Shown: positions 1 to 64,000 of the stretch, piece by piece
Layout: the number at the start of each line of letters is the position of its first letter
Position numbering within the stretch: the first letter of the stretch is position 1
DNA from: a phage
Direction: 5' to 3' (one strand)
Assembly: GCA_033648345.1 (NCBI GenBank)
Contig: GCA_033648345.1_4121.1
Length of the DNA stretch: 64,000 nt
Notes under the pieces: generated by a model
What the model was told of the DNA's origin: nothing
Databases searched by the model: none
The model's input: the letters and a program-made list of their open reading frames with translations, nothing else
Position numbers and translations under genes: made by a program

Positions 1-405
1 TCCGTCTTTCATTAATATAAATGCTGTATAACCACATAACATTTTTTTAATTTGGGTAACATCTATACCAGTGAAATACACAGCCCAGTCAGTATATCCT
101 TGTTGGAAAGTATTAGAATTCGTGAATGCATATGTTGAACCTGAACCATATATTTTATCACCTTTAATAACAACGGAAAACGATCCTAACCATAAGTCAT
201 CAACTTCAGTTGTGATTTGTTGAACTGCTCCTAACGATACAAACTGTGTACTTAAACCCGCATTATAGTTTGAATCTTCACCGTGTGCATATACAGTGCC
301 ATCTTGCATTAGAAACATTTCAAGAGTGTAACTAACAACACTTTTCTTTATATTATTAACTTCGATTATATTCCCATAATCAAACATTCTAACAAAAGGT
401 AACAT
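1..405 (-). CDS. RCC1-repeat (beta-propeller-like) protein, paralog 1, C-terminus outside window
   Basis: Open frame to window edge; N-terminus MLPFVRMFDYGN shared with the two downstream paralogs; AAGGAGG SD 5 nt upstream. Confidence 0.6.
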   Translation of the reverse strand, partial: MLPFVRMFDYGNIIEVNNIKKSVVSYTLEMFLMQDGTVYAHGEDSNYNAGLSTQFVSLGAVQQITTEVDDLWLGSFSVVIKGDKIYGSGSTYAFTNSNTFQQGYTDWAVYFTGIDVTQIKKMLCGYTAFILMKDG

Positions 406-477
406 AATTCCCTCCTTTATTCATTATACTTTATTTAATACAAATAAGAATTCCTGTATCGAGTACTGGCATTCAAT

Positions 478-1626
478 TTATTGTAAAAAGGACATATCTA
501 CTTCTGTATAACTAAGAATGTTTTGACCAGCAATTCCACCCATTACTACTATTGCATACCCACAATAATATAATTTCCCAGTGTCCGTAAGTATAAGTGA
601 ACCAGAAGGTGTTCTTACCAAATTACACGAACTATTAAAAGAAGTATACGAAGGAGTATAGGAGTACTGATTAATATTATTACCAACACCTAATTGACCA
701 CCCCTATTCGAACCAGATGCATAAAGTACTTCATCTGCTTTGACAATATGTGATGCCATGTTAGCAACACATGCATATACACCATATACCCCTGTACTCA
801 ATAATGTAGGAGTCTTGTATTGAATATCAGTACTAGTAGATGTTCCACCTGTGCCAAATTCATTACCATATTGTGCTCCGTACTGCTTCCCACATGCGTA
901 CAAATTATTATCCGATTTGATAAAAAATGTACTCTGATAACTTACATCAAAATCTATAACATCCGAAGAAATCATCGTTACCCCAGTAATCGAAGTTTGA
1001 TTACCAGTACCCAACTGGTAGTAATAGTTAAAACCACAACCCCATAAAGTATTATCTTCTCGCAAATAAATGTTACCAACAGCCTTTTTAACAGATGTTA
1101 TAGTACTGACCTTCTTGAATGTATTAAATGAATCAATGTTAGTACCATCTCCAAAGGAGGATATGTTCGATGCGTTATTAGCACCACAACAATATAATGT
1201 CCCATCCTTCAGTACTAAATTTACCTTCATATCATTAAAACTGCTCATGTACTCAATATCAGATACACTAATACCACCTGATGTTATCCACGTAGTACAG
1301 TCCGTCCATAACGTCTTCCTATCAGTTACCCCAGTAAATGCCTTCGTGTTACCAGTGATAAACACTTTACCAGTACCCTTTTCTTCATACAATTGACAAT
1401 CACTACTGTTATCTTCCAATAAAACCCTCTGTACATTCTCTGCACAAAGAATAAATTTACTCGATGCTACACCTGTTCCAGTACCCCAATTCGTCGCAGA
1501 AGATGCATACAACTTATGTGTTAGTGTATCATGCAAATACATAGAACCACTAGAATATATTTTAAAACGCCCTTCTTTCTCAGGTATAATATTCCCATAA
1601 TCAAACATTCTAACAAAAGGTAACAT
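478..1626 (-). CDS. RCC1-repeat protein, paralog 2
   Basis: Track ORF 478..1644 trimmed to internal Met (MNKGGN is the SD AAGGAGG); repeated G-x-x-GQLG-x-G motifs typical of RCC1 blades. Confidence 0.65.
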   Translation of the reverse strand: MLPFVRMFDYGNIIPEKEGRFKIYSSGSMYLHDTLTHKLYASSATNWGTGTGVASSKFILCAENVQRVLLEDNSSDCQLYEEKGTGKVFITGNTKAFTGVTDRKTLWTDCTTWITSGGISVSDIEYMSSFNDMKVNLVLKDGTLYCCGANNASNISSFGDGTNIDSFNTFKKVSTITSVKKAVGNIYLREDNTLWGCGFNYYYQLGTGNQTSITGVTMISSDVIDFDVSYQSTFFIKSDNNLYACGKQYGAQYGNEFGTGGTSTSTDIQYKTPTLLSTGVYGVYACVANMASHIVKADEVLYASGSNRGGQLGVGNNINQYSYTPSYTSFNSSCNLVRTPSGSLILTDTGKLYYCGYAIVVMGGIAGQNILSYTEVDMSFLQ

Positions 1627-1654
1627 ATTCCCTCCCTTATTCATTATACTATAT

Positions 1655-1690
1655 TTAATACAAATAAGAAAGCCAGTACAGAGTACTGGC
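1655..1690 (-). terminator. Rho-independent terminator (minus strand)
   Basis: Perfect hairpin GCCAGTAC-nnn-GTACTGGC at 1672-1690 followed on the minus strand by UUUCUUAUUUG, just downstream of the 1698..2864 stop. Confidence 0.5.
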
Positions 1691-1697
1691 CTATCAA

Positions 1698-2864
1698 TTA
1701 CGAAAAACGTGGATCATCAAGAACAAACACTGTACTACTTGGACCACCTTGTGTGGTGACAGCACTAGTACTGTAAAGAAAGTTACCATCCGTCATATAA
1801 GTTCTACGATTCGTACAAATAACTCTTACTTTATTCATATCGATATCAGGATTAGGTAATGGACATGAAGTATACACTGATACATCAGTACTTGTTCCTA
1901 TCCCCAGCGTACCTTCATTTGTGGTTGAACCGCTATTCAACCCACTAGCATATATACCACTGCTTGTAATAACAAAAGTGGCGTAGAATGGAGAACCTTC
2001 ACCTATATTTAATTTAGTTCCAGGTGGTTGTCTTGCCGCAGCAACCGCACCATATGCTTTCCCACCAGATGTGGCAAGATTACCAAGAGCACCATACTGT
2101 TGTTGTCCACCATTATACACTGTGTTAGTGCCATCACTGTTAGTGTGGATACCAATAGAATTATAGTTACTGTTGCTATATACTAACGCGGTATTCGAAG
2201 TAACTGTATTTCGTGTATATACTTTATATTGTTGGGTAAAATTACCACTAGTGGACGTACCCTGTACAGTTCCAGTGTAGTATATATATCCGTCTGTACC
2301 AATGAATGAGTGCATAACACTACCTGCAAAAATTTTTTCGGGAGTAACACCTGACGGTATTGTTGATTGTACAAATCTACCCACTACATTTGTTGTTGTA
2401 TTATTTCCCAATTGACCGGAGTCACCATAACCACTTGACCATATGGTATTGTTCTCAAGAAGAACACTAATTGATAATCTTGATAAAGCTATTTCTTTAA
2501 CATCACTTTCTAATGTATCAAAAAATGAAGTACAATTTGTCCAAGTGTTCACTACGCTAGAACTAACACCAATTTGTTTATTATCACCAGAACTATAATA
2601 ATTCCCATCATATGTTTGTATAAGTATAACAGAACTACCAACCCATACTTTATCAACTGAACCAAACGTTCTTGTCCATGTGGTAACTATATCCCCGCTA
2701 TTATTACCCAATCCAAAGCAACCACTACTATCTACACCTCGTACATATAAATCTCCTGAAGTCATCAGAACTGCACAGAATGATTGTGCACCTTTAACAT
2801 CTTTAATTGGCTCTGGTTCAGGTGCAACATTCCCATAATCAAACATTCTAACAAAAGGTAACAT
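1698..2864 (-). CDS. RCC1-repeat protein, paralog 3
   Basis: Track ORF 1698..2882 trimmed to Met after SD; SGYGDSGQLGNN and GGQQQYGALGN RCC1-like blades. Confidence 0.65.
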   Translation of the reverse strand: MLPFVRMFDYGNVAPEPEPIKDVKGAQSFCAVLMTSGDLYVRGVDSSGCFGLGNNSGDIVTTWTRTFGSVDKVWVGSSVILIQTYDGNYYSSGDNKQIGVSSSVVNTWTNCTSFFDTLESDVKEIALSRLSISVLLENNTIWSSGYGDSGQLGNNTTTNVVGRFVQSTIPSGVTPEKIFAGSVMHSFIGTDGYIYYTGTVQGTSTSGNFTQQYKVYTRNTVTSNTALVYSNSNYNSIGIHTNSDGTNTVYNGGQQQYGALGNLATSGGKAYGAVAAARQPPGTKLNIGEGSPFYATFVITSSGIYASGLNSGSTTNEGTLGIGTSTDVSVYTSCPLPNPDIDMNKVRVICTNRRTYMTDGNFLYSTSAVTTQGGPSSTVFVLDDPRFS

Positions 2865-2912
2865 ATTTCCTCCTTTATTCATTATATCATATTTACCCCA
2901 TAAACAAAACCC

Positions 2913-2941
2913 TTGACAACCTTCCAGTACTGATGTACTAT
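2913..2941 (+). promoter_or_regulatory. sigma70-type promoter driving the FamA array
   Basis: TTGACA-17-TACTAT in the divergent intergenic region. Confidence 0.5.
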
Positions 2942-2966
2942 AGAAGGAATATAAGGAGAACTACAC

Positions 2967-3194
2967 ATGACAAATACTCTTAAGTACTACCTCAATACTC
3001 TAAATGAACTAGAGTACGCGAAGTTTCTCGCGGATAGTTCGTGGCTAATTGAGCTAAAAACACATAACAGTACTGGATGTAACCTTATGCTGAACAATGC
3101 ACTTGATACCCTTGTAGTGAGTATTTTACACAGCACCATCTGCGGGGATAGCAATAAACAATTATCAAAAATCTTAGTACTGGTAGCTCTATGA
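2967..3194 (+). CDS. FamA-like small protein (divergent first member)
   Basis: 75 aa ORF with SD AAGGAG; LKYYLNTL N-terminus. Confidence 0.5.
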   Translation: MTNTLKYYLNTLNELEYAKFLADSSWLIELKTHNSTGCNLMLNNALDTLVVSILHSTICGDSNKQLSKILVLVAL

Positions 3195-3403
3195 ACACTA
3201 TGAACATTGAACAGTACTACATTGATGCACTACCAACAAAAGGTCTACGAGAAAGCCTACTGTATACACAAAATAATTATATAAACCTCAAACATTGTCC
3301 TAAACTCTTGAACTCGTACAGGAATAATAAAATAAGAAATGCTGTACAAGGGGTAGAAAGTATGCAATACTATTACATCCTAACCCTTTTAATCGAGCAC
3401 TAA
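3191..3403 (+). CDS. FamA small paralog
   Basis: ATGA overlap with upstream gene; EQYYID N-term motif. Confidence 0.6.
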   Translation: MNTMNIEQYYIDALPTKGLRESLLYTQNNYINLKHCPKLLNSYRNNKIRNAVQGVESMQYYYILTLLIEH

Positions 3404-3404
3404 T

Positions 3405-3590
3405 ATGTATAAAGAATTCTACTGTAGTAAGCTGCACAAACAATACAGAGATTCATTTCCCAATGAACCTATGGATATGAATAGTCCCTTTTATAAATTT
3501 GACTTCAGACTGGAGACACGTTATGCAATAGAACATCAATTTCCTGAAACTAAGTACTTATCTATCATGAACCTCATCTTTAAGTTCTAA
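3405..3590 (+). CDS. FamA small paralog
   Basis: MYKEFY N-term, LIFKF C-term; TAATATG junction. Confidence 0.6.
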   Translation: MYKEFYCSKLHKQYRDSFPNEPMDMNSPFYKFDFRLETRYAIEHQFPETKYLSIMNLIFKF

Positions 3591-3601
3591 AAGAGTACTA
3601 T

Positions 3602-3814
3602 ATGAAAACTATGAACATACACCAGTACTACTTAGATATTCTCCCTAAAGATGTACAGTTCATCCTTAAACAAGAATACAGTACTTTAAAAAACCTTAAA
3701 AGAACCGCACCGAATGTATTAATCCTGCACCAAGAAAATGTAGTTGATAATATTCTACAAGGTGTACCAGGGACCGAGTACTTTAACATAATAAGGCTAA
3801 TTACATTACCATGA
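3602..3814 (+). CDS. FamA small paralog
   Basis: Near-duplicate architecture of 3191..3403 (MxTMNIxQYY...LQGV). Confidence 0.6.
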   Translation: MKTMNIHQYYLDILPKDVQFILKQEYSTLKNLKRTAPNVLILHQENVVDNILQGVPGTEYFNIIRLITLP

Positions 3815-3996
3815 ATCATATATTATACTATTACCAAAATCTATCCGACAGGGACAAGTACACCCACAACTCCAATGTATGGTACTACAAACGCGGTAGT
3901 ATAAGAGACAAACAACATTACTTCTGTATTGCTATAAAAGAAGCACTAACAACTAAGTACACGTACAGAGCAGTACTGAAACTTATTGATATGTAA
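3811..3996 (+). CDS. FamA small paralog
   Basis: ATGA overlap; C-term VLKLIDM. Confidence 0.55.
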   Translation: MNHILYYYQNLSDRDKYTHNSNVWYYKRGSIRDKQHYFCIAIKEALTTKYTYRAVLKLIDM

Positions 3997-4006
3997 AGAG
4001 AATACT

Positions 4007-4192
4007 ATGAATACATTTGAGTACTATACAAATAAACTATCTATGCCAGAAAGATCTCATCTCTATGTGTGGAGAAATGCGTATAAAAGCGGCAATAAAC
4101 TTATACAAAGAAATTCCCTTACAGTGTGTACAAATTTAATTAAAGCAGAGTACCGCACATATATTGAAGTACTCAAACTGATAGCAATATAA
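4007..4192 (+). CDS. FamA small paralog
   Basis: Start moved to MNTFEYY after upstream stop; C-term VLKLIAI. Confidence 0.55.
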   Translation: MNTFEYYTNKLSMPERSHLYVWRNAYKSGNKLIQRNSLTVCTNLIKAEYRTYIEVLKLIAI

Positions 4193-4200
4193 GGTACTCT

Positions 4201-4380
4201 ATGCAAGAATTCTATATCTATAACCTCCAGCACAAAGATAGATACAACTATAATAAATTCCAAAGGTACTACACAGTCGGAAACAAAAGAGATAAAAAAC
4301 GATACTTTCTATCATGTACAGTAGAAGCACAAAACGAAAAGTACAGGTACAGAGAAGTACTTAAACTAATCTCTATGTAA
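4201..4380 (+). CDS. FamA small paralog (59 aa, absent from ORF track)
   Basis: MQEFYIYNL...VLKLISM by manual translation. Confidence 0.5.
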   Translation: MQEFYIYNLQHKDRYNYNKFQRYYTVGNKRDKKRYFLSCTVEAQNEKYRYREVLKLISM

Positions 4381-4388
4381 GGAATAAT

Positions 4389-4568
4389 ATGCAAGAATAC
4401 TATATAGAACACATAAACATTAAAGACCGTTTCATGTACGACACCTTCGTGAAGTACTACAACCTGGCAACTAACAGTACTAAAAATATTAATCTCAATA
4501 GCTGCATTCATCACGCACTAACAAAAGATAATCCCTTCAGGGAAATCCTCGCACTCGCATCTGTATAA
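4389..4568 (+). CDS. FamA small paralog (59 aa, absent from ORF track)
   Basis: MQEYYIEHI... by manual translation. Confidence 0.5.
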   Translation: MQEYYIEHINIKDRFMYDTFVKYYNLATNSTKNINLNSCIHHALTKDNPFREILALASV

Positions 4569-4578
4569 AGGAAACCAA

Positions 4579-5238
4579 ATGAAACTTAATGCACACAGCA
4601 AACAATACCTTAAGCACTTTAAGTACCTCAACAGTATTCAAGCAGAATCTTTTACACCAGCATATACGTATCACCCAAATGTACTAAAGAAACGAAATAA
4701 AAAGAAAAAATCCAGAAATGTTCTCGTATCTAAGAACCTCAAATCGTACTTGAAGAAAAATAATATAGCTCTTGCTTTTATTAATATCTATCATACTGAT
4801 TTAAAAGTATTGAGTACTAATACCAGCACAAAAGCACTAAAGAATGCATCTATCTATATACACATGGATAATATCCCGTGCACTATAATTCTATCTTTCG
4901 GGAATGTATACTTCTTCGGGAATTGTAATAGCACCCATGATATCAGTACTGCACAATTCCAAATCGGAGATATGTACTGCATGGGTTCAGAAAAAATACA
5001 CGATAACATGCACTTCTTCCAAAAGCAACGTACTAACGAAACTGATACAGTACTGCAATTCCTCAAAGAACTACAAAACAAAGAATTAACACCAGAAGAA
5101 GAATTCATGTACAGTACTGTAATCGATAATCCAGAACTCTATAAAAACGCGTACAAACTAACAAAACATGTACAGGAACTTATCAGTACTGATAAGAAAT
5201 TTCATAACCTCATTACGTATATTACAAACTATGTATAA
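4579..5238 (+). CDS. 219-aa protein with FamC-like motif inside the FamA array
   Basis: Contains LTPEEEFMYSTVID, resembling the FamC EE-x-F-FQ-x-S-T-V motif. Confidence 0.55.
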   Translation: MKLNAHSKQYLKHFKYLNSIQAESFTPAYTYHPNVLKKRNKKKKSRNVLVSKNLKSYLKKNNIALAFINIYHTDLKVLSTNTSTKALKNASIYIHMDNIPCTIILSFGNVYFFGNCNSTHDISTAQFQIGDMYCMGSEKIHDNMHFFQKQRTNETDTVLQFLKELQNKELTPEEEFMYSTVIDNPELYKNAYKLTKHVQELISTDKKFHNLITYITNYV

Positions 5239-5413
5239 AGAATACTACAAAGATAAAATCCCAATGCATCTACAACACCATATACCAAACGTTGCATTGG
5301 GTATCAAAGATCACGCAAAGATAATGTTCCAACAATGTACTAAGTACACGCTCATATACGATGATAATCCATATATGCTGTACTACGTAGTAATGCTAAC
5401 ATTCAGGTACTAA
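5231..5413 (+). CDS. FamA small paralog
   Basis: Start moved to MYKEYY; C-term MLTFRY. Confidence 0.6.
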   Translation: MYKEYYKDKIPMHLQHHIPNVALGIKDHAKIMFQQCTKYTLIYDDNPYMLYYVVMLTFRY

Positions 5414-5415
5414 TA

Positions 5416-5613
5416 ATGAATATAAAAGAATACTACGTAAGTAAACTTGCAATTAATTACCAAATGCTTATTCCCCGCAATCCTGTAGATTTCAAAGATA
5501 AGAGCAAAACAATATACTACCGCCAGCATATAATGCATACAATAGAAGAAGATGATTATGATGATGATATGTATAACCTGTACAAAGTACTAACACTTAT
5601 ATTCAGGTACTAA
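5416..5613 (+). CDS. FamA small paralog
   Basis: MNIKEYY...LTLIFRY. Confidence 0.65.
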   Translation: MNIKEYYVSKLAINYQMLIPRNPVDFKDKSKTIYYRQHIMHTIEEDDYDDDMYNLYKVLTLIFRY

Positions 5614-5614
5614 T

Positions 5615-5800
5615 ATGTATAAAGAATACTACATAGAGAAACTCCCAATGTATCTCCAACACCTTGTACCAACAGAACCATTGGGTATAGAAAAAGACTA
5701 CGAAAAAGACTACTTCGTTAAGTGCACTAAATCCTCAATAGATATTGAGGACTATAATCGAGTACTGTATCACATCCTTTTACTAATATATAAGTACTAA
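5615..5800 (+). CDS. FamA small paralog
   Basis: MYKEYY...LLLIYKY. Confidence 0.65.
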   Translation: MYKEYYIEKLPMYLQHLVPTEPLGIEKDYEKDYFVKCTKSSIDIEDYNRVLYHILLLIYKY

Positions 5801-5801
5801 T

Positions 5802-5990
5802 ATGAATAACCACAAAGAATACTACACACAATTTCTCCCCAGCATTTTTGAACACTACGCCAGATATAAAGTCCCCCTGGATAACGATTTGGCAGTACTG
5901 GGATTCAATAACTGCATAGAACGAAGTATAGAAAATAGTAGTACTTATGACCAATTATATAACATCATACTACTCATATACAGGTACTAA
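5802..5990 (+). CDS. FamA small paralog
   Basis: MNNHKEYY...FNNCIERS...ILLIYRY. Confidence 0.65.
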   Translation: MNNHKEYYTQFLPSIFEHYARYKVPLDNDLAVLGFNNCIERSIENSSTYDQLYNIILLIYRY

Positions 5991-5991
5991 T

Positions 5992-6180
5992 ATGCATAAA
6001 GAATACTACACAAAATATTTCCCAATGTACCTCAGTACTAATCTATTAGATAAACCTCGCGGTATCAATGCTCAAAACGATAAAGTGTACTTTACTATGT
6101 GCACTAAAGCATGTATACTAGATTTTGATAGCTATCATCGAGTACTGTATCATACCCTGTACCTAGCTTTCGTGTACTAA
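5992..6180 (+). CDS. FamA small paralog
   Basis: Start moved to MHKEYY; C-term YLAFVY. Confidence 0.6.
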   Translation: MHKEYYTKYFPMYLSTNLLDKPRGINAQNDKVYFTMCTKACILDFDSYHRVLYHTLYLAFVY

Positions 6181-6190
6181 AGAGGCCAAT

Positions 6191-6397
6191 ATGAACGAAC
6201 AGAAAGAATTCTACACCAAATACCTCAGTGCATCAGAACAAATGTTTCTAAGGAGTGTATCACCTTTACGTTTAGATACACCACACGCCAGAGATTGTTT
6301 TAATAATTGTATACGTATTACTCTAGAAGCTTTAGAAAACAATAACAAAAATATTCAGTACTCAGGCGTAATGGGACTAATATTCTTCTATGAATAA
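6191..6397 (+). CDS. FamA small paralog
   Basis: MNEQKEFY...FNNCIRIT...LIFFYE. Confidence 0.65.
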   Translation: MNEQKEFYTKYLSASEQMFLRSVSPLRLDTPHARDCFNNCIRITLEALENNNKNIQYSGVMGLIFFYE

Positions 6398-6578
6398 CAA
6401 AGAATTCTACATAAACCATCTGGAACTAAACTCCCAAATGCTTATACCACTAAACCCAATAGATATCAAGGATAAGAAAAATACCAAACAATTCCACTAC
6501 CACACACTATGTGCTATCAACCCTGATTATAATACATATAAACTGTACTACATTCTCGCCCTAATATATAGGTACTGA
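6390..6578 (+). CDS. FamA small paralog
   Basis: MNNKEFY...LALIYRY. Confidence 0.65.
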   Translation: MNNKEFYINHLELNSQMLIPLNPIDIKDKKNTKQFHYHTLCAINPDYNTYKLYYILALIYRY

Positions 6579-6579
6579 T

Positions 6580-6765
6580 ATGCATAGAGAATACTATATA
6601 CAATTTGTTAAAGGGAACTACAAACACGCCGTCCCCGTAAACCCCTTAAATTCTAATGACCCAAGTACTATATTCTTGTTCCATGACGCAATACGTACAG
6701 TACTCAATACTAAAGATGAACAGGTGCAGTACGTATTCTTACTATTACTTATATACAGACACTAA
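6580..6765 (+). CDS. FamA small paralog
   Basis: MHREYY...LLLIYRH. Confidence 0.65.
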   Translation: MHREYYIQFVKGNYKHAVPVNPLNSNDPSTIFLFHDAIRTVLNTKDEQVQYVFLLLLIYRH

Positions 6766-6782
6766 AGCACTAAGGTACTAAC

Positions 6783-6986
6783 ATGTATAAAGACTTCTAC
6801 ATAAATCATCTTAGTCCCGCAAAACAATCATTCTATAAAGCAAAACCAATGAAAATGAAATTACAAAATAATTTCACAAAAATATGCTATAATAACTGTA
6901 TACGTAGTACTATACAAGCACTGCAAGAAAATGACAACAATAAACTATACTCCAACATAATGGCACTCCTATATATCTATGAATAA
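6783..6986 (+). CDS. FamA small paralog
   Basis: MYKDFY...YNNCIRST...LLYIYE. Confidence 0.65.
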   Translation: MYKDFYINHLSPAKQSFYKAKPMKMKLQNNFTKICYNNCIRSTIQALQENDNNKLYSNIMALLYIYE

Positions 6987-7188
6987 TGAACATAAAGAAT
7001 TCTACTCCAAACACCTCAGCCCCTCAGAACAAATGTTTCTAAGGACTACAGCACCTTTAAATACTGATACATATTTCGGCAGATTATGCTACAATAATTG
7101 TATTCAAATGACTTTAAACGCAAACGACAATAATAACAGTACTAACATGTACTCAGGCATCATAGGTATACTATTCCTATATGAATAA
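6979..7188 (+). CDS. FamA small paralog
   Basis: MNNEHKEFY...YNNCIQMT...LFLYE. Confidence 0.65.
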   Translation: MNNEHKEFYSKHLSPSEQMFLRTTAPLNTDTYFGRLCYNNCIQMTLNANDNNNSTNMYSGIIGILFLYE

Positions 7189-7369
7189 TTACAAAGACTT
7201 CTATTTGAATACACTACCTACTGTACTTTCTCTAAGTGCTCAATGTAAAATCCCGCTGGATAATCCTTACGCCAGATATAACTATTCCATAACTGTTAAT
7301 CGATGTATAGAGAATCATTGCAGTACTAACCAGTACTATAACATAATCCTACTTATATTCAGGTACTAA
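7181..7369 (+). CDS. FamA small paralog
   Basis: MNNYKDFY...ILLIFRY. Confidence 0.65.
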   Translation: MNNYKDFYLNTLPTVLSLSAQCKIPLDNPYARYNYSITVNRCIENHCSTNQYYNIILLIFRY

Positions 7370-7370
7370 T

Positions 7371-7550
7371 ATGAACGAACACAAAGACTTCTATATAAGA
7401 AAACTAACATTCGTCCCCGTAAAAATATATAAAGAATGCGACCCAAGATTATACCTATGGCACTTCAATGAGTGCATAAAAGATTCTATATACCCTAAGA
7501 ACTATAAAGAACAATTGTGCTCAGTACTAACACTAGTACTATCATATTAA
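7371..7550 (+). CDS. FamA small paralog (59 aa, absent from ORF track)
   Basis: MNEHKDFYIRKL... by manual translation. Confidence 0.5.
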   Translation: MNEHKDFYIRKLTFVPVKIYKECDPRLYLWHFNECIKDSIYPKNYKEQLCSVLTLVLSY

Positions 7551-7563
7551 TAGAGATAATACT

Positions 7564-7755
7564 ATGCATAAAGACTATAAAGAGTACTATATAAGTAAAC
7601 TCAAAGAGAATGAACAAGCATGGGTTAACAATTTAATCCCCCTGGCAATGACTCAATACGAATTTAATATGTGTACAAAGATTGTTTTAACTAGTAATGA
7701 TATCTCTAATACGTACTACTTCCTATTAAGAGTACTATATGGTACTTTGAAATAA
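7564..7755 (+). CDS. FamA small paralog
   Basis: MHKDYKEYYISKL... Confidence 0.6.
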   Translation: MHKDYKEYYISKLKENEQAWVNNLIPLAMTQYEFNMCTKIVLTSNDISNTYYFLLRVLYGTLK

Positions 7756-7766
7756 TAAGGTATACT

Positions 7767-7973
7767 ATGCAGAACATAAAAAACTATAAAGAGTACTATA
7801 TAAGTAAACTACCACCGACTGACCAAGCATGGATTAGATCTATAATAGTACTGGCATTTAATAGATATGCATTTAACAGATGTACCGAGATTGCTATAGA
7901 CCCTTATAATATTAAAGAGAATGTACAGCATAATCAGTACTACTATATGTTAATGCTTATATATAGGAAGTAA
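7767..7973 (+). CDS. FamA small paralog
   Basis: MQNIKNYKEYYISKL...LMLIYRK. Confidence 0.6.
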   Translation: MQNIKNYKEYYISKLPPTDQAWIRSIIVLAFNRYAFNRCTEIAIDPYNIKENVQHNQYYYMLMLIYRK

Positions 7974-8320
7974 TTCAACATATAGACAGGGGAAGCTCCG
8001 CAGGGAAAGCATTGGACAGGCTTTAACATATGTTATATATGTTAAAATTCAGCCTGCTCGACGTCTGAATTGTTAAAATTCAGCCTGGACAAATGCGATC
8101 ACTAGGATTCTCCCCAGGCTAAACCCCGTAATCATATGTAGTCATAAGTAATCATATATAAACATTTATGTAATCATTTATAATCATTGTAGTGATTAGT
8201 ATTGAGTACTAGAGTGTAATAGAGTGTAATAGAGTACAGGAATGTGCACGTTTAATCAAGAACGTAGCAGTACTGCCCCAAAAGTATTCAGTACTGAAGG
8301 TGTCGATATCCCACTAAGTA

Positions 8321-8346
8321 GGCAGAGGAAGTCTGCCGTACTTTTT
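8321..8346 (+). terminator. Terminator-like hairpin
   Basis: GGCAGA-GGAAG-TCTGCC followed by GTACTTTTT. Confidence 0.4.
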
Positions 8347-8681
8347 AGTTTCCAAGCTCCTTTTCCATTTTGCAAATTACATCAAATGTAATCAAAAGTA
8401 ATCACGCAATGATTAGTACTGAATTATTACTTTCACCTTAATTTCAATTACCCCTTTACCCTTCGGGGTAAAATTCCATTACCCCTTGAGGCTCCAGCAA
8501 AAAGTTGGTTAGTACTCCATCCTAAATCTCGATCCTAAAAATTTTGGAGTACCTATGAAATAAAAGTTGGATCTTCGAAAGTTGAAATTTACGTTGGGAC
8601 GTTTGTGATTTGTGGGATATAATGATGTTTGTAGTCGGGTAGTTCTCAAGAATATCAGTACTGAATGGTGAAAGAAAGTTA

Positions 8682-8709
8682 TTGACATTATGATTCAGTA
8701 CTGTATAAT
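8682..8709 (+). promoter_or_regulatory. Orphan sigma70-type promoter in non-coding region
   Basis: TTGACA-16-TATAAT followed by GTTTTACAT; no long ORF downstream. Confidence 0.45.
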
Positions 8710-9096
8710 GTTTTACATAGAGAGATGAGTTGCCGCAAACAATTCATTCACTCTACTTCCTGTCGTGAGACAGTACAGAAAGATAGTTCCTCCTATGGGT
8801 GGTACATCTTTTAGAACCTCTTTTTTCGTAATATGAACAGTACTGATATTAACAGAATGGTGTCAATACTGATTTTAATCTAAAGCATTATGCCACCAGC
8901 TTGTGCTGGTGGATTCCCTCTAACAGTATTCAGTACTACATGATAGTCTTCATCCTCCTAGGGTAACATAGTGAGGGCTATGATGGCAGTACTGAATACT
9001 CCTTTCACAAGATAGATCTATGGTATAGTACTGACGTATTTTGGGCGTAGTTACCCTGGATGGATTTTGGACGTAGATATGTCTAGCCCTCCAGAA

Positions 9097-9240
9097 GTCT
9101 GGAAGTAAATATGGCTATCCATCTAGACGGCTAAACGGCTAGATTTCTGGATGGCTGGGTGGCTGGGTGGCTGGGTGGCTAGACGTTTGGACGGCTAAAC
9201 GGCTAGATGGTTACACGTCTGGAAGTATAGACGGCTAAAT
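9097..9240. repeat. Iteron cluster with near-symmetric architecture
   Basis: (GGCTGGGT)x3.5 tandem at 9153-9180 flanked by two copies of TAGACGGCTAAACGGCTAGAT and outer GTCTGGAAGTA repeats. Confidence 0.65.
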
Positions 9241-9998
9241 CAAAATTTTATTTTGTTTTTTCCAATAGTTCCCCTACCGCGTGGGGATAGTTTCCCCGCA
9301 GTATCTGGAGTTAGATTTTTCTGAATCTGGAATCATTATCTTATAAACTGGGGGCAATGTCAACAGCCTGGACGGATATTTTTAAAAATTTTTTCAGTAC
9401 TGAATTTTGGGCGTAACTATGCACCCGGTGGGCTTGAGTCTTTCTCGACTTGATGGAACTATTATACAGTACTGGAAAAATAAAGCAATACCCTGGAAGC
9501 AAAAAAGTTTTAATTAATTTGCTTGCTATCCTGGGCCGGACTATGGTACTATATTTCAGTACTGAGAAAGTGCGTTTACCTGCTAGGGTGCGGGAGTGTA
9601 TCCTTTTTTTATATCTTGAATTTTGGGCGTAATTCCGCACCCTCTGGGGTTTCCGCTTTCTCGCGTCTATGTAGTAATTATACGCTTTTTCAGGATCAAG
9701 TCAATACCTAAAAACAAAATAATTGAAAATAATTTAACGCGTTTAAACGGCCAGTAAAGCCCTGGAATGATTGGAATGGTGCAAATGTATAGCTTAGGTG
9801 TATTAATGCGTTAGAATGCGTCTGAGGCCGTTTTATGGGGTATAGGGATGATTTGGTGGATTGATTCAGTACTGAATAATAGTACTACTATATAGAAAGA
9901 TAGTTCCCCTGGATGGTTGCAGTACTGAATGATAGTACTGAATAATAGTTCCCCTATATAGAAAGAAAACTATTTTAAAAAGTATTTGTAGAAAGTAC

Positions 9999-10026
9999 TT
10001 GCAAACTAAGTTTAACGGCGTATAAT
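9999..10026 (+). promoter_or_regulatory. Class-I early promoter
   Basis: AAAGTACTTGCAA-16-TATAAT-GTTTTACATC consensus. Confidence 0.6.
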
Positions 10027-10081
10027 GTTTTACATCGAGAGCGGGAACACTTCCCGCTACATATTACGAGAGATTAAAACG

Positions 10082-10444
10082 ATGGCGACTCAAATCACTA
10101 AAATTATTGCTAACCTGGTTAACTTCCGCGACGAGATGAAAGGTCTTCCGGCTGAAACGGTAAAAATTCACATCGCAGCTTATCGGGAACTTATTGCAAT
10201 GTTGCCGCTTAAGCGTGAACAATACGCCGCGACCGTGATGCTTGATGCGATGATCCATAAGATGATCGCCAGTGATTTGACGATGGCGTATCAGTATATG
10301 GGTGAATTGTTCGCGGTGTATAGTAAACCAGTACCAGGAATGGAAAGTACAGAAGTATTACACGGTTTAAATTTAAAACAAGATGCATGGGATAATATGC
10401 CTCGTTTCCTGGTATGGGCTGACAGTGGCAAGATTTACGAATAA
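10082..10444 (+). CDS. Hypothetical early protein (120 aa)
   Basis: Start moved from track ORF 10025 to Met after the 5'UTR hairpin GCGGGAACACTTCCCGC. Confidence 0.65.
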   Translation: MATQITKIIANLVNFRDEMKGLPAETVKIHIAAYRELIAMLPLKREQYAATVMLDAMIHKMIASDLTMAYQYMGELFAVYSKPVPGMESTEVLHGLNLKQDAWDNMPRFLVWADSGKIYE

Positions 10445-10458
10445 GTTTTAGAAAGTAC

Positions 10459-10486
10459 TTGCAAACTAAGTTTAAAAGCGTATAAT
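10459..10486 (+). promoter_or_regulatory. Class-I early promoter
   Basis: TTGCAA-16-TATAAT. Confidence 0.6.
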
Positions 10487-10536
10487 GTTTTACATCAGGT
10501 GGGGAATAGTTCCCCACTATATAAGAGGATTAAAAA

Positions 10537-10776
10537 ATGGCTAAATCAAAAATGTTCTTAGGTCACAAAAACAAAACTCATTGGAATGTAAGCCTTTGGA
10601 TTAATAACGATGAGTCATTGTACCGGTTGGCCCTGGACTTTATTGCCGCCAATACTAATCGCAATGATGCGGCCCGTCATATGATGTTATTTTTAGAACA
10701 GACTGGACAAGATAAAACACCGGACGGATTCAAATATAGCACTACTGCGATCCGTGCGGCGATGGTTGGAATGTAA
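10537..10776 (+). CDS. Hypothetical early protein; paralog of 12576..12815
   Basis: Shared GHKNKTxWNVSLWINN...TPDGFKYSTTAIRAAMVGM; SD AAGAGGA. Confidence 0.7.
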   Translation: MAKSKMFLGHKNKTHWNVSLWINNDESLYRLALDFIAANTNRNDAARHMMLFLEQTGQDKTPDGFKYSTTAIRAAMVGM

Positions 10777-10861
10777 TAGAATTTATTTAAAGTACTATCG
10801 CAAAAAATGATAGTACTTTATAATAGTGTTTTATTCATACACCAACGATAAGGGCAACAGC

Positions 10862-11128
10862 ATGAATATTAAGTATTTTGCGACGCGTGAACAAGCTCGG
10901 ATCGCCGCACGCCAGGACGGGGCAACGTTTAAAGATATGGGCGTACAATCGGAACGTGGTAAACGTTGGGCCATTATAAAGCGTAGTACCGCCAGATCAT
11001 TACAGTACTGGTTAGCGGCGTTAAAAAGTCCCGATAGTGTATCGCGTCGAGTGGTAGAAATAAAGCTCGACCGAAAGGGCAACCGCGTGACCGTGTACCG
11101 TACTAAAAAGATTGCAGTACTTGAATAA
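10862..11128 (+). CDS. Hypothetical early protein; paralog of 23885..24280
   Basis: Shared KYFATREQARIAARQDGATFKDMG and DRKGNRVTVY motifs; start moved to MNIKYF. Confidence 0.65.
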   Translation: MNIKYFATREQARIAARQDGATFKDMGVQSERGKRWAIIKRSTARSLQYWLAALKSPDSVSRRVVEIKLDRKGNRVTVYRTKKIAVLE

Positions 11129-11135
11129 AAAGTAC

Positions 11136-11163
11136 TTGCAAACTATGTTTAATGGCGTATAAT
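11136..11163 (+). promoter_or_regulatory. Class-I early promoter
   Basis: TTGCAA-16-TATAAT. Confidence 0.6.
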
Positions 11164-11215
11164 GTTTTACATCGAGAGCGGGAACACTTCCCGCCTATAA
11201 CCTGGAGTAATAAAA

Positions 11216-11446
11216 ATGACTAATATGTATATGACTGAAGTTAAAACCGTAAAAGATACTACCACGAATAAAACTACTTACTTACAGCGGATCTGCGGTG
11301 TATGGCAACGTATCAGCAAATCAAAGTACTTTAAATTAACATCATATGCAAACCGTTCGGATTCATTCAGTACTGAAATAAAAGGTAATAAAGTACACCA
11401 ATACGGCACTTATTATTATTATAGCCTGGACGCGATTGCAGTATAA
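11216..11446 (+). CDS. Hypothetical early protein (76 aa)
   Basis: ORF after promoter, hairpin and SD GGAGT. Confidence 0.6.
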   Translation: MTNMYMTEVKTVKDTTTNKTTYLQRICGVWQRISKSKYFKLTSYANRSDSFSTEIKGNKVHQYGTYYYYSLDAIAV

Positions 11447-11476
11447 GCAGTTTACAAATCTTTACAATTGCCGGTA

Positions 11477-11505
11477 TTGACTTATTTTGTCAGTACTGGC
11501 ATAAT
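11477..11505 (+). promoter_or_regulatory. Promoter of convergent pair (candidate small-RNA promoter)
   Basis: TTGACT-17-CATAAT; no ORF downstream, followed by the conserved CCCA-GGGTGC leader motif. Confidence 0.5.
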
Positions 11506-11620
11506 GTATTCATTGGCAGATAAGCCGTAGCCCATAGGGTGCGGGAGTGTATCTATAGAAAAAGTAGTTTATTACAGTTACAATTGTGCACCCGGTGGGT
11601 TAGCTGTTGTCATGGGGTAT

Positions 11621-11649
11621 ATTATGCCAGTACTTGATAATGCTGTCAA
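11621..11649 (-). promoter_or_regulatory. Convergent minus-strand promoter
   Basis: Reverse complement reads TTGACA-17-CATAAT and faces the promoter at 11477. Confidence 0.5.
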
Positions 11650-11695
11650 TACTTTTTTTTACTATTCAGTACTGAAAACTATTTTTAAAAAGTAC

Positions 11696-11723
11696 TTGCA
11701 AACTATGTTTAAAGGCGTATAAT
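11696..11723 (+). promoter_or_regulatory. Class-I early promoter (P1 of tandem pair)
   Basis: TTGCAA-16-TATAAT followed by structured leader ACATCAGGACGGGGAACG... Confidence 0.55.
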
Positions 11724-11813
11724 GTTTTACATCAGGACGGGGAACGAAATAAGTAACTCCCCGTTAAGTAGCCCAGGAGTAAGGCACACGAAAAACTCCC
11801 CTGATAAAATAGT

Positions 11814-11841
11814 TTGACAAATGTTTTTAAAAGCGTATAAT
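11814..11841 (+). promoter_or_regulatory. Promoter P2 of tandem pair
   Basis: TTGACA-16-TATAAT. Confidence 0.55.
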
Positions 11842-11873
11842 ACTTACATCAACTACTGAATGAGGGTTACAAA

Positions 11874-12485
11874 ATGAAAACTATCACTACTACTACTTTC
11901 GTTATGGATTTTTCTGAATTGAACGCAGAACAAAAAACGTCAGCTATCGAACTGGTTCGGGAACGTGAAAAAAACTCAAACGACAATTATTTTTCTGAAA
12001 GTGAAATTGAATACTATAAAGAAACAGTACTACCGGAATATGGCATTAATGACGCTGAAATACAATTCAGTGGTTTTTGGTCCCAGGGTGACGGTGCATC
12101 AATCAGTACTGACCACGTTGACGGTGTGAAGTTTTTACGCAAGGTAAGAGCATTAACTAAGTATCGCTCAATCCGTCACTTGCTGAATGAAGATGATTTG
12201 GCGATGAGTGTAAAGCGTTCTCATTCTTTGTACTTGCATGAGAATACTGTAAGCGGGTACATTGAATCGGCTTACACTGATTTAACCGCAAAACAAGAAA
12301 CGTTAGTTAATGAGCTTGAGGAACTACTCACTGAAACTATTCGTGAATTATCCCGCAAGTTGTACCGTGATTTAGAGAATGCATATGAGGATCAATTCAC
12401 TACTGAAAACATCGTATCACTGATTGAGGGTAACGAATATCAATTCAATGTTATTGATGGCGTAGTAGAATCAATCGAATATTAA
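11874..12485 (+). CDS. Hypothetical acidic early protein (203 aa)
   Basis: ORF with upstream tandem promoters; SD GAGGG. Confidence 0.7.
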   Translation: MKTITTTTFVMDFSELNAEQKTSAIELVREREKNSNDNYFSESEIEYYKETVLPEYGINDAEIQFSGFWSQGDGASISTDHVDGVKFLRKVRALTKYRSIRHLLNEDDLAMSVKRSHSLYLHENTVSGYIESAYTDLTAKQETLVNELEELLTETIRELSRKLYRDLENAYEDQFTTENIVSLIEGNEYQFNVIDGVVESIEY

Positions 12486-12497
12486 TTCAAAAAGTAC

Positions 12498-12525
12498 TTG
12501 CAAACTAAGTTTAAAAGCGTATAAT
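12498..12525 (+). promoter_or_regulatory. Class-I early promoter
   Basis: TTGCAA-16-TATAAT. Confidence 0.6.
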
Positions 12526-12575
12526 ACTTTATATCGAGGCGGGGAGTGGTTCCCCGCTCAAACGAGGATTTAAAA

Positions 12576-12815
12576 ATGGCTAGTACTAAAACTTATAACG
12601 GACACAAAAACAAAACTCAATGGAATGTAAGCCTTTGGATTAATAACGGTGAGTCATTGTATCGGCTTGCACAAAGTTGTATCGCACAAAGTAGAACTAA
12701 AGATATTGCAGCGGAATGCATGTACCGCAGATTAAAAGCCAACGGTACTACTACAACGCCGGACGGCTTTAAGTATAGCACTACTGCGATCCGTGCTGCA
12801 ATGGTTGGAATGTAA
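12576..12815 (+). CDS. Hypothetical early protein; paralog of 10537..10776
   Basis: Start moved to MASTKTYNGHK after hairpin GGCGGGGAGTGGTTCCCCGC. Confidence 0.7.
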   Translation: MASTKTYNGHKNKTQWNVSLWINNGESLYRLAQSCIAQSRTKDIAAECMYRRLKANGTTTTPDGFKYSTTAIRAAMVGM

Positions 12816-12873
12816 TATTCAGTACTGTAACAATGGCGGGGAATGGTTCCCGCCTTTATTGAGGGTTTATCTA

Positions 12874-13134
12874 ATGAGTAAAGTAATTAACTATACAGTA
12901 CTAAGCAAGTCATTGTCTATCAGTGAATGCACCGATGGTTTTTGGCTTTATGATGAAACGCGTGGAATGAATTTAGCTATGCGTGTAAAAACTGCTGAGG
13001 CGGCGTATCTTGAGGCACTGGAATACTACCAGGAACGTTTAACGGAAGTAGAAGAAGATTATAAAAGCCTCAAAGCGAAAGTAGATCATTTCGTCGGTCA
13101 ATTCATCGAGGAAGACGACGATAAACAATACTGA
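12874..13134 (+). CDS. Hypothetical early protein (86 aa)
   Basis: Start moved to MSKVINY after hairpin GGCGGGGAATGGTTCCCGCC and SD GAGGG. Confidence 0.6.
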   Translation: MSKVINYTVLSKSLSISECTDGFWLYDETRGMNLAMRVKTAEAAYLEALEYYQERLTEVEEDYKSLKAKVDHFVGQFIEEDDDKQY

Positions 13135-13222
13135 AAAAAAGTACTTGCAATTAGTTTTCAGTACTGTATAATAGTTTACATCAAGTGGAGAAATGGTTCT
13201 CCCTGGTAATGAGGAAAATAAA

Positions 13223-13444
13223 ATGGCTAATATCACTACTCTTTCCCAACTGGAAGCACTGGTTAAATCTATGCGGGAACATGCCGACAAAATCGGCGTA
13301 CAAGATCCAGCCGTTTGCTTCTGCGACGAATTGAATGATGATACCCTTGTAATAGCAGAAGTCCAGGACGTTTCTAACTATTCCTCGCGTTACACTGGCG
13401 GCGTAGCAAATAAAGGCGACTTCTGTTTATACCTTACAAAATAA
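13223..13444 (+). CDS. Hypothetical early protein (73 aa)
   Basis: Start moved to MANITT after hairpin and SD. Confidence 0.6.
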   Translation: MANITTLSQLEALVKSMREHADKIGVQDPAVCFCDELNDDTLVIAEVQDVSNYSSRYTGGVANKGDFCLYLTK

Positions 13445-13449
13445 CAACG

Positions 13450-13480
13450 CGGGGAGATAATAACTCCCCGTTACTTTTTC
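13450..13480 (+). terminator. Rho-independent terminator
   Basis: CGGGGAGATAATAACTCCCCG followed by TTACTTTTT. Confidence 0.6.
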
Positions 13481-13550
13481 AGTACTGAATCATTTAATAG
13501 ACGGATCTATGCACCCGGTGGGTTAGTGACTGTTTCGTCTTGATGTAGTA

Positions 13551-13579
13551 ATTATGCCAGTACTGGATGCAGTTGTCAA
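13551..13579 (-). promoter_or_regulatory. Minus-strand promoter with conserved leader (candidate small RNA)
   Basis: Reverse complement TTGACA-17-CATAAT followed by ACATCAAGACG...CCCACCGGGTGCAT; no ORF. Confidence 0.45.
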
Positions 13580-13612
13580 CAACTATTTTTCAAATACTTT
13601 TTATTAAAATAC

Positions 13613-13640
13613 TTGCAATTAGTTTTTAAACGCGTATAAT
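13613..13640 (+). promoter_or_regulatory. Class-I early promoter
   Basis: TTGCAA-16-TATAAT. Confidence 0.55.
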
Positions 13641-13687
13641 GTTTTGCATAGGGGGAGCGGTTCCCCTGGTAACTAAGGAATAATAAA

Positions 13688-13924
13688 ATGCTTGAACAAA
13701 TCAAATCAACGTCTGCGAATGTAACGGGAACGGTAGCACACTTTACTAGTGATGAATCGCGGGGCGTTCCCTATTGTGCTGTACATGTAAACACTGATGG
13801 CAACTACTGGTTTACGGTTTACGGATCATATTCATTTGGACGGCCTGGGCATCAAAAAATTCTGGATAAAGTACAACCAACGGGTAAAAATATCACTGCC
13901 GAAATGTTTTATAAAAAATCATAA
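13688..13924 (+). CDS. Hypothetical early protein (78 aa)
   Basis: Hairpin GGGGGAGCGGTTCCCC then SD AAGGAA. Confidence 0.65.
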   Translation: MLEQIKSTSANVTGTVAHFTSDESRGVPYCAVHVNTDGNYWFTVYGSYSFGRPGHQKILDKVQPTGKNITAEMFYKKS

Positions 13925-13929
13925 AGTAC

Positions 13930-13957
13930 TTGATAATAGTTTTTAGTACTGTATAAT
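13930..13957 (+). promoter_or_regulatory. Early promoter
   Basis: TTGATA-16-TATAAT. Confidence 0.5.
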
Positions 13958-14008
13958 ATTTTACATCGCAAGGGGGAGCGGTTCCCCCTAGTAACTAAGG
14001 ATAATCAA

Positions 14009-14308
14009 ATGAAAATTGCAATCATCGCCCTGGCTTTATCTGTTTCCTCTTTCGCTGTTAATGCGTCATTAGATGTAAGTAGTGAAAAATTCATTCAGTG
14101 CACTGTTGCAATGACCGATGAAAGAACTGGCGAGATTGTATTAAAGGATTTAGAGATCCAGCCGGAAGCATTTAAAAACGGCCCGTTCCATGAAGAAGAC
14201 GAAAACGGTAGCACAACAATTTATTATGATGCCAGTACTAAACGCGGTTCGGTCACTGTAATGGATACTGAGAAAGTAACTCATACTGGCGTTATTAATT
14301 GCCGTTGA
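14009..14308 (+). CDS. Small secreted/periplasmic protein
   Basis: N-terminal signal-peptide-like MKIAIIALALSVSSFAVNA. Confidence 0.65.
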   Translation: MKIAIIALALSVSSFAVNASLDVSSEKFIQCTVAMTDERTGEIVLKDLEIQPEAFKNGPFHEEDENGSTTIYYDASTKRGSVTVMDTEKVTHTGVINCR

Positions 14309-14329
14309 TAGATACTACGGGGTAACATC

Positions 14330-14560
14330 ATGACTAAGCGAATTGTTTTACTTAACGAAAGCAGTACTACACAACTACTTAACGCCGTGCATTATGATAT
14401 TGAAACGAGCGTTAATCTTATCAGTACTGTAGTACTGTTGGACACTGGAAAGGTCGCCAATGATAAAGCGATTGCAGGTATATTAACGGATCTTGAGCCT
14501 GGTAGCAGTGCACCAATAACGTTAAATGGTAAAGTGTTTAATATTTTACTCACTGATTAA
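14330..14560 (+). CDS. Hypothetical protein (76 aa)
   Basis: ORF closely following upstream gene. Confidence 0.55.
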   Translation: MTKRIVLLNESSTTQLLNAVHYDIETSVNLISTVVLLDTGKVANDKAIAGILTDLEPGSSAPITLNGKVFNILLTD

Positions 14561-14566
14561 GTACAT

Positions 14567-14594
14567 AGCCCACCTGGTGGGCTTTTTTGTTTTT
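14567..14594 (+). terminator. Rho-independent terminator
   Basis: AGCCCACC-TGGTGGGCT followed by TTTTTTGTTTTTG. Confidence 0.75.
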
Positions 14595-14642
14595 GTAGTA
14601 TCGTAGTACTGAGATACTTTGAAAATAGTTTTAAAAAAGTAG

Positions 14643-14670
14643 TTGACATTACCGCAGAAAAGCGTAGAAT
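14643..14670 (+). promoter_or_regulatory. Early promoter
   Basis: TTGACA-16-TAGAAT followed by conserved leader ACATCAAGACGGGGAGC. Confidence 0.5.
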
Positions 14671-14793
14671 GTATTACATCAAGACGGGGAGCACTAAGTA
14701 GACCGCCAGTAAGTCGAACGAAAAACTGGACACGTCGAGAAAACTTTGATACACTAATAAACGTAAACTAAACTTTAATTGAGGATTTATAAA

Positions 14794-15276
14794 ATGGCTA
14801 ATGTAAAATCATTCATCAAAGCACTGGTAGCAAATGAAACTAACGTCGCGGCAGAGATCCTGGCTGAACTGGATAACGATACCATGAAAGCGGTACGCAA
14901 TAATTTTAACATCGCGTACAGTACTGCGAAAGAACTACAAGCAAATAAAGCAGCAGAGATCGAGGCAGCAAAGGCGGCCCGTGAAGCAGAACTACAAGCA
15001 ACAATTGAAAGTATTCAGGCGGCAGTAGTTGGATTGGATCTGGAAGTAGTTACAGAGATGGCACAAAAAGCCCTGGCGAAAAAGTACGGGGAAGACAAGC
15101 CAGAAGTAAAAGCCAAAAAATGGATTCAAGAACGTGTAGCGGTAGTACTTGATAATGGGGAAGAATATCTGATTCCGGTGCGTGGTAACTGCATTGCTGT
15201 AGTACTGGATGCGATTAACTCCAGCGGTATGACTCGCGAGGAATGGATCGAAGCTCATCGCAAAGTGGAAGCATAA
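14794..15276 (+). CDS. Hypothetical protein with Ala/Glu-rich helical segment (160 aa)
   Basis: Start moved to MANVKSF after SD GAGGA. Confidence 0.65.
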   Translation: MANVKSFIKALVANETNVAAEILAELDNDTMKAVRNNFNIAYSTAKELQANKAAEIEAAKAAREAELQATIESIQAAVVGLDLEVVTEMAQKALAKKYGEDKPEVKAKKWIQERVAVVLDNGEEYLIPVRGNCIAVVLDAINSSGMTREEWIEAHRKVEA

Positions 15277-15297
15277 CAATTAAAGTACTGAATCACT

Positions 15298-15325
15298 AGC
15301 CCACTGTATAAGTGGGCTTTTTTGT
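15298..15325 (+). terminator. Rho-independent terminator
   Basis: AGCCCAC-TGTATAA-GTGGGCT followed by TTTTTTG. Confidence 0.75.
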
Positions 15326-15477
15326 GTTTATCGTTTACCAGGCCACCAGCACCGCCTAGAATCGATTCTAACGCATTAAACTGATTATCTGATGCATCGC
15401 CCTAGCTGGTGGAGTTAAGGCCGTTAGAATGCGATTTAGAGCGTTTAAAGTATTTTGCAAAAAGTAATAAAAAGTAC

Positions 15478-15505
15478 TTGCACGATTCAGAGATTAGCGT
15501 ATAAT
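15478..15505 (+). promoter_or_regulatory. Class-I early promoter
   Basis: TTGCAC-16-TATAAT. Confidence 0.5.
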
Positions 15506-15550
15506 GTTTTACATCAAGGCGAAACACCTTAACTAACTGAGGATATAAAG

Positions 15551-15703
15551 ATGAATACTTATGAACTGGATTGTTTCACTATGCAAGTAATGTTAGTATG
15601 CAGTAAAAAAGAATGGTCATCAAAGGAATTTAAAGCAGTTATTGCGTGTGCAAAACACGGCAAGACTATCAATGAAACGGCATCAATCATTGATAAACTT
15701 TAA
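15551..15703 (+). CDS. Small hypothetical protein (50 aa, absent from ORF track)
   Basis: Manual translation MNTYELDCFTMQ... with SD GAGGA. Confidence 0.45.
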   Translation: MNTYELDCFTMQVMLVCSKKEWSSKEFKAVIACAKHGKTINETASIIDKL

Positions 15704-15711
15704 AAAATAGT

Positions 15712-15740
15712 TTGACAATAGTTTTAAGTACTGACATAAT
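15712..15740 (+). promoter_or_regulatory. Class-II early promoter
   Basis: TTGACA-17-CATAAT with AGTACTG before the -10. Confidence 0.6.
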
Positions 15741-15773
15741 ACATACATCAACTACTGAATAGGAATCAAAACA

Positions 15774-16001
15774 ATGGCTATCGTAATCACTCGCGTATCT
15801 GGTACTACTGGCAATTCTTCTACTGTTGCTGTAATTACTAATAAGAAAGGTGCGGAATTACATTTTGCAATGAATACCTGGGCGGTGAATGAGTTCGGTC
15901 AGTGGGCTAGTGTAGAATACATTGAAACCTATCAAGTGCCAACCATTAGCTTAACGGATCTCGGCGTAGATCGTATCTTATGCCTGGATGAATTAAATTA
16001 A
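15774..16001 (+). CDS. Hypothetical early protein (75 aa)
   Basis: ORF after promoter; SD AGGAA. Confidence 0.65.
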   Translation: MAIVITRVSGTTGNSSTVAVITNKKGAELHFAMNTWAVNEFGQWASVEYIETYQVPTISLTDLGVDRILCLDELN

Positions 16002-16008
16002 AAAAGTA

Positions 16009-16037
16009 CTTGCAAAGTAAATCAAATAAAGTATAAT
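16009..16037 (+). promoter_or_regulatory. Class-I early promoter
   Basis: TTGCAA-17-TATAAT; hairpin GGGGAGAAATGGTTCTCCCC at 16050-16069. Confidence 0.6.
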
Positions 16038-16086
16038 ACATTACATCAAGGGGAGAAATGGTTCTCCCCACTACAAGGAAACTAAA

Positions 16087-16230
16087 ATGAAAACTTGTCA
16101 ATGTGGTCAGAAATCTATTACGGGTTTAAAGCGGGGCGTTGCTCTTTGCCAGTACCATTATAATTTACAAGTATGGGGTAAAGAATGGGCCGACCAGGTG
16201 GAAGCAGCAAAGAAAGCAAAAAGTAAGTAA
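16087..16230 (+). CDS. Small Cys-containing (zinc-ribbon-like) protein (47 aa, absent from ORF track)
   Basis: Manual translation MKTCQCGQKS...CQYH with SD AAGGAA. Confidence 0.5.
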   Translation: MKTCQCGQKSITGLKRGVALCQYHYNLQVWGKEWADQVEAAKKAKSK

Positions 16231-16311
16231 AAATATTATCACAGTACTATTGACATAGTTTGATAGTACTGGCATAATAGATTTTATCAAGACAACTAAG
16301 AGGAAACAATA
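16221..16311 (+). repeat. Duplicated ~91-bp promoter cassette (copy 1)
   Basis: Near-identical to 16515..16605; contains TTGACA-17-CATAAT and SD AAGAGGAAA. Confidence 0.8.
16250..16278 (+). promoter_or_regulatory. Class-II early promoter
   Basis: TTGACA-17-CATAAT. Confidence 0.6.
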
Positions 16312-16524
16312 ATGGCTATCATCACAAAAATCAAAGTAAACAAATCACTGGTTAAGCTGGAAGAAGTGAAAGAAGGTTATAAAGTATCGTGGTGCGGCAT
16401 GTATCGGATTTTTACAGATGTTGACGATGCAATCAATTACTACACTGACACGGTAAAAAACTTTGTTCGTGCTGATGTGGTTATGGCAGTGGCAACACAC
16501 AAAGCATCGAAAGAAAGTAAGTAA
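16312..16524 (+). CDS. Hypothetical early protein (70 aa)
   Basis: ORF downstream of duplicated promoter cassette. Confidence 0.65.
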   Translation: MAIITKIKVNKSLVKLEEVKEGYKVSWCGMYRIFTDVDDAINYYTDTVKNFVRADVVMAVATHKASKESK

Positions 16525-16605
16525 AAATATTATCACAGTACTATTGACATAGTTTGATAGTACTGGCATAATAGATTTTATCAAGACAACTAAGAGGAAA
16601 TTAAA
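16515..16605 (+). repeat. Duplicated ~91-bp promoter cassette (copy 2)
   Basis: Near-identical to 16221..16311. Confidence 0.8.
16544..16572 (+). promoter_or_regulatory. Class-II early promoter
   Basis: TTGACA-17-CATAAT. Confidence 0.6.
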
Positions 16606-16950
16606 ATGGCTAACATCAACACTATCGCAGCACAAAATATCAACCTGTCTTCTGTTGAAGTTGTACATATTGCCGCTCGGCGTTGGTTCCAGGCTTCATA
16701 TGGTAACACTTATTTCTCTTTAAGTGTAGACGTAGAAATTGATGGTAATTTTATTGAAGTAGTAAACGTGCCGTTCCAATATGGATACGGGGATCATTTT
16801 GACACTGTAGCAATGGAAGAATTTAGCAAGGTTATTAATATGGAAGGTAAAGAGTTTTTACGCGGTTCTTATCTTTCACGTTTTTGCCGTGATAATAATA
16901 TCACTGTTTACAGTTCGGTAACTGATGTTAAACGCAAAAAAGATCTTTAA
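16606..16950 (+). CDS. Hypothetical early protein; paralog of 23466..23789
   Basis: Shared GNTY...F.YGYG...DVKRKKD motifs. Confidence 0.7.
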   Translation: MANINTIAAQNINLSSVEVVHIAARRWFQASYGNTYFSLSVDVEIDGNFIEVVNVPFQYGYGDHFDTVAMEEFSKVINMEGKEFLRGSYLSRFCRDNNITVYSSVTDVKRKKDL

Positions 16951-17030
16951 TTAGCTTTACTTTATGCAGATACTTTGATATAGTGTCTGCATAGGGGAAA
17001 GAAATTAAATTAACTTAAGAGGATAGTATA

Positions 17031-17300
17031 ATGAAAAATATCAGTACTTTAATTGATGCAGGTACACATGTTCGGCGGTCTATGGTTGCAACCAGTACTA
17101 CAAAACAAGTAGCAAGCGGTTATCTTGTATTTGTGCACGATGGAAAACTCCTGGAACGTTCAATCAATTTTGATGTTAAAAACAATTGCCGTTTTATTAT
17201 TTTTAAGCGTGAACAATATAAAATTGATTTACCAGCGAAGCCCATTAGCGGGGCGTATAACGTCTATTCATTGTTTGAGCGTCAACCATACACCTATTAA
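17031..17300 (+). CDS. Hypothetical protein (89 aa)
   Basis: SD AAGAGGA; upstream inverted repeat TGCAGA...TCTGCA. Confidence 0.6.
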   Translation: MKNISTLIDAGTHVRRSMVATSTTKQVASGYLVFVHDGKLLERSINFDVKNNCRFIIFKREQYKIDLPAKPISGAYNVYSLFERQPYTY

Positions 17301-17351
17301 TCAAAACATCGTTAGCGGTCGATTTAGGCCGCTTATATTGGGGATTATACC

Positions 17352-17624
17352 ATGAACGTTAATCAAGTACTGAATGAGATCGAAAGCATCATTAAACCAA
17401 TGAAACGCATTGATGCTATGTTAACACCGGAAGAATGCCGCCTTTATGAGCGTTACAGCGTCGAACAAGTCCAGGCAATGGCTATGGCTACCCCAGCCGT
17501 TAAACAGCCTGAGAACGCGTTACAGGACGTTACAGGGGATTATATCATCAATCCAGTACTAGGGAAGATGGCGGCAATCACCGAAGATCAACAAGACTAC
17601 TTAAGCCAGTACTTAAAAGGTTAA
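17352..17624 (+). CDS. Hypothetical protein (90 aa)
   Basis: ORF with SD GGGGA. Confidence 0.6.
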   Translation: MNVNQVLNEIESIIKPMKRIDAMLTPEECRLYERYSVEQVQAMAMATPAVKQPENALQDVTGDYIINPVLGKMAAITEDQQDYLSQYLKG

Positions 17625-17629
17625 TTAAT

Positions 17630-17839
17630 ATGCTTACTGTACAGGATAAGATCGACATCTTAAAGGTTAATATGTATGTGATTGATGCCGTACCTGGTAA
17701 AGTATTTGCATACGATGACACTACTGTAAGCGATTTCTACTATAGCCAGGCCGTGGGGGATCTTTCTGTACAGTCGGTTATTGAAAACGTAGTTAATGCA
17801 GCGTATGAGCATTTACTTTCAAATAGTACTTGCAATTAG
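17630..17839 (+). CDS. Hypothetical protein (69 aa)
   Basis: ORF whose 3' end overlaps the next promoter. Confidence 0.55.
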   Translation: MLTVQDKIDILKVNMYVIDAVPGKVFAYDDTTVSDFYYSQAVGDLSVQSVIENVVNAAYEHLLSNSTCN

Positions 17840-17857
17840 TTTTTAAACGCGTATAAT
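17830..17857 (+). promoter_or_regulatory. Class-I early promoter
   Basis: TTGCAA-16-TATAAT; hairpin GGGGAGAAATGATTCTCCCC follows. Confidence 0.6.
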
Positions 17858-17908
17858 GTTTTACATGAAGGGGAGAAATGATTCTCCCCACTAATTAAGG
17901 AATATGAA

Positions 17909-18055
17909 ATGAAAGCATCAAAAAAGAGTAATACTAAGAAAGCACGTTCACCTTTCGCTGGGGTATTCCCTTTACGTTTCGTTGATGAAGTGGTTTCCTA
18001 CCCGCCGGGCCTTACTCCTGAGATGGTAGAAAGTTTGCGTAAATCTAAAAAATAG
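17909..18055 (+). CDS. Small basic protein (48 aa, absent from ORF track)
   Basis: Manual translation MKASKKSNTKKARSPFAG... with SD AAGGAA. Confidence 0.5.
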   Translation: MKASKKSNTKKARSPFAGVFPLRFVDEVVSYPPGLTPEMVESLRKSKK

Positions 18056-18058
18056 TAC

Positions 18059-18086
18059 TTGCAATTAGTTTTTAAACGCGTATAAT
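18059..18086 (+). promoter_or_regulatory. Class-I early promoter
   Basis: TTGCAA-16-TATAAT; hairpin at 18099-18118. Confidence 0.6.
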
Positions 18087-18136
18087 GTTTTACATAGAGG
18101 GGAGAAATGGTTCTCCCCAATAACAGGAGAATCAAA

Positions 18137-18289
18137 ATGAAACAATACAATGCTCGGTTTGATGTTACTATCGGCAACGGCAAAGGTCAATTTTCTTTCA
18201 GTACTCGCCGCAGTTATACAGAAAACTTCCTGCGTAATTGTGCACTGACCGCCGCACAAATTAAACATTACTTCCAGGCTAAAAAATGA
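18137..18289 (+). CDS. Small hypothetical protein (50 aa)
   Basis: Start moved to MKQYNARF after SD AGGAGAA. Confidence 0.6.
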   Translation: MKQYNARFDVTIGNGKGQFSFSTRRSYTENFLRNCALTAAQIKHYFQAKK

Positions 18290-18375
18290 AATCATTAGCT
18301 TATTACAGTTCAGCGGTGATCGGTGCATTGATCGCGGCATTGTTAGTAACCTATCTATTCTTTATGGTGATTTAA
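18286..18375 (+). CDS. Tiny hydrophobic membrane peptide (29 aa)
   Basis: ATGA-coupled ORF MKSLAYYSSAVIGALIAALLVTYLFFMVI; a single TM-length hydrophobic stretch. Confidence 0.45.
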   Translation: MKSLAYYSSAVIGALIAALLVTYLFFMVI

Positions 18376-18510
18376 ATGAATCCTAACGGTTTAATTTACA
18401 GTACTCCTAAAACGAAAGCAGATAAAGCGAAAGCACGTAAAGCGAAAGTAAAGGAGTACATTAAGCAAGGCATGACGCGAAAGGCGGCAGTACTGAAAGC
18501 TAAAAAATAA
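18376..18510 (+). CDS. Small Lys-rich basic protein (44 aa)
   Basis: Manual translation MNPNGLIYSTPKTKADKAKARKAKVKEY... Confidence 0.45.
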   Translation: MNPNGLIYSTPKTKADKAKARKAKVKEYIKQGMTRKAAVLKAKK

Positions 18511-18520
18511 ATGAAAAAAG

Positions 18521-18550
18521 TGGTTGACTTCGGTCAGCCATTTTGCTATT
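18521..18550 (+). terminator. Rho-independent terminator
   Basis: TGGTTGAC-TTCG-GTCAGCCA followed by TTTTGCTATTAT. Confidence 0.7.
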
Positions 18551-18645
18551 ATATATTCATTGAGAGATAGCTCACTAGCCCACCGGGTGCATAAGTGTAT
18601 CTATTATATAAGTATTGAGTACTGAAAACTATTTTTAAAAAGTAC

Positions 18646-18673
18646 TTGCAAACTATCTCAATAAGCGTATAAT
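18646..18673 (+). promoter_or_regulatory. Class-I early promoter
   Basis: TTGCAA-16-TATAAT. Confidence 0.6.
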
Positions 18674-18724
18674 GTTTTACATCGAAAGGGGAAACGGTTT
18701 CCCCTGGTAATAAGGAAACAAATC

Positions 18725-19066
18725 ATGACTATTGCAATTGCTCAATCTAACTTTGAAAATGAAATCATCGCCCAGGCACTGCGTTTAAATGATGGTCGGG
18801 CCGAAATTAATTACGGTTTCAATTCAGGCGGTTGTGAAAAATATCAGTACTTTGTAACTGCTGATGGCGGTGTCCTGGGCATCAATACCGTTATTGTAAA
18901 CATTCAGAAAATTAATTTCAATGATCCAGACGATAGCCAGTTTTACATTGTAGGCGTAGACGTGAACTATGAGGATGACTCACTAACTGATGATCACACT
19001 GGCGAGCGGTTAGAAAGTGCATACGGTGAAGATGATTATCAGTCCGGTCCAGAAGATTTCGAATAA
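18725..19066 (+). CDS. Hypothetical acidic protein (113 aa)
   Basis: ORF after promoter, hairpin GGGGAAACGGTTTCCCC and SD AAGGAA. Confidence 0.7.
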   Translation: MTIAIAQSNFENEIIAQALRLNDGRAEINYGFNSGGCEKYQYFVTADGGVLGINTVIVNIQKINFNDPDDSQFYIVGVDVNYEDDSLTDDHTGERLESAYGEDDYQSGPEDFE

Positions 19067-19079
19067 TATAAAAAATAGT

Positions 19080-19107
19080 TTGACAATAGATTATAGTACT
19101 GTATAAT
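19080..19107 (+). promoter_or_regulatory. Class-II early promoter
   Basis: TTGACA-16-TATAAT. Confidence 0.6.
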
Positions 19108-19157
19108 TAATTACATCAAGGGGAGAATAGTTCTCCCCAACTAAGAGGAAAAAGAAA

Positions 19158-19340
19158 ATGGCTGAATTAATCGCTCGGAATACAATTGCAGGCGTTGAAG
19201 ATGTAACATTATCATATGATTCAGATAAACAAGTTTACGTCGTTCGTTATGGTCTGATTGGTGTTAACGTTGATTATATTGATGAAGCCTTTGAAAAATA
19301 CTTTGAATTTATTAATATGGCTTATAATGATTATCGTTAA
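19158..19340 (+). CDS. Hypothetical early protein (60 aa)
   Basis: Promoter, hairpin GGGGAGAATAGTTCTCCCC, SD AAGAGGA. Confidence 0.65.
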   Translation: MAELIARNTIAGVEDVTLSYDSDKQVYVVRYGLIGVNVDYIDEAFEKYFEFINMAYNDYR

Positions 19341-19348
19341 AAAATAGT

Positions 19349-19376
19349 TTGACAATAGATTATAGTACTGTATAAT
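19349..19376 (+). promoter_or_regulatory. Class-II early promoter
   Basis: TTGACA-16-TATAAT. Confidence 0.6.
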
Positions 19377-19430
19377 AGTTTACATCAAGGGGAGAAAAAC
19401 TTCTCCCCACTAACAGAGAGAGAAAACAAA

Positions 19431-19643
19431 ATGGCTAATATCTGCACTGTACTGAAAAATGCAAAACAAGTTTTATTTTCTGATCACGATCATTTAAACA
19501 AGGATATTACGGGCGTTCGGAATATCAAAGATGTAAAAAGTGTTATGGGTATCTATTGCAATATGAAACGTGTCGGCACGTTCGGCGATAAAGTACTATA
19601 CCAGGCAGGGGATTATAACTTCACATTAACCATCATCAATTAA
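19431..19643 (+). CDS. Hypothetical early protein (70 aa)
   Basis: Promoter, hairpin GGGGAGAAAAACTTCTCCCC, SD. Confidence 0.65.
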   Translation: MANICTVLKNAKQVLFSDHDHLNKDITGVRNIKDVKSVMGIYCNMKRVGTFGDKVLYQAGDYNFTLTIIN

Positions 19644-19733
19644 AATATATTACCAGTACTATTGACAACGTTTGATAGTACTGTATAATAAGTTTTATAA
19701 ACAGTAGTTAACTTAACCTAAGAGAGAAACAAA

Positions 19734-19877
19734 ATGATCGCACTGGATTCATTCATCGACGCAGTACTGGCAAAAACTGGCGAGGATCTGACCGCAGAAC
19801 AATACGCGATGATCGAGCAATGTCAGCAAAACGGTAAATCGGTGAAAGATACTGTTAAGATTATCCGCAAGATGTAA
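19734..19877 (+). CDS. Small hypothetical protein (47 aa, absent from ORF track)
   Basis: Manual translation MIALDSFIDAVLAKTGEDL... after class-II promoter near 19663. Confidence 0.5.
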   Translation: MIALDSFIDAVLAKTGEDLTAEQYAMIEQCQQNGKSVKDTVKIIRKM

Positions 19878-19883
19878 TATTAT

Positions 19884-19912
19884 AGCCCACTGGTTAACGC
19901 TGGTGGGCTTTA
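19884..19912 (+). terminator. Terminator-like hairpin
   Basis: AGCCCAC-12 nt-GTGGGCT followed by TTTAATCATTT. Confidence 0.5.
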
Positions 19913-19976
19913 ATCATTTACCCTATACAATGCCAGTACTCAACCGTTTATCTCGTTAGAATGCGTTACAGGACGT

Positions 19977-20180
19977 TTGACAATGATTAGCATGAAATCA
20001 GTACAAAAACAAATAGAAACATTATCAAAAATTAAACGTAAACAATACTCCTTAGAATATACAATCAATGGTAACTATCATCTAATGAAAGAAAATAATT
20101 TTATAGTCATTGATGAATCATTGCAAATTATTAGTATAGTACTGAAAGCATTAATCAATGACAGAAAAAAATTAAAATAA
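19977..20180 (+). CDS. Hypothetical AT-rich ORF (67 aa)
   Basis: Track ORF; weak SD, so low confidence. Confidence 0.35.
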   Translation: MTMISMKSVQKQIETLSKIKRKQYSLEYTINGNYHLMKENNFIVIDESLQIISIVLKALINDRKKLK

Positions 20181-20183
20181 TTG

Positions 20184-20212
20184 TTGACATACAATGCCAG
20201 TACTGGCATAAT
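20184..20212 (+). promoter_or_regulatory. Promoter with conserved leader (candidate small RNA)
   Basis: TTGACA-17-CATAAT followed by ACATCAAGACGAGAACGTCACTAACCCATAGGGTGCACAAATGTAACTAT; no ORF for ~300 bp. Confidence 0.5.
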
Positions 20213-20274
20213 ACTTACATCAAGACGAGAACGTCACTAACCCATAGGGTGCACAAATGTAACTATATAATATC

Positions 20275-20347
20275 GATCAATAAATGATCAAAAAAGTACT
20301 GGATCAATTTAGCATAAGGAGTATAATTCTGATCAATTCTTGATCAA
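20275..20347. repeat. Cluster of five GATCAA sites including palindrome TTGATCAA
   Basis: GATCAA at 20275, 20286, 20302, 20331, 20342 upstream of the TraR-like gene. Confidence 0.7.
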
Positions 20348-20508
20348 AGGCAATATACGCAGTTGAATTTATATAGACAGTACAAAGGCGTTACTATCCG
20401 TGGTAATGCTGGTGGATATGTAGTATCATATGGTTTGAATAAGATTAGCACTAGTAGTATTATTGTAGCATTACAGTACTATAGTATTTTTATAATGAGG
20501 TTAAAATA

Positions 20509-20766
20509 ATGGCTGTTGGATTCGCGAAGGACGGGGCCGAGCAAGACGAGATTAACGCAGTGATTCAGGCCGCTGTAAACCACGCTAGAAAGCAAATTAA
20601 CGCACAAAGAGAATCACTGGTACATTGCCTCGACTGCGGCGATAAAATCCCTGAGAATCGACGCCAGGCCGTTATAGGGTGCATGTATTGTATTACTTGC
20701 CAGGAGGATCATGATAGTACTTTTAAAAGAGATCCGCGTAATTGTTGGCATAGATCTATGAGATAA
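20509..20766 (+). CDS. TraR/DksA-family C4 zinc-finger protein
   Basis: RKQINA...HCLDCGDKIPENRR...CMYCITCQ fits the TraR pattern C-x2-CG-x-IPE-x-RR ... C-x2-CQ. Confidence 0.8.
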   Translation: MAVGFAKDGAEQDEINAVIQAAVNHARKQINAQRESLVHCLDCGDKIPENRRQAVIGCMYCITCQEDHDSTFKRDPRNCWHRSMR

Positions 20767-20773
20767 AAAGTAA

Positions 20774-20801
20774 TTGACAGTACTGAAAGATAGTGTATAA
20801 T
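20774..20801 (+). promoter_or_regulatory. Early promoter with extended -10
   Basis: TTGACA-16-TGTATAAT. Confidence 0.6.
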
Positions 20802-20830
20802 GTTTTATATCTTAACTGAGGATTGAAATC

Positions 20831-21187
20831 ATGGGTATTCAACACATCACGCGTACTACTGACAATGGCGAGATCACTGGTTATCAGGTACAGGGCAAAG
20901 TAGCACAATTGCAGTACTGGTTTGTTAAACGTGGAATCATTGCACCGGATCTTGATTATGACCGTGTAGCGTTTATTGATTCTCTTTATGTTGATCCTGA
21001 TAGTCGGGGCAATGGTGAAGGTAACGAATTAATGAATGCCTTTATTGATGCCGCCGATGATTCAGATTGTATCATCTTAGAATGCGATACGGGAGAAGAT
21101 AACGCCTTTAATCTTAAAGAATGGTACGAAGGCTTCGGATTCGAGGTATTGATAGATAGTGAATATCCTATCATGATTTTATCATAG
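20831..21187 (+). CDS. Putative GNAT-like acetyltransferase (weak)
   Basis: VDPDSRGNGEGNELMNAF resembles the GNAT acetyl-CoA-binding motif; 118 aa. Confidence 0.45.
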   Translation: MGIQHITRTTDNGEITGYQVQGKVAQLQYWFVKRGIIAPDLDYDRVAFIDSLYVDPDSRGNGEGNELMNAFIDAADDSDCIILECDTGEDNAFNLKEWYEGFGFEVLIDSEYPIMILS

Positions 21188-21190
21188 TAC

Positions 21191-21219
21191 TTGCATTTAG
21201 TTTTCAGTACTGTTATAGT
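21191..21219 (+). promoter_or_regulatory. Early promoter
   Basis: TTGCAT-17-TATAGT; hairpin GGGGAAACATCTTCCCC follows. Confidence 0.5.
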
Positions 21220-21266
21220 ACTTGCATCAAGGGGAAACATCTTCCCCTACTAAGAGGAAATAAAAA

Positions 21267-21455
21267 ATGGAAAACTTATCAAGTATTTTAGTACAAGATG
21301 ATTTCGGTAATCCTGGAAGTGCTATCATTGTTCGGGGCAATAAAGCAACGTTTGTTATTGCTGGTGGACCCGTACAGCGTAGCATTAAAAATAATGCTGT
21401 TACCATTAATAATGTACGCTATCGCTTAGATAAAGAATTAATTCATAAACTGTAA
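21267..21455 (+). CDS. Hypothetical early protein (62 aa)
   Basis: ORF with SD AAGAGGAAA. Confidence 0.6.
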   Translation: MENLSSILVQDDFGNPGSAIIVRGNKATFVIAGGPVQRSIKNNAVTINNVRYRLDKELIHKL

Positions 21456-21482
21456 TATTAATTTAATAGAGGATAACAATAA

Positions 21483-21806
21483 ATGTACATTCATACTACT
21501 ATCACAAAGGAAGTCCGTTGCCAGTTCGAAAGTATTCCGGGCGTATGTTTCATCACTGGTACGTTTTCCCCTGGTGATCGTGATAATCCAGTACTGTTAC
21601 AATTACGCCATCCATCATGGGATAAAGCATTTGATCTACCGTTGAATGAATTCGCAACTACTGCTGAAAAGTACATTAAAAATATTCGCGAGAATGATCG
21701 ACTATTCATTAATGCTTTTAGTGATTCCGCGTTAAGCGAGATCCACGGCGTATTGGTTGCAATCATGGAATCAATGCAGAAAACTAAATTCAAACAAGGT
21801 GAATAA
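21483..21806 (+). CDS. Hypothetical protein (107 aa)
   Basis: ORF with SD AGAGGA. Confidence 0.6.
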   Translation: MYIHTTITKEVRCQFESIPGVCFITGTFSPGDRDNPVLLQLRHPSWDKAFDLPLNEFATTAEKYIKNIRENDRLFINAFSDSALSEIHGVLVAIMESMQKTKFKQGE

Positions 21807-21812
21807 AAACTA

Positions 21813-21840
21813 TTGACAATGCAATCCAGTACTGTATAAT
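21813..21840 (+). promoter_or_regulatory. Class-II early promoter
   Basis: TTGACA-16-TATAAT; hairpin GGGGAGAAATGATTCTCCCC follows. Confidence 0.6.
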
Positions 21841-21889
21841 AGTTTACATGAAGGGGAGAAATGATTCTCCCCACTAAGAGGAAAGAAAA

Positions 21890-22102
21890 ATGCAAGGTCA
21901 ACTAATCGTTCGTAAATGGTCTGATACTAACGAAAAACCGTGGGATGTACAATACATCGCCCCAAATGGTGAATCCAGATATCAACCAGGTGTAACGCAT
22001 AGTACTGAGCAATTCGCCGCCGCTCATCGCGAACGTCTGTTACAATCAATGCAGCAAGGTTCCGGTGAAAAATTCATTCAGGATCATTGGCTGAAAGATT
22101 AA
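21890..22102 (+). CDS. Hypothetical early protein (70 aa)
   Basis: ORF with SD AAGAGGAAA. Confidence 0.65.
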   Translation: MQGQLIVRKWSDTNEKPWDVQYIAPNGESRYQPGVTHSTEQFAAAHRERLLQSMQQGSGEKFIQDHWLKD

Positions 22103-22108
22103 AAAGTA

Positions 22109-22137
22109 CTTGCACTGTACTGAATAAAGTGTATAAT
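22109..22137 (+). promoter_or_regulatory. Class-I early promoter
   Basis: TTGCAC-17-TATAAT. Confidence 0.55.
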
Positions 22138-22188
22138 GTTTTATATCGGAAGGGGAATAGTTCCCCTCCGAACAAAGAGGAAAGTATA

Positions 22189-22362
22189 ATGGTCCAGGTA
22201 GAATTAACAGTACTGAAAGATCTGTTTTATCGGATTGGTACTACTGGCGAATATCCGAAGGGTGATAATGCAAAACTTTACGTATCACTCGACTTATGGC
22301 AACGCGAACAATTAGCAACGGCCTGGCGTAAAGGCAAAGCAGATCGAGAGGTGAAAGCATGA
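22189..22362 (+). CDS. Hypothetical early protein (57 aa)
   Basis: Start moved to MVQVEL after hairpin GGAAGGGGAATAGTTCCCCTCC and SD. Confidence 0.55.
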   Translation: MVQVELTVLKDLFYRIGTTGEYPKGDNAKLYVSLDLWQREQLATAWRKGKADREVKA

Positions 22363-22508
22363 AAGAATTCTTATTTGAAGTAGTGTTTCAAGGTGTCGGC
22401 AATAACCAACTGATTCGATCAAGTGGTTATAATGTTAACCAGGCATGGAATAACATTAAACAAATGTACCCGAACGCTATCACATATCGCAACCCGAAAG
22501 AAGTTTAA
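22359..22508 (+). CDS. Small hypothetical protein (49 aa, absent from ORF track)
   Basis: ATGA-coupled ORF MKEFLFEVVFQGVGNN... Confidence 0.45.
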   Translation: MKEFLFEVVFQGVGNNQLIRSSGYNVNQAWNNIKQMYPNAITYRNPKEV

Positions 22509-22518
22509 AAATAATTGA

Positions 22519-22555
22519 AAAAGGGATTGACTCCGGTCAGTCCCTTTGCTATTAT
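22519..22555 (+). terminator. Terminator hairpin with embedded promoter-like TTGACT
   Basis: AAGGGATTGAC-TCCG-GTCAGTCCCTT followed by TGCTATTATAT. Confidence 0.7.
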
Positions 22556-22655
22556 ATACGCATAGAAACAAATTAGCCCACCGGGTGCATAAATGTATCT
22601 ATTGTTTGCTGGTGGCTAGTACTATCAAGTACTGAAAACTATTTTTAAAAAGTAC

Positions 22656-22683
22656 TTGCAAAGTATCACGATAAGCGTATAAT
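22656..22683 (+). promoter_or_regulatory. Class-I promoter P1 with structured leader
   Basis: TTGCAA-16-TATAAT followed by ACATCAGGACGGGGAACGAAACAAGTAACCCCG... Confidence 0.55.
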
Positions 22684-22771
22684 GTTTTACATCAGGACGG
22701 GGAACGAAACAAGTAACCCCGTTAAGTAGTCCAGGAGTAAGACATACGAAAAACTCCCCTGATAAAATAGT

Positions 22772-22799
22772 TTGACAATAGAAAGTAAACGAGTATAAT
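22772..22799 (+). promoter_or_regulatory. Promoter P2
   Basis: TTGACA-16-TATAAT. Confidence 0.55.
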
Positions 22800-22832
22800 A
22801 CTTACATCAACCACTGATAAGGAAACATTAAA

Positions 22833-23108
22833 ATGCGGATTCTACTGACAGCTAACGAAATCGAACAAGTACTGACTACTAACCTGGAAGACTGGAAACG
22901 TGAAGCAGATATCCAGGCGGTTCAATGGCTTAACGATAAGTTAACGCCGGATGACTTAAGCAAGATTGTAGATCCTCAATTCTACGAAGATATTCACGAC
23001 ACCGCGTTAAGCGTCGAGGATGTACTTGATAAGCACTACATTGATACTGATTTACATGTTTACGGTCGTAAAAACTTTATCACTATTCACGACATTTACA
23101 ATACTTAA
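22833..23108 (+). CDS. Hypothetical acidic early protein (91 aa)
   Basis: ORF after tandem promoters; SD AAGGAAA. Confidence 0.7.
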   Translation: MRILLTANEIEQVLTTNLEDWKREADIQAVQWLNDKLTPDDLSKIVDPQFYEDIHDTALSVEDVLDKHYIDTDLHVYGRKNFITIHDIYNT

Positions 23109-23111
23109 GTA

Positions 23112-23139
23112 TTGACAAAGTATCTTAGTACTGTATAAT
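23112..23139 (+). promoter_or_regulatory. Class-II promoter (duplicated cassette, copy 1)
   Basis: TTGACA-16-TGTATAAT; whole ~90-bp cassette repeated at 23377..23468. Confidence 0.6.
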
Positions 23140-23196
23140 AGTTTACATCAAGTGAGGGGAAACGGTTCCCCTCCTAACAAAGAGAGAGAAATAAAA

Positions 23197-23379
23197 ATGG
23201 CTAAGTGCACTATCTGCAAGAAAGAAATAGTATTAGTTCCAAGTGCCCGTGAACGTGCCGCTCGGTTTGGTGGCAAAGCGTCAGACTATACAAAAATGTT
23301 TACTGCCCATACAGCTTGCCAGGTAGCAAAACGTTCACAAGAAAGCGTAGAATTAATGCGTAAACTTTCCAAAAAATAA
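23197..23379 (+). CDS. Small CxxC protein (60 aa)
   Basis: Start moved to MAKCTICKKE; second Cys pair near the C-terminus. Confidence 0.6.
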   Translation: MAKCTICKKEIVLVPSARERAARFGGKASDYTKMFTAHTACQVAKRSQESVELMRKLSKK

Positions 23380-23381
23380 GT

Positions 23382-23409
23382 ATTGACAAAGTATCTTAGT
23401 ACTGTATAA
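23382..23409 (+). promoter_or_regulatory. Class-II promoter (duplicated cassette, copy 2)
   Basis: Identical to the promoter at 23112. Confidence 0.6.
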
Positions 23410-23465
23410 TAGTTTACATCAAGTGAGGGGAAACGGTTCCCCTCCTAACAGAGAGAGAAATAAAA

Positions 23466-23789
23466 ATGGCTATGATCCTTACCCAGAAAGTGGAATTGAA
23501 AATTGTAACCTCCTTTGACATTAAAGTTAATCGGTGGACTGATTCACACGGCAATACTTACCACTCTTGCTACGTGTCTGCGTTAATTGGCGACCGCTGG
23601 GAAGACCTGGGACACGAAACCTTTACATACGGTTACGGTACGCAAGGCGAATACACTGGTTTGGAGATCATTAAAGAAACCGTTATAGGTTTCAACCCGA
23701 AAGAAAAAGTTATTCACCGCATCGAAAAAGAGATTAACAAAGAAATAACAGTTCGCTACTACGATGTAAAACGTAAGAAAGACATGTAA
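23466..23789 (+). CDS. Hypothetical early protein; paralog of 16606..16950
   Basis: Shared GNTY...YGYG...DVKRKKD motifs. Confidence 0.7.
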   Translation: MAMILTQKVELKIVTSFDIKVNRWTDSHGNTYHSCYVSALIGDRWEDLGHETFTYGYGTQGEYTGLEIIKETVIGFNPKEKVIHRIEKEINKEITVRYYDVKRKKDM

Positions 23790-23811
23790 TAGAATCCATT
23801 TAAAGTACTAT

Positions 23812-23840
23812 TTGACATTGCCCAGATAGTACTTTATAAT
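23812..23840 (+). promoter_or_regulatory. Class-II early promoter
   Basis: TTGACA-17-TATAAT. Confidence 0.6.
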
Positions 23841-23884
23841 AGACTCTAACTTGTAGTACTAACTCAACTAATAGGATGTATACC

Positions 23885-24280
23885 ATGATTACTAAATTCT
23901 ACGCTACCCGTGAAGCTGCCCGTATTGTTGCACGCGAGGAAGGAGCAGCATTTAAAGACATGGGAACGACAGCACCGAAAGGTCAACGCTGGGCCGTACA
24001 GTTCAAAGAAATCTCTGATATTGTGAATTCACCTGAGCCAGTACTGACAGCAGCAGAACTAAAACGAGCGGATATGCTGGCGGCAATACTTGACGCACAA
24101 GATGAGTTTATCGCTGATTCTGATATCAAAGTACAGGTAAACCACACCGCATGGACTCACGCGGATCACCTGGCAAACCTTAAGCGTCCAAGTGAACTGA
24201 TTCGCAACCAGAAAGAGATCCGACATGATCGTAAGGGTAATCGTGTAACAGTATACAGTAAACGCCGCCAGGTTATCTAA
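23885..24280 (+). CDS. Hypothetical protein; paralog of 10862..11128
   Basis: Start moved to MITKFYATREAARIVAREEG. Confidence 0.65.
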   Translation: MITKFYATREAARIVAREEGAAFKDMGTTAPKGQRWAVQFKEISDIVNSPEPVLTAAELKRADMLAAILDAQDEFIADSDIKVQVNHTAWTHADHLANLKRPSELIRNQKEIRHDRKGNRVTVYSKRRQVI

Positions 24281-24302
24281 TAACTTGCAGTACTAACAAC
24301 AC

Positions 24303-24328
24303 GGCGGGATCAGTTCCCGCCTTTTTTA
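24303..24328 (+). terminator. Rho-independent terminator
   Basis: GGCGGGATCAGTTCCCGCC followed by TTTTTT. Confidence 0.75.
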
Positions 24329-24341
24329 TAGGACAAACAAA

Positions 24342-24596
24342 ATGATTAAGGTTCAACTATATAAAGATAACATCTTACGGGTACACTATAAAGCACCGAA
24401 GAGAATCATCACAAAGGCCGTACAGCTTGCTAATGAGTTTATTAATGGTAACCTATTACCGAGGAAGTTAAGCAACGGGAAACTGCGTGTAATCGACGTG
24501 GACACTAACAACAGGATAGTAATCGAGAACACAGGAAAGATAAACCTTTATGAGCATCAACAATACAATAAGAAAATAAAACTAATATCACGTTGA
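24342..24596 (+). CDS. Hypothetical protein (84 aa)
   Basis: ORF with SD GGACAAACAAA. Confidence 0.55.
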   Translation: MIKVQLYKDNILRVHYKAPKRIITKAVQLANEFINGNLLPRKLSNGKLRVIDVDTNNRIVIENTGKINLYEHQQYNKKIKLISR

Positions 24597-24621
24597 CAGT
24601 ACTCAATTGTTTTAGTATTAT
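24593..24621 (+). promoter_or_regulatory. Promoter (duplicated cassette, copy 1)
   Basis: TTGACA-17-TATTAT; cassette repeated at 24869. Confidence 0.5.
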
Positions 24622-24649
24622 GTACACATACCAACACGGGAGAAACAAA

Positions 24650-24868
24650 ATGAAATTATCTAAAATCGAAAAGAAAACTATTGATGAAGCAGTTAAGCAC
24701 GGTTATACCTTTCGTAATGATTCACATTTTACCAATTATCAACAAGGGTATCGTACTATTAAAAAACTTATTGACAAAGGTTTATTAGTTGAAGTCAATA
24801 ACGGCAATGGCATTGAGTATCAACCAACACAGGACGCATTTTATTTTAAGAAATATAATATTATCTAA
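24650..24868 (+). CDS. Hypothetical protein (72 aa)
   Basis: Start moved to MKLSKIEKK after SD GGGAGAAA. Confidence 0.6.
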   Translation: MKLSKIEKKTIDEAVKHGYTFRNDSHFTNYQQGYRTIKKLIDKGLLVEVNNGNGIEYQPTQDAFYFKKYNII

Positions 24869-24898
24869 TTGACAGTACTCAAATGTTTTAGTACTATA
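24869..24898 (+). promoter_or_regulatory. Promoter (duplicated cassette, copy 2)
   Basis: TTGACA-18-TACTAT. Confidence 0.45.
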
Positions 24899-24926
24899 TG
24901 TACATACCAACACGGGGGAAAACAAA

Positions 24927-25169
24927 ATGATTACTTTAGAAAAACGTATCAAAGAAACTACATCGCTGGTGGAATTGTTAACAGTACTCAAATGTAAAAC
25001 AACACCATTCAGCACGCCGGACTTTATTAATATGGTTGATGTTAACGGTCGTTATCGCATTGCAGTAGAACATGGAACAGCGAAAGTATTCAGTACTAAA
25101 AACACTAAGGAAGTGATTCACGCGGTTAGTGTGAAAAAAGTGGTTGCCATTGATAGTAAAGTACTGTAA
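24927..25169 (+). CDS. Hypothetical protein (80 aa)
   Basis: ORF after duplicated promoter cassette. Confidence 0.6.
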   Translation: MITLEKRIKETTSLVELLTVLKCKTTPFSTPDFINMVDVNGRYRIAVEHGTAKVFSTKNTKEVIHAVSVKKVVAIDSKVL

Positions 25170-25200
25170 TATAGTTTCATTAACTCAAGGAGTAAATGCA

Positions 25201-25785
25201 ATGCGTAATTATACTAAATTCATCCGTACACTGTCAGAAATGGAAACCAACAAAGAGATCCTTTCAGCTTGTCGGTTAGCTGGCCTGGAGATCATCGGTG
25301 CTGGTTCTTCCCGTATAGTATTCGCTTTAAATGATCGGTTAGTGATTAAGGTCGCGAATTGTGATGCGGGTGTAGAACAAAATGAAACTGAATGTAAGGT
25401 ATGGAATTTTTTAGACTATGACCGCCCTCAGTTGAAACAGTACTTTGCAAAGGTGCATATGCATTTATGCGATCCTGATAATATGTTTATCGTTATGGAT
25501 CGGTTGAGTACTGCAAGCAAAGGCAGTGTGAAGCACGTTAACGCGTGCAATGAATTAAAGTACAATATTAAACGTAATGCAATCGAACGCCAGCACCGCT
25601 TTGCTGATGCACTACAACACGTTGATGATACATTATCAACACTAACGATAAGAGATATCAGAAAACAGAATATCGGCCAGGATCGTAATGGCCTTATTAA
25701 AGTACTTGATTACGGTTTAACCAGCAATATCTGGAATCAGTACTATAAAAAGCGTGATGTGGCAGCAAGTAAAGTAACACGATAA
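25201..25785 (+). CDS. Protein-kinase-like protein (Ser/Thr kinase fold motifs)
   Basis: Gly-rich loop IGAGSSRIV plus Lys VIKVA; catalytic-loop-like RDIRKQNIG; DYG in place of DFG. Start moved to MRNYTKF after SD AAGGAG. Confidence 0.5.
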   Translation: MRNYTKFIRTLSEMETNKEILSACRLAGLEIIGAGSSRIVFALNDRLVIKVANCDAGVEQNETECKVWNFLDYDRPQLKQYFAKVHMHLCDPDNMFIVMDRLSTASKGSVKHVNACNELKYNIKRNAIERQHRFADALQHVDDTLSTLTIRDIRKQNIGQDRNGLIKVLDYGLTSNIWNQYYKKRDVAASKVTR

Positions 25786-25796
25786 AAAAAGATTAA

Positions 25797-25833
25797 AAAA
25801 GGGATTGACTCCGGTCAGTCCCTTTGCTATTAT
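25797..25833 (+). terminator. Terminator hairpin with embedded promoter-like TTGACT
   Basis: Same element as 22519. Confidence 0.7.
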
Positions 25834-25925
25834 ATATTCATTGAGAGATAACTCACTGACCCATAGGGTGCGGAAGTGTATCTATTATATAAGCATTCAG
25901 TACTGAAAACTATTTTAAAAAAGTA

Positions 25926-25954
25926 CTTGCATTGTACTTAGAATCAAGTATAAT
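25926..25954 (+). promoter_or_regulatory. Class-I early promoter
   Basis: TTGCAT-17-TATAAT. Confidence 0.6.
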
Positions 25955-26008
25955 GTTTTATATCGAGAGGGGGAAATGGTTCTCCCTGGTACATTAAGGA
26001 ATAAAATC

Positions 26009-26416
26009 ATGACTACTACTAATCAAGCTCGGTCCATCGCCAACGATAAAAATCATGCTGCAATGGTCGCTGGTTACATTGAAGCTATGCAATTCAGTAC
26101 TGTACACAATGAGAACGGCGAATACCTGGAAGATTATGAATTATCAGAGCAAGCCCATCAAGCGGCAGTGATTGCATGTTCACGTTTCCTTGCTGTACAT
26201 GGTGAAGATATGGAAACAGTACAAAAACACCATAATCCTGATTATACTTATAGTCATGCAGGTCATGATCTCTTTCTTACTCGCGAAGGTCACGGCACTG
26301 GTTTTTGGGATCGTGATATCGGTCACTATGATGATATATTCACTAAGTACTGCGAAGAAATCAACGTTTGCGATCCCTATGTAGGCGATGATAATCTAAT
26401 CTATATGGGCGAATAA
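26009..26416 (+). CDS. Hypothetical His-rich protein (135 aa)
   Basis: Start moved to MTTTNQ after hairpin and SD AAGGAA. Confidence 0.65.
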   Translation: MTTTNQARSIANDKNHAAMVAGYIEAMQFSTVHNENGEYLEDYELSEQAHQAAVIACSRFLAVHGEDMETVQKHHNPDYTYSHAGHDLFLTREGHGTGFWDRDIGHYDDIFTKYCEEINVCDPYVGDDNLIYMGE

Positions 26417-26422
26417 AAGTAT

Positions 26423-26450
26423 TTGACAAAGTATATCAGTACTGTATAAT
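26423..26450 (+). promoter_or_regulatory. Class-II early promoter
   Basis: TTGACA-16-TATAAT. Confidence 0.6.
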
Positions 26451-26504
26451 AGTTTACATCAAGGGGAGAATAGTTCTCCCCCACCAATAAAAGGAAACAA
26501 AATT

Positions 26505-26777
26505 ATGTCCAGCTACTCCGCTACTATGATCATTAAAGATATGAACGGTAATCCTACTTCTGCTGGTGGATCATTTGGAAACATTAATTTAGATGGTCGG
26601 TTATCCATGCAATCAGCCATCGATGCAGCGAAAGAAGTTTTTAAGAATGAATGTACTGTAAGTAAGCTGGATTATATGGGATTCGCTATCGAAAAAACTA
26701 ATCGTTTTGTGAACTACAAAAATCCACTGATGATCGATACTAACCTGAAAGCAAACGAAGTGGGGTACTTATTATGA
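26505..26777 (+). CDS. Hypothetical protein (90 aa)
   Basis: ORF after hairpin GGGGAGAATAGTTCTCCCCC. Confidence 0.65.
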   Translation: MSSYSATMIIKDMNGNPTSAGGSFGNINLDGRLSMQSAIDAAKEVFKNECTVSKLDYMGFAIEKTNRFVNYKNPLMIDTNLKANEVGYLL

Positions 26778-26965
26778 CAGTTGAAGAAGTTAAAAAAGTA
26801 CTGGCAGTACTACGCTATCATAATCATTGCAAGGTGAAGAATGATCCTGATTATCTCGATTCATCCCTGGAAGAGGATACACTACAAGCAATAAGCCATA
26901 TGCAAAAAATGCTTAAGCGTATGACCGAAAAGAATAGGCCGGACTATATCGGAAATAAAATTTAA
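26774..26965 (+). CDS. Hypothetical protein (63 aa)
   Basis: ATGA-coupled ORF. Confidence 0.55.
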   Translation: MTVEEVKKVLAVLRYHNHCKVKNDPDYLDSSLEEDTLQAISHMQKMLKRMTEKNRPDYIGNKI

Positions 26966-26972
26966 AAAGTAC

Positions 26973-27000
26973 TTGCATTGTAGTTAGATTAACGTATAAT
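26973..27000 (+). promoter_or_regulatory. Class-I early promoter
   Basis: TTGCAT-16-TATAAT. Confidence 0.6.
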
Positions 27001-27052
27001 GTTTTATATCGAGAGGGGGAAATGGTTTCCCCTCAAGTCCAGGAGATACACC

Positions 27053-27316
27053 ATGAACACTATCGAAATCACTATCAATGCACACGTATACGACAACGTA
27101 GTACTGCAAACTACTATGACCGCTAATGATACCAGTACTTTGCGGAATACTGTTATTAGTGCCGTATGTGCTGCAATCGGTGATGTATCCCTGGAAAATG
27201 CAGAACATATCAACAACGGTTTCACTATGTGCAAGCGTGATAACGCAAAACATATCATCGTGGAAGGTTACGGCGGTGTAGAATTTAATGTTTATATGAA
27301 AAAAGTACTTGCATAA
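27053..27316 (+). CDS. Hypothetical protein (87 aa)
   Basis: Start moved to MNTIEIT after hairpin GAGGGGGAAATGGTTTCCCCTC and SD AGGAGA. Confidence 0.65.
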   Translation: MNTIEITINAHVYDNVVLQTTMTANDTSTLRNTVISAVCAAIGDVSLENAEHINNGFTMCKRDNAKHIIVEGYGGVEFNVYMKKVLA

Positions 27317-27335
27317 TAACTAAAACAAAGTATAA
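27308..27335 (+). promoter_or_regulatory. Class-I early promoter
   Basis: TTGCAT-16-TATAAT. Confidence 0.55.
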
Positions 27336-27383
27336 TGTTTTGCATAGGGGGAGATATCCTCCCCCACTAAAAGGAGTAATAAA

Positions 27384-27608
27384 ATGGCTAACTTTGATGA
27401 ACTGATGCGGGAAGTAGCTAACCTGGCAGAAGAGAAGAAATCATTCGATTCTATCTATAACACCGCTCACCGTGATTCAGTACTGGCATGTAACCAGGAT
27501 CAAAAAGATGAACTAATCGCCACCTATCATGAAGCATGGAAGTACTACCGACAATGGGAGAAAGAAGAAAGTGAGTCTACCATTGACGGCCTCAATAATC
27601 TAATCTAA
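27384..27608 (+). CDS. Hypothetical acidic protein (74 aa)
   Basis: ORF after hairpin GGGGGAGATATCCTCCCCC and SD AAGGAG. Confidence 0.65.
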   Translation: MANFDELMREVANLAEEKKSFDSIYNTAHRDSVLACNQDQKDELIATYHEAWKYYRQWEKEESESTIDGLNNLI

Positions 27609-27684
27609 AAGTTTTATTTCAGTACTATTGACATAGCTTGATAGTACTGATGTAATAACTTTACTAACTACAAGGGGAAACATA

Positions 27685-27942
27685 ATGGAACAGTTCACAC
27701 AATATCGGGTAAATCCACAAGCTATGGCCTACGTAGAAGACCATAAAACGTTACCAGTACTGCAACCAGTTAAAGGCCGTATCTATCGTGGCCTTGCCTG
27801 GGATACGGCCCAGGATGGATATAAAACCGTCGCCGTGGGGATGTATTGCGGGAATGGTGAATGGTTTGATCCTAGCAATCCGATTGCACTTGACAGTACT
27901 GAAAAAATGAAATGGGCCGACTACATCGAAGATATTTCATAA
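27685..27942 (+). CDS. Hypothetical protein (85 aa)
   Basis: ORF with upstream TTGACA promoter-like element. Confidence 0.6.
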   Translation: MEQFTQYRVNPQAMAYVEDHKTLPVLQPVKGRIYRGLAWDTAQDGYKTVAVGMYCGNGEWFDPSNPIALDSTEKMKWADYIEDIS

Positions 27943-27949
27943 AAACTAT

Positions 27950-27977
27950 TTGACAGTACTAACCAGTAATGTATAAT
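27950..27977 (+). promoter_or_regulatory. Class-II early promoter
   Basis: TTGACA-16-TATAAT. Confidence 0.6.
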
Positions 27978-28032
27978 GTTTTACATAGAGCGGGGGAATA
28001 GTTCTCCCGCCAATAGTTTGGAGTTAAACATT

Positions 28033-28233
28033 ATGTCTATCGCTATCGCCCTGGTTGAAGTACTGAAAGAAGCTAAAGCCAACCAGATCGACGTAAAGAT
28101 CCAGGAACTACAAAACGGCTTAATCGGCTGTACTTGTACCGCTGGTGGAGCGGCAGACTATCGAGAACACGAATCACTCGAATCACTGGTTCGGTATCTT
28201 ACCATGATCGTTGATGATTGGAGAATCATCTAA
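28033..28233 (+). CDS. Hypothetical protein (66 aa)
   Basis: Start moved to MSIAIALVEV after hairpin GCGGGGGAATAGTTCTCCCGC and SD GGAG. Confidence 0.6.
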   Translation: MSIAIALVEVLKEAKANQIDVKIQELQNGLIGCTCTAGGAADYREHESLESLVRYLTMIVDDWRII

Positions 28234-28247
28234 CAAAAAAAGAATAA

Positions 28248-28284
28248 AAAAGGGATTGACTCCGGTCAGTCCCTTTGCTATTAT
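28248..28284 (+). terminator. Terminator hairpin with embedded promoter-like TTGACT
   Basis: Same element as 22519. Confidence 0.7.
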
Positions 28285-28480
28285 ATACGCATAGACAAAA
28301 ACTAGCCCACAGGGTGCATAGGTGTATCTAAAATATATAGTTAATAACGGTGAGTAACTATCTGCTGGTGGAGTGAAAACTATTAATAAAAAAAACTATT
28401 GACAAAGTATATCAGTACTGCAATAATGTATCTCGTAGGGCGGCAATGGTGCGACGGCCCACAAAGTTAGGAGATTCAAA

Positions 28481-28813
28481 ATGAGTACTTCAATCGCTAT
28501 CGTTAAAGCTTTCATCCGTACCAATGTTTCATCTGTATTCATCGACGGTCTGGATCGGGAAGTAGAATACTCAATCATTATCGCACAGACTGCAAACGGT
28601 GCTCGGTATATCCTTAATAATAGTGAAGCAAATCACTACTACTTCACTAAAGCTACTGGCTTTAAACGCATCGATGCTGACGTAGTATACACTAAGATGA
28701 ATAAGCTGGTAGACAAGATTAACGCGAAAGGTACTATCGATTTACAGTACTGGACCGAAACCGATCCAGAATATGGATCTCACCGCTACCTGAATCCAGG
28801 TATTAAAATGTAA
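28481..28813 (+). CDS. Hypothetical protein (110 aa)
   Basis: ORF with SD AGGAGA. Confidence 0.65.
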   Translation: MSTSIAIVKAFIRTNVSSVFIDGLDREVEYSIIIAQTANGARYILNNSEANHYYFTKATGFKRIDADVVYTKMNKLVDKINAKGTIDLQYWTETDPEYGSHRYLNPGIKM

Positions 28814-28820
28814 AAAGTAC

Positions 28821-28848
28821 TTGCATAGTACTTAGATTCATGTATAAT
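28821..28848 (+). promoter_or_regulatory. Class-I early promoter
   Basis: TTGCAT-16-TATAAT. Confidence 0.6.
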
Positions 28849-28902
28849 GTTTTACATAGAGAGGGGGAAATGGTTCTCCCTCCTAAATTAAGGAGTTTTA
28901 TC

Positions 28903-29304
28903 ATGACCTTCTCAATCACTTCCTTCGCTGACGTTTTAGTACTGGCTCGGACTTTTGGTAAAGCTGGCCTTGAGCACGCTGTAAGTAATGGTCATATGCA
29001 CCCTGAATATTGCCGCATCATTGGAAGCTGTAAACGTTGGGCTGTGTCCCGTAACATTGAGATTGAAAACTTCAATGACGGTAACAACGAATATACAGTT
29101 GATGCAGTATTCGAAGTCGTTGATCTCGGCGGTATCTATAACACTAACCTGAATGATGTGCGTATCGTTCGCACGGGGTTCGGTGCTTATGATGTATCTA
29201 TCCGTGAAGCTATGGACAAGGGATACATTAGCAAGGACCAGTTAGCTTACATCATGCAGCAAACTAAGGAACGTAACGAAGCACGCACTATCTTAGGACT
29301 GTAA
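28903..29304 (+). CDS. Hypothetical protein (133 aa)
   Basis: Start moved to MTFSITSF after hairpin and SD AAGGAG. Confidence 0.65.
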   Translation: MTFSITSFADVLVLARTFGKAGLEHAVSNGHMHPEYCRIIGSCKRWAVSRNIEIENFNDGNNEYTVDAVFEVVDLGGIYNTNLNDVRIVRTGFGAYDVSIREAMDKGYISKDQLAYIMQQTKERNEARTILGL

Positions 29305-29372
29305 GCGTTACACATCACCAAACATCATAGGCCGCCTTGTAGCGGCCTTAACTATATCAGGAGGGCATACAT

Positions 29373-29582
29373 ATGTTCTATACAGTATACAGCGTTCTAG
29401 GTACTATTGCAGGCGTACATGATAACGTCAATGATGCTATGCGTACAGTACTGCAACAGGTTCCACTAAAGCCTAAGACCATTAAGCAGATGACAGCACG
29501 ACTAACCAGGGCGACGGCTGGCGTGGAAGTATGGCAGGACTATGGGGATACACAGATAATCGTAAGCGTAACGAAGGATTAA
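29373..29582 (+). CDS. Hypothetical protein (69 aa)
   Basis: ORF with SD AGGAGGG. Confidence 0.6.
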   Translation: MFYTVYSVLGTIAGVHDNVNDAMRTVLQQVPLKPKTIKQMTARLTRATAGVEVWQDYGDTQIIVSVTKD

Positions 29583-29865
29583 TGCGTAAAAGGATTTAGT
29601 ACTGAATCATAAAAAAGTCAAGGCATTTTTAAACTTCAGCGTTAAAAAAATGCATAGGTAATCCCTTGACTTTTATGAATAAAAAGGGATTGGACTATGG
29701 CAAAATGCGTAGGGGGCTTAACTGCGGGTAACCTTAGCGACTTCGAAAAAAGGAGTGATAGGGGCTTGACTTTTTATATAATTCTGATAATATATAGTCT
29801 ATATTATATTTCATTCATATTTTATATGTTAGTTACATTAACTCAACATTAGAGGTCACAGAACT

Positions 29866-30231
29866 ATGAATCCATCATCTAATAAATGTGGTACTTCCTT
29901 TAATGTAGAATGGTTATTTTTTAAACCCACATCTACTATAAAATCATTCATTGCTGATATCACTGAAGCACCTGACACCCTTGTATCAGTTGTTAACAAC
30001 AATAACGAAATGGTATTTTCTATTGATGAAAATCAATATGCAGATATCTATTCATTGAGTCGTATAAAAAACTTAGTTGTACTGTCCGAGAAAGCGTTCG
30101 CAAAAGAAGCGAAGAAATGGGATTTTAAACTTCCTATTGAATTGGTACGTGAAATACAAAAATTGGGATGTACTACTATTGAGAATTGTAAAGACTCACG
30201 TGCTACTGGGAATATTTCATTTGAAGTATAA
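29866..30231 (+). CDS. Hypothetical AT-rich protein (121 aa)
   Basis: Track ORF; SD AGAGG; first gene of the AT-rich right-hand zone. Confidence 0.55.
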   Translation: MNPSSNKCGTSFNVEWLFFKPTSTIKSFIADITEAPDTLVSVVNNNNEMVFSIDENQYADIYSLSRIKNLVVLSEKAFAKEAKKWDFKLPIELVREIQKLGCTTIENCKDSRATGNISFEV

Positions 30232-30317
30232 TGCATTTATATGAACAAAACATCTTGACATCATGCCTCACATGGGGTATGATGTTTTTTCACATATGAA
30301 CCTATGGATTTTATCCT

Positions 30318-30515
30318 ATGCGTATTTTAACTAAAGAACAGCACCACGAAAGACTTATCAATAACATGGCTATGATAATGTATAAGTCCCATGACCGTGG
30401 TATTGCATATAAGCGTGAATTGGTTATGGCACTATTCATTGGAACTAACTTTCAGGAAAGGTATGTCAAGGATTGGATTTGGTATTTAATTGAAGATATA
30501 ACGAGTAAACTATGA
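30318..30515 (+). CDS. FamB small paralog
   Basis: C-terminal IGTNFQERYVKDWIWYLIEDI. Confidence 0.65.
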   Translation: MRILTKEQHHERLINNMAMIMYKSHDRGIAYKRELVMALFIGTNFQERYVKDWIWYLIEDITSKL

Positions 30516-30712
30516 AAATGCGTATTTTAAATAAAGAAGAATATCAATCACTGTTACGTAAAAACTACGTAAAGATTTACAACACAGACACACACGTAGA
30601 ACGAATGGAGTTATACCTTTTGATTACATTGGGAACAAACTATCAGGGTAGATGGGTGTGGCAATATATGGATACATTGAAAAATAAAATATTGTCCACG
30701 AGGAAACAATGA
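30512..30712 (+). CDS. FamB small paralog
   Basis: LGTNYQGRWV; ATGA overlap. Confidence 0.65.
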   Translation: MKMRILNKEEYQSLLRKNYVKIYNTDTHVERMELYLLITLGTNYQGRWVWQYMDTLKNKILSTRKQ

Positions 30713-30918
30713 AAACTATAACACGAACCCAATCATTAGGTCTTATCTTGAAATACATGGACTTAATGTTGGATATCAGCAAAGACCTTCCTAAAACTGA
30801 AATCCAAGTTGCAAGAGCAGAGATCCGCATGTTAGCTGTACTGAACACAAACCATCAGGAAGAGTATGTTGACGATTGGATTCGATTTTTAATAGAAGAT
30901 ATTAAGAGTAAACTATGA
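30709..30918 (+). CDS. FamB small paralog
   Basis: LNTNHQEEYVDDWIRFLIEDI. Confidence 0.65.
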   Translation: MKTITRTQSLGLILKYMDLMLDISKDLPKTEIQVARAEIRMLAVLNTNHQEEYVDDWIRFLIEDIKSKL

Positions 30919-31130
30919 ATATCATTACAAACTCAAATCAATATACCGAACGCGTCGCTGCCAGACAACTTGAAATTCTCATAGTATATGAAGAGACTGA
31001 TGATTTGAACTTAGCATTAGTATTGGAAAATGATATACTATTGGGTGCATTCCTCGGCACAGATTATCAGGAGCACTTCTTGAATGAGTATATAATTGCA
31101 CTCCAGAAATACATTAAGAGCAAACTATGA
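30915..31130 (+). CDS. FamB small paralog
   Basis: LGTDYQEHFL. Confidence 0.65.
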   Translation: MNIITNSNQYTERVAARQLEILIVYEETDDLNLALVLENDILLGAFLGTDYQEHFLNEYIIALQKYIKSKL

Positions 31131-31345
31131 AACATTTAAGTAACTCCGAGAAGAATAAAATTATCATTGCTGCAATAAACAAATATTTTACACTTCCTCA
31201 CACAGAAGGTTTATGTGTAAGGGAACACAGGATAAACACCACCGATATACGCATGATGGCTGTACTGGGGACGAACTTTCAGGAAGAGTATGTTGTTGCA
31301 CACATAGTTGCCCTCACTGATCTAATAAGGGACAAATGCAAATGA
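31127..31345 (+). CDS. FamB small paralog
   Basis: LGTNFQEEYV. Confidence 0.65.
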   Translation: MKHLSNSEKNKIIIAAINKYFTLPHTEGLCVREHRINTTDIRMMAVLGTNFQEEYVVAHIVALTDLIRDKCK

Positions 31346-31560
31346 AAGACATAAACACTCAAGAATATCTTAAACGATTAGAACAAGGGAAGAACTTTAG
31401 ACTTCAAGTTTACGATGATGAATCACTAACATCCAATGAAAAGTATGTTATACTAACAGACTCAACATTAATACCATTTGTAGGAACAAACTATCAGGAG
31501 GTTATGGTAGACAACCACATCACGGCCTTAAAATGTCATGTCAGGGATTTAGGTAAATGA
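31336..31560 (+). CDS. FamB small paralog
   Basis: VGTNYQEVMV. Confidence 0.65.
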   Translation: MQMKDINTQEYLKRLEQGKNFRLQVYDDESLTSNEKYVILTDSTLIPFVGTNYQEVMVDNHITALKCHVRDLGK

Positions 31561-31814
31561 GACGCTTAACACAAGATGAATATGAAACTATAGTTCGTAA
31601 ACTAACCCCCGTCGCCAGTATAGTCTACGATGACCCCAGCCTTACATGGAACCAAATGCGAGCTAAAGTTAATGAGCTATGGTTGCTGTACTTTATGGGG
31701 ACTCAATATCAAGATAAGTTTTGCACAGAATATGTCGAACAATTAATGAATGTTATACAGGATAAACTAGATGATTATTGGCTCACAAAACATGAAGACT
31801 TTATCAGGAGTTGA
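31557..31814 (+). CDS. FamB small paralog
   Basis: MGTQYQDKFC. Confidence 0.65.
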   Translation: MRRLTQDEYETIVRKLTPVASIVYDDPSLTWNQMRAKVNELWLLYFMGTQYQDKFCTEYVEQLMNVIQDKLDDYWLTKHEDFIRS

Positions 31815-32043
31815 GTATCAAACTGCCCTATTCTCTTTAATCCATACCCTTAGAAAAAACAATGCCTTACATGGTGCACCTGAAGTGGATGTTATCAACG
31901 GTGAACTTTATCTTATGAAATTCATTGGAACAAACTATCAAGATCTGTTCATTCAACGATACTTGGCAGCATTAAGAAACCAAATCCAATATAAAACCCA
32001 GAGAGCCAAAAAAGAATGGAATAAACAATGCGACAAAGAATGA
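31792..32043 (+). CDS. FamB small paralog
   Basis: IGTNYQDLFI; start uncertain (track 31771). Confidence 0.55.
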   Translation: MKTLSGVEYQTALFSLIHTLRKNNALHGAPEVDVINGELYLMKFIGTNYQDLFIQRYLAALRNQIQYKTQRAKKEWNKQCDKE

Positions 32044-32279
32044 ACCACAAAATGTATTGTAAACTATTGCAGACACTGGCACAGAAACACTATGACACGG
32101 TATCTGAAATATTACCCTATGATATCATGCGTTTACTTCACTGTGAGGCCGAGATGCTTGTACTGATGACAGGCACTGATAAAAAAGCAATTGCCAAATC
32201 AATAGATATGTTCATCGAAGCACAATGTCAACACATTAGAACCGAGATATGGAGACGAGAGAATGATAACACTAAATGA
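32028..32279 (+). CDS. FamB-like small paralog (divergent)
   Basis: TGTDKKAIAKSIDMFIE variant of the motif. Confidence 0.5.
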   Translation: MRQRMNHKMYCKLLQTLAQKHYDTVSEILPYDIMRLLHCEAEMLVLMTGTDKKAIAKSIDMFIEAQCQHIRTEIWRRENDNTK

Positions 32280-32478
32280 GTTTCAGTATCATTGGAGGTT
32301 ACAAGCTATAAGAAGGAAAGTTGTTAGTATTTCTTTAGACAAGTCTATTGCACAAGAGGACAAATGTGTTATAATAGCTGAAATGAAGTTGGGTGTATTC
32401 GTAGGAACAAACTATCAAAACATCTACACTGACGTATTGTTAAGTGCCTTACGTAACAAGGTGATATCAAAAGAATGA
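32263..32478 (+). CDS. FamB small paralog
   Basis: VGTNYQNIYT. Confidence 0.65.
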   Translation: MITLNEFQYHWRLQAIRRKVVSISLDKSIAQEDKCVIIAEMKLGVFVGTNYQNIYTDVLLSALRNKVISKE

Positions 32479-32693
32479 GAAAATTAATAGGTTACGAATA
32501 TGTTAAGCTTCTGAAAACATGTGCCAACAGAAGAGTAAAGATTCAATCTGATAAGAGCATCCCTGCCAACCTAAAACATGCAATGGTAGCTGAACTCTAT
32601 GCAGGGGCACTCATAGGAACAAACTATCAACAAATGTATATAGACATGTGGGTTGATGCATTAGTCAAGGTGATCCAAAGTAAATGCAAATGA
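32475..32693 (+). CDS. FamB small paralog
   Basis: IGTNYQQMYI. Confidence 0.65.
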   Translation: MRKLIGYEYVKLLKTCANRRVKIQSDKSIPANLKHAMVAELYAGALIGTNYQQMYIDMWVDALVKVIQSKCK

Positions 32694-32932
32694 TTAATTT
32701 AAGTAAATCTGAATATAAAGAACGCCAAGCAAAAATCTTACCTAAACTTAATGAAATCCATTTCGGTGAAGTAAACAAACACGAAAATAAGATGATTATG
32801 AAGCGTGAGACAAAGCTATGTGCATTCTTAGGAACTAACTATCAGGAGTATTATGTAGAGGAATATATAATTACACTTAAGAAATACATTGGGAGTAAAC
32901 TAAGTAAATGTACGAGAAATGCAAATGATTAA
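32684..32932 (+). CDS. FamB small paralog
   Basis: LGTNYQEYYV; MQMINLSK N-terminus. Confidence 0.65.
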   Translation: MQMINLSKSEYKERQAKILPKLNEIHFGEVNKHENKMIMKRETKLCAFLGTNYQEYYVEEYIITLKKYIGSKLSKCTRNAND

Positions 32933-33137
32933 TTTAAGTAAAGATGAATATTATGATCGTCTTGCAAAAACTTATCCAGCACGTAACGCCGTTTATAATA
33001 GTAACATTATTGAACGCTCAAAGAAGTTGATTGTAGTAAATGAGATTAAGATGCTTTCAGTCTTAGGAACAAACTATCAAGAGAATGCTGTACTGTTGTT
33101 AATTGATGCCCTCAAGAGAGAGATACAAAGTAAATGA
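32919..33137 (+). CDS. FamB small paralog
   Basis: LGTNYQENAV; MQMINLSK N-terminus. Confidence 0.65.
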   Translation: MQMINLSKDEYYDRLAKTYPARNAVYNSNIIERSKKLIVVNEIKMLSVLGTNYQENAVLLLIDALKREIQSK

Positions 33138-33358
33138 TTAATTTATCTTTCCATGAATATCAAAAACGTTTAAATGCATCCAGAGATATAAGGATTCAAA
33201 TATTCAATAACAAAAGATTGAAGCCTGATATCAGAAAAATCAAAATTATAGAAGCAGAGTTATGCAACTTTCTAGGGACCAACTATCAGGCAGGTAAGGT
33301 AAAAAACTATCTTAGAGAACTAATGAATAGTATTGAAAATAAATGCGAGGGTAATTAA
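33134..33358 (+). CDS. FamB small paralog
   Basis: LGTNYQAGKV. Confidence 0.65.
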   Translation: MINLSFHEYQKRLNASRDIRIQIFNNKRLKPDIRKIKIIEAELCNFLGTNYQAGKVKNYLRELMNSIENKCEGN

Positions 33359-33359
33359 C

Positions 33360-33623
33360 ATGAAAATGATTAATTTAAGTAAAGATGAATATACCGAGCG
33401 TATGACAAAAATTACGCACAAACGTAATACAATCTATCACAACCCAGAAATTCAACACAGTAAGAAGATGATTATGATGCGTGAGTTAAAGATGGGTGTA
33501 TTCTTAGGAACAAACTATCAAGATACAGAAGTAAATCGCTTAATCGCGGAGTTACTACTGGAAATCAAAGGTAAGCTGTACTTTTATCAAATGACCCGTC
33601 CACTAAGGTGTACTGATCGATGA
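33360..33623 (+). CDS. FamB small paralog
   Basis: LGTNYQDTEV; start moved to MKMINLSK. Confidence 0.6.
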   Translation: MKMINLSKDEYTERMTKITHKRNTIYHNPEIQHSKKMIMMRELKMGVFLGTNYQDTEVNRLIAELLLEIKGKLYFYQMTRPLRCTDR

Positions 33624-33862
33624 ATATTGTGAATAACATCAGAATAGCAGAAAGATTTGATAGAATTGGGGAAGCTCTGAGAAGATACGATAAAGAATAT
33701 GGTCATTTAAGCTTTTCTATAGAAAAGAGATATGAACTTGAAGCAGAGTTTAAAATGCAGTTCCTCTTAGGTACACAGTATCAAAACCAATATGTAGAAA
33801 AATGGATTTCACTTTTAATCCAGACAATTTACGTAAGGAACATTAAATGCAAAATGAAATGA
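33620..33862 (+). CDS. FamB small paralog
   Basis: LGTQYQNQYV. Confidence 0.65.
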   Translation: MNIVNNIRIAERFDRIGEALRRYDKEYGHLSFSIEKRYELEAEFKMQFLLGTQYQNQYVEKWISLLIQTIYVRNIKCKMK

Positions 33863-34107
33863 TATACTTAACACATGATGAGTTAACAGAAAGACTAGAT
33901 AAATCCAAAAAACTTACAAATAAACTTCCTCACAACACAAACCAAACCCCAGCGGAAAGGAGTGCAGAAGTTTTATTCCAAACATTACCATACCTTCTTG
34001 GAACTGATAGGCAAGAGTATCACATTGAACGTATAATTAAATATCTCAAAATTACTATTAAGGAAAAAGTAAATGCAAATGCAAATGAAATACTTAACAG
34101 ACGATGA
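33847..34107 (+). CDS. FamB small paralog
   Basis: LGTDRQEYHI. Confidence 0.65.
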   Translation: MQNEMIYLTHDELTERLDKSKKLTNKLPHNTNQTPAERSAEVLFQTLPYLLGTDRQEYHIERIIKYLKITIKEKVNANANEILNRR

Positions 34108-34330
34108 GTTAAAAGAACGATTAATTAAATCCAGAAAACTTACAAATCAACTTCCAATCGACACAAACAAGTCACATGCCGAAAGGAGTGCAGAAGTTTT
34201 ATACATTCAACTCCTGTACTTTCTTGGAACTGACAGACAAGAGTATTACATTGAAAGTATGCTTCGATATCTTAAATTCTCTATAAAGGAAAAGATACAT
34301 GCTCAAGAATTTAAAAATCCTAACAGTTAA
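34073..34330 (+). CDS. FamB small paralog
   Basis: LGTDRQEYYI; near-duplicate of 33847..34107. Confidence 0.65.
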   Translation: MQMQMKYLTDDELKERLIKSRKLTNQLPIDTNKSHAERSAEVLYIQLLYFLGTDRQEYYIESMLRYLKFSIKEKIHAQEFKNPNS

Positions 34331-34556
34331 TGAATATCATAAGATTGTAATGAAAACTAATAGTGCAATTTCTAAAAAATCAAACCCAAAGTACATACTG
34401 GAACACACATTCGAAGAACGCCAATTAGCTCTAGTTGAAGCAAAACTTCTTGCACTCCTAGGAACAAACTATCAGGAAGAATACATTAGAAAACTAATAT
34501 ACCTTTTAACTAAACACATCAGGAAAAGAAAAAAGCATGAAGCACTTGACAGATGA
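34299..34556 (+). CDS. FamB small paralog
   Basis: LGTNYQEEYI. Confidence 0.65.
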   Translation: MLKNLKILTVNEYHKIVMKTNSAISKKSNPKYILEHTFEERQLALVEAKLLALLGTNYQEEYIRKLIYLLTKHIRKRKKHEALDR

Positions 34557-34767
34557 TGAACATGGGCTTATAGTAATGGATGTAATCAACATCGAATACA
34601 AAAAGTTGATACGCTACCGTTGTTATGAAGATAAGCAACTCGTTCTAGCAGAACAGAAGTTGTTTCGACTCTTAAACACAAACTTCCAAGCACAATACGA
34701 AGAATCGTATTTGTACCTACTGTCGAGGAAAGCAAAAAGAGATTATGAAAATTTTAAGCCACAGTGA
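34537..34767 (+). CDS. FamB small paralog
   Basis: LNTNFQAQYE. Confidence 0.6.
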   Translation: MKHLTDDEHGLIVMDVINIEYKKLIRYRCYEDKQLVLAEQKLFRLLNTNFQAQYEESYLYLLSRKAKRDYENFKPQ

Positions 34768-34960
34768 ACAAACAGAATTGTTAATCTTTAATACAAGTAA
34801 ATTCTTAAACATAACATTGTCTGATATAGATGATGATGAAAAAGAGTTACTTAGAGCAGATTTAAGAGTTCTTTTATATATTGGAACTAACTTCCAAGAG
34901 CAATTCGTTGAGGACTACATCGATGAACTTAAAGAATCTGTACTGAGAACATGCAAATGA
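34745..34960 (+). CDS. FamB small paralog
   Basis: IGTNFQEQFV. Confidence 0.65.
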   Translation: MKILSHSEQTELLIFNTSKFLNITLSDIDDDEKELLRADLRVLLYIGTNFQEQFVEDYIDELKESVLRTCK

Positions 34961-35184
34961 AAATCCTTTCACCAAGTGAATACCACGAACTATTAAGTAG
35001 TTTAATTCTAAAATTGTATATAGCAAAGACCACAGATTTACCTGATGAAGAAAAAAATATTCTAATGAGTGAAATCTATGTTAATTCTACCCTAGGGACT
35101 AACTATCAAGAATGTAATATTAATGATTACATCAAAGAACTAAAAAGGTTTATCCAATGCAAATGCGAATCATTACCGAAGTAG
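34951..35184 (+). CDS. FamB small paralog
   Basis: LGTNYQECNI. Confidence 0.65.
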   Translation: MQMKILSPSEYHELLSSLILKLYIAKTTDLPDEEKNILMSEIYVNSTLGTNYQECNINDYIKELKRFIQCKCESLPK

Positions 35185-35408
35185 AATACCTAACAATCAT
35201 AAATGGACTGTTTTCGAAGTTATTTGCCATTAACACATCAAAACTTCCAGATACTGATAAAATTATTAAGTTAAATGAAATCTACGTTCAAGCTACTCTA
35301 GGAACAAACTATCAAGAAGCCAATGTGTATAATTACATTAATACACTCAAAAGGGTAATAAAATTAAAATGCACAGACAGCACAAACAGCCAATACACAA
35401 ACCCCTAG
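35157..35408 (+). CDS. FamB small paralog
   Basis: LGTNYQEANV. Confidence 0.65.
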   Translation: MQMRIITEVEYLTIINGLFSKLFAINTSKLPDTDKIIKLNEIYVQATLGTNYQEANVYNYINTLKRVIKLKCTDSTNSQYTNP

Positions 35409-35608
35409 GAACAGCAGAATACATTGAACTAATGGCTGCAAACTTCTCATCCTTTAAGAAACTGATGCAAGAATCAAATAATGATTTAGAATATCATATC
35501 AAAAGTTCAGATTTAAGAATGCTTCTCACCCTAGACACAGATTCCCAAGAGCGATTTGTCAATGAGCATATTAGAGCACTTTTAAATGGCATCAGGGATA
35601 AACTATGA
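35369..35608 (+). CDS. FamB small paralog
   Basis: LDTDSQERFV. Confidence 0.6.
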   Translation: MHRQHKQPIHKPLGTAEYIELMAANFSSFKKLMQESNNDLEYHIKSSDLRMLLTLDTDSQERFVNEHIRALLNGIRDKL

Positions 35609-35820
35609 AGGAAATATCAAATCAAGAGTACTTGGCACTATTCAGGAAGAATAATCACAAATATATGGCACTTGATTCAAGAACTGATATAAGTGAACTT
35701 GAAAAAAATCTTTTGCGTTCAGAGATGATAGTACTGACACTCTTAGGAACACAGCATCAAGAGAGAACTGTTAATTCACACATAGAGATTCTTATGCAGA
35801 TAGTACAGGAAAAGATATGA
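35605..35820 (+). CDS. FamB small paralog
   Basis: LGTQHQERTV. Confidence 0.65.
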   Translation: MKEISNQEYLALFRKNNHKYMALDSRTDISELEKNLLRSEMIVLTLLGTQHQERTVNSHIEILMQIVQEKI

Positions 35821-36038
35821 GAATCATAACACAACAAGATATGCTTAAGTTCGCAAGGGTTCATGCATCTGAATTTGATGCTATATTATCAAAAAGTTAC
35901 AACAACCCTTATACACAAGATGTACATTACAGTGAATTATGGATGTATATACTTTTAGGTACAGATCATCAAGAGCAAGCAGTACAGAAGTATTTGACAG
36001 CTTTACGTGATGCTACAGCTAATGGAGTACGTGTTTAA
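35817..36038 (+). CDS. FamB small paralog
   Basis: LGTDHQEQAV. Confidence 0.65.
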   Translation: MRIITQQDMLKFARVHASEFDAILSKSYNNPYTQDVHYSELWMYILLGTDHQEQAVQKYLTALRDATANGVRV

Positions 36039-36039
36039 T

Positions 36040-36282
36040 ATGAAAGTACTGACAGAACTAGAAATGTATCATAGATTTAATAAGTACTATCATTTACTTA
36101 AGCCTATACAGAGGATTAAATGTCCATTTGAAGAGAAACAGGTTTTAATCTATGAGCACAAGTTCTTTGTATCATTAGGTACAGATCAACAAGAGTACTA
36201 TTTGACGTTGTACTTGATTACATTAATAGATTTCATTCACTATAAAACCACACAATCTAATAAAGAGAAATATGAAAACTAA
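36040..36282 (+). CDS. FamB small paralog
   Basis: LGTDQQEYYL; start moved to MKVLTELEMY. Confidence 0.6.
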   Translation: MKVLTELEMYHRFNKYYHLLKPIQRIKCPFEEKQVLIYEHKFFVSLGTDQQEYYLTLYLITLIDFIHYKTTQSNKEKYEN

Positions 36283-36616
36283 TATACAACTCAAGGTATA
36301 TAAATCCTATGAACATATATATATCAAAAGTAGTCTATGTAGAGATGTAATGGACTACAAGGGTAAGCCATTCACAATTACGTATGATTCTTATATTAAT
36401 GATTTATATATATCATTTGTTAATTACGAAAATAAAATATACAAGCACGTTGATATTAAAGATTTAAGTACTTTATCACCAGAGGAATACTTTCAAGAAT
36501 CATTAGTATGGGATTTAGAATTTCCTATGCCATTAGTACATAAAATGATAGTACTAATGAAAGAAGCTAAACAGGAGCCTAATGGTGATTATGAAGAACA
36601 CATTATTGAGTACTGA
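36272..36616 (+). CDS. FamC paralog (short form) at the FamB/FamC border
   Basis: SPEEYFQESLVWD motif. Confidence 0.65.
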   Translation: MKTNIQLKVYKSYEHIYIKSSLCRDVMDYKGKPFTITYDSYINDLYISFVNYENKIYKHVDIKDLSTLSPEEYFQESLVWDLEFPMPLVHKMIVLMKEAKQEPNGDYEEHIIEY

Positions 36617-36619
36617 ACA

Positions 36620-36835
36620 ATGAAAAGATTATCATACAAAGATTACACCAATCTTATCAGGACTTTACAACCAGAAATTAGAAGAATTAATTCTCTTCCT
36701 ATATCTAATGAAGAATGTTCAGTACTGAAAGATGAGTTAATCTTAAAACACACAGTAGGAACAAACTATCAAGCTGATAGTGTTCGATATTTAATTTGGG
36801 GGTTGATGTGTCAAATAAAGTCCAGACAAGCTTGA
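36620..36835 (+). CDS. FamB small paralog
   Basis: VGTNYQADSV. Confidence 0.65.
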   Translation: MKRLSYKDYTNLIRTLQPEIRRINSLPISNEECSVLKDELILKHTVGTNYQADSVRYLIWGLMCQIKSRQA

Positions 36836-36860
36836 CAGTACTCTTCATTACTGCTATAGT
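36832..36860 (+). promoter_or_regulatory. sigma70-type promoter
   Basis: TTGACA-17-TATAGT. Confidence 0.5.
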
Positions 36861-36890
36861 ACACTAACGTTAATCATTAGGGTAAAAATT

Positions 36891-37136
36891 ATGTTAAATT
36901 TTTTAAATTTCCTTATCGTCTTGTGTATTGTTCTTGGGATTGCACCATTTGTATTGTATTTCATGGATTCAGATGAAATGCAGAAGATGAATTGCACAAA
37001 GACAGGACAGAGTAGAGTAGAGACGATTCTTATGCCTGTTACCGTTATTGTTAATAATATGCCCATTACAAACATGGTCCCTACCCTAACGACAACGTAC
37101 CAGTACTCTTGTACAGACGGAGAGAGGTGGAGATAA
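36891..37136 (+). CDS. Small membrane protein (N-terminal TM helix)
   Basis: MLNFLNFLIVLCIVLGIAPFVLYF hydrophobic N-terminus. Confidence 0.55.
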   Translation: MLNFLNFLIVLCIVLGIAPFVLYFMDSDEMQKMNCTKTGQSRVETILMPVTVIVNNMPITNMVPTLTTTYQYSCTDGERWR

Positions 37137-37459
37137 TGCGTAAGTTCAATTGTATTGTACGTAAGAATTCATGTTACATTGTAGTAGCTGATTTTAATAC
37201 AGGTTCTGGGTTGAAGATATTTGAGTACAGAAAATGCAATAATTCTTTTCATTGGAAATTGGGTGCAAGAAAAGCAAAAACAATTTCAGTACCGAATTTA
37301 TGTTCTATCTCTGAAGAAGAAGAGTTTCAGTACTTGTTAGTACATGATGATTCTTTAGGATTTACATTCGAAGATATGAAGGAAGTACAAAAGCAGATGA
37401 TTGCACATTGTCATCTTCCAAAGAATTTTGTTCAACGCGTATGTGAATTCTACATATAA
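37136..37459 (+). CDS. FamC paralog (short form)
   Basis: SEEEEFQYLLVHDD; start moved to MRKFNC. Confidence 0.6.
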   Translation: MRKFNCIVRKNSCYIVVADFNTGSGLKIFEYRKCNNSFHWKLGARKAKTISVPNLCSISEEEEFQYLLVHDDSLGFTFEDMKEVQKQMIAHCHLPKNFVQRVCEFYI

Positions 37460-37468
37460 GAGAAGAAT

Positions 37469-37780
37469 ATGAAATTTAATATAGCAAAAACATCGAGTAT
37501 ATGTATTTTTGGTTATGCAGAAGAGTTAGGTGATATTGACATTCTTTTGTACAAAAAGGATGGTGTTATGCATTTCAAGTACCAGGATGAAGAGGCAGAC
37601 AATTATCTTTTACCTAATTTAGTACACATGCAGGAAGAGGAATTATTCCAGTACAGCCTTGTGTACGACATTGATATTTGCACGATGCCAGTATTAATTA
37701 GTATTCAAAAAGTGATGCTCGATATGTATGATAAGCTAATACAAGGTATGTCAGGGAGGATCATTGAAATTGATATATAA
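37469..37780 (+). CDS. FamC paralog (short form)
   Basis: QEEELFQYSLVYD. Confidence 0.65.
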   Translation: MKFNIAKTSSICIFGYAEELGDIDILLYKKDGVMHFKYQDEEADNYLLPNLVHMQEEELFQYSLVYDIDICTMPVLISIQKVMLDMYDKLIQGMSGRIIEIDI

Positions 37781-37808
37781 GAATTTACCTAAAGGAGATG
37801 CAATATAA

Positions 37809-38060
37809 ATGTACAAAAAAATAAACCGTTATTTGTATGCATCAAAGTACAGGGATTTTTGTTTACAAGGGGGAGATGACGATTTTGCTCTGAGGTTATC
37901 GGAATTTAATATGTTATTTTATCTTGGTACATCAGTACAAGAAGAAATGGTACAGAAATTTCTCAATCACCTTGGACGAAAAATTAATATACAAATTTTG
38001 ATGCTTAAGTTACAGAATGAGATAAATGAATATGAATCCAGAAATAGTTCAGGATCTTAA
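37809..38060 (+). CDS. FamB-like gene embedded in the FamC array
   Basis: YLGTSVQEEMVQKFLNHL. Confidence 0.55.
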   Translation: MYKKINRYLYASKYRDFCLQGGDDDFALRLSEFNMLFYLGTSVQEEMVQKFLNHLGRKINIQILMLKLQNEINEYESRNSSGS

Positions 38061-38436
38061 AAAAGTAATATTTCTTTTGAATACAAGAAGCTCTTTATAT
38101 AAGGAGTTCAAGGATATTAAAACATCGTGTAATATAGATTTTTTTGAAACCATACATGCGGAGTTTCGTGATTTAATTGCAGATGCATTGTTTGAATTTT
38201 CCGAGAAATATCAAGGTACAGTCTTCGGTGTTAAGAATGTTCTTCGTCCAAGTACAGGTACAAGGAAGATTGAGTTATCACATTTTACAATTGGTAACAA
38301 CGATTTATTCAGTTATAACCCCAGTACATCTTTATATTTTATTCCTGTTTCAGACAAAAATCATCCTATTCATTACGGATGGATTATATCTTATACAATA
38401 AATGGGACGGAGTATCCTATTAAATGGCACGATTAG
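38026..38436 (+). CDS. Hypothetical protein (136 aa), no family motif
   Basis: Track ORF. Confidence 0.5.
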   Translation: MNMNPEIVQDLKKVIFLLNTRSSLYKEFKDIKTSCNIDFFETIHAEFRDLIADALFEFSEKYQGTVFGVKNVLRPSTGTRKIELSHFTIGNNDLFSYNPSTSLYFIPVSDKNHPIHYGWIISYTINGTEYPIKWHD

Positions 38437-38453
38437 GGTGTGAAGATTATAAT

Positions 38454-38576
38454 ATGAATATATTATTAAGAAATATTAATGCAGATTATTGTGTATGGGT
38501 TAAGAATAGAGATATGATGTATTATGATTTTTATTTAGATTGTGCCATTAAGCGTTTTTTAAGAGAAGAACATTAA
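38454..38576 (+). CDS. Small hypothetical ORF (40 aa)
   Basis: Manual translation; overlaps the next start; low confidence. Confidence 0.3.
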   Translation: MNILLRNINADYCVWVKNRDMMYYDFYLDCAIKRFLREEH

Positions 38577-38758
38577 TGAAAACCGTTAATACAAAAGCAA
38601 TAAATGATTTAAATGATTCTTTATTAGTAAGTATCAAGATGTATTACAATATACATTTAAAGGGTGGTATAGATAATTACAATTATTATCTTTCATTAGT
38701 TACAATAGAACATTTAAATTATATAGATCAGTTATTACATCCAAATCCACCAAATTAA
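38576..38758 (+). CDS. Small hypothetical protein (60 aa)
   Basis: Track ORF. Confidence 0.45.
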   Translation: MKTVNTKAINDLNDSLLVSIKMYYNIHLKGGIDNYNYYLSLVTIEHLNYIDQLLHPNPPN

Positions 38759-38769
38759 GGAATACCAAT

Positions 38770-39330
38770 ATGAATGATATTGAGTTATTGGTACATAAGA
38801 TTTGCACAATATCGTTTGTGCTGAACAATTCGAATACAGTACAGAGTTCCCTTTTAAGAATTAATAAAGTTGGGAGTAGTTTATATTTGGAAGTAAAAGC
38901 TGGTTTTGCAGGACAGTACAATGATAAAATCAAAGAAGAAGTTAAGGGAAGTGAAGATGCTTACATTGAGGTTTGTGCAACAGTTGGTTCAAATCCAATT
39001 TCAGTATCACCGTTAATGCGAAATGAAAATTCAGAATTTGATTCCAGTTTTGAAGGTTATTTGTGGTACAATTATGGTGATGATTATTTTATATATCAAA
39101 ATTCCAAAACGGATTATAGTGAAGAAGGTATAAAATTCATTGATCCTTACAATGAAGCAGAAGTATTTCAGACATCCCTAATATACAATACAAATCAAAT
39201 GAAGTATCTTATGTTGTTTAGTACAATGCATTTGAATCCATTGAAAGATAATTTAAAATTTTTCATTCGTTTAGAATTAGTTGATATTGCTTATGATCTT
39301 TTAATGCAAGGATATAGTTATGAAGTATAA
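38770..39330 (+). CDS. FamC paralog (long form)
   Basis: NEAEVFQTSLIYN. Confidence 0.65.
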   Translation: MNDIELLVHKICTISFVLNNSNTVQSSLLRINKVGSSLYLEVKAGFAGQYNDKIKEEVKGSEDAYIEVCATVGSNPISVSPLMRNENSEFDSSFEGYLWYNYGDDYFIYQNSKTDYSEEGIKFIDPYNEAEVFQTSLIYNTNQMKYLMLFSTMHLNPLKDNLKFFIRLELVDIAYDLLMQGYSYEV

Positions 39331-39631
39331 AATGCTGTATACATTAACATTAATATATGTAGAATTAGAATCCGATTCAGATGCATGGAATTTGGTTAAA
39401 GAGGTCGATACCAATCAATGGTACATGGCAAATTTAGACGAACATGTTGTTACGGATTATTTTATAGATTTTAATACATTATCTGAAGAAGAATTTTTCC
39501 AAATGCAATTGGTGGTTGACATGTACGGACATGACATGGTAACATTAAGAAATATACAGAAAGTAGTTAATGAATTCCAAAGCAAGAAAGATTATGAGGT
39601 AGGAGCGTATTATGACATCGACGTACAGTGA
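39320..39631 (+). CDS. FamC paralog (short form)
   Basis: LSEEEFFQMQLVVD. Confidence 0.65.
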   Translation: MKYKMLYTLTLIYVELESDSDAWNLVKEVDTNQWYMANLDEHVVTDYFIDFNTLSEEEFFQMQLVVDMYGHDMVTLRNIQKVVNEFQSKKDYEVGAYYDIDVQ

Positions 39632-39978
39632 AAGCAATGAGTACAATAGTTATGATATATAAAATGCTTTATACAGTATCGGGGATATATGTAGAATTAG
39701 AACCCGATTATCCAGATGGATGGAATTTTATTAAACGCTCCGAAAGAAATACATGGCACATGGCACATTTGGATAATGACGTAATATTAGACAATTTTGT
39801 GGATTTTAATACATTATCAGAAGAAGAATTCTTCCAAATGCAATGTGTGCTTGACACAAAAGGATTTGATGTGCTATTATTAAAGAATATACAAAAAGCT
39901 GTTAACGAATTAATATCCAATGACGAGTTAGGCAAAGTGAGGCTGTTCCATGATCTCGAAGTACCGTACCAGCAATGA
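39628..39978 (+). CDS. FamC paralog (short form)
   Basis: LSEEEFFQMQCVLD; near-duplicate of 39320..39631. Confidence 0.65.
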   Translation: MKAMSTIVMIYKMLYTVSGIYVELEPDYPDGWNFIKRSERNTWHMAHLDNDVILDNFVDFNTLSEEEFFQMQCVLDTKGFDVLLLKNIQKAVNELISNDELGKVRLFHDLEVPYQQ

Positions 39979-40519
39979 AATTCAGTACACCTACGCTAAT
40001 GCCATTCTTATGGGACAAAAGTTAGCTTGTATTGTTGCAGCCTTATATAATGTACAGAAAGCAGCACATAATAAAAAACCATATACAAGAATCATTAACG
40101 CATTCATGGGGTTTAAACCATCTGATTTTGATTCACATATTGCGTGCACAAGTTATTTTGACAAACGATTCAATACACCTGATACCCCAAATGCCCGTAG
40201 TGTTATTAGTCTTTTACAGTTTAATCCAACACCAGTTATATCAAAGAATGATTTGGATTACACATGGTACAATTCAAATCAAGATTCATTTTATTCTAAT
40301 GATCAATCGATTGAATATAATAAAATTAAATCAGAGGAAGCATTTTTTCAGGAATCATTATTTACACATGAACGTTCTTTGTTTTATAGTGTTATGTTGA
40401 GTACAGTATACAATAGTCCATTACACAAGAATAACAAAATTAATTTCAGTTTTTGTGCTTATGCGATTGATGGTGTTTATGAGTGCTTAATGGAGGTATT
40501 GAGTTATGAAGCTGAATAA
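39950..40519 (+). CDS. FamC paralog (long form)
   Basis: SEEAFFQESLFTHE. Confidence 0.6.
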   Translation: MISKYRTSNEIQYTYANAILMGQKLACIVAALYNVQKAAHNKKPYTRIINAFMGFKPSDFDSHIACTSYFDKRFNTPDTPNARSVISLLQFNPTPVISKNDLDYTWYNSNQDSFYSNDQSIEYNKIKSEEAFFQESLFTHERSLFYSVMLSTVYNSPLHKNNKINFSFCAYAIDGVYECLMEVLSYEAE

Positions 40520-40847
40520 TACATTTGATATTAAGAAGTTAAGAGAATGGTTTTATAGTATTGAAATTGAAGCCATTCCTTATCATACATATGAACAAAG
40601 TGATTTACAAAGTATTGATATCAGAGAGTTGTACAAATATTATCAGAGTGCATTAGAGATGCATAAGTTATTTTTGAGTACAAATTTCATTCTAAATTAC
40701 AATTTTGAGGAATTTAATAATTATAATTTAGTACAGAAATATGTAGTAGCAAAGTACATGTACAATCAAGGTATCAAAGGTTGCCTCGAATTCAATACCG
40801 TTCTTATTTTAGTTGAGGTAATTTTATGCACCGCATGTCTGATTTAG
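40506..40847 (+). CDS. Hypothetical protein (degenerate FamC-like)
   Basis: Track ORF; motif not evident. Confidence 0.45.
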   Translation: MKLNNTFDIKKLREWFYSIEIEAIPYHTYEQSDLQSIDIRELYKYYQSALEMHKLFLSTNFILNYNFEEFNNYNLVQKYVVAKYMYNQGIKGCLEFNTVLILVEVILCTACLI

Positions 40848-41323
40848 AGTTCAGTTTAGATGCAGCCTTTAAATTTGTTCACAAAATAGAAACAATATAT
40901 CGTACATTATGTGCAATAACATCAGTATCAAAAGAGTTTGATGTTGGTGAAAGGTATCAGGTGTGGAATAATTCATTTTATAATAAAGAACATTCTGCGA
41001 CGGCATTTTATATTTTAGCATTTAATCCCAGCAATTGTTACCCTGAGAAGCATGAACGTTATCCAAATGACGACATGTGGTTTGAGTACAAAGAAGATGC
41101 TGATATGTCGTCAATTGTAGTTCCTGATGATTTTAATGCACAAGATTTAACAGAAGAGTGGTGGTTCCAGCAGAATTTAGTACATGATGATATTGATTTA
41201 TTTTTCTATATTGCATTTAAAATGCTTTATCACAACAATATAGTTAAAGAAAGTTTATCGTTTTCATGTCTATATATTGATGATTTGTACAATGAAATTC
41301 AAATAAACATGCCTGTATCGTAA
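40826..41323 (+). CDS. FamC paralog (long form)
   Basis: TEEWWFQQNLVHDD. Confidence 0.65.
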   Translation: MHRMSDLEFSLDAAFKFVHKIETIYRTLCAITSVSKEFDVGERYQVWNNSFYNKEHSATAFYILAFNPSNCYPEKHERYPNDDMWFEYKEDADMSSIVVPDDFNAQDLTEEWWFQQNLVHDDIDLFFYIAFKMLYHNNIVKESLSFSCLYIDDLYNEIQINMPVS

Positions 41324-41341
41324 GATATGGGCTTTTTTTGT

Positions 41342-41370
41342 TTGACACGAGTACAAATGCATGGTACAAT
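41342..41370 (+). promoter_or_regulatory. sigma70-type promoter inside the FamC array
   Basis: TTGACA-17-TACAAT. Confidence 0.5.
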
Positions 41371-41396
41371 GTGTAATCATTTTTAAGGAGATACCT

Positions 41397-41972
41397 ATGG
41401 AAAATTTTAAAATACCAGATGATTTCAATTCAGTACAAGAGATTGTACACAAGGTTCATTATATTTTTAATGAATTAATTATTGCCAATTCATCCGGTAT
41501 GCAAATTGAGTTAAAGGATATTGATAGAGAAGAAGTTTTTTTGGGTTCCCCAAATTCAATCATTCCTTTTTATGGACAAGATCGTTTATGGTTCATGAGA
41601 GATACCCCAATTGACAAATACAAAATACAAACAAAATCAGAGTTTTATTCTATTTTTGAATATCTTAATATTACATTACAAACACAAGATATAAATGCAA
41701 TGAGTGCCATGAGTGCAGAGGATTATTTTCAGTACAGTACAGTGTATAGTCCAGAAGAAATCTTTGTTGTTATGCTCGTTGCAAAATTGAGTACAGTTGA
41801 TTTTGGGACGTACCCAAATAAATCATTCAAGATTATTATTCCTGCATTCGTCGATCTTTATGATTTCATTGTGCACAAGAAAGAAAGTACAGTGTACGAT
41901 ATGTATCGTTCAAATATCAGTTTATTTGCATCAAGTGCAGTAAATGCAGTGATTACAGGGGAATTAAAATGA
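41397..41972 (+). CDS. FamC paralog (long form)
   Basis: SAEDYFQYSTVYSPEE; start moved to MENFKIPDDF after SD AAGGAG. Confidence 0.65.
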   Translation: MENFKIPDDFNSVQEIVHKVHYIFNELIIANSSGMQIELKDIDREEVFLGSPNSIIPFYGQDRLWFMRDTPIDKYKIQTKSEFYSIFEYLNITLQTQDINAMSAMSAEDYFQYSTVYSPEEIFVVMLVAKLSTVDFGTYPNKSFKIIIPAFVDLYDFIVHKKESTVYDMYRSNISLFASSAVNAVITGELK

Positions 41973-42577
41973 ACATAGACCAATTAATGAAGTACAGTAC
42001 AAATACAATTCCAGTGCTAAGTAAAGCATTAGATGCATTCAATGCTAAGTACCCTGAAGGTTCAGAGTTAAATATTCCTTTTACCACAGAAGGAATTGTT
42101 GATACGTACATTGTAAACATCAGTAGTACAGGTATTGTTTTGAAGCAAAAGTACGGCGAAAGTGAATATTATGGATTGAAGCTGGATAATATTTCAGGAG
42201 AGAAGACACCTTATGAGTTTTGGGTTCCGAATAACATTGAGTCATGGAAAACAAATATTAATAAGAGAGACGAAAGAAATTTACCTCTTGTACAAAATAA
42301 TGAAAAAAGAATTGACGTATTTTATTATTACAGTACAGCCCAGTTTCCAGAAGAGATTTATTTAAATTCAGAGGTGCATGAAGATATTGAATCATTTTTC
42401 TTTCAGTTATCATTGGTACAGGATATCATGCCTGTGCAAATGTTCAGGGATGAAATAAATTTAGCGAAAGAGATTTCGGATATGTTACCTGAATTTAGTG
42501 TTCTTTATGGTAGTAGAGCTTTACCTGAAAATGTATACAAAGAATTTATTTCCATTGTTAAAGGGTTGAATATATAA
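41969..42577 (+). CDS. FamC paralog (long form)
   Basis: ESFFFQLSLVQD. Confidence 0.65.
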   Translation: MNIDQLMKYSTNTIPVLSKALDAFNAKYPEGSELNIPFTTEGIVDTYIVNISSTGIVLKQKYGESEYYGLKLDNISGEKTPYEFWVPNNIESWKTNINKRDERNLPLVQNNEKRIDVFYYYSTAQFPEEIYLNSEVHEDIESFFFQLSLVQDIMPVQMFRDEINLAKEISDMLPEFSVLYGSRALPENVYKEFISIVKGLNI

Positions 42578-42578
42578 T

Positions 42579-42773
42579 ATGACCGCCTATGATATCAAAC
42601 AAAGGCATACGAAGTTTGATTTGTTCACATACCAATTCCACAATGATATAGTGAATTTTAACATCAATGCGTCATTGCATCCTACATCACAAGATGATTT
42701 TGACAACAGAGTGCTTAACATCGTGGTGCTTTTGTGTTATAATCATTTCAGTGAATATTTTAACACAAGATAA
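42579..42773 (+). CDS. Small hypothetical protein (64 aa)
   Basis: Track ORF. Confidence 0.45.
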   Translation: MTAYDIKQRHTKFDLFTYQFHNDIVNFNINASLHPTSQDDFDNRVLNIVVLLCYNHFSEYFNTR

Positions 42774-42786
42774 GGTTGAGGCACAC

Positions 42787-43305
42787 ATGTATCAGGCCAA
42801 GTACAATACATCATATGCATTTGCACACAACATTTTGAAGATCATCAAAGCGTTAGAGGGTGGATTGCTTAGTCATAAGTACACCAAAGTAGGTGACAAT
42901 TGGTTCAGAAATGATGATGAGTTCAGAAGTCATAAGATTGTTTACAGCAATAATTACAGTGCCAATTACCTTCAGGATGTTGCTATGTGCTTCGAATACG
43001 TGTTACAGTTCAGGGGTTCCATCAGTCCAGAGCTAAGAGAACACATGTACATTCGATACCTACCAATGCTTAAGGATGAGAAAACAATATTCAATTCAGT
43101 ACACCACAGAGTACGAGAGAGAACATTCAGGGATATTTTAGAAGATGAAGCTGCATATTTCCAGCAATCATTGATTGATGCTCCTGATGTGTTACAGATG
43201 CAGAATTTGTATAATGTATTAGATGCGAACATCGATACGGATATCTTTTTTTCCTTAAGTGATTATGAAACATTTTTGGAAGATTTAAAGGAAATAGGAT
43301 TATGA
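42787..43305 (+). CDS. FamC paralog (long form)
   Basis: DEAAYFQQSLIDAPD; start moved to MYQAKYNT. Confidence 0.6.
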   Translation: MYQAKYNTSYAFAHNILKIIKALEGGLLSHKYTKVGDNWFRNDDEFRSHKIVYSNNYSANYLQDVAMCFEYVLQFRGSISPELREHMYIRYLPMLKDEKTIFNSVHHRVRERTFRDILEDEAAYFQQSLIDAPDVLQMQNLYNVLDANIDTDIFFSLSDYETFLEDLKEIGL

Positions 43306-43646
43306 GTAGATTTTCAGTTTATATAGTAAACGTCAGTAAAGATGGTAGTTTAATTGAATTTGATGTAGTTGATGACAATGATAATTCATATTGTATTAAG
43401 GTACAGGACAATGATGTACAGTTCAGTACAAGGACAAATTTTGAAAATCCAGTCCAAGTTCCGAATTTCATAGAAGATGAAGCTGCACGATTCCAATACG
43501 AAACGGCCTTTGATAATTTAGCGATGCATATTATTATGCAACAGAGTTTAGTTCAATTGCTTCAGGTATTCAGACAAAATATATATGTACACGAAGTGTC
43601 GATTAATGGCATTCAAAGTTCCGTTTTGTTCAGTACAAATATGTAA
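43302..43646 (+). CDS. FamC paralog (short form)
   Basis: DEAARFQYETAFD. Confidence 0.6.
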   Translation: MSRFSVYIVNVSKDGSLIEFDVVDDNDNSYCIKVQDNDVQFSTRTNFENPVQVPNFIEDEAARFQYETAFDNLAMHIIMQQSLVQLLQVFRQNIYVHEVSINGIQSSVLFSTNM

Positions 43647-43656
43647 GGAAAGTACA

Positions 43657-44211
43657 ATGAGTTCAATGAGTTTATTAGATACATTAGAAAAAGACAGAAG
43701 TGCCATTAAGAGATTAAAAAATCTTGTCCAGAGCATTGCGAACAACGCTGAGAAGTTCAGTGACAATCTTAGTATAGGTGATATAACCAGTACAGGAATA
43801 AAATCCCTGAAGTCAGATTTATTAATTCATAAGGAAGATAAATTATTATTTGTATTGAGTTCAGATTTAATGGTTGCAAGTAATGGTTTCAATTCGATAT
43901 CAACACAAGATGGTAGCACAGGATTATATCTATCACAGGGTGTCCAGACGAACGAACAAAAGTGTTTTAGTTCAGGAGTACAGAATCCCTTTAAGTTCAG
44001 TACAGAACAAGCTACAGAGCTTTTAGATGCTTCAGAAGAGATGTTATTTCAGTACAAAACGGTTCATACAGATTTTGAATTACGATGCATGTACGCTGTT
44101 AAGCATTATGTTCAGGAGTTCGAGAATTTAAGTTATCTTTTAGTTCGAACGAATACAAAGAACATTGGTGCATTAGAAGATTACATTTCAAAAGTTGTTA
44201 AAGGGTGCTAA
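43657..44211 (+). CDS. FamC paralog (long form)
   Basis: SEEMLFQYKTVHTD; start moved to MSSMSLL. Confidence 0.6.
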   Translation: MSSMSLLDTLEKDRSAIKRLKNLVQSIANNAEKFSDNLSIGDITSTGIKSLKSDLLIHKEDKLLFVLSSDLMVASNGFNSISTQDGSTGLYLSQGVQTNEQKCFSSGVQNPFKFSTEQATELLDASEEMLFQYKTVHTDFELRCMYAVKHYVQEFENLSYLLVRTNTKNIGALEDYISKVVKGC

Positions 44212-44220
44212 AGGGTGCTG

Positions 44221-44382
44221 ATGAAAGAGTTATTTGAAGAACAGTTCGATACATATGTGGATAATATTCTTTATTCCAGTCGTGCTAGTCAACGAGGAAA
44301 TCGTGCTTACAACATAGATTACCTATTAACGGTGCTGAGTTCACAGTACACCTACGCTGTGCAGAGGACATATTATGGATAA
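44221..44382 (+). CDS. Small hypothetical protein (53 aa)
   Basis: Manual translation MKELFEEQFD... Confidence 0.4.
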   Translation: MKELFEEQFDTYVDNILYSSRASQRGNRAYNIDYLLTVLSSQYTYAVQRTYYG

Positions 44383-44578
44383 TTTTAGAGATGTTGCTAA
44401 GGAGAAGTTCAAGTGCAGTTTAGATTACGGTTTAAATGATTTTCTTACATGCACAATGTACAGGAATGATGATTATGAGCAATCCGTAATTTCGTTGCAC
44501 AGATATTTCGAAATAATTTACGCAAGATATCTTAGAAGGTTAGATGGGATAGGGGATTGGAATTATGATTACGTTTGA
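44375..44578 (+). CDS. Small hypothetical protein (67 aa)
   Basis: Track ORF. Confidence 0.5.
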   Translation: MDNFRDVAKEKFKCSLDYGLNDFLTCTMYRNDDYEQSVISLHRYFEIIYARYLRRLDGIGDWNYDYV

Positions 44579-44789
44579 AGAGCCGGAAGTAGTATATTGC
44601 TATAGTGTGAAAGGTTTTGAATACATGATGGATTCGATTTTGAAGGATACATATTTGGTTCAGATTGCAGTTACAGATAATACAGATAATGCATTACAGC
44701 GAGTATTGAATATATACGAGAGGACGAGTCGAAGGCTTTGTGCATTGAAAAGGATTGAAGAAATCAAGCTTTCTAGGCTGAATAAATAG
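44565..44789 (+). CDS. Small hypothetical protein (74 aa)
   Basis: Track ORF. Confidence 0.5.
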   Translation: MITFEEPEVVYCYSVKGFEYMMDSILKDTYLVQIAVTDNTDNALQRVLNIYERTSRRLCALKRIEEIKLSRLNK

Positions 44790-44986
44790 AGACGTTTCGT
44801 TTTCACAGGCCGCAGGGGGGGGTCAAAAAAAATTTTCGCTGAAAAACATGTTAAGGTATATGTTTAATATAAAGTTTTAAAATGTGTTCACAGAGTACAG
44901 TTCATGTTTCCTGAAACAAAAAATACCCCGCCGCGAACGTTCTCCTTATATTGGAGTTTACCTTATTAATTACAGTTGAGATTAAG

Positions 44987-45364
44987 ATGGAAATAAAATA
45001 TAATGATTTTTGTGCAAGGACATGGATGTACACTGGTGAGTTAGTTACGCACTCTAACTTATACAAGGGTGATTTAAACTACGCAAGGGACAAGATTTTA
45101 AAGTACTGGAATTCTGACTTTTATTTGATGGATTTTAGTACTGGGTTTAGGGGTAAAGCAACCGAGATGTTGGACTATACAGTACTTGATGATGCGGCAC
45201 TGTTTCAGGAGGCATTAGTATTTGATAAGAAGTACATCTGTACATTAGAAGAGATGATTGAAATCCAGCGTAGAATTAAATGTATTCACAGAGAATGTAT
45301 AGACATCTGGTGCAGTACTGGTGAGGCTGATTTCTGGAAATTTTTTAATCTAGGGGAAGAGTGA
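44987..45364 (+). CDS. FamC paralog (short form)
   Basis: DAALFQEALVFDKKYICTLEE; start moved to MEIKYNDF. Confidence 0.6.
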   Translation: MEIKYNDFCARTWMYTGELVTHSNLYKGDLNYARDKILKYWNSDFYLMDFSTGFRGKATEMLDYTVLDDAALFQEALVFDKKYICTLEEMIEIQRRIKCIHRECIDIWCSTGEADFWKFFNLGEE

Positions 45365-45720
45365 TGGAATTTGATTTTGTAATATCAGTACATTCTTTTA
45401 AGAACAGTTTTCAGTACTTTTGTAATTTAAACAAAGGTGATTTAATGCACAGTGCAAATGAGTATATTCATTACACTCAGGGTAAATTTACATTCATTGA
45501 TTACAGTTCATTACAGTATCCGCATCAGGATATGCCGGATTATACAGTACTTGATGAGGCTGAACTATTTCAGGAGTCATTAGTATTTGATAAGAAGTAC
45601 TTGTGTACATTTGAAGAAGTAATTGCAATACAAAATGAAATGAAAGAGTATGACTCTTTGAATAAAGGCAATGTCAGTATTAATCAAGAATACAAATTCA
45701 ATATAGGAATTCCAGAATGA
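45361..45720 (+). CDS. FamC paralog (short form)
   Basis: EAELFQESLVFDKKYLCTFEE. Confidence 0.7.
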   Translation: MMEFDFVISVHSFKNSFQYFCNLNKGDLMHSANEYIHYTQGKFTFIDYSSLQYPHQDMPDYTVLDEAELFQESLVFDKKYLCTFEEVIAIQNEMKEYDSLNKGNVSINQEYKFNIGIPE

Positions 45721-46061
45721 CATTTGATTTTTCTATGTTTATACCTAAGATTAGTACTTCACTGGAAGTGTATTGCAATCTTAACAAAGGTGATTATGAA
45801 CACAAAATGGATCAGTACATTAAATTTAATGGTTCTTACTTTAGCTTCATTGATTATCAGGCCAAAGGAACAGTTGTAGAAAATATGAAAGACTATGCAA
45901 CTGTACATGGTGAGGCTGAAATATTTCAAGAGTCATTAATATTTGACAAGAAGTACTTGTGTACACTAGAGGAAGTTATTGAACTCCAACAGAAGATGAA
46001 AGAATATAGAAGAATCTGCATAGAGACTGATTCCAAAGATAGGTATTGTTTTAAGCTATGA
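45717..46061 (+). CDS. FamC paralog (short form)
   Basis: EAEIFQESLIFDKKYLCTLEE. Confidence 0.7.
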   Translation: MTFDFSMFIPKISTSLEVYCNLNKGDYEHKMDQYIKFNGSYFSFIDYQAKGTVVENMKDYATVHGEAEIFQESLIFDKKYLCTLEEVIELQQKMKEYRRICIETDSKDRYCFKL

Positions 46062-46243
46062 ATAAAAAAGAACAAATGGAATCATTCATGAATACAATAC
46101 TTCGACGATTCGTAATTGATATTAGACATAACAACAGCATTAGGAATGATATGTACTTCGGTACATATGATATTAGTGAATTGTATATAGCTAATATTCA
46201 CATGGTTTACCGAGATTATATCAAGACACAACACAGGAGTTGA
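46058..46243 (+). CDS. Small hypothetical protein (61 aa)
   Basis: Track ORF. Confidence 0.45.
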   Translation: MNKKEQMESFMNTILRRFVIDIRHNNSIRNDMYFGTYDISELYIANIHMVYRDYIKTQHRS

Positions 46244-46244
46244 T

Positions 46245-46715
46245 ATGAGTTTTGCAAGAGCATTAGAAATTGCTAAGTTAATTGATTTATGTAAAAAGGA
46301 AATAGTACTCAATCGTCTCAATGGGTATCTATTCAAGGAAGGTAAAGCTTATTGTCGAATGATATACGATGACAGTAGTGAGTACATTCACATGTACGAA
46401 GAAAACTTAGATTCTTCTGAAACAACACTCACTGGGTGTGATGTTAATCTGGAAGATAATTACATGTACTTCTGTCGTGATGCTGATATTTTAATACAAT
46501 ATACTGACATTATAACTGGTACAGCAGAAAAACATCTTCCGTATTCAGTACTGGATAATGACTGGGGAAGTGAAGAGTTCTACTTCCAGCAGAATACTAT
46601 CTACGAGGAAGATGTGCTTGACAAGCTTGTCATTCTGTGGTACTTTAATAATACCGATTGTCCTAGCTTCTATCTGGACTTGGATCTACTACGAGTTATT
46701 AAAGAGGATATATGA
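46245..46715 (+). CDS. FamC paralog (long form)
   Basis: SEEFYFQQNTIYEEDVLDKLVILWYF. Confidence 0.7.
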   Translation: MSFARALEIAKLIDLCKKEIVLNRLNGYLFKEGKAYCRMIYDDSSEYIHMYEENLDSSETTLTGCDVNLEDNYMYFCRDADILIQYTDIITGTAEKHLPYSVLDNDWGSEEFYFQQNTIYEEDVLDKLVILWYFNNTDCPSFYLDLDLLRVIKEDI

Positions 46716-47152
46716 GTTTAGCAAGTGCACTTAAACTGGCACACAAAATACATCACTTCCACGATAACATAAAAAGTGGTTTCTATGGTGATAAAGTAAG
46801 TGCATTTGGTAATGAGTATTATCTATCAGGTATAAAGACATACTCTGATGATATTTTACTTATGGGCCATGATAAAGACAATACTATACAGTACTCTTCA
46901 TGTAGTCAATATACTAGTTTTTTTGTATATATTCCAGGTACTAAGATTACTTTTGACACATCAAATACACCTGTTGACTTCGGGGTACTTGATGGGCCGT
47001 GGGGTACTGAAGAGTATTACTTCCAACAGAGTCTTATTTTTAACCAAGAAATGCTTGATTCCTTGGTTGTTTTGTGGTACTTTAAGGAATTGAATTTTGA
47101 ACCCTTCTTCCTTGACTGGGGAGCATGTGAATATTTAAGTACAGGGGATTAG
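46712..47152 (+). CDS. FamC paralog (long form)
   Basis: TEEYYFQQSLIFNQEMLDSLVVLWYF. Confidence 0.7.
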   Translation: MSLASALKLAHKIHHFHDNIKSGFYGDKVSAFGNEYYLSGIKTYSDDILLMGHDKDNTIQYSSCSQYTSFFVYIPGTKITFDTSNTPVDFGVLDGPWGTEEYYFQQSLIFNQEMLDSLVVLWYFKELNFEPFFLDWGACEYLSTGD

Positions 47153-47154
47153 TA

Positions 47155-47643
47155 ATGTCATTACAAAGTGCATTGAAAGAAGCAAAGAAGATTCATGAGT
47201 ACATGATTATGGTACAAGAAGGTTCAGTTCCTGGGGTGTATAAAACATCTGATACTGAATTTTTTGTAAAAGACCGCGACGATTATGATGAGTCAGAGAT
47301 ACATGCAGAAACGTTAGTACTACACACTGATACGGGTGATACTGATGACTGTGAATATCATATGTACAATCAATACATTAGTTATTGTAGAGATGAAGAT
47401 ATTATAATTTACAGCCCTGATTACGATGATTATGACACAATTATTCCGTATTCAGTACTGGATGGTCCGTGGGACAGTGAGGAATATTACTTCCAGAACA
47501 GTACTGTGTACAATGAAGAAGAATTAGATGTTATTGTAATTATGTGGTACTTTAAAAGTATTGGTTCTGGTAGTTTCTATTTCGATTATGAATACGTAGA
47601 GAATACTGTAGGGGAAGATAATGTCATTACGAAGTGCTCTTGA
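47155..47643 (+). CDS. FamC paralog (long form)
   Basis: SEEYYFQNSTVYNEEELDVIVIMWYF. Confidence 0.7.
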   Translation: MSLQSALKEAKKIHEYMIMVQEGSVPGVYKTSDTEFFVKDRDDYDESEIHAETLVLHTDTGDTDDCEYHMYNQYISYCRDEDIIIYSPDYDDYDTIIPYSVLDGPWDSEEYYFQNSTVYNEEELDVIVIMWYFKSIGSGSFYFDYEYVENTVGEDNVITKCS

Positions 47644-48064
47644 TAAAGCAAAAGAACTACAGGCATATATTGAAGATATTAAGGCTGGGAAGTTCGAAGA
47701 AGTATACAAAGCCGAGAATGGTAACTACTACAAGGATTGTGATTTTGCTACAACTACAGTTATTCTTGGGTTGAATTCCAAAAGTCCCGCAGATTTTTCA
47801 CAATACAATCCAGATGCAGAATTTATCAGTTATGCTTATGGTGGTGAAATCCGTTTTTATAATCGCAGCAGACCTTTAAAATTGAACTTTGAAGTACTGA
47901 AAGGTCCGTGGGATAGTGAAGAGTATTACTTCCAGAATAGTACTTTGTATGATGATGAAGTACTAGATACTTTAGTTATTATGTGGTACTTTAAAAGTAT
48001 TGATAGTACAAGATTTTATTTGGATTATGAATATGTACGTGAAGCATATAAGGGCAAACGATGA
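47621..48064 (+). CDS. FamC paralog (long form)
   Basis: SEEYYFQNSTLYDDEVLDTLVIMWYF. Confidence 0.7.
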   Translation: MSLRSALDKAKELQAYIEDIKAGKFEEVYKAENGNYYKDCDFATTTVILGLNSKSPADFSQYNPDAEFISYAYGGEIRFYNRSRPLKLNFEVLKGPWDSEEYYFQNSTLYDDEVLDTLVIMWYFKSIDSTRFYLDYEYVREAYKGKR

Positions 48065-48375
48065 AATTCTTATACAGTATTCAGTACATTCCAGGTACAA
48101 TTAGTTTAATGTATTTCTTCGATCATGATAATTTCCAGCAACTTGCCGTTAGAAGATGTAATGAATCTTTAATGATTGAATATCTTCACGATTGTGATTA
48201 TATTCCCGACTTTCTTGAATGCGATTACAGTGATGATCATGAAACATTTCTTTTTCAGGAATCACTTATATGGGATAAGAGAATTAATTTTCATGCCTTA
48301 ATTGAGATACAAAAACAAGTGAAGTACTACTGGGATTACTTAATTACCCAAAAATATATAGAGATTGAAATATAA
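48061..48375 (+). CDS. FamC paralog (short form)
   Basis: HETFLFQESLIWDKR. Confidence 0.65.
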   Translation: MKFLYSIQYIPGTISLMYFFDHDNFQQLAVRRCNESLMIEYLHDCDYIPDFLECDYSDDHETFLFQESLIWDKRINFHALIEIQKQVKYYWDYLITQKYIEIEI

Positions 48376-48818
48376 TGTACGAAAGTGATCTTAAGCACGC
48401 TGAGGAATTAGTTAATATAGTAAAGTTCTTTCAAAATAATGTAAAGTACTTAGACGACAAAGGGGCATATATTAGTACTATAAGTGTTGGTACAGATATT
48501 CTAGGATTAGGTAATGAATATAAGTACGAGTCCCATGATTATGATTTGGAATTCAAGTACTTCGAATGGAATTCTGGGACTTTCTATTCAATCGATGAAA
48601 GTGGGGGATACATTGAATTCACAGAAGAAGAAGTACTATTCTTAAATTCAGAATATGCTTACTTCCAGTACAGTACTATATACCCAAGTAGTGCATTAAG
48701 AGCTTTAGTAGTTTTTAATGCATTTCTGAAAGAGAACTTTAATAATTCTATATTCATTGATTTAAATTATGTATATGAACTAAATCAGGTGATATATATG
48801 GAGTCCAGAAAAAAATGA
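48375..48818 (+). CDS. FamC paralog (long form)
   Basis: SEYAYFQYSTIY. Confidence 0.65.
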   Translation: MYESDLKHAEELVNIVKFFQNNVKYLDDKGAYISTISVGTDILGLGNEYKYESHDYDLEFKYFEWNSGTFYSIDESGGYIEFTEEEVLFLNSEYAYFQYSTIYPSSALRALVVFNAFLKENFNNSIFIDLNYVYELNQVIYMESRKK

Positions 48819-49270
48819 GTTACGAAAGTGCAATCAAGAAAGCAAATGATATTCTAAAAGTTGTTAAGTTCTTCAAAGAAAATCCTGAATACGTAGATGA
48901 TGAACGAAGAGAAGTTTCTAATGGCACGAAGATTACAATTGATTCTTTATTTGACACTAGCAACAACAACTGTAGTACTATTGAATTAGCATACGATTAT
49001 ATTTCATTGAACAGAAAATATGATGAAGTTACGATAGAGCGTCATGAGAATGAAGAATCTTTTAAAATTTCTGATATTTTATCTCTGAGTACAGAAGAAG
49101 GGTACTTTCAGGGAAGTACTGTTTATAATGAAGGAACACTTGACAATCTATGTACATTTAGTGTACTATATCAGAAGTCAGTACTGGATATATTTTATCT
49201 AGACACTGAAAAACTTGATAGGTTAGTTGATTTCGTTACTATAGAAGAGGCATCCTTTGAGAAAAATTAA
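48815..49270 (+). CDS. FamC paralog (long form)
   Basis: TEEGYFQGSTVY. Confidence 0.65.
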   Translation: MSYESAIKKANDILKVVKFFKENPEYVDDERREVSNGTKITIDSLFDTSNNNCSTIELAYDYISLNRKYDEVTIERHENEESFKISDILSLSTEEGYFQGSTVYNEGTLDNLCTFSVLYQKSVLDIFYLDTEKLDRLVDFVTIEEASFEKN

Positions 49271-49793
49271 TATTAATGATTATGATGCATTACAAGATTT
49301 ATCAAAAAAGATTCGCACTATCGTACCAGTACTGAAAAAATGCAGTACTGGATTAATCGATCCTAGTACTGTTGTTAATGAGAAGTACAATTTTCATTAT
49401 GTATTACAGGGTACTGGGGCATTCCAGAAGTGTGAGGTGCGTGAGAAACACGTAATTGATACATCATTGTTTTCTATTGGTGCACCTATGTCGAATAATA
49501 CTATTTTCCTGGATGACGCAGGAAATATTCAACAATTAACATTTAAGAAAAGGAAAAAGAACAATAACATTGGTGTGTACGCGATGAAGTGGGGTCAACC
49601 TGATTTGAAGCGTGAAATTCACATCCCTAAGTACAATTACAATTCATTTGAAGAACAGTGCTTTCAACTATCTTGTACTGATCCTGACTATGCTATTATT
49701 CAGTTCTATATGGAATTGCAGATTGCATTTAACAGTAATTTGTATATTAACTTATTGGCGATGAACATCGATGAAGTATTCAAAAACATTTAA
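49257..49793 (+). CDS. FamC paralog (long form)
   Basis: FEEQCFQLSCTD. Confidence 0.6.
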   Translation: MRKININDYDALQDLSKKIRTIVPVLKKCSTGLIDPSTVVNEKYNFHYVLQGTGAFQKCEVREKHVIDTSLFSIGAPMSNNTIFLDDAGNIQQLTFKKRKKNNNIGVYAMKWGQPDLKREIHIPKYNYNSFEEQCFQLSCTDPDYAIIQFYMELQIAFNSNLYINLLAMNIDEVFKNI

Positions 49794-49989
49794 TCGAATT
49801 GAATACATGAGAACTGTGAGTGCAGTGTGGGACATATGGTTCACTACTAAACCAAAAATGGATTACCATGACTTTAAGCTATTGTTCTTCGTTGGTTCTA
49901 ATAAACAGGACGTTGCAATGAAGGGTTATATTGAGCACTTACAGGAACTAATACAGAAGAGGATTTATGAAAATAATAGACCAAAGTGA
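49771..49989 (+). CDS. FamB-like gene embedded in the FamC array
   Basis: FFVGSNKQDVAMKGYIEHLQELI; start uncertain. Confidence 0.5.
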   Translation: MKYSKTFNRIEYMRTVSAVWDIWFTTKPKMDYHDFKLLFFVGSNKQDVAMKGYIEHLQELIQKRIYENNRPK

Positions 49990-50161
49990 CATTGATAAAC
50001 TCTTCGGTATATACTCTAAAAGAATGATGCAAATATCAGACTCATTTAGTACTGAATTCAAAGAATTAAAAGTACTGATGTATTTGGGCACACAGTATCA
50101 GGAACAAGTTGTTAAAGAATATATTGATTCTTTACAGAAGGATATCCGTTATGTACAATGA
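49967..50161 (+). CDS. FamB-like gene embedded in the FamC array
   Basis: YLGTQYQEQVVKEYIDSL. Confidence 0.6.
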   Translation: MKIIDQSDIDKLFGIYSKRMMQISDSFSTEFKELKVLMYLGTQYQEQVVKEYIDSLQKDIRYVQ

Positions 50162-50705
50162 ACTTGACTTGACATTTGAGCGTGTAAAAATCTTCATTGA
50201 AACTTATCTTATGCATGAAACTATACTGAAAACAAAAGGAATATGGTTCACTGATAAATTTCTTACTCTAGCTATGAGAGGTGGAATGAAACATCTGTAC
50301 TGCACAGATAATGCAAGAATTTCAGTACTGAATTATGATGAAAGTGTAGCATCCAGTACCAGTTTAATTTCTACATACAATGATAATGTTATTAGTATTA
50401 TGTGCAATATGAATGTCCCATCTATTTCTGTATATAAAAACTGTGATAGTTCATTGGGGTACAAGATTGAGCAGTACTTATATCCTAACACAGAAGAAAA
50501 CATCTTTCAAAATAGTCTTATGTGGGATGATACATCTACTAAGTGCATATATCTTTATAATAAATTAAAAGAGTACATTGTTGATAGTTCAATTAGTACT
50601 GCTGTATTCAGTGTTACTGTTTTTAATGATAATCGTGAAGATATGAGTTATTACAGAGACATTGTAAGAATACATGCAATGTATAAGGATCTACTATGTT
50701 ATTAA
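50151..50705 (+). CDS. FamC paralog (long form)
   Basis: TEENIFQNSLMWDD; start moved to MYNELDL. Confidence 0.6.
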   Translation: MYNELDLTFERVKIFIETYLMHETILKTKGIWFTDKFLTLAMRGGMKHLYCTDNARISVLNYDESVASSTSLISTYNDNVISIMCNMNVPSISVYKNCDSSLGYKIEQYLYPNTEENIFQNSLMWDDTSTKCIYLYNKLKEYIVDSSISTAVFSVTVFNDNREDMSYYRDIVRIHAMYKDLLCY

Positions 50706-51298
50706 ATGCAAATAAATGTTGTAGTACTGAGGTTCATTTGTATTTTAAGAAATTAGTAAATGATATTATCTATATGCAAGAAATCATTTATCACAAAAGA
50801 ATGGACTTAGAAAAAGCATTAGTTCAGTTCTCTTTTAATCTCGATGGTGATATATCGTTAGATGGTGATGGATTGCGTATAGCATTTGACGGTAATACAA
50901 ATAGGGTTTTCTTTTGGATAGATAATAAATTATGTTCATCAATATGTCGTACTTTTTATAACCCTATTTCGGACTTATATCAATTGGTGTATTCTAAAGG
51001 TGCAGTTGAAGCATCATACGGTGATAGCTTTGCACTAGGAAAGAGTATCCCATATATGCAATCATTTGATATTGAATTAGTCAGTACTGATGAAGATGCA
51101 ATGTTCACAAATGATATAACAATGCAGCGTGAATCTGCAATGAGATATATTACAAATTCTATGCATACATTCTTCGAAAGAACAGAATTTGATAATGTGT
51201 ATATAGCAAATGTAAATATTTTTACTGACCTTTGTCAGTTCTTGAGAAGTATTTTTGATTTCGATGAAAGCTATTGTAAGCTTTATACTGAGGTTTAA
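50696..51298 (+). CDS. FamC-like protein (degenerate motif)
   Basis: 200 aa; TDEDAMFTNDITMQ in motif position. Confidence 0.5.
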   Translation: MLLNANKCCSTEVHLYFKKLVNDIIYMQEIIYHKRMDLEKALVQFSFNLDGDISLDGDGLRIAFDGNTNRVFFWIDNKLCSSICRTFYNPISDLYQLVYSKGAVEASYGDSFALGKSIPYMQSFDIELVSTDEDAMFTNDITMQRESAMRYITNSMHTFFERTEFDNVYIANVNIFTDLCQFLRSIFDFDESYCKLYTEV

Positions 51299-51303
51299 AT
51301 GCC

Positions 51304-51663
51304 ATGAATACCATTAGTATTACGTACTACACAACGAAAAAATACGTTTGTTGTTTACTTTCGTTAAAGACAAATGATGATATGTTTGAAATGGCGGCAT
51401 ATACATTAGAATTGTCAGAAGATGGATTTCAATGTCATGAAGCGTACTCAAATACACGTGAAGATACAATTGATACTACGCTAATGCAAGAAGATGAGTT
51501 ATTTCAAGAAAGTTTAGTATGGGATAAAAAATACTATTGTGATTTTGATTTTCTTTGTTTAATCCAGAAAGAAATGAAAAGGATCTTCGACAATTATCCG
51601 GTGAAGAGATTGAGTACTAAGCCGGAGCAGTACAGGAGAATTTTATTCCGTTATGAAGACTGA
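51304..51663 (+). CDS. FamC paralog (short form)
   Basis: QEDELFQESLVWDKKYYCDF. Confidence 0.7.
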   Translation: MNTISITYYTTKKYVCCLLSLKTNDDMFEMAAYTLELSEDGFQCHEAYSNTREDTIDTTLMQEDELFQESLVWDKKYYCDFDFLCLIQKEMKRIFDNYPVKRLSTKPEQYRRILFRYED

Positions 51664-51991
51664 ATTAGTAAAAATAATGTACGCAACTCACACTAAGTTA
51701 TTATTGGTTAAAATGGATTATAACAGAAAACATAATGAATTCTGTACATTAATCCGAAATGAGGAATCATTTACATTGCGTACCAATGATAAGCCAATGC
51801 TAACTATAAATGATTTTTCATGTTTAGATACAGGTGAATTGTTCCAGGAGTCATTAGTACTGGATAGTAGTATACATTTGGAAATTGAAGTACTACAACA
51901 GTACCAGATACTTTTGAATCGTATTATGGAAAATTATCCATGTGAAGTTGGTGGACCAATGCAATTCAAATCAAAGATGTATGAATTATGA
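51653..51991 (+). CDS. FamC paralog (short form)
   Basis: DTGELFQESLVLDSS. Confidence 0.65.
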   Translation: MKTELVKIMYATHTKLLLVKMDYNRKHNEFCTLIRNEESFTLRTNDKPMLTINDFSCLDTGELFQESLVLDSSIHLEIEVLQQYQILLNRIMENYPCEVGGPMQFKSKMYEL

Positions 51992-51998
51992 GGTTAGT

Positions 51999-52532
51999 AT
52001 GTTAGATAAAATAAAGAACAAGGGTACACAATACAATCATCTTAAGTTGGATACGTTCGAGGCAGCAATCAGTACTGCACAAGATATAATTGATATTATC
52101 AAGTACATTAAAGAAAATAAGTTAAAATGTGTGAAAACGCCAGAACGTACAATGTACAAAGATGACGACCTTCACGTATCAGTTGTTAAGCCAAAAGATA
52201 AGGATGGTAATAGAGATTTCTATAATAACAGTGGACAGTATGAATGTGAATATGATCCCGAATTTAGAGGTGGATTCATGTGCTTCAGTAAAACAGATAC
52301 TTCACATGTTGAGATACGTACATTAAAAGGTCTAGGTAGATTTGAGTTCATGGATATAGAACTAAATGAAGAAAACTACTTCCAACAATCATTACTTAAT
52401 ACTGAATACAATTTAGGTGTACTATTCATGTACAAGTACTTATATGAGCACTTAAATGAAGACTTCTATCTGGACTTAGAAGATTACCATTTAGTATGGA
52501 AAGAAATGGTAGAACTTCGTGAGAACTCTTGA
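51999..52532 (+). CDS. FamC paralog (long form)
   Basis: NEENYFQQSLLNTE; start moved to MLDKIKNK. Confidence 0.6.
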   Translation: MLDKIKNKGTQYNHLKLDTFEAAISTAQDIIDIIKYIKENKLKCVKTPERTMYKDDDLHVSVVKPKDKDGNRDFYNNSGQYECEYDPEFRGGFMCFSKTDTSHVEIRTLKGLGRFEFMDIELNEENYFQQSLLNTEYNLGVLFMYKYLYEHLNEDFYLDLEDYHLVWKEMVELRENS

Positions 52533-52591
52533 CACCCTCCAAATCTTTGTGATATAATCTCTTTATATTAATTGTAAAGGGTTATATCACA

Positions 52592-53071
52592 ATGTCCAAA
52601 GACCTATCATTTAGCAATGCACAAAAAATCGCACAAAATATCATTAAACTTCATAAGTTCCTTTTAACAGTTAAAGAGAATATAATTCTCCCACGATGCA
52701 CACTTTATGCGTACAAAAATTATTTGTCAATGAATAGCAATTTGTTGCATACTACAGATGAGAATTTCTGTGGTATTCGTGTACTTGACGATGCACCATC
52801 AGGGGATTTTATCTCATATTGTTTCCATACATCTGATAGTTTTAAGTACTATCATCCTAGATCTGATGATGATGATGAATATGACACATTTAATGTTAGA
52901 TCAGAAGAAGAATTCTTCCAGTACAGTACTTTGTACAATGAGAGAATCGTGTTTAGTTCTACAATTTTTACAGTACTTAAAGATGAACTCAATGACGCAA
53001 ATGATAGATTCTATATGGATTTAAACTTCGTAGATGAAATCATTGAGTACATGGAGAAAAATGGTCTATGA
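52592..53071 (+). CDS. FamC paralog (long form)
   Basis: SEEEFFQYSTLYNE; SD AAAGGG. Confidence 0.65.
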   Translation: MSKDLSFSNAQKIAQNIIKLHKFLLTVKENIILPRCTLYAYKNYLSMNSNLLHTTDENFCGIRVLDDAPSGDFISYCFHTSDSFKYYHPRSDDDDEYDTFNVRSEEEFFQYSTLYNERIVFSSTIFTVLKDELNDANDRFYMDLNFVDEIIEYMEKNGL

Positions 53072-53550
53072 TTACAACAGAATATGATTACGATGGTGTT
53101 TTAGAATTTGCATCTAACATTCATCGCATTGCAAAGGAGTTCAGAAGTCCCCAACCTTTCGGTGGAATGCCTTTTGGTGGAATGTTCCAATATGACCAAT
53201 TCAGTTCAACCAAAGGAAGACTTGCCTTTAAAAATAATAGGGACAATCAAGTATATGCTGAGTACTTTGACGATAATGACTTTCATTACAGAGGTGAATA
53301 TATTTCATATTGCCAAGGGTCCGATTTGAAGATTAACATTGATACATTTAGAGATTCAGTGTTTATCCCTTATAGTGAGTTAGTTTTCATGACAGAAGAA
53401 ATGTACTTCCAAGAGTCTTGTATTCATGATGCAAAAGTACTTAATGCTATATTACTTTATGGTGCACTACTTCATCATTACAAATACAAACAACGATTCT
53501 TTTTAGATTTAGATGTATACCATAAATGCGTGGATTATTTGAATGCATAA
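53068..53550 (+). CDS. FamC paralog (long form)
   Basis: TEEMYFQESCIHD. Confidence 0.65.
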   Translation: MITTEYDYDGVLEFASNIHRIAKEFRSPQPFGGMPFGGMFQYDQFSSTKGRLAFKNNRDNQVYAEYFDDNDFHYRGEYISYCQGSDLKINIDTFRDSVFIPYSELVFMTEEMYFQESCIHDAKVLNAILLYGALLHHYKYKQRFFLDLDVYHKCVDYLNA

Positions 53551-53905
53551 TACAACAACAATTCAGTACATGACGGATGGCAATGATTGCTTTGCTTCAA
53601 GATATGAATTCATCAAGAACCATTTCGTAACCTATATCCCTGAATATAATCAGTTTTATCTACAGATTTACCAAAATGATTCATATATGAATGAGATATA
53701 TTCTGAAATAAAAATCCCTGATTATAGTACTTTATCAGAAGAGGAATTGTTTCAGGAGAGCACTGTCAATACTGAAGATGTGTACGAACTAATGGAATAC
53801 CAGAAGGTACTTAAATATTTCCATGAAGTTCAGGATATACAAATGGATAGTGTTAAAACGTGGAATTATAACACATACGAGGTAAATTATGTTCGAAATG
53901 ATTAA
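53543..53905 (+). CDS. FamC paralog (short form)
   Basis: SEEELFQESTVNTED. Confidence 0.65.
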   Translation: MHNTTTIQYMTDGNDCFASRYEFIKNHFVTYIPEYNQFYLQIYQNDSYMNEIYSEIKIPDYSTLSEEELFQESTVNTEDVYELMEYQKVLKYFHEVQDIQMDSVKTWNYNTYEVNYVRND

Positions 53906-54302
53906 AATTATGCAACGATGCATTGTTGACCAACATGGAATATATGGATATAGTTTAAGTGCAGCTATTGACAAAAACAAAACAACCTATGTAAGCTATA
54001 ATGCAGTACTTGGATTTGATATATTCATTAATGCCAACAATAAAATCAAACAAGCCAAAGATGTATCTATAATGACCCCTGATGAGCTATTTCAGTACAG
54101 CTTAGTTCTGCCGGGCTGTATTGATTTACAACGCCTAGGAGCTATACAGAAGGTTTTACGCGAACATAAAGTACAACCAAATAAAATTACACACATTCCA
54201 GAAACATTCTACAAACCCATAGAAGTAGAAACACCTGATTATATGTTAAGTGATGATGAGTTCTACAAGAAACACTTCCCTGGTAAAGTTTGGAGAGACT
54301 AA
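53889..54302 (+). CDS. FamC paralog
   Basis: TPDELFQYSLVLPG. Confidence 0.65.
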   Translation: MFEMIKIMQRCIVDQHGIYGYSLSAAIDKNKTTYVSYNAVLGFDIFINANNKIKQAKDVSIMTPDELFQYSLVLPGCIDLQRLGAIQKVLREHKVQPNKITHIPETFYKPIEVETPDYMLSDDEFYKKHFPGKVWRD

Positions 54303-54784
54303 TGAACCGAAAGTACAGAGAAACTATGAAGTTCGCTAAGGAGTGTTTAGAGACAGTTGATTTCATTTTCGATAACAAAGACTCACTGGGTCATCACTTC
54401 GTAATTACAAAGAAAGAAGATAAGAGATACAAGTGTCAAAGATTAGGATACAGTATTGAGTTCTCCTTAATGATTGATGGAATGATAAACTCCTTATATG
54501 AATGTGGTAAGACTGATTACCTTTCATTTAGATCATGGAGTGAAGGTATCATGTTCTTGAGAACAAATGGAGTTTTATATCCGTTTCTTGATGATTTATC
54601 AGAAGAAAGTTACTTTCAAAATAGTTTAATTTACACAGAAAAAGAACTCAAGATGCTATTCATTATGTCGTACTTTAAAAAGTACTGCAATTTTAAATCA
54701 TTATCTTTTGAGATCTCTGCAATGAAAGTATTCATTAAAAATGTAAAAGAATTAAAGAGGATTTACGATGTACATAGAAAATGA
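54290..54784 (+). CDS. FamC paralog (long form)
   Basis: SEESYFQNSLIYTEKELKMLFIMSYF. Confidence 0.65.
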   Translation: MERLMNRKYRETMKFAKECLETVDFIFDNKDSLGHHFVITKKEDKRYKCQRLGYSIEFSLMIDGMINSLYECGKTDYLSFRSWSEGIMFLRTNGVLYPFLDDLSEESYFQNSLIYTEKELKMLFIMSYFKKYCNFKSLSFEISAMKVFIKNVKELKRIYDVHRK

Positions 54785-55310
54785 TAATGTAAAATGCATT
54801 GCCGACATTTGTATAAAATTAATGAAAATTTTCATTAACCCAAAATACAAGACTCGTTCTTTACGTCATAATATTGATGATCATTGTGTAATTACTATTC
54901 TAGGTAGTATGCTTGATGTAAAGTACGATGGTAAATTGTTATTCGGTATACGAGAAGAGAAGATAGATGATGTCTTCTTTTCTCCTAAAGATAAGTTTGA
55001 ACCTTCTGATTATAAAGTAATTATTCGTGATGATAGTATCTACATTAGTAGTGACTATTCAAATTACGTCGAACAGATATACACTGAAAATGTTGACTAC
55101 AACCATGAACTACTAGATTTACCAACATCAGACATAGATATGGAGAGAATCAAATTTTCATTATCAAATAATGAGTACTTAGGTATACAAACATATTATG
55201 CACTTCAGGGAAAGATTCCACCTGCGATGTATATAAGAATTGAGATTGGTAATGTATTCAGTGATACGGTTATATCAATTGCTGATAAAATATTGAAGGT
55301 ACAATTATGA
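54768..55310 (+). CDS. FamC-like protein (degenerate motif)
   Basis: 180 aa track ORF in array context. Confidence 0.5.
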   Translation: MYIENDNVKCIADICIKLMKIFINPKYKTRSLRHNIDDHCVITILGSMLDVKYDGKLLFGIREEKIDDVFFSPKDKFEPSDYKVIIRDDSIYISSDYSNYVEQIYTENVDYNHELLDLPTSDIDMERIKFSLSNNEYLGIQTYYALQGKIPPAMYIRIEIGNVFSDTVISIADKILKVQL

Positions 55311-55864
55311 ATTTTACTAATTATAATTTACATAGACTTGAATTACGTCATTGTATTGCATTTGCAAAAACATTAATGTGCATCATTGATACACTATCAT
55401 CTAAAACTTTTCGAAAGGATAATGATTTATGCCTTAAAAAAGGTAAAGTACAAAAATACGATTATACAGATGAAACGTATTTTGATATCTTTTTGGGAAC
55501 AAATGATAGTACAAGAGTAGGATGTTTGGGAACAGTTGGGACACATTGCTTTACATGGAATCCAAATTCAAGTACAGTACGAATTGACACCAACGATACA
55601 TGTTATGCTGACCTTAGTACTGAATCTGATTTAGAATCAGTTATGTTCCAACACATGTTAATCCATAAACCAAATGAAATTCTTTATCTTGTTGCTTTTA
55701 GTTATCTCTTACAAAATTATAAATCAGGTTTTACTATTGAAACTGATATCGATGAGATTATGGATGAGATTCCTAGTTTAAAAGATATTCTTGAAGAAAA
55801 AGATTTCTATCAGGACTTTAGAGATTTATACAACATGCACAGGGAGTTATCTGATAATGAATAA
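55307..55864 (+). CDS. FamC paralog (long form)
   Basis: TESDLESVMFQHMLIHK. Confidence 0.6.
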   Translation: MNFTNYNLHRLELRHCIAFAKTLMCIIDTLSSKTFRKDNDLCLKKGKVQKYDYTDETYFDIFLGTNDSTRVGCLGTVGTHCFTWNPNSSTVRIDTNDTCYADLSTESDLESVMFQHMLIHKPNEILYLVAFSYLLQNYKSGFTIETDIDEIMDEIPSLKDILEEKDFYQDFRDLYNMHRELSDNE

Positions 55865-56375
55865 AGATGATATTCTAATCAGACTAATCAACAGTCTGTT
55901 AAAATTCGTGAATAGTGATAGTGATACACACAATGTAGGTGACATTGAATTCAAATCATTTGGAATGTACGGTGAGGACAAAACATATTATGCATCAATG
56001 AAATTCCAAGATTATTATGAAATGTTAATTGCGTTAACATACGAAGATGTGGACCCAAGATGGAGTTCCAGTATTTCTCTGTCGAGAATGGTAATTCGTA
56101 GTAAACATCGTTACATTTCGTCAAAGAATACTCCTAATTTGTTTGATATTGTTTTGAATGAAAATACCAACCCCCCATCTAAACATGATATCGTACCTTT
56201 AACTGATGAAGTACAGTTTCAATTGAGTACCATTTGTGATGAAGATGTGATATCATGTATGAAAATTTACGAGAAGATTGGTAGTGATATCCCTAAGAAC
56301 TATTACATAACAATAGATGGAACGTACCTCCGAGATGAGGCTCTAGCGTACATTGACAGCGTTTTACCAAAATAA
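55857..56375 (+). CDS. FamC paralog (long form)
   Basis: TDEVQFQLSTICDED; start moved to MNKDDIL. Confidence 0.6.
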   Translation: MNKDDILIRLINSLLKFVNSDSDTHNVGDIEFKSFGMYGEDKTYYASMKFQDYYEMLIALTYEDVDPRWSSSISLSRMVIRSKHRYISSKNTPNLFDIVLNENTNPPSKHDIVPLTDEVQFQLSTICDEDVISCMKIYEKIGSDIPKNYYITIDGTYLRDEALAYIDSVLPK

Positions 56376-56400
56376 AGACCCTTATGGGTCTTTTTGTGTT
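56375..56400 (+). terminator. Rho-independent terminator
   Basis: AAGACCC-TTAT-GGGTCTT followed by TTTTGTGTTT. Confidence 0.7.
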
Positions 56401-56406
56401 TAGTGC

Positions 56407-56435
56407 TTTACATGAGCATTCAGGTGTGTTATAAT
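56407..56435 (+). promoter_or_regulatory. sigma70-type promoter with extended -10
   Basis: TTTACA-17-TGTTATAAT. Confidence 0.55.
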
Positions 56436-56462
56436 CGCTTTTAACAGAGTACAGGAGAAGAT

Positions 56463-57026
56463 ATGAGTACTGAATTAATTAAAGAAATCACATTGTTGGT
56501 AAAGCATTGTTTTAAGTTCATTGATGATAATGGTTCACGCCAGTACATTAAAGTTAATGAGAAATATAACATTAACGTCCTAAAGAATGAAACCGTTAAC
56601 AGTTATGCAAACATTGAGTTAGATGTTGAGGACAAATACACAGCATTACACATCATTTCGTCCGGCGATAGAAAACAAGATTATCGTTCTACATTTTATG
56701 ATGATAGTGTTACTGTTGGTTATAAATTTCATAAAAATAAAATTGCCTATAAGAATACATACACACATGAAGTAATTGAAGAGTACAATTATAAAATTAA
56801 AAAAGACGAGTACGATGTACTTTTATTCAATGCGAACCTCATACACAACGCTGGTACTGTTCGCAATCTTATGTTAGCATATGAAATTCCAAAGATTATA
56901 GAAAGAAATGAATTGATAATCTTTAAAACTATATTAAAATTCAGTACAGAAGAATTAGAAGATCTAGTACTGGCTCTTAAGACGTTCATCAATGAACATG
57001 TACCTGTTAAATTAGAGGACTTATAA
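56463..57026 (+). CDS. FamC-like protein (degenerate motif)
   Basis: 187 aa ORF after promoter and SD AGGAGAAG. Confidence 0.55.
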   Translation: MSTELIKEITLLVKHCFKFIDDNGSRQYIKVNEKYNINVLKNETVNSYANIELDVEDKYTALHIISSGDRKQDYRSTFYDDSVTVGYKFHKNKIAYKNTYTHEVIEEYNYKIKKDEYDVLLFNANLIHNAGTVRNLMLAYEIPKIIERNELIIFKTILKFSTEELEDLVLALKTFINEHVPVKLEDL

Positions 57027-57610
57027 TGCAAGCTGAACACATTCAAATTATGAAATTGATGCATGACATTGCAGAACTATCTGAAAAGCACAACATTACT
57101 GAACATGAGCCTATTGGAAATTATCGTCTTAAAGTTGAATGCAAATCACCATATCGTTTTGGTTCAGTAGTACTGGAGTCTTATAAAGTTTACGATTATG
57201 GAACGACGAAAAAAGGTTCATGGGATACTATGGCAATGTATATCCGAACATCAAGGCATAGTGAGCAAATCGGTTCCATTACTCCAAACATGATATTTGT
57301 CAATGCTTTACACGAAGATATTAATCGAATTGTTGAATCTAATTTTGATGACGTAGAGAATGATACATATTTGGAAATTCCACCAGAACTAGATCAATGT
57401 GAAGACATTCGCGAAGGATACATTTTTCAGAGATCAGTACTTGACAACTTCAAGGAATTTGAGTACATGATGCTTTGCTATGAAACTGCAAAAGCTATTG
57501 ACACTGGTGAATTGGTAATGTATAGTAAGTTCATTAACTGTGAATCCGATACATTAAAAGAGCTACACACGGCAATCAAAAACATCAAGGATACATATGA
57601 ACGCTTATAG
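57026..57610 (+). CDS. FamC paralog (long form)
   Basis: REGYIFQRSVLDNF. Confidence 0.65.
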   Translation: MQAEHIQIMKLMHDIAELSEKHNITEHEPIGNYRLKVECKSPYRFGSVVLESYKVYDYGTTKKGSWDTMAMYIRTSRHSEQIGSITPNMIFVNALHEDINRIVESNFDDVENDTYLEIPPELDQCEDIREGYIFQRSVLDNFKEFEYMMLCYETAKAIDTGELVMYSKFINCESDTLKELHTAIKNIKDTYERL

Positions 57611-58175
57611 TTATATGACAGCCCGACACCAACAGCTATATGATATCAGTACAAAAATGTTATCAATTGTTAGTAGTGCAAAAGAAATTGAAAAACAATA
57701 CCTCATCCGTGATGTAGCAATTTCATCTAAATGTTGGTCCAATGAATATTACGATCACGGTATTCTTACTATTTCTGGGGCTAGAAATATTTGTATTGTA
57801 AAAAATAAAAATAAAAGTAATGAAGAGTGTGAGATTAGAACCGATATACAAATTAAGGATGATGGAAGTTTTTCACACCACCCATTCCATATTAGTACTA
57901 TTGGTGTTTTATATAATATTAAAGTACTATTCGGTGATGAAGAGTATGTGTTAAAAGCTATCAATCCAGATTCAAGTACAGTTGAAGAAGAACTGTTCCA
58001 GATGAGCACTGTTATACCTGAAGAGGTTCTTAGTACTGTTATTTTTTGTAGTTTAATTTATCACACATACAAAAAGTACCAGTTCGATTTCCACATTTTA
58101 GGAACGTACATCTTCAATACTTTGAATGTTGATCGTTTAAAAGCATTAAATGCAGCAATGGATAAGGTGCTATAA
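57597..58175 (+). CDS. FamC paralog (long form)
   Basis: VEEELFQMSTVIPEE. Confidence 0.65.
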   Translation: MNAYSYMTARHQQLYDISTKMLSIVSSAKEIEKQYLIRDVAISSKCWSNEYYDHGILTISGARNICIVKNKNKSNEECEIRTDIQIKDDGSFSHHPFHISTIGVLYNIKVLFGDEEYVLKAINPDSSTVEEELFQMSTVIPEEVLSTVIFCSLIYHTYKKYQFDFHILGTYIFNTLNVDRLKALNAAMDKVL

Positions 58176-58603
58176 TGACAAGAGATGAATGCTTATACAT
58201 ATGGGATATAATTGAAACTACACTTTCAAATCCAGAAAATTATAAAACAAAAAAAAGACAACGACACAAAATATGGATAGATTTGTTCGTTGAGGGCATA
58301 CACGCAGTGACTATTTGGGATTCACCGAGGGCATCATCATCTACTCTGTTGGACAATGAATGCATTGATTGCATTAATTCCACTTTTCATCTCCACGGTA
58401 CTACATATTTCGGCACATTTCTGGATATTGAAAGTAAAGATGATATTGATTCACTTGCTTTACAATACGGAGTACTGTATGATACTAAATTAATTTACGA
58501 TTTAGTACTAGCTTCTTATGTGTATAAATTAATGATGAAATATAATCATATTTCAGTTTCAGTTTATACTAAGGATATTCTTTCATTAAGAGACAAAACA
58601 TGA
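58175..58603 (+). CDS. FamC-like protein (degenerate motif)
   Basis: SLALQYGVLYD in motif position. Confidence 0.5.
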   Translation: MTRDECLYIWDIIETTLSNPENYKTKKRQRHKIWIDLFVEGIHAVTIWDSPRASSSTLLDNECIDCINSTFHLHGTTYFGTFLDIESKDDIDSLALQYGVLYDTKLIYDLVLASYVYKLMMKYNHISVSVYTKDILSLRDKT

Positions 58604-59106
58604 GTTTATTAAATGCACGAGAATTAGTTGAGATGTATGAGATCTTATCTTCATATAAAAATTCTCCAAAAGATGTAATTCTCAACAAAAAGTTCCATGT
58701 CAATGTTGATCATATGAAAAATATAGATATGATTTCTTTAGTGGAAAGTCGTAAATCGGGTCTTGAGCGTGATATCATGCGTTTGATTTATATTACCAAA
58801 CCATCATATACTAATGATAGTTCAATTAGTAATGAGACGTTTTTGTACACTCCTTATACTGATTGTACTTTAGTTTCAATGTCTAATCAGAAACAAGATA
58901 CTATCCAATTCATCAATACCAGTACTGATAACATTGAAGAAAATGAATTCCAAAACAATACATTAAGTTCATGTAGTAGTGTTATAACCTTTATGTCATA
59001 TCTGTGGTCAATCAAATCAAATGCAATTGTATATAGTTCTAATTACACACAAGATAGTATTGTTGAATCATTTAAAGTTCTAAAGGAATACTATGAAAAT
59101 AACTAA
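58600..59106 (+). CDS. FamC paralog (long form)
   Basis: IEENEFQNNTLSS. Confidence 0.6.
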   Translation: MSLLNARELVEMYEILSSYKNSPKDVILNKKFHVNVDHMKNIDMISLVESRKSGLERDIMRLIYITKPSYTNDSSISNETFLYTPYTDCTLVSMSNQKQDTIQFINTSTDNIEENEFQNNTLSSCSSVITFMSYLWSIKSNAIVYSSNYTQDSIVESFKVLKEYYENN

Positions 59107-59674
59107 TGATTTTATTAGAAGCTTAGTGCACCCTATGCTTGGTGTTATGAAAAAACTACAGACTCTACCTGAAGACAACGATTACAAGTTTAATCGTTTT
59201 GATTCGGATGTGTTTTGTATTGAAATGGAAATTAATAACAATCGTTATTTTCATTTAAAATTCAAAGAATCGTCGAGTTCGCACTACAACTTTGACATGA
59301 ATTTTAAAATAAGCAATGATATTGAAGAAAACGCAATATCAAATCATATTAGCAGAAATGGTTTCATGCATAGAACTAATATGTTCAATAATAAAAACAG
59401 TATTATATCTAAATGGAATCATCAATTCACTAAAATTTGTGATATTGATTGCAGTACATTTGGTGAAGAACAATACTTTCAGTTAAGTACAATACATGAA
59501 CTTCCACCATATGATTGTGTAAAAACATGGTTTGATATTCATAATATAATTGATGATGCAATCGTACTTCCATTTGGGTTGTCAATATCATATACTGCAC
59601 CTAAAACGTTTGTTTTTACTGAAGATATGATTATGAAAAAGATATGGGCGATGATCCCACTTATGCTTGATTAA
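59093..59674 (+). CDS. FamC paralog (long form)
   Basis: GEEQYFQLSTIHEL. Confidence 0.65.
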   Translation: MKITNDFIRSLVHPMLGVMKKLQTLPEDNDYKFNRFDSDVFCIEMEINNNRYFHLKFKESSSSHYNFDMNFKISNDIEENAISNHISRNGFMHRTNMFNNKNSIISKWNHQFTKICDIDCSTFGEEQYFQLSTIHELPPYDCVKTWFDIHNIIDDAIVLPFGLSISYTAPKTFVFTEDMIMKKIWAMIPLMLD

Positions 59675-59685
59675 CGGAGAACTAC

Positions 59686-60237
59686 ATGAATCAAAGTCAT
59701 GATCTTTTTAAATTATGTGCATCCAAAGATGTGGAAGGATGGGCAGATAAAATCAATACAATTATTAACCGTTATCTTGGCTTCTGTGCACGATCACGAA
59801 GTGAAGGTTCAATGCGTTTCCAAATAACCATGACAATCGATGGTGTTACGATTTATGTCAACGAAGAACGTCTTGGTATTAATCTCTATGATAGTTGTGT
59901 CTTTGCTATTCACCAGAAAATGGGGGCAGGTTGGGGTTGTAATAATATGAACACCAATGCATTTTTCTGGGTAGGTCATAGCAACACAGTACTTGATCCT
60001 TCAAAGAAATCAAACCTTTTAGATGATAATTTGGTATATGATTTAGCTTACTCTGAAGAACAACATTTCCAGTTAAGTACATTGCATAATTTAGTCAAAT
60101 ATGAAGATTGTATCAAAGCATTAGAATTATGCCATTCACTTGAACTTAAAGAAAAATTGATACAAATTTACCCATTGTTCTTCCATGAAGAAGTACAATG
60201 CACACTAGATCATATTTTATATGGGTACGACAAATGA
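59686..60237 (+). CDS. FamC paralog (long form)
   Basis: SEEQHFQLSTLHNL. Confidence 0.65.
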   Translation: MNQSHDLFKLCASKDVEGWADKINTIINRYLGFCARSRSEGSMRFQITMTIDGVTIYVNEERLGINLYDSCVFAIHQKMGAGWGCNNMNTNAFFWVGHSNTVLDPSKKSNLLDDNLVYDLAYSEEQHFQLSTLHNLVKYEDCIKALELCHSLELKEKLIQIYPLFFHEEVQCTLDHILYGYDK

Positions 60238-60836
60238 GAAAAAGTTATCAAGAAGCTATTGACCTAATTCGAGAAGTTATTAAGGCGGCTCCAGGTGCGA
60301 TAGCATTCAAGAAGTCCCTATATAAAAAGTATGGTCCCATGTCAAGTATGTGCTGTCAAAAGAAACGTAGTAAATTTACTACGCAGTACTGGCATGATTC
60401 TATTATCCTGAGTAATGAACATCAGCGTATTTTAACAATCGAATCAGTAGATAATCAATATGGTGAAGGAATGATTTGTGTTCCTGACTATGATGAAATT
60501 AATTTCAATTGTGGAGATTATGAGACAACATTATTATTACACGAGGGTTACCCTGAAGGTGATGTAATGGCAGAGTATAATCCAAAAACCAAAATACTGA
60601 AACGTGGTATGCAGTTCAAAATCAATAACAAAGATGATGTGGAAGCAGCACTAATGCAACTTAGTACTAGTGAACCTATCACTATTGATGTAGAAGAGTT
60701 ATGGGGCATCATTTCAGTACTTAATGAGTGTTATAAAATTAAATCATTACATAAGTACTCTATCATTTTACATACTAATTGTGCAATGATAAAATGCAAG
60801 AACATACAAGAGATGGTGGTTCCAGATGAACTTTAA
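60234..60836 (+). CDS. FamC paralog (long form, divergent motif)
   Basis: VEAALMQLSTSEP; start moved to MRKSYQ. Confidence 0.55.
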   Translation: MRKSYQEAIDLIREVIKAAPGAIAFKKSLYKKYGPMSSMCCQKKRSKFTTQYWHDSIILSNEHQRILTIESVDNQYGEGMICVPDYDEINFNCGDYETTLLLHEGYPEGDVMAEYNPKTKILKRGMQFKINNKDDVEAALMQLSTSEPITIDVEELWGIISVLNECYKIKSLHKYSIILHTNCAMIKCKNIQEMVVPDEL

Positions 60837-61410
60837 AGAAATAGAAAGTAAAATTAAGTACTTCAAAGATATTAAAAAACTTTGGGAAAAGTATAAAATT
60901 GATTATCAGTTCCAAGATGATGATACTGTTCAAAGCATTGATATTAATATTCGTGTGAAGTTTAAGAATGGCAATTATGGCGAAGTTAAATTGAATGCTA
61001 TTGGTGTATTCCTTAAGGATTATGATGGTTCTTCACTCGCTCAATTCGATTTCACACCTGATCCTGATGATATGTTATTGAGTGAAGTCAATGCATATGA
61101 CCTTGAGATGTTTAATGGTAAACCTTTACTATTCCGCTTATCAGATGAATGGGATGAGGTTTACTACACATACAAAGATGGTGTGATTCGAGACGTAAAT
61201 GATGAAGTAGTAAATGATATGGAAGAACGTCTATTTCAAGAATCATGTGTGTCATCGGAGTCATATACATATCAATATCTACTTGACATGTTCGATTTGT
61301 ATAGTAAAATAGATTCAGAAATGAGTACATTGGGTATTCATTATCTTACAATCAACGACTTTGCACAACTTGAAACAGCGGTTAAAGCACTGGTCAAAGT
61401 ACTGAAATAG
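60826..61410 (+). CDS. FamC paralog (long form)
   Basis: MEERLFQESCVSSE. Confidence 0.65.
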   Translation: MNFKEIESKIKYFKDIKKLWEKYKIDYQFQDDDTVQSIDINIRVKFKNGNYGEVKLNAIGVFLKDYDGSSLAQFDFTPDPDDMLLSEVNAYDLEMFNGKPLLFRLSDEWDEVYYTYKDGVIRDVNDEVVNDMEERLFQESCVSSESYTYQYLLDMFDLYSKIDSEMSTLGIHYLTINDFAQLETAVKALVKVLK

Positions 61411-61419
61411 GAATGAATA

Positions 61420-61833
61420 ATGAAACTGTATCATGCGAGTACTGTAAAAATTGATAACTTTTATATCCCGTATGGTGGCCTTCATATGGGAGGTAAACAC
61501 AGTGCTTTAGAAGCTGCATTACGCAAACTGAGAAGCCCACTAAACGTCGTTGACGCTGATACAGTATACTTGCATACCTTAGAAGTTGATGTTGATAACG
61601 TGCTTCTATGGACGGATATGGGCAGTGATGATGAATGGCGTGGAGTGATTGAGTACTGCGAAATTAACGGCTATGATGCAGTTCAGTACCAAAACGATTA
61701 CGAACCAGATACAGTTCCTAGCTATATGATTTGGGATACGTCTAAGGTTCGCATTATTGAAGTTGATGCGATGCATATGGATGAAGCTGAAATGATCATC
61801 GAAGATTTCCTTGATGAATATGAAGGTGTATAA
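61420..61833 (+). CDS. Hypothetical protein (137 aa), no family motif
   Basis: Track ORF; locally higher GC than neighbours. Confidence 0.55.
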   Translation: MKLYHASTVKIDNFYIPYGGLHMGGKHSALEAALRKLRSPLNVVDADTVYLHTLEVDVDNVLLWTDMGSDDEWRGVIEYCEINGYDAVQYQNDYEPDTVPSYMIWDTSKVRIIEVDAMHMDEAEMIIEDFLDEYEGV

Positions 61834-62351
61834 TGATTGAACCTATGACAGTACTAGCACGTACTAAATTATTATTGAAGATTGGTGAGATATTCACTGA
61901 TATTTTGTACAGTGGGATTGATATACATGAATTAGGCATTAAGCAACCGTGGGAAATAACCAAGTTCTCTGCGTTCTATCGTTTATCATATAAAGGGGAA
62001 ACGGTTCTGGACTGGAACCCCAAAGCCAAATTCATGGAATATGCGGCGTTATATGGAAGCAATGGTGGTATAACAAATAATTTTAAAGAAATTAAAGTCC
62101 TAATTGGGTCAAAGGAATTTAATGATCTACTATATCCAGAATTTAAGTTAACAGAAGAATTAATATTTCAGTACTCTTTGATTTTAAAAGATCTTAATGA
62201 TTTAGAGTACTACAAAGAGTTAGTAGATATTTTTATTAATACTCGACTTTCAAAAGATATTGTGATATTCTGGTATGTTGAGTATGTTACAGAGGAATTG
62301 CTTGAAGAATTTCTTCTAAATATGACAGCAATCAAGGAGAAGTTATGTTAG
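61833..62351 (+). CDS. FamC paralog (long form)
   Basis: TEELIFQYSLILKD. Confidence 0.65.
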   Translation: MIEPMTVLARTKLLLKIGEIFTDILYSGIDIHELGIKQPWEITKFSAFYRLSYKGETVLDWNPKAKFMEYAALYGSNGGITNNFKEIKVLIGSKEFNDLLYPEFKLTEELIFQYSLILKDLNDLEYYKELVDIFINTRLSKDIVIFWYVEYVTEELLEEFLLNMTAIKEKLC

Positions 62352-62818
62352 ACATTTTAGGAAACATCGATACAGCAAATTATTTTATTCAAGATGCACT
62401 GTTCAATACAGTACAGAAAGGGTTGGATGTACGATGTAATATCCATCAGGGAGATGGGTATTTTGTTGATATCACAGAAACACGCAAGAACGTGTTCAAT
62501 TTAAACATTACCACATTAGCACGTCAGAACATTGCACGCATTCTGGTTAATAAAGATGAAATAGTTCTTCGTTATAATTCCAAATTCTTATTCACATACA
62601 AGAAGAAGACTGACATGTTCAGTACTAATTTGTTTGATGAACCCTTCAATCTGGAAGACTTAGAAGCAACTTTCTTTACACAGAACACTATGCTGAAATT
62701 CAATGATGTTGAATTTTCATCAGAAGTAATGTCTGAAACACTACAAATGGTTAAGGTAGTATTCTATGCTTTTCAACAGTTTAACGAAGAACGAAACAAG
62801 GTTAACAACAACAGATGA
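62345..62818 (+). CDS. FamC paralog (divergent motif)
   Basis: LEATFFTQNTMLKF. Confidence 0.55.
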   Translation: MLDILGNIDTANYFIQDALFNTVQKGLDVRCNIHQGDGYFVDITETRKNVFNLNITTLARQNIARILVNKDEIVLRYNSKFLFTYKKKTDMFSTNLFDEPFNLEDLEATFFTQNTMLKFNDVEFSSEVMSETLQMVKVVFYAFQQFNEERNKVNNNR

Positions 62819-63179
62819 ACTAATCGCGGCGATGGGAGCCAATGAGAAATACTTCAATGGGATTCATTTTTTTAAAACAGATCTTAGTGAAAGTAAAGTA
62901 CTATATGTGTATGGTTCCCAGTACTGCATTGTCACAAAGCACCCAGATTCGATTTCACTAAAATTTAACACTTATTCAAAAAACTTCTTGACGATTAATA
63001 AAAGCAATGTTACTATGTCTGGTATAGGGAATCAGGTTGTTGAGATTCCTTTGGACTCAATTGATTCTATTGAGTTCTTTCAATACGAGTGCTTAGGTGT
63101 TGATTTTGGTACTGTCAGTACTGAATCTATGCGAACATTAATTAATTTACTTAAAGGTAAAGTTCATGCTTTTAACTAA
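62766..63179 (+). CDS. FamC paralog
   Basis: DSIEFFQYECLGVD; start uncertain (52-nt overlap with upstream gene). Confidence 0.5.
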   Translation: MLFNSLTKNETRLTTTDELIAAMGANEKYFNGIHFFKTDLSESKVLYVYGSQYCIVTKHPDSISLKFNTYSKNFLTINKSNVTMSGIGNQVVEIPLDSIDSIEFFQYECLGVDFGTVSTESMRTLINLLKGKVHAFN

Positions 63180-63666
63180 TTCGATGAAGAATTCATTTAA
63201 AATTATCAAAGAAATACTAAATGGGTCTAAAACTTCTAGTGGGTCTTCCTTTACTAGTGACCAGATCCAACACAGTACAAAGGATTGTACTGTAATCTTT
63301 GGGTTACATAGTCTGCGTTTGACAATAGTAAATAATATTGATAACACAGCAATTGTAATCACCCCATGTCATATTCAGAATGAAACAGGTGCATACTTAC
63401 ACCACATGGGGACTGTATTCTACATCTTCAATACTGAAGAAAACATTGTTAAAGAATACAACACACTCAATGTTGATGCAGGTGAGTTATTCCAATTGAG
63501 TACTGTCAATGATTGTAACTTCAGTGACAATGCAGAAGTACTTCCATTGTTTCTAAGTCTTCTCAATAACATGGAAAAACTAACCATTGCATACAACAAA
63601 AGTGACGTACCGCAAGCAGTATTGAATATCACCGAAGCAATGGAGAAATACAAAGCTGTGACCTAA
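63166..63666 (+). CDS. FamC paralog
   Basis: DAGELFQLSTVNDCN. Confidence 0.65.
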   Translation: MLLTNSMKNSFKIIKEILNGSKTSSGSSFTSDQIQHSTKDCTVIFGLHSLRLTIVNNIDNTAIVITPCHIQNETGAYLHHMGTVFYIFNTEENIVKEYNTLNVDAGELFQLSTVNDCNFSDNAEVLPLFLSLLNNMEKLTIAYNKSDVPQAVLNITEAMEKYKAVT

Positions 63667-63708
63667 TATATGTGCACATGGAGTGCCTTTGAAGATCAAG
63701 GATAGATC

Positions 63709-64000
63709 ATGGAGATTAAAACTGTTGAGAATGGAAAGATAGATGACATTTTAGAGTTGGACGCATTCAAAGTTCATGATATAATGTTCAATGTAAAGGA
63801 CATAATTCAGTGCTTGTTTTTATGCAGTAAAACTATGCACGACTTCTTTCACAATCCAAATACTAATGTTTTCATACTAACAATCAGTACTAGCAATTCG
63901 TTTATCATGGGTATGCCTATGAGTACAAATGACGAGTACATTGATTGTGTTATTCGTAACAATGATAATATTACCCCACAATCTGAAGTACGTAAGAAAA
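63709..64000 (+). CDS. Hypothetical protein, 3' end outside window
   Basis: Open frame from ATG 63709 to window edge by manual translation. Confidence 0.45.
   Translation, partial: MEIKTVENGKIDDILELDAFKVHDIMFNVKDIIQCLFLCSKTMHDFFHNPNTNVFILTISTSNSFIMGMPMSTNDEYIDCVIRNNDNITPQSEVRKK

What the first reader, a model, noticed from the sequence alone, without database searches (positions are those of the whole stretch)
10000..29000. Conserved G-rich stem-loop in the 5'UTR of about 25 early genes
Between the -10/TSS and the Shine-Dalgarno of most genes in the early block lies a hairpin of the family GGGGAGAA-ATGG-TTCTCCCC, with variants such as GCGGGAACACTTCCCGC and GGGGGAGCGGTTCCCC. Instances start near 10041, 10498, 11181, 12536, 12836, 13186, 13651, 13968, 16050, 17866, 18099, 18683, 19121, 19391, 21228, 21849, 22151, 23147, 23426, 25968, 26461, 27013, 27349, 27991, 28862. 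They are not followed by U-tracts, so they are not terminators. They also occur between cistrons without a promoter (12836). Candidates: 5' stabiliser hairpins, RNase processing sites, or an operator for an RNA-binding translational regulator.
Basis: seen in the sequence. Interest (0 to 1): 0.7.

Follow-up and report, generated by a model that had tools for sequence, protein, structure and literature searches.

The report
Early-gene promoter stem-loop cassettes
About 25 small early genes of this jumbo coliphage each carry the same promoter, G-rich hairpin and ribosome-site cassette. The hairpins are real and selected as structures, but they belong to a cassette type (PeSL) already described in T4-like phages, and their function remains untested.

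Summary
All 25 hairpins exist (dG -9 to -16 kcal/mol). Each starts 8-14 nt after a near-consensus sigma-70 -10 box and ends 17-23 nt before an ATG. They lie only on the coding strand and only in the 10-29 kb early block. That block matches the ~21-kb terminal repeat of Asteriusvirus jumbo phages such as PBECO4 and 121Q. Stable hairpins are about 13-fold over chance there.

Stems covary strongly. Orthologous genes in related phages carry different but still complementary stems. The same layout occurs in RaK2-like, rV5-like and phi92-like phages with quite different stem sequences.

The element is not new in kind. It fits the PeSL ("promoter-early stem-loop") cassettes of the T4-like phages RB49 and phi1 (Arbiol et al. 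2010), here in the subclass with the stem-loop downstream of the -10 box. Only one of the 25 has a T-rich tail (12835), so they are not canonical terminators.

The variety of stems and loops argues against a sequence-specific operator. Stems of 6-9 bp argue against RNase III sites.

My best reading is a passive cis-acting RNA hairpin that caps early mRNA ends, inside a recombination-prone mobile cassette. This mechanism is inferred, not shown.

The parts
9999..29350 (+). Early block of small same-strand ORFs, each with its own strong sigma-70 promoter. It corresponds to the ~21-kb direct terminal repeat of Asteriusvirus phages.
10040..10058 (+). 5'UTR hairpin AGCGGGAA-cac-TTCCCGCT, 13 nt after the -10 box and 23 nt before the ATG
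10498..10518 (+). 5'UTR hairpin GGTGGGGAA-tag-TTCCCCACT
11178..11194 (+). 5'UTR hairpin GCGGGAA-cac-TTCCCGC
12538..12558 (+). 5'UTR hairpin GGCGGGGA-gtggt-TCCCCGCT
12835..12854 (+). Intercistronic hairpin GGCGGGGA-atgg-TTCCCGCC with no consensus promoter. It is followed by TTTATTGAGG, so it looks like a terminator or attenuator. It contains an internal G.U pair.
13187..13202 (+). Weakened 5'UTR hairpin GGAGAA-atgg-TTCTCC. The JP4 orthologue has the full GGGGAGAA stem.
13649..13668 (+). 5'UTR hairpin TAGGGGGA-gcgg-TTCCCCTG. It is the first cassette after a terminator.
13971..13989 (+). 5'UTR hairpin AGGGGGA-gcggt-TCCCCCT
16050..16069 (+). 5'UTR hairpin GGGGAGAA-atgg-TTCTCCCC
17870..17889 (+). 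5'UTR hairpin GGGGAGAA-atga-TTCTCCCC
18099..18118 (+). 5'UTR hairpin GGGGAGAA-atgg-TTCTCCCC
18687..18705 (+). 5'UTR hairpin AGGGGAAA-cgg-TTTCCCCT. It is the first cassette after a terminator-like hairpin.
19120..19138 (+). 5'UTR hairpin GGGGAGAA-tag-TTCTCCCC
19389..19408 (+). 5'UTR hairpin GGGGAGAA-aaac-TTCTCCCC
21230..21248 (+). 5'UTR hairpin AGGGGAA-acatc-TTCCCCT
21853..21872 (+). 5'UTR hairpin GGGGAGAA-atga-TTCTCCCC
22152..22166 (+). 5'UTR hairpin GGGGAA-tag-TTCCCC, extendable by outer pairs. The orthologous gene in JP4 has no cassette.
23154..23173 (+). 5'UTR hairpin GAGGGGAA-acgg-TTCCCCTC
23425..23444 (+). 5'UTR hairpin GAGGGGAA-acgg-TTCCCCTC
25968..25987 (+). 5'UTR hairpin AGGGGGAA-atgg-TTCTCCCT with an internal G.U pair. 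It is the first cassette after a terminator.
26463..26481 (+). 5'UTR hairpin GGGGAGAA-tag-TTCTCCCC
27013..27034 (+). 5'UTR hairpin GAGGGGGAA-atgg-TTTCCCCTC with an internal G.U pair
27347..27365 (+). 5'UTR hairpin GGGGGAG-atatc-CTCCCCC
27990..28010 (+). 5'UTR hairpin GCGGGGGAA-tag-TTCTCCCGC with an internal G.U pair
28861..28882 (+). 5'UTR hairpin GAGGGGGAA-atgg-TTCTCCCTC with an internal G.U pair. The end of the 3' arm can alternatively pair with the Shine-Dalgarno AGGAG.
13450..13470 (+). Hairpin of the same G-first stem style (CGGGGAG...CTCCCCG) but followed by a T-tract. It is a true terminator at the end of a unit.
24303..24321 (+). Same stem style, GGCGGGA-tcagt-TCCCGCC, followed by TTTTTT and then the next gene's ribosome site. 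It is the terminator version of the family.
11737..11764 (+). Long-loop G-first hairpin 13 nt after a consensus promoter that has no ORF downstream. A paralogue lies at 22697-22722.

Best explanation
These are PeSL-type ("promoter-early stem-loop") expression cassettes. Each small early ORF has five parts in order. An A-rich upstream element and a near-consensus sigma-70 promoter (TTGCAA or TTGACA, N16, TATAAT) come first. A conserved ACAT start region follows. A 6-9 bp hairpin with a G-rich 5' arm and a C-rich 3' arm comes next. A 5-10 nt A-rich spacer follows. A Shine-Dalgarno and ATG close the cassette.

Shown:
- The hairpin is maintained as a base-paired structure and not as a sequence.
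- It follows the direction of transcription.
- It tolerates G.U pairs.
- It lacks a U-tract.

Inferred:
- It is transcribed as roughly nt +5 to +25 of the cassette's own mRNA, and as an intercistronic hairpin in RNA reading through from upstream promoters.
- It acts passively in cis, without a dedicated protein. It acts as an end-cap for early mRNAs, hindering 5'-end-dependent decay of its own message.
- It gives read-through or processed upstream RNA a 3' hairpin that acts as an exonuclease barrier or mild attenuator.
- It keeps the adjacent ribosome site unstructured.
- The ~90-bp cassette as a whole also serves as homology for modular shuffling of early ORFans between phages.

Confidence that it is a PeSL-type cassette is about 0.85. 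Confidence in the RNA end-protection mechanism is about 0.4.
For: Geometry and enrichment.

Structure selected over sequence:
- Covariation is 0.454 against 0.181 in shuffles and 0.10-0.19 for slid controls.
- Orthologous genes in JP4, 121Q, EJP2, A5-4, muut and IMG/VR contigs are preceded by different but still complementary stems. Examples are GGTGGGGAA/TTCCCCACT, GCGGGAA/TTCCCGC and AGGCGGCGGA/TCCACCGCCT.
- RaK2 uses GGGATACA/TGTATCCC and GGGAATGAA/TTCATTCCC in the same position.

RNA level:
- Internal mismatches in 5'UTR hairpins are mostly G.T (11 G.T against 5 A.C or C.A among 62 unique hairpins, and those five are non-family hairpins or an alignment artefact).
- The sense-strand fold is more stable than the antisense fold in 89 cases against 46 (Wilcoxon p = 0.0015).
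- The G-rich arm is 5' in 138 of 145 instances relative to the gene, in the + strand genes surveyed.
- The G-first polarity is also seen on RB49's minus-strand genes.

Not terminators: 24 of 25 lack a T-rich tail. The 8 nt after the stem are 47% A.

Own-transcript role: the first cassettes after terminators (13649, 18687, 25968) still carry the hairpin.

PeSL identity:
- The published description reads sigma-70 promoter, AT-rich upstream, G(N)-loop-C(N) stem-loop, Shine-Dalgarno and ATG, flanking ORFans, with five positional subclasses including one downstream of the -10 box.
- RB49 ORF207 has exactly the window's layout.
- Homology-block ends between the window and three relatives fall inside hairpin cassettes in 38 of 100 cases, although the cassettes cover only 12.5% of the region.

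Precedent for 5' hairpins stabilising E. coli mRNA: the ompA and papA work listed in PMC3997798.
Against: - No transcript ends have been mapped. The start site is predicted only.
- With a start at the conserved CA of ACAT, the unpaired leader is about 4-7 nt. To my recollection of Emory et al. 1992, this is longer than the 2-4 nt limit for 5'-terminal protection.
- RNase E readily bypasses a simple orthogonal stem-loop when scanning (PMC9943677). A hairpin that is not at the very 5' end may therefore protect little.
- In RB49 most PeSL stem-loops lie inside the promoter spacer or overlap the -10 box. The family-wide function therefore cannot be a 5'UTR function.
- Arbiol et al. report that one such stem-loop reduced a downstream reporter as strongly as rrnB T1.
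- One contig (L127) carries five copies of a variant with an internal C.A mismatch. This weakens the G.U asymmetry argument.
- The sense/antisense stability difference is small (0.6 kcal/mol) and could reflect nearest-neighbour asymmetries.
- The constant position could partly reflect common descent of the cassettes.
Confidence: 0.42

Rival explanations
1. Transcription attenuator or terminator, as proposed for PeSLs. The hairpin stops or thins RNA polymerase arriving from upstream cassettes. In the window's layout it also self-attenuates its own very strong promoter. This insulates tandem transcription units and prevents overexpression or spill-over.
For: - Arbiol et al. 2010 report that the stem-loop of PeSL211/210 lowered lacZ like rrnB T1, and that native PeSL promoters were too strong to clone.
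- The same stem family followed by T-tracts forms real terminators at 13450 and 24303.
- 12835 has a TTTATT tail.
- Dozens of tandem consensus promoters have few canonical terminators between them.
Against: - 24 of 25 lack a U-tract, and the downstream 8 nt are A-rich.
- The hairpin lies downstream of the gene's only promoter. Efficient termination would silence the gene.
- In RB49-type cassettes the stem is followed by the U/A-rich -10 box. The measured termination may therefore not transfer to the window's type.
- First cassettes after true terminators still carry the hairpin.
Confidence: 0.2
2. Operator or recognition site for a trans-acting factor. This could be a phage or host RNA-binding protein or endonuclease that shuts off or processes the whole early regulon. 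It would resemble a RegA- or RegB-type early shut-off, or the binding of a protein to a hairpin as with lambda N and boxB.
For: - About 25 co-regulated genes share one motif.
- A GGG...CCC clamp at the stem base and A-U pairs next to the loop are nearly invariant.
- Loops favour (A)UGG and UAG.
- The 5' arm often contains GGAG.
- Without the 5' arm, the pyrimidine-rich 3' arm is predicted to pair with the Shine-Dalgarno in most cassettes.
Against: - More than 25 different loops and many unrelated inner stems occur within single genomes and across Asteriusvirus, RaK2, rV5-like and phi92-like phages.
- No conserved bulge or loop base is present.
- The predicted pairings with the Shine-Dalgarno are weak (-1 to -6 kcal/mol) and are expected from composition alone.
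- No RNA-binding domain was found among 10 early proteins tested, though most of the genome lies outside the window.
Confidence: 0.1
3. DNA-level element. The G/C-rich palindrome in AT-rich DNA acts as a cruciform or as a recombination or junction-nuclease site, driving cassette shuffling. Alternatively it is an operator for a dimeric DNA-binding repressor sitting just downstream of the start site.
For: - Homology breakpoints are enriched 3-fold in the cassettes.
- Arbiol et al. mapped a crossover inside a stem-loop and found mini-circles.
- In RB49 and PHA46 the palindromes sit inside promoters, where they cannot all be in the cassette's own RNA.
- The position, about +5 to +25, is a classic operator position.
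Against: - Half-sites are not conserved in sequence. They covary, which a protein operator would not require.
- G.T mismatches are tolerated.
- Polarity follows the gene's direction.
- Breakpoint enrichment is also expected for any repeated intergenic sequence.
Confidence: 0.1
4. Translation insulator. A strong local hairpin placed at the 5' edge of the 30S binding site locks up G-rich and C-rich sequence. It shields the ribosome site from upstream RNA context, whether the mRNA is the cassette's own or read-through. Each mobile cassette then gives context-independent translation.
For: - The hairpin-to-ATG distance of 17-24 nt is kept in over 140 cassettes across phage groups, and in promoter-less copies.
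- The Shine-Dalgarno is unpaired in most full-length predicted folds.
Against: - There is no direct evidence.
- The spacing could be inherited with the cassette.
- Cassettes without hairpins, such as the promoters at 11814, 19662, 20774 and 22772, have ordinary-looking ribosome sites.
Confidence: 0.1

Closest known systems
PeSL (promoter-early stem-loop) cassettes of the T4-like phages RB49 and phi1, also PST and nt-1 (Arbiol et al. 2010, PMC2839356; Comeau et al. 2014, PMC4122927)
   Same: - Near-consensus sigma-70 promoter with an AT-rich upstream region
- Stable G(N)-loop-C(N) stem-loop
- Shine-Dalgarno and ATG at the 3' end
- Dozens of copies flanking small ORFans in a hyperplastic early region
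- Cassette-bounded gene replacement
- RB49 ORF207 has the same -10, 12 nt, hairpin, Shine-Dalgarno layout
   Different: - In RB49 most stem-loops lie in the promoter spacer or overlap the -10 box, and in PST and nt-1 they lie upstream of the promoter. Here essentially all lie 8-14 nt downstream of the -10 box, inside the cassette's own 5'UTR.
- The hosts of the cassette are RaK2-like jumbo phages and rV5/phi92-like phages, for which I found no published description.
- The published functional reading is terminator plus recombination site, not a 5'UTR element.
5'-terminal stabilising stem-loops of E. coli mRNAs (ompA, papA; Emory, Bouvet, Arnold, Bricker and Belasco) and the 5' stem-loop of the T7 phi10 leader (GGGAGACCACAACGGTTTCCC; from my own knowledge)
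   Same: A short GC-rich hairpin with a G-first 5' arm near the mRNA 5' end, followed by a short leader and a strong ribosome site. It is protein-independent and portable.
   Different: Those hairpins start within 0-4 nt of the 5' end. Here the predicted unpaired leader is about 4-7 nt and the start site is unmapped. Stabilisation has not been tested.
Rho-independent terminators
   Same: A GC-rich stem of 6-9 bp with a small loop. The same stem family followed by T-tracts is used as true terminators at 13450 and 24303.
   Different: 24 of 25 have no U-tract, and they lie downstream of the gene's own promoter.
Protein-binding RNA hairpins of phages (lambda boxB with N, MS2 or PP7 coat-protein operators, the T4 gp43 operator; from my own knowledge)
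   Same: A small hairpin near the start of phage transcripts or ribosome sites, present in many copies.
   Different: Those depend on conserved loop or bulge bases. Here loops and inner stems vary freely. No boxA-like partner or bulge is present.

Membership tests
PeSL cassette | Strong sigma-70-like early promoter with an AT-rich upstream region | tested here: met
   TTGCAA or TTGACA, N16, TATAAT preceded by AAAAGTAC in 24 of 25 cassettes
PeSL cassette | Adjacent stable stem-loop, typically polyG-loop-polyC | tested here: met
   6-9 bp stems, dG -9 to -16 kcal/mol. The G-rich arm is 5' in 138 of 145 instances.
PeSL cassette | Shine-Dalgarno and start codon of the downstream gene at the 3' end of the motif | tested here: met
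   Shine-Dalgarno 5-10 nt and ATG 17-23 nt after the stem
PeSL cassette | Many copies flanking small genes of unknown function in a variable region | tested here: met
   25 copies in 19 kb. ORFs are 47-203 aa and mostly lack a Pfam match. Gene content varies between relatives.
PeSL cassette | Position of the stem-loop relative to the promoter falls in one of five described subclasses | tested here: met
   It matches the subclass downstream of the -10 box. RB49 ORF207 shows the same layout. The uniform use of this one subclass is the difference.
PeSL cassette | Mediates recombination: indels and replacements bounded by cassettes, and mini-circles | tested here: inconclusive
   38 of 100 homology-block ends fall in cassettes that cover 12.5% of the region, and cassettes are swapped in front of orthologous genes. 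Mini-circles cannot be tested in silico.
PeSL cassette | The stem-loop terminates or attenuates transcription | not testable with these tools
   Only sequence evidence is available: no U-tract in 24 of 25.
5'-terminal stabilising stem-loop (ompA / T7 phi10 type) | Hairpin within about 0-4 nt of the transcript 5' end | tested here: inconclusive
   The start site is only predicted. The -10 to stem distance of 8-14 nt implies about 1-7 (mostly 4-7) unpaired nt.
5'-terminal stabilising stem-loop (ompA / T7 phi10 type) | Lengthens mRNA half-life in an RNase E / RppH-dependent way | not testable with these tools
   Needs rifampicin-chase experiments.
Rho-independent terminator | GC-rich hairpin immediately followed by a U-tract | tested here: not met
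   Only 12835 of the 25 is called by the terminator scan.
RNase III processing site | About 20 bp of (interrupted) double-stranded RNA | tested here: not met
   Stems are 6-9 bp.
Sequence-specific protein operator hairpin (boxB or MS2-like) | Conserved loop or bulge nucleotides | tested here: not met
   More than 25 loop sequences of 3-6 nt and no bulge.
Any curated RNA family (Rfam 15) | Covariance-model match | tested here: not met
   No relevant hit at E <= 1 in 9000-30500.

The most novel reading that the evidence does not exclude
The placement just after the start site is itself the mechanism. The hairpin may be a position-dependent insulator or switch. One version holds that polymerase freshly started at the adjacent promoter ignores it, while polymerase or RNA arriving from upstream cassettes is attenuated or processed there. 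Another version is an anti-anti-Shine-Dalgarno device. A GGAG-specific, RegB-like early shut-off nuclease would cut the G-rich 5' arm. This would free the CUCC-containing 3' arm to mask the Shine-Dalgarno and switch off the whole early regulon at once.
Probability: 0.08. Interest if true: 0.65.

Novelty: new member of a known kind. Interest (0 to 1): 0.33.

Why it matters
The finding extends PeSL cassettes from T4-like phages to RaK2-like jumbo phages (Asteriusvirus, Alcyoneusvirus, Munch/PHA46-like). It also extends them to rV5-like and phi92-like coliphages. These groups exchange early ORFans together with their cassettes.

In these groups the stem-loop is fixed inside the 5'UTR. That position is hard to reconcile with the published terminator reading, and the conflict can be tested directly.

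On the practical side, the cassettes are compact, very strong and portable expression units. They also mark the early, terminal-repeat region in genome annotation, where they are currently not annotated.

Tried and rejected
1. A scan of IMG/VR for the promoter 15-mer TATAATGTTTTACAT returned mostly chance matches in unrelated contigs. I used these only as a negative control.
2. The Rfam scan gave nothing relevant.
3. I considered the hairpin as an obstacle to RNase E scanning. I rejected this because orthogonal stem-loops are readily bypassed (PMC9943677).
4. I considered that G-first polarity might distinguish 5'UTR hairpins from terminators. It does not: terminator-like hairpins are also mostly G-first (26 against 9).
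5. The AUG in the AUGG loops could be a conserved upstream ORF. I rejected this because the reading frames and stop positions are inconsistent between copies (10 codons ending in ATGA at 16050, 6 codons at 17870, in frame with the gene at 18099).
6. T-depletion after the stem is only mild (23% against 27%).
7. Anti-Shine-Dalgarno pairing of the 3' arm is weak and explained by composition.
8. Literature searches found no transcript mapping for Asteriusvirus, Vequintavirinae or Stephanstirmvirinae. The genome papers I read for CBB, phAPEC6, rV5 and fEgEco12 do not mention these hairpins.
9. MAFFT alignment of the 25 instances was not structure-aware. I used equal-length loop-anchored sequences instead. 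Those instances were selected as hairpins, so the percentage paired is circular. Only the covariation measures are informative.

Full report
**Source of the window.** The window is 94-97% identical to Asteriusvirus jumbo coliphages of about 350-380 kb, including Turkey3, Ecwhy_1, BF17, PBECO4, 121Q and phAPEC6. The 10-29 kb region is a run of small + strand ORFs, mostly without a known family. A DksA/TraR zinc finger and a GNAT acetyltransferase reach Pfam's cut-offs, and a protein-kinase match is weak and below cut-off. One cassette is 100% identical to fEgEco12 at position 12,768, inside that phage's experimentally supported 20,993-bp direct terminal repeat (PMC13070987). The JP4 record shows the same block duplicated 20.1 kb apart. 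The "early block" therefore corresponds to the terminal repeat of these phages.

**Check of the observation.**
- All 25 positions fold into a local hairpin of 6-9 bp with a 3-5 nt loop and dG of -8.9 to -16.4 kcal/mol.
- 24 of the 25 follow a near-consensus sigma-70 promoter (TTGCAA or TTGACA, N16, TATAAT, often preceded by AAAAGTAC).
- The stem begins 8-14 nt (mostly 12-14) after the -10 hexamer and ends 17-23 nt before the ATG. A Shine-Dalgarno lies 5-10 nt after the stem.
- Stable hairpins on the + strand of 10000-29000 number 39, against 2.9 (maximum 5) in dinucleotide shuffles.
- A covariance model built from 13 copies finds all 25 on the + strand and nothing convincing elsewhere in the 64 kb.
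- Hairpins in a 5'UTR context number 23 on the + strand and 0 on the - strand.
- The same -10/discriminator 15-mer in 113 unrelated viral-contig sites is followed by a stable hairpin once.
- Only one of the 25 has a T-rich tail. This is the promoter-less copy at 12835, followed by TTTATTGAGG.

**The hairpin is a selected structure.**
- Within the window the stems differ while staying complementary. Examples are GGGGAGAA/TTCTCCCC, GAGGGGAA/TTCCCCTC, GCGGGAA/TTCCCGC, GTGGGGAA/TTCCCCAC, AGGGGAAA/TTTCCCCT and GGGGGAG/CTCCCCC.
- I anchored on the first 120 nt of each downstream gene and compared relatives. The same gene is preceded by different stems in different phages.
  - The gene at 10537 has GGTGGGGAA/TTCCCCACT in the window and in JP4 and 121Q.
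  - It has GCGGGAA/TTCCCGC in muut and two IMG/VR contigs.
  - It has AGGCGGCGGA/TCCACCGCCT in a third contig.
  - It has no hairpin in A5-4.
- Point differences are mostly pairing-preserving steps along A-U, G.U and G-C.
- On 34 loop-anchored four-loop instances from several phages the covariation score is 0.454. Column shuffles give 0.181 +/- 0.019 (0 of 500 reach the observed value) and slid partners give 0.10-0.19. Nine of 10 pairs show changes on both sides.
- Caveat: these instances were picked as hairpins, so the percentage paired is circular. The covariation measures are not.

**RNA or DNA level.**
- Among 62 unique 5'UTR hairpins, internal mismatches were G.T 11 and A.C or C.A 5. The latter five were non-family hairpins or an alignment artefact.
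- One IMG/VR contig carries five copies of a variant with an internal C.A (GCGGCGGA/TCCACCGC). The asymmetry is therefore suggestive only.
- The sense-strand RNA fold is more stable than the antisense fold in 89 instances against 46, with a mean difference of 0.6 kcal/mol (Wilcoxon p = 0.0015).
- The G-rich arm is 5' with respect to the gene in 138 of 145 instances. RB49's minus-strand genes show the same polarity.
- Much of this polarity is what transition-based compensation from a G-first ancestor would preserve.

I conclude that an RNA-level structure on the coding strand is likely but not proven.

**Distribution.**
- The same layout of -10 box, about 10-14 nt containing (C)ACAT, G-first hairpin, short A-rich spacer, Shine-Dalgarno and ATG is abundant in several groups:
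  - other Asteriusviruses (EJP2, JP4, 121Q);
  - the Salmonella jumbo phage PHA46;
  - Klebsiella RaK2;
  - Vequintavirinae (A5-4, rV5);
  - Stephanstirmvirinae (muut);
  - three large IMG/VR contigs.
- A 96-nt cassette also matches RaK2, K64-1, Muenster, Munch, 7t3 and an Erwinia jumbo phage at 74-80% identity.
- Stems there are often unrelated in sequence. Examples are GGCGGCA/TGCCGCC, GGGGCG/CGCCCC, GGGATACA/TGTATCCC and GGGAATGAA/TTCATTCCC.
- Loops include AUGG, UGG, UAG, AUAG, CAC, GAG, UAC, ACAAC, ACAUC, GCAA, GUAA, UUA and UAA.
- What stays constant is a GGG...CCC clamp at the base, A-U pairs next to the loop, and the position.

**What is already known.**
- The element matches the PeSL ("promoter-early stem-loop") cassettes described in the T4-like phages RB49 and phi1.
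- Those cassettes comprise a near-perfect sigma-70 promoter with an AT-rich upstream region. [quoted passage not shown]
- They occur in many copies flanking ORFans in hyperplastic regions.
- Five subclasses are defined by stem-loop position, including "downstream of the -10" (PMC2839356). The class was extended to PST/T4 and nt-1/KVP40 (PMC4122927).
- I read the RB49 ORF185-229 region. Most stem-loops there sit in the promoter spacer or overlap the -10 box, for example TTGACA-GGGGATcacgtATCCCC-TATACT. ORF207 has exactly the window's layout. PHA46 has both types.
- Arbiol et al. interpret the stem-loop as a terminator or attenuator of upstream transcription. One stem-loop lowered lacZ like rrnB T1. 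They interpret the cassettes as recombination sites that shuffle ORFans, on the basis of mini-circles.
- Consistent with shuffling, 38 of 100 homology-block ends between the window and JP4, 121Q and EJP2 fall in hairpin cassettes that cover 12.5% of the region. Any intergenic repeat would show some such enrichment.
- I found no description of these hairpins for Asteriusvirus, RaK2-like, rV5-like or phi92-like phages in the papers available. No transcript mapping was found either.

**How it probably works.**
- Shown: a structure-selected, coding-strand-polar hairpin without a U-tract, fixed between the promoter and the ribosome site.
- Inferred: with a start at the conserved CA of ACAT (7-8 nt after the -10 box), the hairpin occupies about +5 to +25 of its own mRNA. 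Few terminators separate the cassettes, so it is also an intercistronic hairpin in read-through RNA.
- Efficient termination there would silence the gene's only promoter. First cassettes after real terminators (13649, 18687, 25968) keep the hairpin. I therefore favour a passive cis role on RNA.
- That role has three parts. It protects the 5' end of the cassette's own message. It provides a 3' hairpin that acts as a barrier or mild attenuator for upstream RNA. It keeps the ribosome site context-independent. The cassette doubles as recombination homology.
- Precedents for the first part are the ompA and papA 5' stem-loops (references in PMC3997798). From my own knowledge, the T7 phi10 leader hairpin GGGAGACCACAACGGTTTCCC is another.
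- Against this reading:
  - The predicted 4-7 nt unpaired leader is longer than the 2-4 nt I recall as the limit for 5'-terminal protection.
  - RNase E bypasses orthogonal stem-loops when scanning (PMC9943677).
  - The RB49-type positions show that the family-wide role cannot be a 5'UTR role.
- Confidence in the mechanism is therefore only about 0.4. Confidence in the PeSL assignment is about 0.85.

**Rivals.**
- Attenuator or terminator (0.2). It is supported by the published reporter result and by the T-tract versions at 13450 and 24303. The missing U-tracts and the position after the gene's own promoter argue against it.
- Operator for a trans-acting RNA-binding factor or nuclease (0.1). 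The diversity of loops and stems argues against it. The pairing of the 3' arm with the Shine-Dalgarno seen when the 5' arm is removed is weak and driven by composition.
- DNA-level cruciform, recombination site or repressor operator (0.1). Covariation of half-sites and G.T tolerance argue against a protein operator. A recombination role for the whole cassette is compatible with the main reading.
- Translation insulator (0.1).
- RNase III sites are excluded by stem length.
- No Rfam family matches.

**Verdict.** The element is a member of a known kind (PeSL), in phage groups and in a uniform positional subclass not described before. Interest is moderate to low. The open and testable point is what a stem-loop placed just after the start site does.

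Noticed in passing
whole window; dense in 1-29600, none in 30000-35000 and 40000-45000: The palindromic hexamer AGTACT occurs 286 times, against 19.4 +/- 4.1 expected, about 15-fold over. It lies inside coding regions and at fixed places in the early promoters: aAGTACTTGCAA at the -35 box and cAGTACTGTATAAT before the -10 box. This suggests a binding or modification motif.
   Followed up: partly
window + strand 11531, 18579, 20241, 22577, 25860, 28306; - strand 13511, 11588, 9637, 9421: A repeated ~30-nt element, yTARCCCAyyGGGTGCryAaaTGTAyCTAT, lies shortly downstream of strong promoters of the form TTGAC-N17-(C/T)AT(A/T)AT. Two copies lie in convergent orientation around 11480-11650. This is a candidate small-RNA family. 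No Rfam match was found.
   Followed up: partly
window 11696-11815, 14643-14790, 22656-22775: Three consensus promoters are followed by about 90 nt of structured RNA with no ORF, and then by the next promoter. The structure comprises a long-loop G-first hairpin, ACGGGGAAC...CTCCCCGT, and a second hairpin. The copies at 11737 and 22697 are paralogues. These are candidate non-coding RNAs or leaders.
   Followed up: partly
window 18517-18544, 22520-22547, 25798-25825, 28249-28276: A 12-bp terminator-like hairpin, AAAGGGATTGAC-tccg-GTCAGTCCCTTT, is repeated at the ends of gene groups. Its 5' arm and loop contain TTGACT, which with a TATTAT 17 nt downstream forms a promoter-like site. The result is a compact terminator/promoter overlap.
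   Followed up: no
window 16242-16271, 16536-16565, 19654-19683, 27619-27650: A second promoter class has a 12-13 bp palindrome, CAGTACTATTGA-catagt-TTGATAGTACTG, that covers the -35 box and spacer and is followed by GCATAAT or TATAAT. This class has no 5'UTR hairpin.
   Followed up: no
L002 (Salmonella phage PHA46) 16293, 18444, 22037, 28074; L207 (RB49) upstream of ORFs 185, 192, 198, 225-227: In these promoters a G-first palindrome spans the spacer and the -10 box itself, for example GGGAGTATT-atat-AATACTCCC. The hairpin therefore cannot be complete in the promoter's own transcript. This is the RB49-type PeSL subclass.
   Followed up: partly
window 10537-10776 and 12577-12815: Two paralogous 79-aa DUF7249 proteins are present. 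Relatives of this family are encoded in about 80 viral contigs of very different size and GC content, some as small as about 43 kb. Several early ORFs share 80-90% nucleotide identity with Vequintavirinae and Stephanstirmvirinae phages, which indicates recent exchange between unrelated phage groups.
   Followed up: partly
L004 (JP4) 113-2576 and 20227-22690: The JP4 record contains the early block twice, 20.1 kb apart. This is consistent with a ~20-21 kb direct terminal repeat assembled internally. The window's order of blocks is circularly permuted relative to JP4.
   Followed up: partly
window 16059-16091, 17879-17899, 18108-18139: Many loops read AUGG, so an AUG sits in the loop 2-3 nt after a GGAG in the 5' arm. 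The resulting short reading frames differ between copies: one ends in ATGA overlapping the gene start, one stops before the Shine-Dalgarno, and one is in frame with the gene. ORF callers may mis-start genes at the loop AUG, as with the ORF called at 18107-18289.
   Followed up: partly

Follow-up and report, generated by a model that had tools for sequence, protein, structure and literature searches.

The locus raises the question of why a block of small phage genes should differ so visibly in G+C content and codon usage from the gene arrays on both sides of it, and whether this difference points to imported DNA, to selection on translation or to something else. The window analysed here, a stretch of 64,000 nucleotides, comes from an Asteriusvirus jumbo coliphage (121Q/PBECO4 group), and by sequence correspondence its G+C-richer block is the long direct terminal repeat (DTR) of that genus. 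The first 25 nt of phage fEgEco12 recur unchanged in the window at 8317; the termini of that phage have been verified experimentally with PhageTerm and by restriction digestion (PMC13070987). The end of the fEgEco12 DTR, between GCGGGTAACCT and TAGCGACTTCG, falls at window position 29734, and the DTR of vB_Ec-M-J (1-21525) corresponds to the span 8317-29734. Position, length (about 21 kb) and terminus sequence are shared with the DTRs of fEgEco12, vB_Ec-M-J, Sharanji, G17, Klebsiella phage fENko-Kae01 and Pseudomonas phage PA5oct, with lengths of about 20-21 kb reported for G17, Sharanji, fEgEco12 and vB_Ec-M-J (PMC6563267, PMC11895373, PMC13070987). As in other DTRs of the group, there are dozens of small genes, mostly of no assigned function (PMC13070987, PMC11895373, PMC6563267, PMC7318152). 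The sequence is probably duplicated at both genome ends in the isolate, the window containing one collapsed copy. The preliminary description had placed the block between 10082 and 29582; the compositional domain begins at 8317, with a 1.7-kb, apparently non-coding leader, and runs to 29734.

8317..29734, unstranded: equivalent of the long DTR, about 21.4 kb, comprising the entire compositional domain
8317..10024, + strand: DTR leader, apparently non-coding from reading of the sequence, GC 0.37-0.40
8321-8337: terminal hairpin in the leader
8682-8709: perfect sigma70 promoter in the leader, no ORF downstream
around 9130-9215: short direct repeats in the leader
10025..29582, + strand: early-gene cassette block, about 55 small ORFs, median about 80 aa
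2967..7973, + strand: left flanking array of paralogs of about 60-70 aa, in the unique right end of the genome, AT-rich, CAI 0.27
30318..36835, + strand: right flanking array, a 22-member family of proteins of about 75 aa (all-vs-all blastp clustering)
36272..64000, + strand: further paralog arrays of 100-200 aa proteins, with families of 9 and 6 members, plus others

Motifs of the type CAGTACTG are numerous in the leader, and its interval 9623-9757 shows 88% amino-acid-level conservation with Klebsiella phage fENko-Kae01 (Kae01), far exceeding that of nearby genes.

Within the window, GC in 1-kb bins is 0.35-0.41 over 9-30 kb; left of this interval it is 0.32-0.36, and right of it 0.29-0.35. 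The DTR genes (n=55) have a GC of 0.391 (GC1 0.466, GC2 0.341, GC3 0.367), compared to 0.323 (0.391, 0.270 and 0.309, respectively) for the genes of the right arrays (n=86; Mann-Whitney p = 3e-14 for GC and 1e-6 for GC3), and their E. coli CAI is 0.41 versus 0.29. Because the excess spans all three codon positions, it is not solely a matter of codon choice. The reported compositional difference is therefore real: the step is present in raw sliding-window GC, is sharp at both repeat ends and is spread over most genes. CTG, CGT, GCG and CCG are richer in the block, as had been described (17.1 vs 6.8, 19.8 vs 8.3, 13.1 vs 3.2 and 6.2 vs 2.1 per 1000 codons, arrays second), and AAT, ATA and TTA are richer in the arrays, although this part of the description does not hold for AAA (47.8 in the arrays vs 55.6 in the block). 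What had been seen as one contrast consists of two opposite deviations. The DTR excess lies in G/C-ending codons, the non-optimal CGG among them (CTG, CCG, GCG, GGC and CGG are 3- to 20-fold commoner in the DTR than in the rest of the genome), whereas the arrays deviate in the opposite direction, with AT-rich amino acids, an abundance of AGA, ACA and ATA, and the lowest CAI. These flanks are tightly packed paralog arrays without cassette-type promoters. The left one matches the sequence directly upstream of the right DTR copy in vB_Ec-M-J; in the right one (30318..36835) genes overlap or abut, with a GC of 0.329 and a CAI of 0.261. The GC and CAI minimum of the genome falls within 36272..64000, whose equivalent in the relative TH47 (53-87 kb of 352 kb) has the minimum 20-kb GC (0.319) and the lowest CAI (0.28-0.29). 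Elsewhere in TH47, the region 300-320 kb has a total GC equal to that of the DTR, yet its GC3 is low.

TH47 was also used for a genome-wide test, in which the equivalent of the block was compared with 148 other windows of the same size. Mean gene GC3 of the TH47 DTR is 0.380, while the other windows have 0.277±0.018 with a maximum of 0.314, so that 0/148 reach the DTR; its tetranucleotide signature is the most deviant, whether all DNA or only coding sequence is considered (distance 0.28-0.31 vs a median of 0.10-0.14), and its non-coding GC is 0.356 vs 0.316±0.021. The difference thus exceeds the variance found elsewhere in the genome. That short genes, spurious ORF calls or repeated promoter cassettes create it artificially is hardly credible, even though short ORFs anywhere have a somewhat raised GC3 (0.325 at 45-70 aa), some ORF starts in the gene calls are wrong, and the cassettes are repetitive with GC-rich hairpins: among length-matched genes of 70-250 aa, GC3 is still 0.385-0.394 in the DTR vs 0.268-0.289 elsewhere (p = 4e-4 to 1e-7), and this control, the coding-only signature, the raw-GC step and the recurrence of the effect in three other genomes rule such a reading out. 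The DTR is the strongest compositional outlier of the genome and a stable, native feature of an early-gene compartment, with a GC3 of about 0.37-0.38 vs about 0.28 in the rest of the genome.

About 55 autonomous units of one gene apiece make up the DTR. Each has a near-consensus E. coli sigma70 promoter, and many have a stable 5'-UTR hairpin and a Shine-Dalgarno (SD) site as well. For most ORFs the layout is AAAAAGTAC-TTGCAA/TTGACA-N16-TATAAT, followed by a 5' hairpin (GGGGAGAA..TTCTCCCC) and SD-ATG.

19080..19340, + strand: example cassette, with a perfect promoter (19080-19107), 5'-UTR hairpin GGGGAGAATAGTTCTCCCC, SD and ORF 19158-19340 (UTR 44 nt, MFE -13.3 kcal/mol)
22520..22555, + strand: composite stem-loop/promoter AAAGGGATTGACTCCGGTCAGTCCCTTT-GCTATTATAT, -35 box within the stem; one of four copies, the others starting at 18517, 25798 and 28249

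The median intergenic gap is 80 nt in the cassette block vs -4 nt in the arrays. Gene calls were greedy ORFs made for this analysis, some of whose starts wrongly fall within TATAATG boxes; at least 25 of the 55 genes have a promoter matching at least 10 of the 12 consensus positions, and 13 of these also a 5'-UTR hairpin of -7 kcal/mol or stronger, a combination found under the same criteria in 0 flank genes. A change in promoter type at the block boundary, noted before, is borne out by the counts: the DTR contains 111 sigma70-like sites vs 70±7.8 in shuffles, including 13 perfect TTGACA-N16/17-TATAAT sites, all on the + strand, while the arrays show no excess (112 vs 110.9) and 0 perfect sites. 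The label "early block" also fits, given the dense consensus promoters, one per gene, and the DTR genes of Pseudomonas phage PA5oct, which RNA-seq shows to be early and which carry TTGAC/TATAATA promoters (PMC7318152). The products are mostly ORFans, with few recognisable proteins.

20509..20766, + strand: DksA/TraR-type C4 zinc-finger protein (Pfam PF01258, E = 3.9e-9, passing the curated cut-off), 71% identical to the product of a Kae01 DTR gene
20831..21187, + strand: GNAT acetyltransferase (Pfam PF00583, E = 4e-9)
25144..25785, + strand: kinase-like protein, weak match (Pfam Pkinase, E = 0.005, under the curated cut-off)

The Kae01 DTR homologue of the last is annotated as "putative protein kinase", and its gene is preceded by the same composite stem-loop/promoter element. 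Judging from these matches, all three look like host take-over factors, the zinc-finger protein being a candidate for one that binds RNA polymerase.

Selection on early-gene translation had been proposed as one explanation. In such a reading, immediate-early genes, on the host tRNA pool alone, would use host-preferred codons and later genes would rely on phage tRNAs. In T4, the classic case, late genes use codons read by phage tRNAs; here such tRNAs decode ACA, AGA, AGY and AAY, and the heaviest users of their codons are the paralog arrays rather than the large structural genes. Among phages that have been studied, about half show codon-usage differences between early and late genes (Mioduser, Goz & Tuller 2017, PMC5683454). 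Temporal classes differ in synonymous codon use here as well: ACA and AGA are rarest in the early set (ACA: 0.22 of Thr codons in the DTR, 0.35 in the rest, 0.51 in the arrays; AGA: 0.13, 0.22 and 0.42 of Arg codons), and relative to the arrays there are GC-neutral host-ward shifts (ACA to ACT, AGA to CGT, more AAA and GAA) besides the higher CAI, which recurs in Kae01 (0.40 vs 0.32). However, the CAI of the DTR is high only against the arrays, the minimum of the genome; 47 of the 148 other TH47 windows reach it (residual p = 0.12). The CGT+CGC, ACT, AAA and GAA fractions of the DTR are the same as in the remaining genome, which makes the arrays the deviant set, and the depletion of AGA and ACA against that rest is modest (z = -1.2 and -2.1). 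Unlike in other early/late cases, the distinguishing codons do not track host optimal codons: the increase among G/C-ending codons shows no correlation with RSCU of highly expressed E. coli genes (rho = -0.03) and extends to the rare CGG (20x), CCC (4x), GGG and AGG, while GC1, GC2 and non-coding GC are raised too. Translational selection is therefore not specifically supported and is an unlikely explanation, although a weaker version, a depletion in the block of the phage-tRNA-read ACA and AGA, is possible. Quite doubtful, in turn, is a recombination-associated bias, e.g., GC-biased gene conversion, in which recombination of the repeats in every cycle raises G+C whatever the function of the genes. 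It would fit the position of the step at the ends of the repeat, seen in the window as well as in Kae01 (where GC falls from 0.36-0.39 to 0.32-0.34 precisely at the PhageTerm-defined DTR end), the raised non-coding GC, the rise in non-optimal G/C-ending codons and the faster third-position divergence of the DTR (11.9% vs 7.2%, from substitution counts). On the other hand, the first 7 kb of the annotated PA5oct repeat, which is delimited by coverage only, is a tight AT-rich array (GC 0.28, GC3 0.24), and only the RNA-seq-early part is GC-rich (GC3 0.367 vs 0.24-0.25 in adjacent arrays), so composition tracks gene class and not repeat membership. The G/C gain is also uneven, with CTC, GTC, GTG, GAC, TTC and TTG unchanged or lower, and codon positions 1+2 of the DTR show more GC->AT than AT->GC changes (142 vs 99, p = 0.007), indicating that some of the additional GC is either kept by selection on the proteins or being slowly lost.

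The other proposal, horizontally acquired modules, holds for single cassettes and fails for the block as a whole, and an island from a host, a prophage or another phage that keeps its donor composition is improbable; as a bulk event it is largely refuted. Its appeal lies in the atypical composition and tetranucleotide signature, in an RSCU correlation with E. coli of 0.43 (vs 0.18-0.24 for the rest of the genome) and in gene content that is highly variable inside the genus: the best relative covers 71% of the block vs 100% of the arrays, and 13 of the 55 DTR genes are absent from TH47. Gene-sized pieces also occur in Stephanstirmvirinae and rV5-like phages, about 165 records of other phage genera matching pieces of the block, while the arrays have no match beyond the phage group. 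Any single foreign phage shares at most 6% of the block, however, so exchange with other genera is quantitatively small, and megablast against 5,426 E. coli genomes gave no match.

22673..23185, + strand: cassette common to an unrelated coliphage (promoter, gene 22833-23108 and next promoter), 94.6% identical over 518 bp to Justusliebigvirus muut

This best-matching shared unit looks exported from the DTR rather than imported: the muut copy sits in a GCGC-free interval that holds the only two AGTACT sites of that locus. The early region of muut has the same architecture as the DTR (GC 0.39). GCGC, of which muut and E. coli are full, occurs 0 times in the GC-enriched 21 kb (about 29 expected), a total exclusion that is genome-wide, as is the AGTACT enrichment; imports from GCGC-bearing phages would thus be rare or quickly purged. 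The same compositional step is found in Kae01 and PA5oct, distant relatives with other hosts, and 20 DTR genes conserved in a distant genus are shifted as much as variable ones; with CGG in 32 of 55 genes, the shift is compartment-wide, beyond a few imports. DTR silent sites are at equilibrium, showing no decay toward the genome value (AT->GC 204, GC->AT 222; GC3* 0.365 vs a present 0.385), although the gap to the arrays (GC3* 0.311) is borderline (z about 1.95, estimated from substitution counts). Together, equally shifted conserved and variable genes, silent-site equilibrium and GCGC exclusion make bulk foreign ancestry unlikely, and we infer that the block is neither a recent foreign island nor a product of selection for host-optimal codons.

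Overall, we consider it reasonably probable that the DTR is an early-gene compartment with its own maintained composition and a high-turnover pool of cassettes. Since the repeat presumably stands at both genome ends, its genes would be the first to enter the cell, at twice the dose, and unmodified host RNA polymerase would transcribe them ahead of the tRNAs and sigma factor of the phage, an RpoD-like factor being encoded by the group (PMC11895373). The composition may be held by the compartment's mode of evolution, in which promoter-flanked cassettes would be swapped by recombination between related phages and, from time to time, with the early regions of other large coliphages (GC about 39%); having to function in the context of an uninfected host would fit their fewer phage-tRNA-dependent codons. 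In word searches of three papers on long DTRs of Asteriusvirus and relatives, there was no mention of the repeat as a compositional or codon-usage outlier; the words "promoter" and "codon" are absent from the fEgEco12 and Sharanji papers, and the string GCGC from the Asteriusvirus papers on the DTRs of G17, Sharanji, fEgEco12 and vB_Ec-M-J.

Promoter-early stem-loop (PeSL) cassettes mark hyperplastic regions of T4-type phages (Arbiol et al. 2010, PMC2839356; Comeau et al. 2014, PMC4122927). The likeness is one of layout: small ORFan genes are flanked by AT-rich sequence upstream of a sigma70 consensus promoter, by a GGGG...CCCC stem-loop and by an SD, and the cassettes cluster where the genome varies most. 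In the DTR, cassettes delimit the units of exchange, and recombination probably takes place at them. Unlike PeSLs, most stem-loops here lie 3' of the -10 box, in the 5' UTR and without a U-run, and thus look like 5' mRNA hairpins rather than terminators; the -35 box is inside the stem in only four copies, and the cassettes fill one 21-kb terminal repeat, whereas PeSLs are scattered over several regions.

Phage T5 also has a large direct terminal repeat, of about 10 kb, which carries the pre-early genes and is transferred in a first step; these genes are expressed first, from strong host-type promoters, and serve host take-over. We know of no two-step DNA entry in the Asteriusvirus group. Host-type promoters and take-over-like genes in a large terminal repeat are common to both, and the genes described here are probably the first expressed as well. 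The first-entering DNA of T5 is without certain restriction sites; in contrast, the avoidance of short palindromes, GCGC excepted, is weaker in the DTR than elsewhere in the genome.

By megablast, the window is placed in the genus Asteriusvirus (121Q/PBECO4 group), jumbo coliphages of ~350-385 kb. Its 40-60 kb part is collinear with many members of the genus at 95-98% identity; the 10-30 kb block matches them patchily (the top coverage by any relative is 71%) and is also matched by ~165 records from other phage genera. The first 25 nt of the left terminus of the relative fEgEco12, whose termini have been checked with PhageTerm and restriction digests (PMC13070987), are identical to the sequence at window 8317. 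The left end of fEgEco12 shows 95% identity to the window across 600 nt, and the right-end motif of its repeat maps to window 29734. Positions 1-21525 of another relative, vB_Ec-M-J, map onto the block at 95-97% identity and carry the annotation of a direct terminal repeat, 21,525 bp long, while repeats of ~20 kb have also been reported for G17 and Sharanji (PMC6563267, PMC11895373). By homology to an experimentally determined direct terminal repeat (DTR) and by its matching ends, the block (8317-29734) corresponds to a long DTR of the Asteriusvirus type, which would stand at both ends of the packaged genome. In the window it is present in a single copy between right-end and left-end unique DNA, as expected of a collapsed, circularly permuted assembly; since window 1-8316 matches the unique DNA preceding the right-hand repeat copy of vB_Ec-M-J, the window represents a permuted assembly with a collapsed repeat. 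Two paralogous genes of ~390 aa each were found at 478-2882 on the - strand. Their counterparts in vB_Ec-M-J belong to a five-gene run annotated as "regulator of chromosome condensation" (RCC1-like), which adjoins a virion structural protein gene.

After a 1.7-kb non-coding leader, the block carries ~55 small ORFs on the + strand, with a median intergenic gap of 80 nt versus -4 nt in the flanking arrays of paralogous genes. Their cassettes are laid out as AAAAAGTAC-TTGCAA or TTGACA, 16 nt, TATAAT, a 5′ UTR hairpin (GGGGAGAA...TTCTCCCC), SD and ATG. A promoter scan of the block returned 111 sigma70-like sites versus 70±7.8 in shuffles; thirteen sites are perfect, every one on the + strand, and at least 25 of the 55 genes have a promoter with at least 10 of the 12 consensus positions within 110 nt. 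The same kind of scan found no excess of sigma70-like promoters in the arrays. The block genes thus carry the host sigma70-consensus promoters that characterize the immediate-early class, and most DTR genes of the Pseudomonas phage PA5oct have been reported as early by RNA-seq (PMC7318152), in agreement with the label "early" used in the preliminary description.

Thirteen cassettes carry a hairpin with a folding energy of -7 kcal/mol or below. Terminator-like sites number 24, compared to 13.3 expected. Four near-identical composite elements, with the -35 box inside a 12-bp stem-loop (AAAGGGATTGACTCCGGTCAGTCCCTTT) followed by a TATTAT -10 box, were identified:

18517-18552, composite stem-loop/promoter element
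22520-22555, composite stem-loop/promoter element
25798-25833, composite stem-loop/promoter element
28249-28284, composite stem-loop/promoter element

A composite stem-loop element with the -35 box in its stem is also contained in the repeat of the Klebsiella phage fENko-Kae01 (Kae01). The cassettes combine a sigma70 promoter, a G/C stem-loop and an SD between small ORFans of a hypervariable region, which is the composite structure of the PeSL type. They fit the published description of the PeSL cassettes of T4-type hyperplastic regions (PMC2839356, PMC4122927), although most of their hairpins lie within the 5′ UTR and lack a U-run.

That the early block is compositionally distinct, as had been described, was borne out: genes of the DTR exceeded those of the right arrays in GC (0.391 vs 0.323), GC1 (0.466 vs 0.391), GC2 (0.341 vs 0.270), GC3 (0.367 vs 0.309) and CAI (0.407 vs 0.290, with E. 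coli ribosomal-protein and elongation-factor genes as reference), with p between 1e-6 and 3e-14. As a genome-wide baseline, the complete genome of the relative TH47 was assembled (352,450 bp, GC 0.351). The mean gene GC3 of its repeat equivalent (0.380) lies above all of the 148 other windows of the same size (0.277±0.018, maximum 0.314), and the GC3 difference is therefore not within the variance of the genome. It persisted in length-matched bins, which rules out gene length as the source of the high GC3. The TH47 repeat equivalent also showed a gene GC of 0.394 (maximum elsewhere 0.385), the highest non-coding GC and the most deviant tetranucleotide signature; the latter ranking was unchanged in coding-only sequence, which rules out the repetitive promoter cassettes as its source. 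Total GC was discarded as a measure of uniqueness, because TH47 300-320 kb has a GC equal to that of the repeat, which there stems from large genes whose GC1 and GC2 are high and whose GC3 is low. The block hence has the atypical composition expected of a horizontally acquired island. Among the papers on the terminal repeats of these phages that were searched by keyword, none was found to mention their distinct composition. The block itself is the already known terminal-repeat early compartment, and its stable composition belongs to known kinds, namely codon differences between early and late genes (PMC5683454) and hyperplastic regions of a PeSL-like type.

At the codon level, the contrast consists of two deviations: early cassettes rich in GC3, and arrays that use phage-tRNA codons and are poorly adapted to the host. 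The four codons proposed to be richer in the block (CTG, CGT, GCG and CCG) were all enriched. Compared to the rest of the genome, CTG, CCG, GCG and GGC are 3-fold up in the repeat and CGG, which occurs in 32 of the 55 repeat genes, is 20-fold up, while the fractions of CGT+CGC, ACT, AAA and GAA are equal in both. Among G/C-ending codons the gain is uneven, which rules out a uniform drift to G/C. Selection on early-gene translation, one of the explanations offered in the preliminary description, stands only in a weak form that concerns tRNAs. The extent to which G/C-ending codons are gained shows no correlation with the RSCU of E. coli highly expressed genes (rho = -0.03) and the CAI of the DTR is no outlier in TH47, being reached by 47 of the 148 other windows, which rules out selection for host-optimal codons as the main cause. 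With a codon gain that is not host-optimal and a CAI not above that of the genome, the block is not a translationally optimised gene set.

The arrays favour AGA (0.42 of Arg) and ACA (0.51 of Thr) as well as ATA, use few host-preferred codons, and correlate negatively with the same E. coli RSCU values (rho = -0.70, p = 2e-5). Their suggested richness in AAT, ATA and TTA was found, but not that in AAA. The phage tRNAs of TH47 read ACA, AGA, AGY and AAY, with tRNA-Arg(TCT) and tRNA-Thr(TGT) as the readers of AGA and ACA respectively, and the use of both ACA and AGA is at its minimum in the repeat and at its maximum in the arrays. The paralog arrays (2967-7973 and 30318-64000), of which those on the right include a family of ~75-aa proteins with 22 members (30318-36835), show the lowest host CAI and the heaviest AGA/ACA use of the genome. 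It is the scarcity of Ala, Arg, Gly and Pro in their amino-acid composition, and not GC3, that makes their GC low.

A similar compartment is found in more distant phages. In Kae01, whose similarity to fEgEco12 has been reported as about 29% (PMC13070987), GC steps from 0.36-0.39 to 0.32-0.34 at the PhageTerm-defined repeat end, CAI is higher inside the repeat, and the cassettes are as in the block. The block genes with Kae01 homologues, all of them within the Kae01 repeat, show a composition shift equal to that of the variable genes. The early region of PA5oct (GC 0.388, GC3 0.367) has the architecture and the shift of the block, whereas a tight array that is also within the annotated repeat has a GC of 0.28 and a GC3 of 0.24; composition therefore follows the early-gene class and not membership of the repeat.

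The tetranucleotide GCGC is missing from TH47 (0 copies vs 172 expected under a Markov and 329 under a zero-order model), from the window (0 vs 54), from 72 kb of vB_Ec-M-J (0 vs 60) and from 39 kb of Kae01 (0 vs 40), and the GC-enriched repeat is likewise without it; of the 316 GCG trinucleotides in the window, not one has a C after it. GCGC occurs commonly in E. coli, in PA5oct and in muut, a coliphage of the unrelated genus Justusliebigvirus. In the Asteriusvirus papers searched for it, the GCGC string did not occur. The absence of GCGC from these genomes may be due either to avoidance of a restriction system specific for GCGC or to self-immunity towards a nuclease of the phage. Six palindromic hexamers (CAGCTG, AGGCCT, AGCGCT, CCCGGG, CCGCGG and CGATCG) have zero copies in the 352 kb of TH47, about 35 being expected for each of the first three, which looks like broad restriction-site avoidance. 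Conversely, AGTACT, the core of CAGTACTG, ranks within the top three over-represented hexamers of TH47 (917 copies, 7.7x expectation); its density is 61-75 copies per 10 kb in the repeat, compared to about 20 elsewhere. The window holds 286 copies, densest at 8317-29734, located in the promoter cassettes but frequent within ORFs too, and Kae01 is equally enriched (122 vs 6.4 expected). The repeat contains GATC about as often as expected (O/E 1.18), but genome-wide it is halved (0.51).

These data bear on whether the block was acquired as modules of different ancestry, as had been proposed. An acquired island would be expected to be absent from relatives, to lack resident signatures and to have silent sites drifting to the resident composition. 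The compartment, with 20 of the 55 genes, is however present in the Kae01 DTR, and a similar architecture in PA5oct; the block shares the GCGC exclusion and the AGTACT enrichment; and its third positions are at equilibrium. In a three-genome polarised count, 204 AT->GC vs 222 GC->AT changes were found in the repeat, giving an equilibrium third-position GC (GC3*) of 0.365 vs 0.385 at present, and the arrays are also at their own equilibrium (0.311 vs 0.305). As a separate observation, third-position AT<->GC divergence among three close relatives was 11.9% in the repeat vs 7.2% in the arrays, about 1.6-fold (window 8317-29734 vs 29735-64000). A host or prophage origin was rejected at the level of nucleotide search, as the repeat had zero megablast matches in 5,426 E. 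coli genomes. Different ancestry is thus unlikely for the block as a whole and holds only for individual cassettes: window 22673-23185 shows 94.6% identity to muut, in whose early region the architecture is block-like and the GC 0.39. Judged by this match, exchange with other phages at the level of cassettes is real. Because the shared cassette bears Asteriusvirus hallmarks within muut, its export from the repeat is suggested; the segment spans promoter to promoter, which is compatible with cassette-mediated exchange and no proof of it. Early-cassette-type genes with 81-89% nucleotide identity to the block were also found in 13 "Campylobacter phage" records of ~140-146 kb (MG065656, MG065674, MG065690 and 10 others), which are probably mislabelled rV5- or phAPEC8-like coliphages.

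Within one DNA molecule, a compartment with a GC3 of about 0.37 is set against about 0.28-0.31 elsewhere, and this contrast has been conserved in E. coli, Klebsiella and Pseudomonas phages. We tentatively propose, as a reading that may well prove wrong, that the early-gene terminal repeat evolves as a semi-autonomous compartment and has a substitutional equilibrium of its own, kept neither by selection for optimal codons nor by recent import but by some other process. Such a process could be a cross-family "commons" of promoter-flanked early cassettes, or a recombination-linked fixation bias particular to the repeat region. Foreign DNA need not be the source of a compositional "island" in a phage genome. 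As the island marks here the probable compartment of immediate-early host take-over, simply scanning for GC3 or tetranucleotides could reveal where the terminal repeat and early genes lie in the many Asteriusvirus-like genomes deposited as collapsed, arbitrarily opened assemblies. The system also offers a concrete case for the question of how two regions of one replicon hold different equilibrium compositions and, for phage engineering, its cassettes provide ready-made modules of strong E. coli promoters and 5′ UTRs.

Among the 20 largest block proteins, 17 had no Pfam match above the curated cut-off, and the recognisable products were limited to a DksA/TraR zinc finger, a GNAT acetyltransferase and a weak kinase-like protein. 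In the whole window, no known RNA family was found with Rfam at gathering thresholds, the leader included, and a tRNA search found none. The following features were identified in the leader:

8317-10024, repeat leader, without a convincing ORF
8321-8337, terminal hairpin, at the very terminus
8682-8709, perfect sigma70 promoter with no gene behind it
around 9130-9215, short direct repeats (GGCTAAACGGCTAGA; four copies of TGGGTGGC)

The leader may contain a non-coding RNA, an origin or a packaging signal, and its segment 9623-9757 is 88% conserved with Kae01, far above the adjacent genes.
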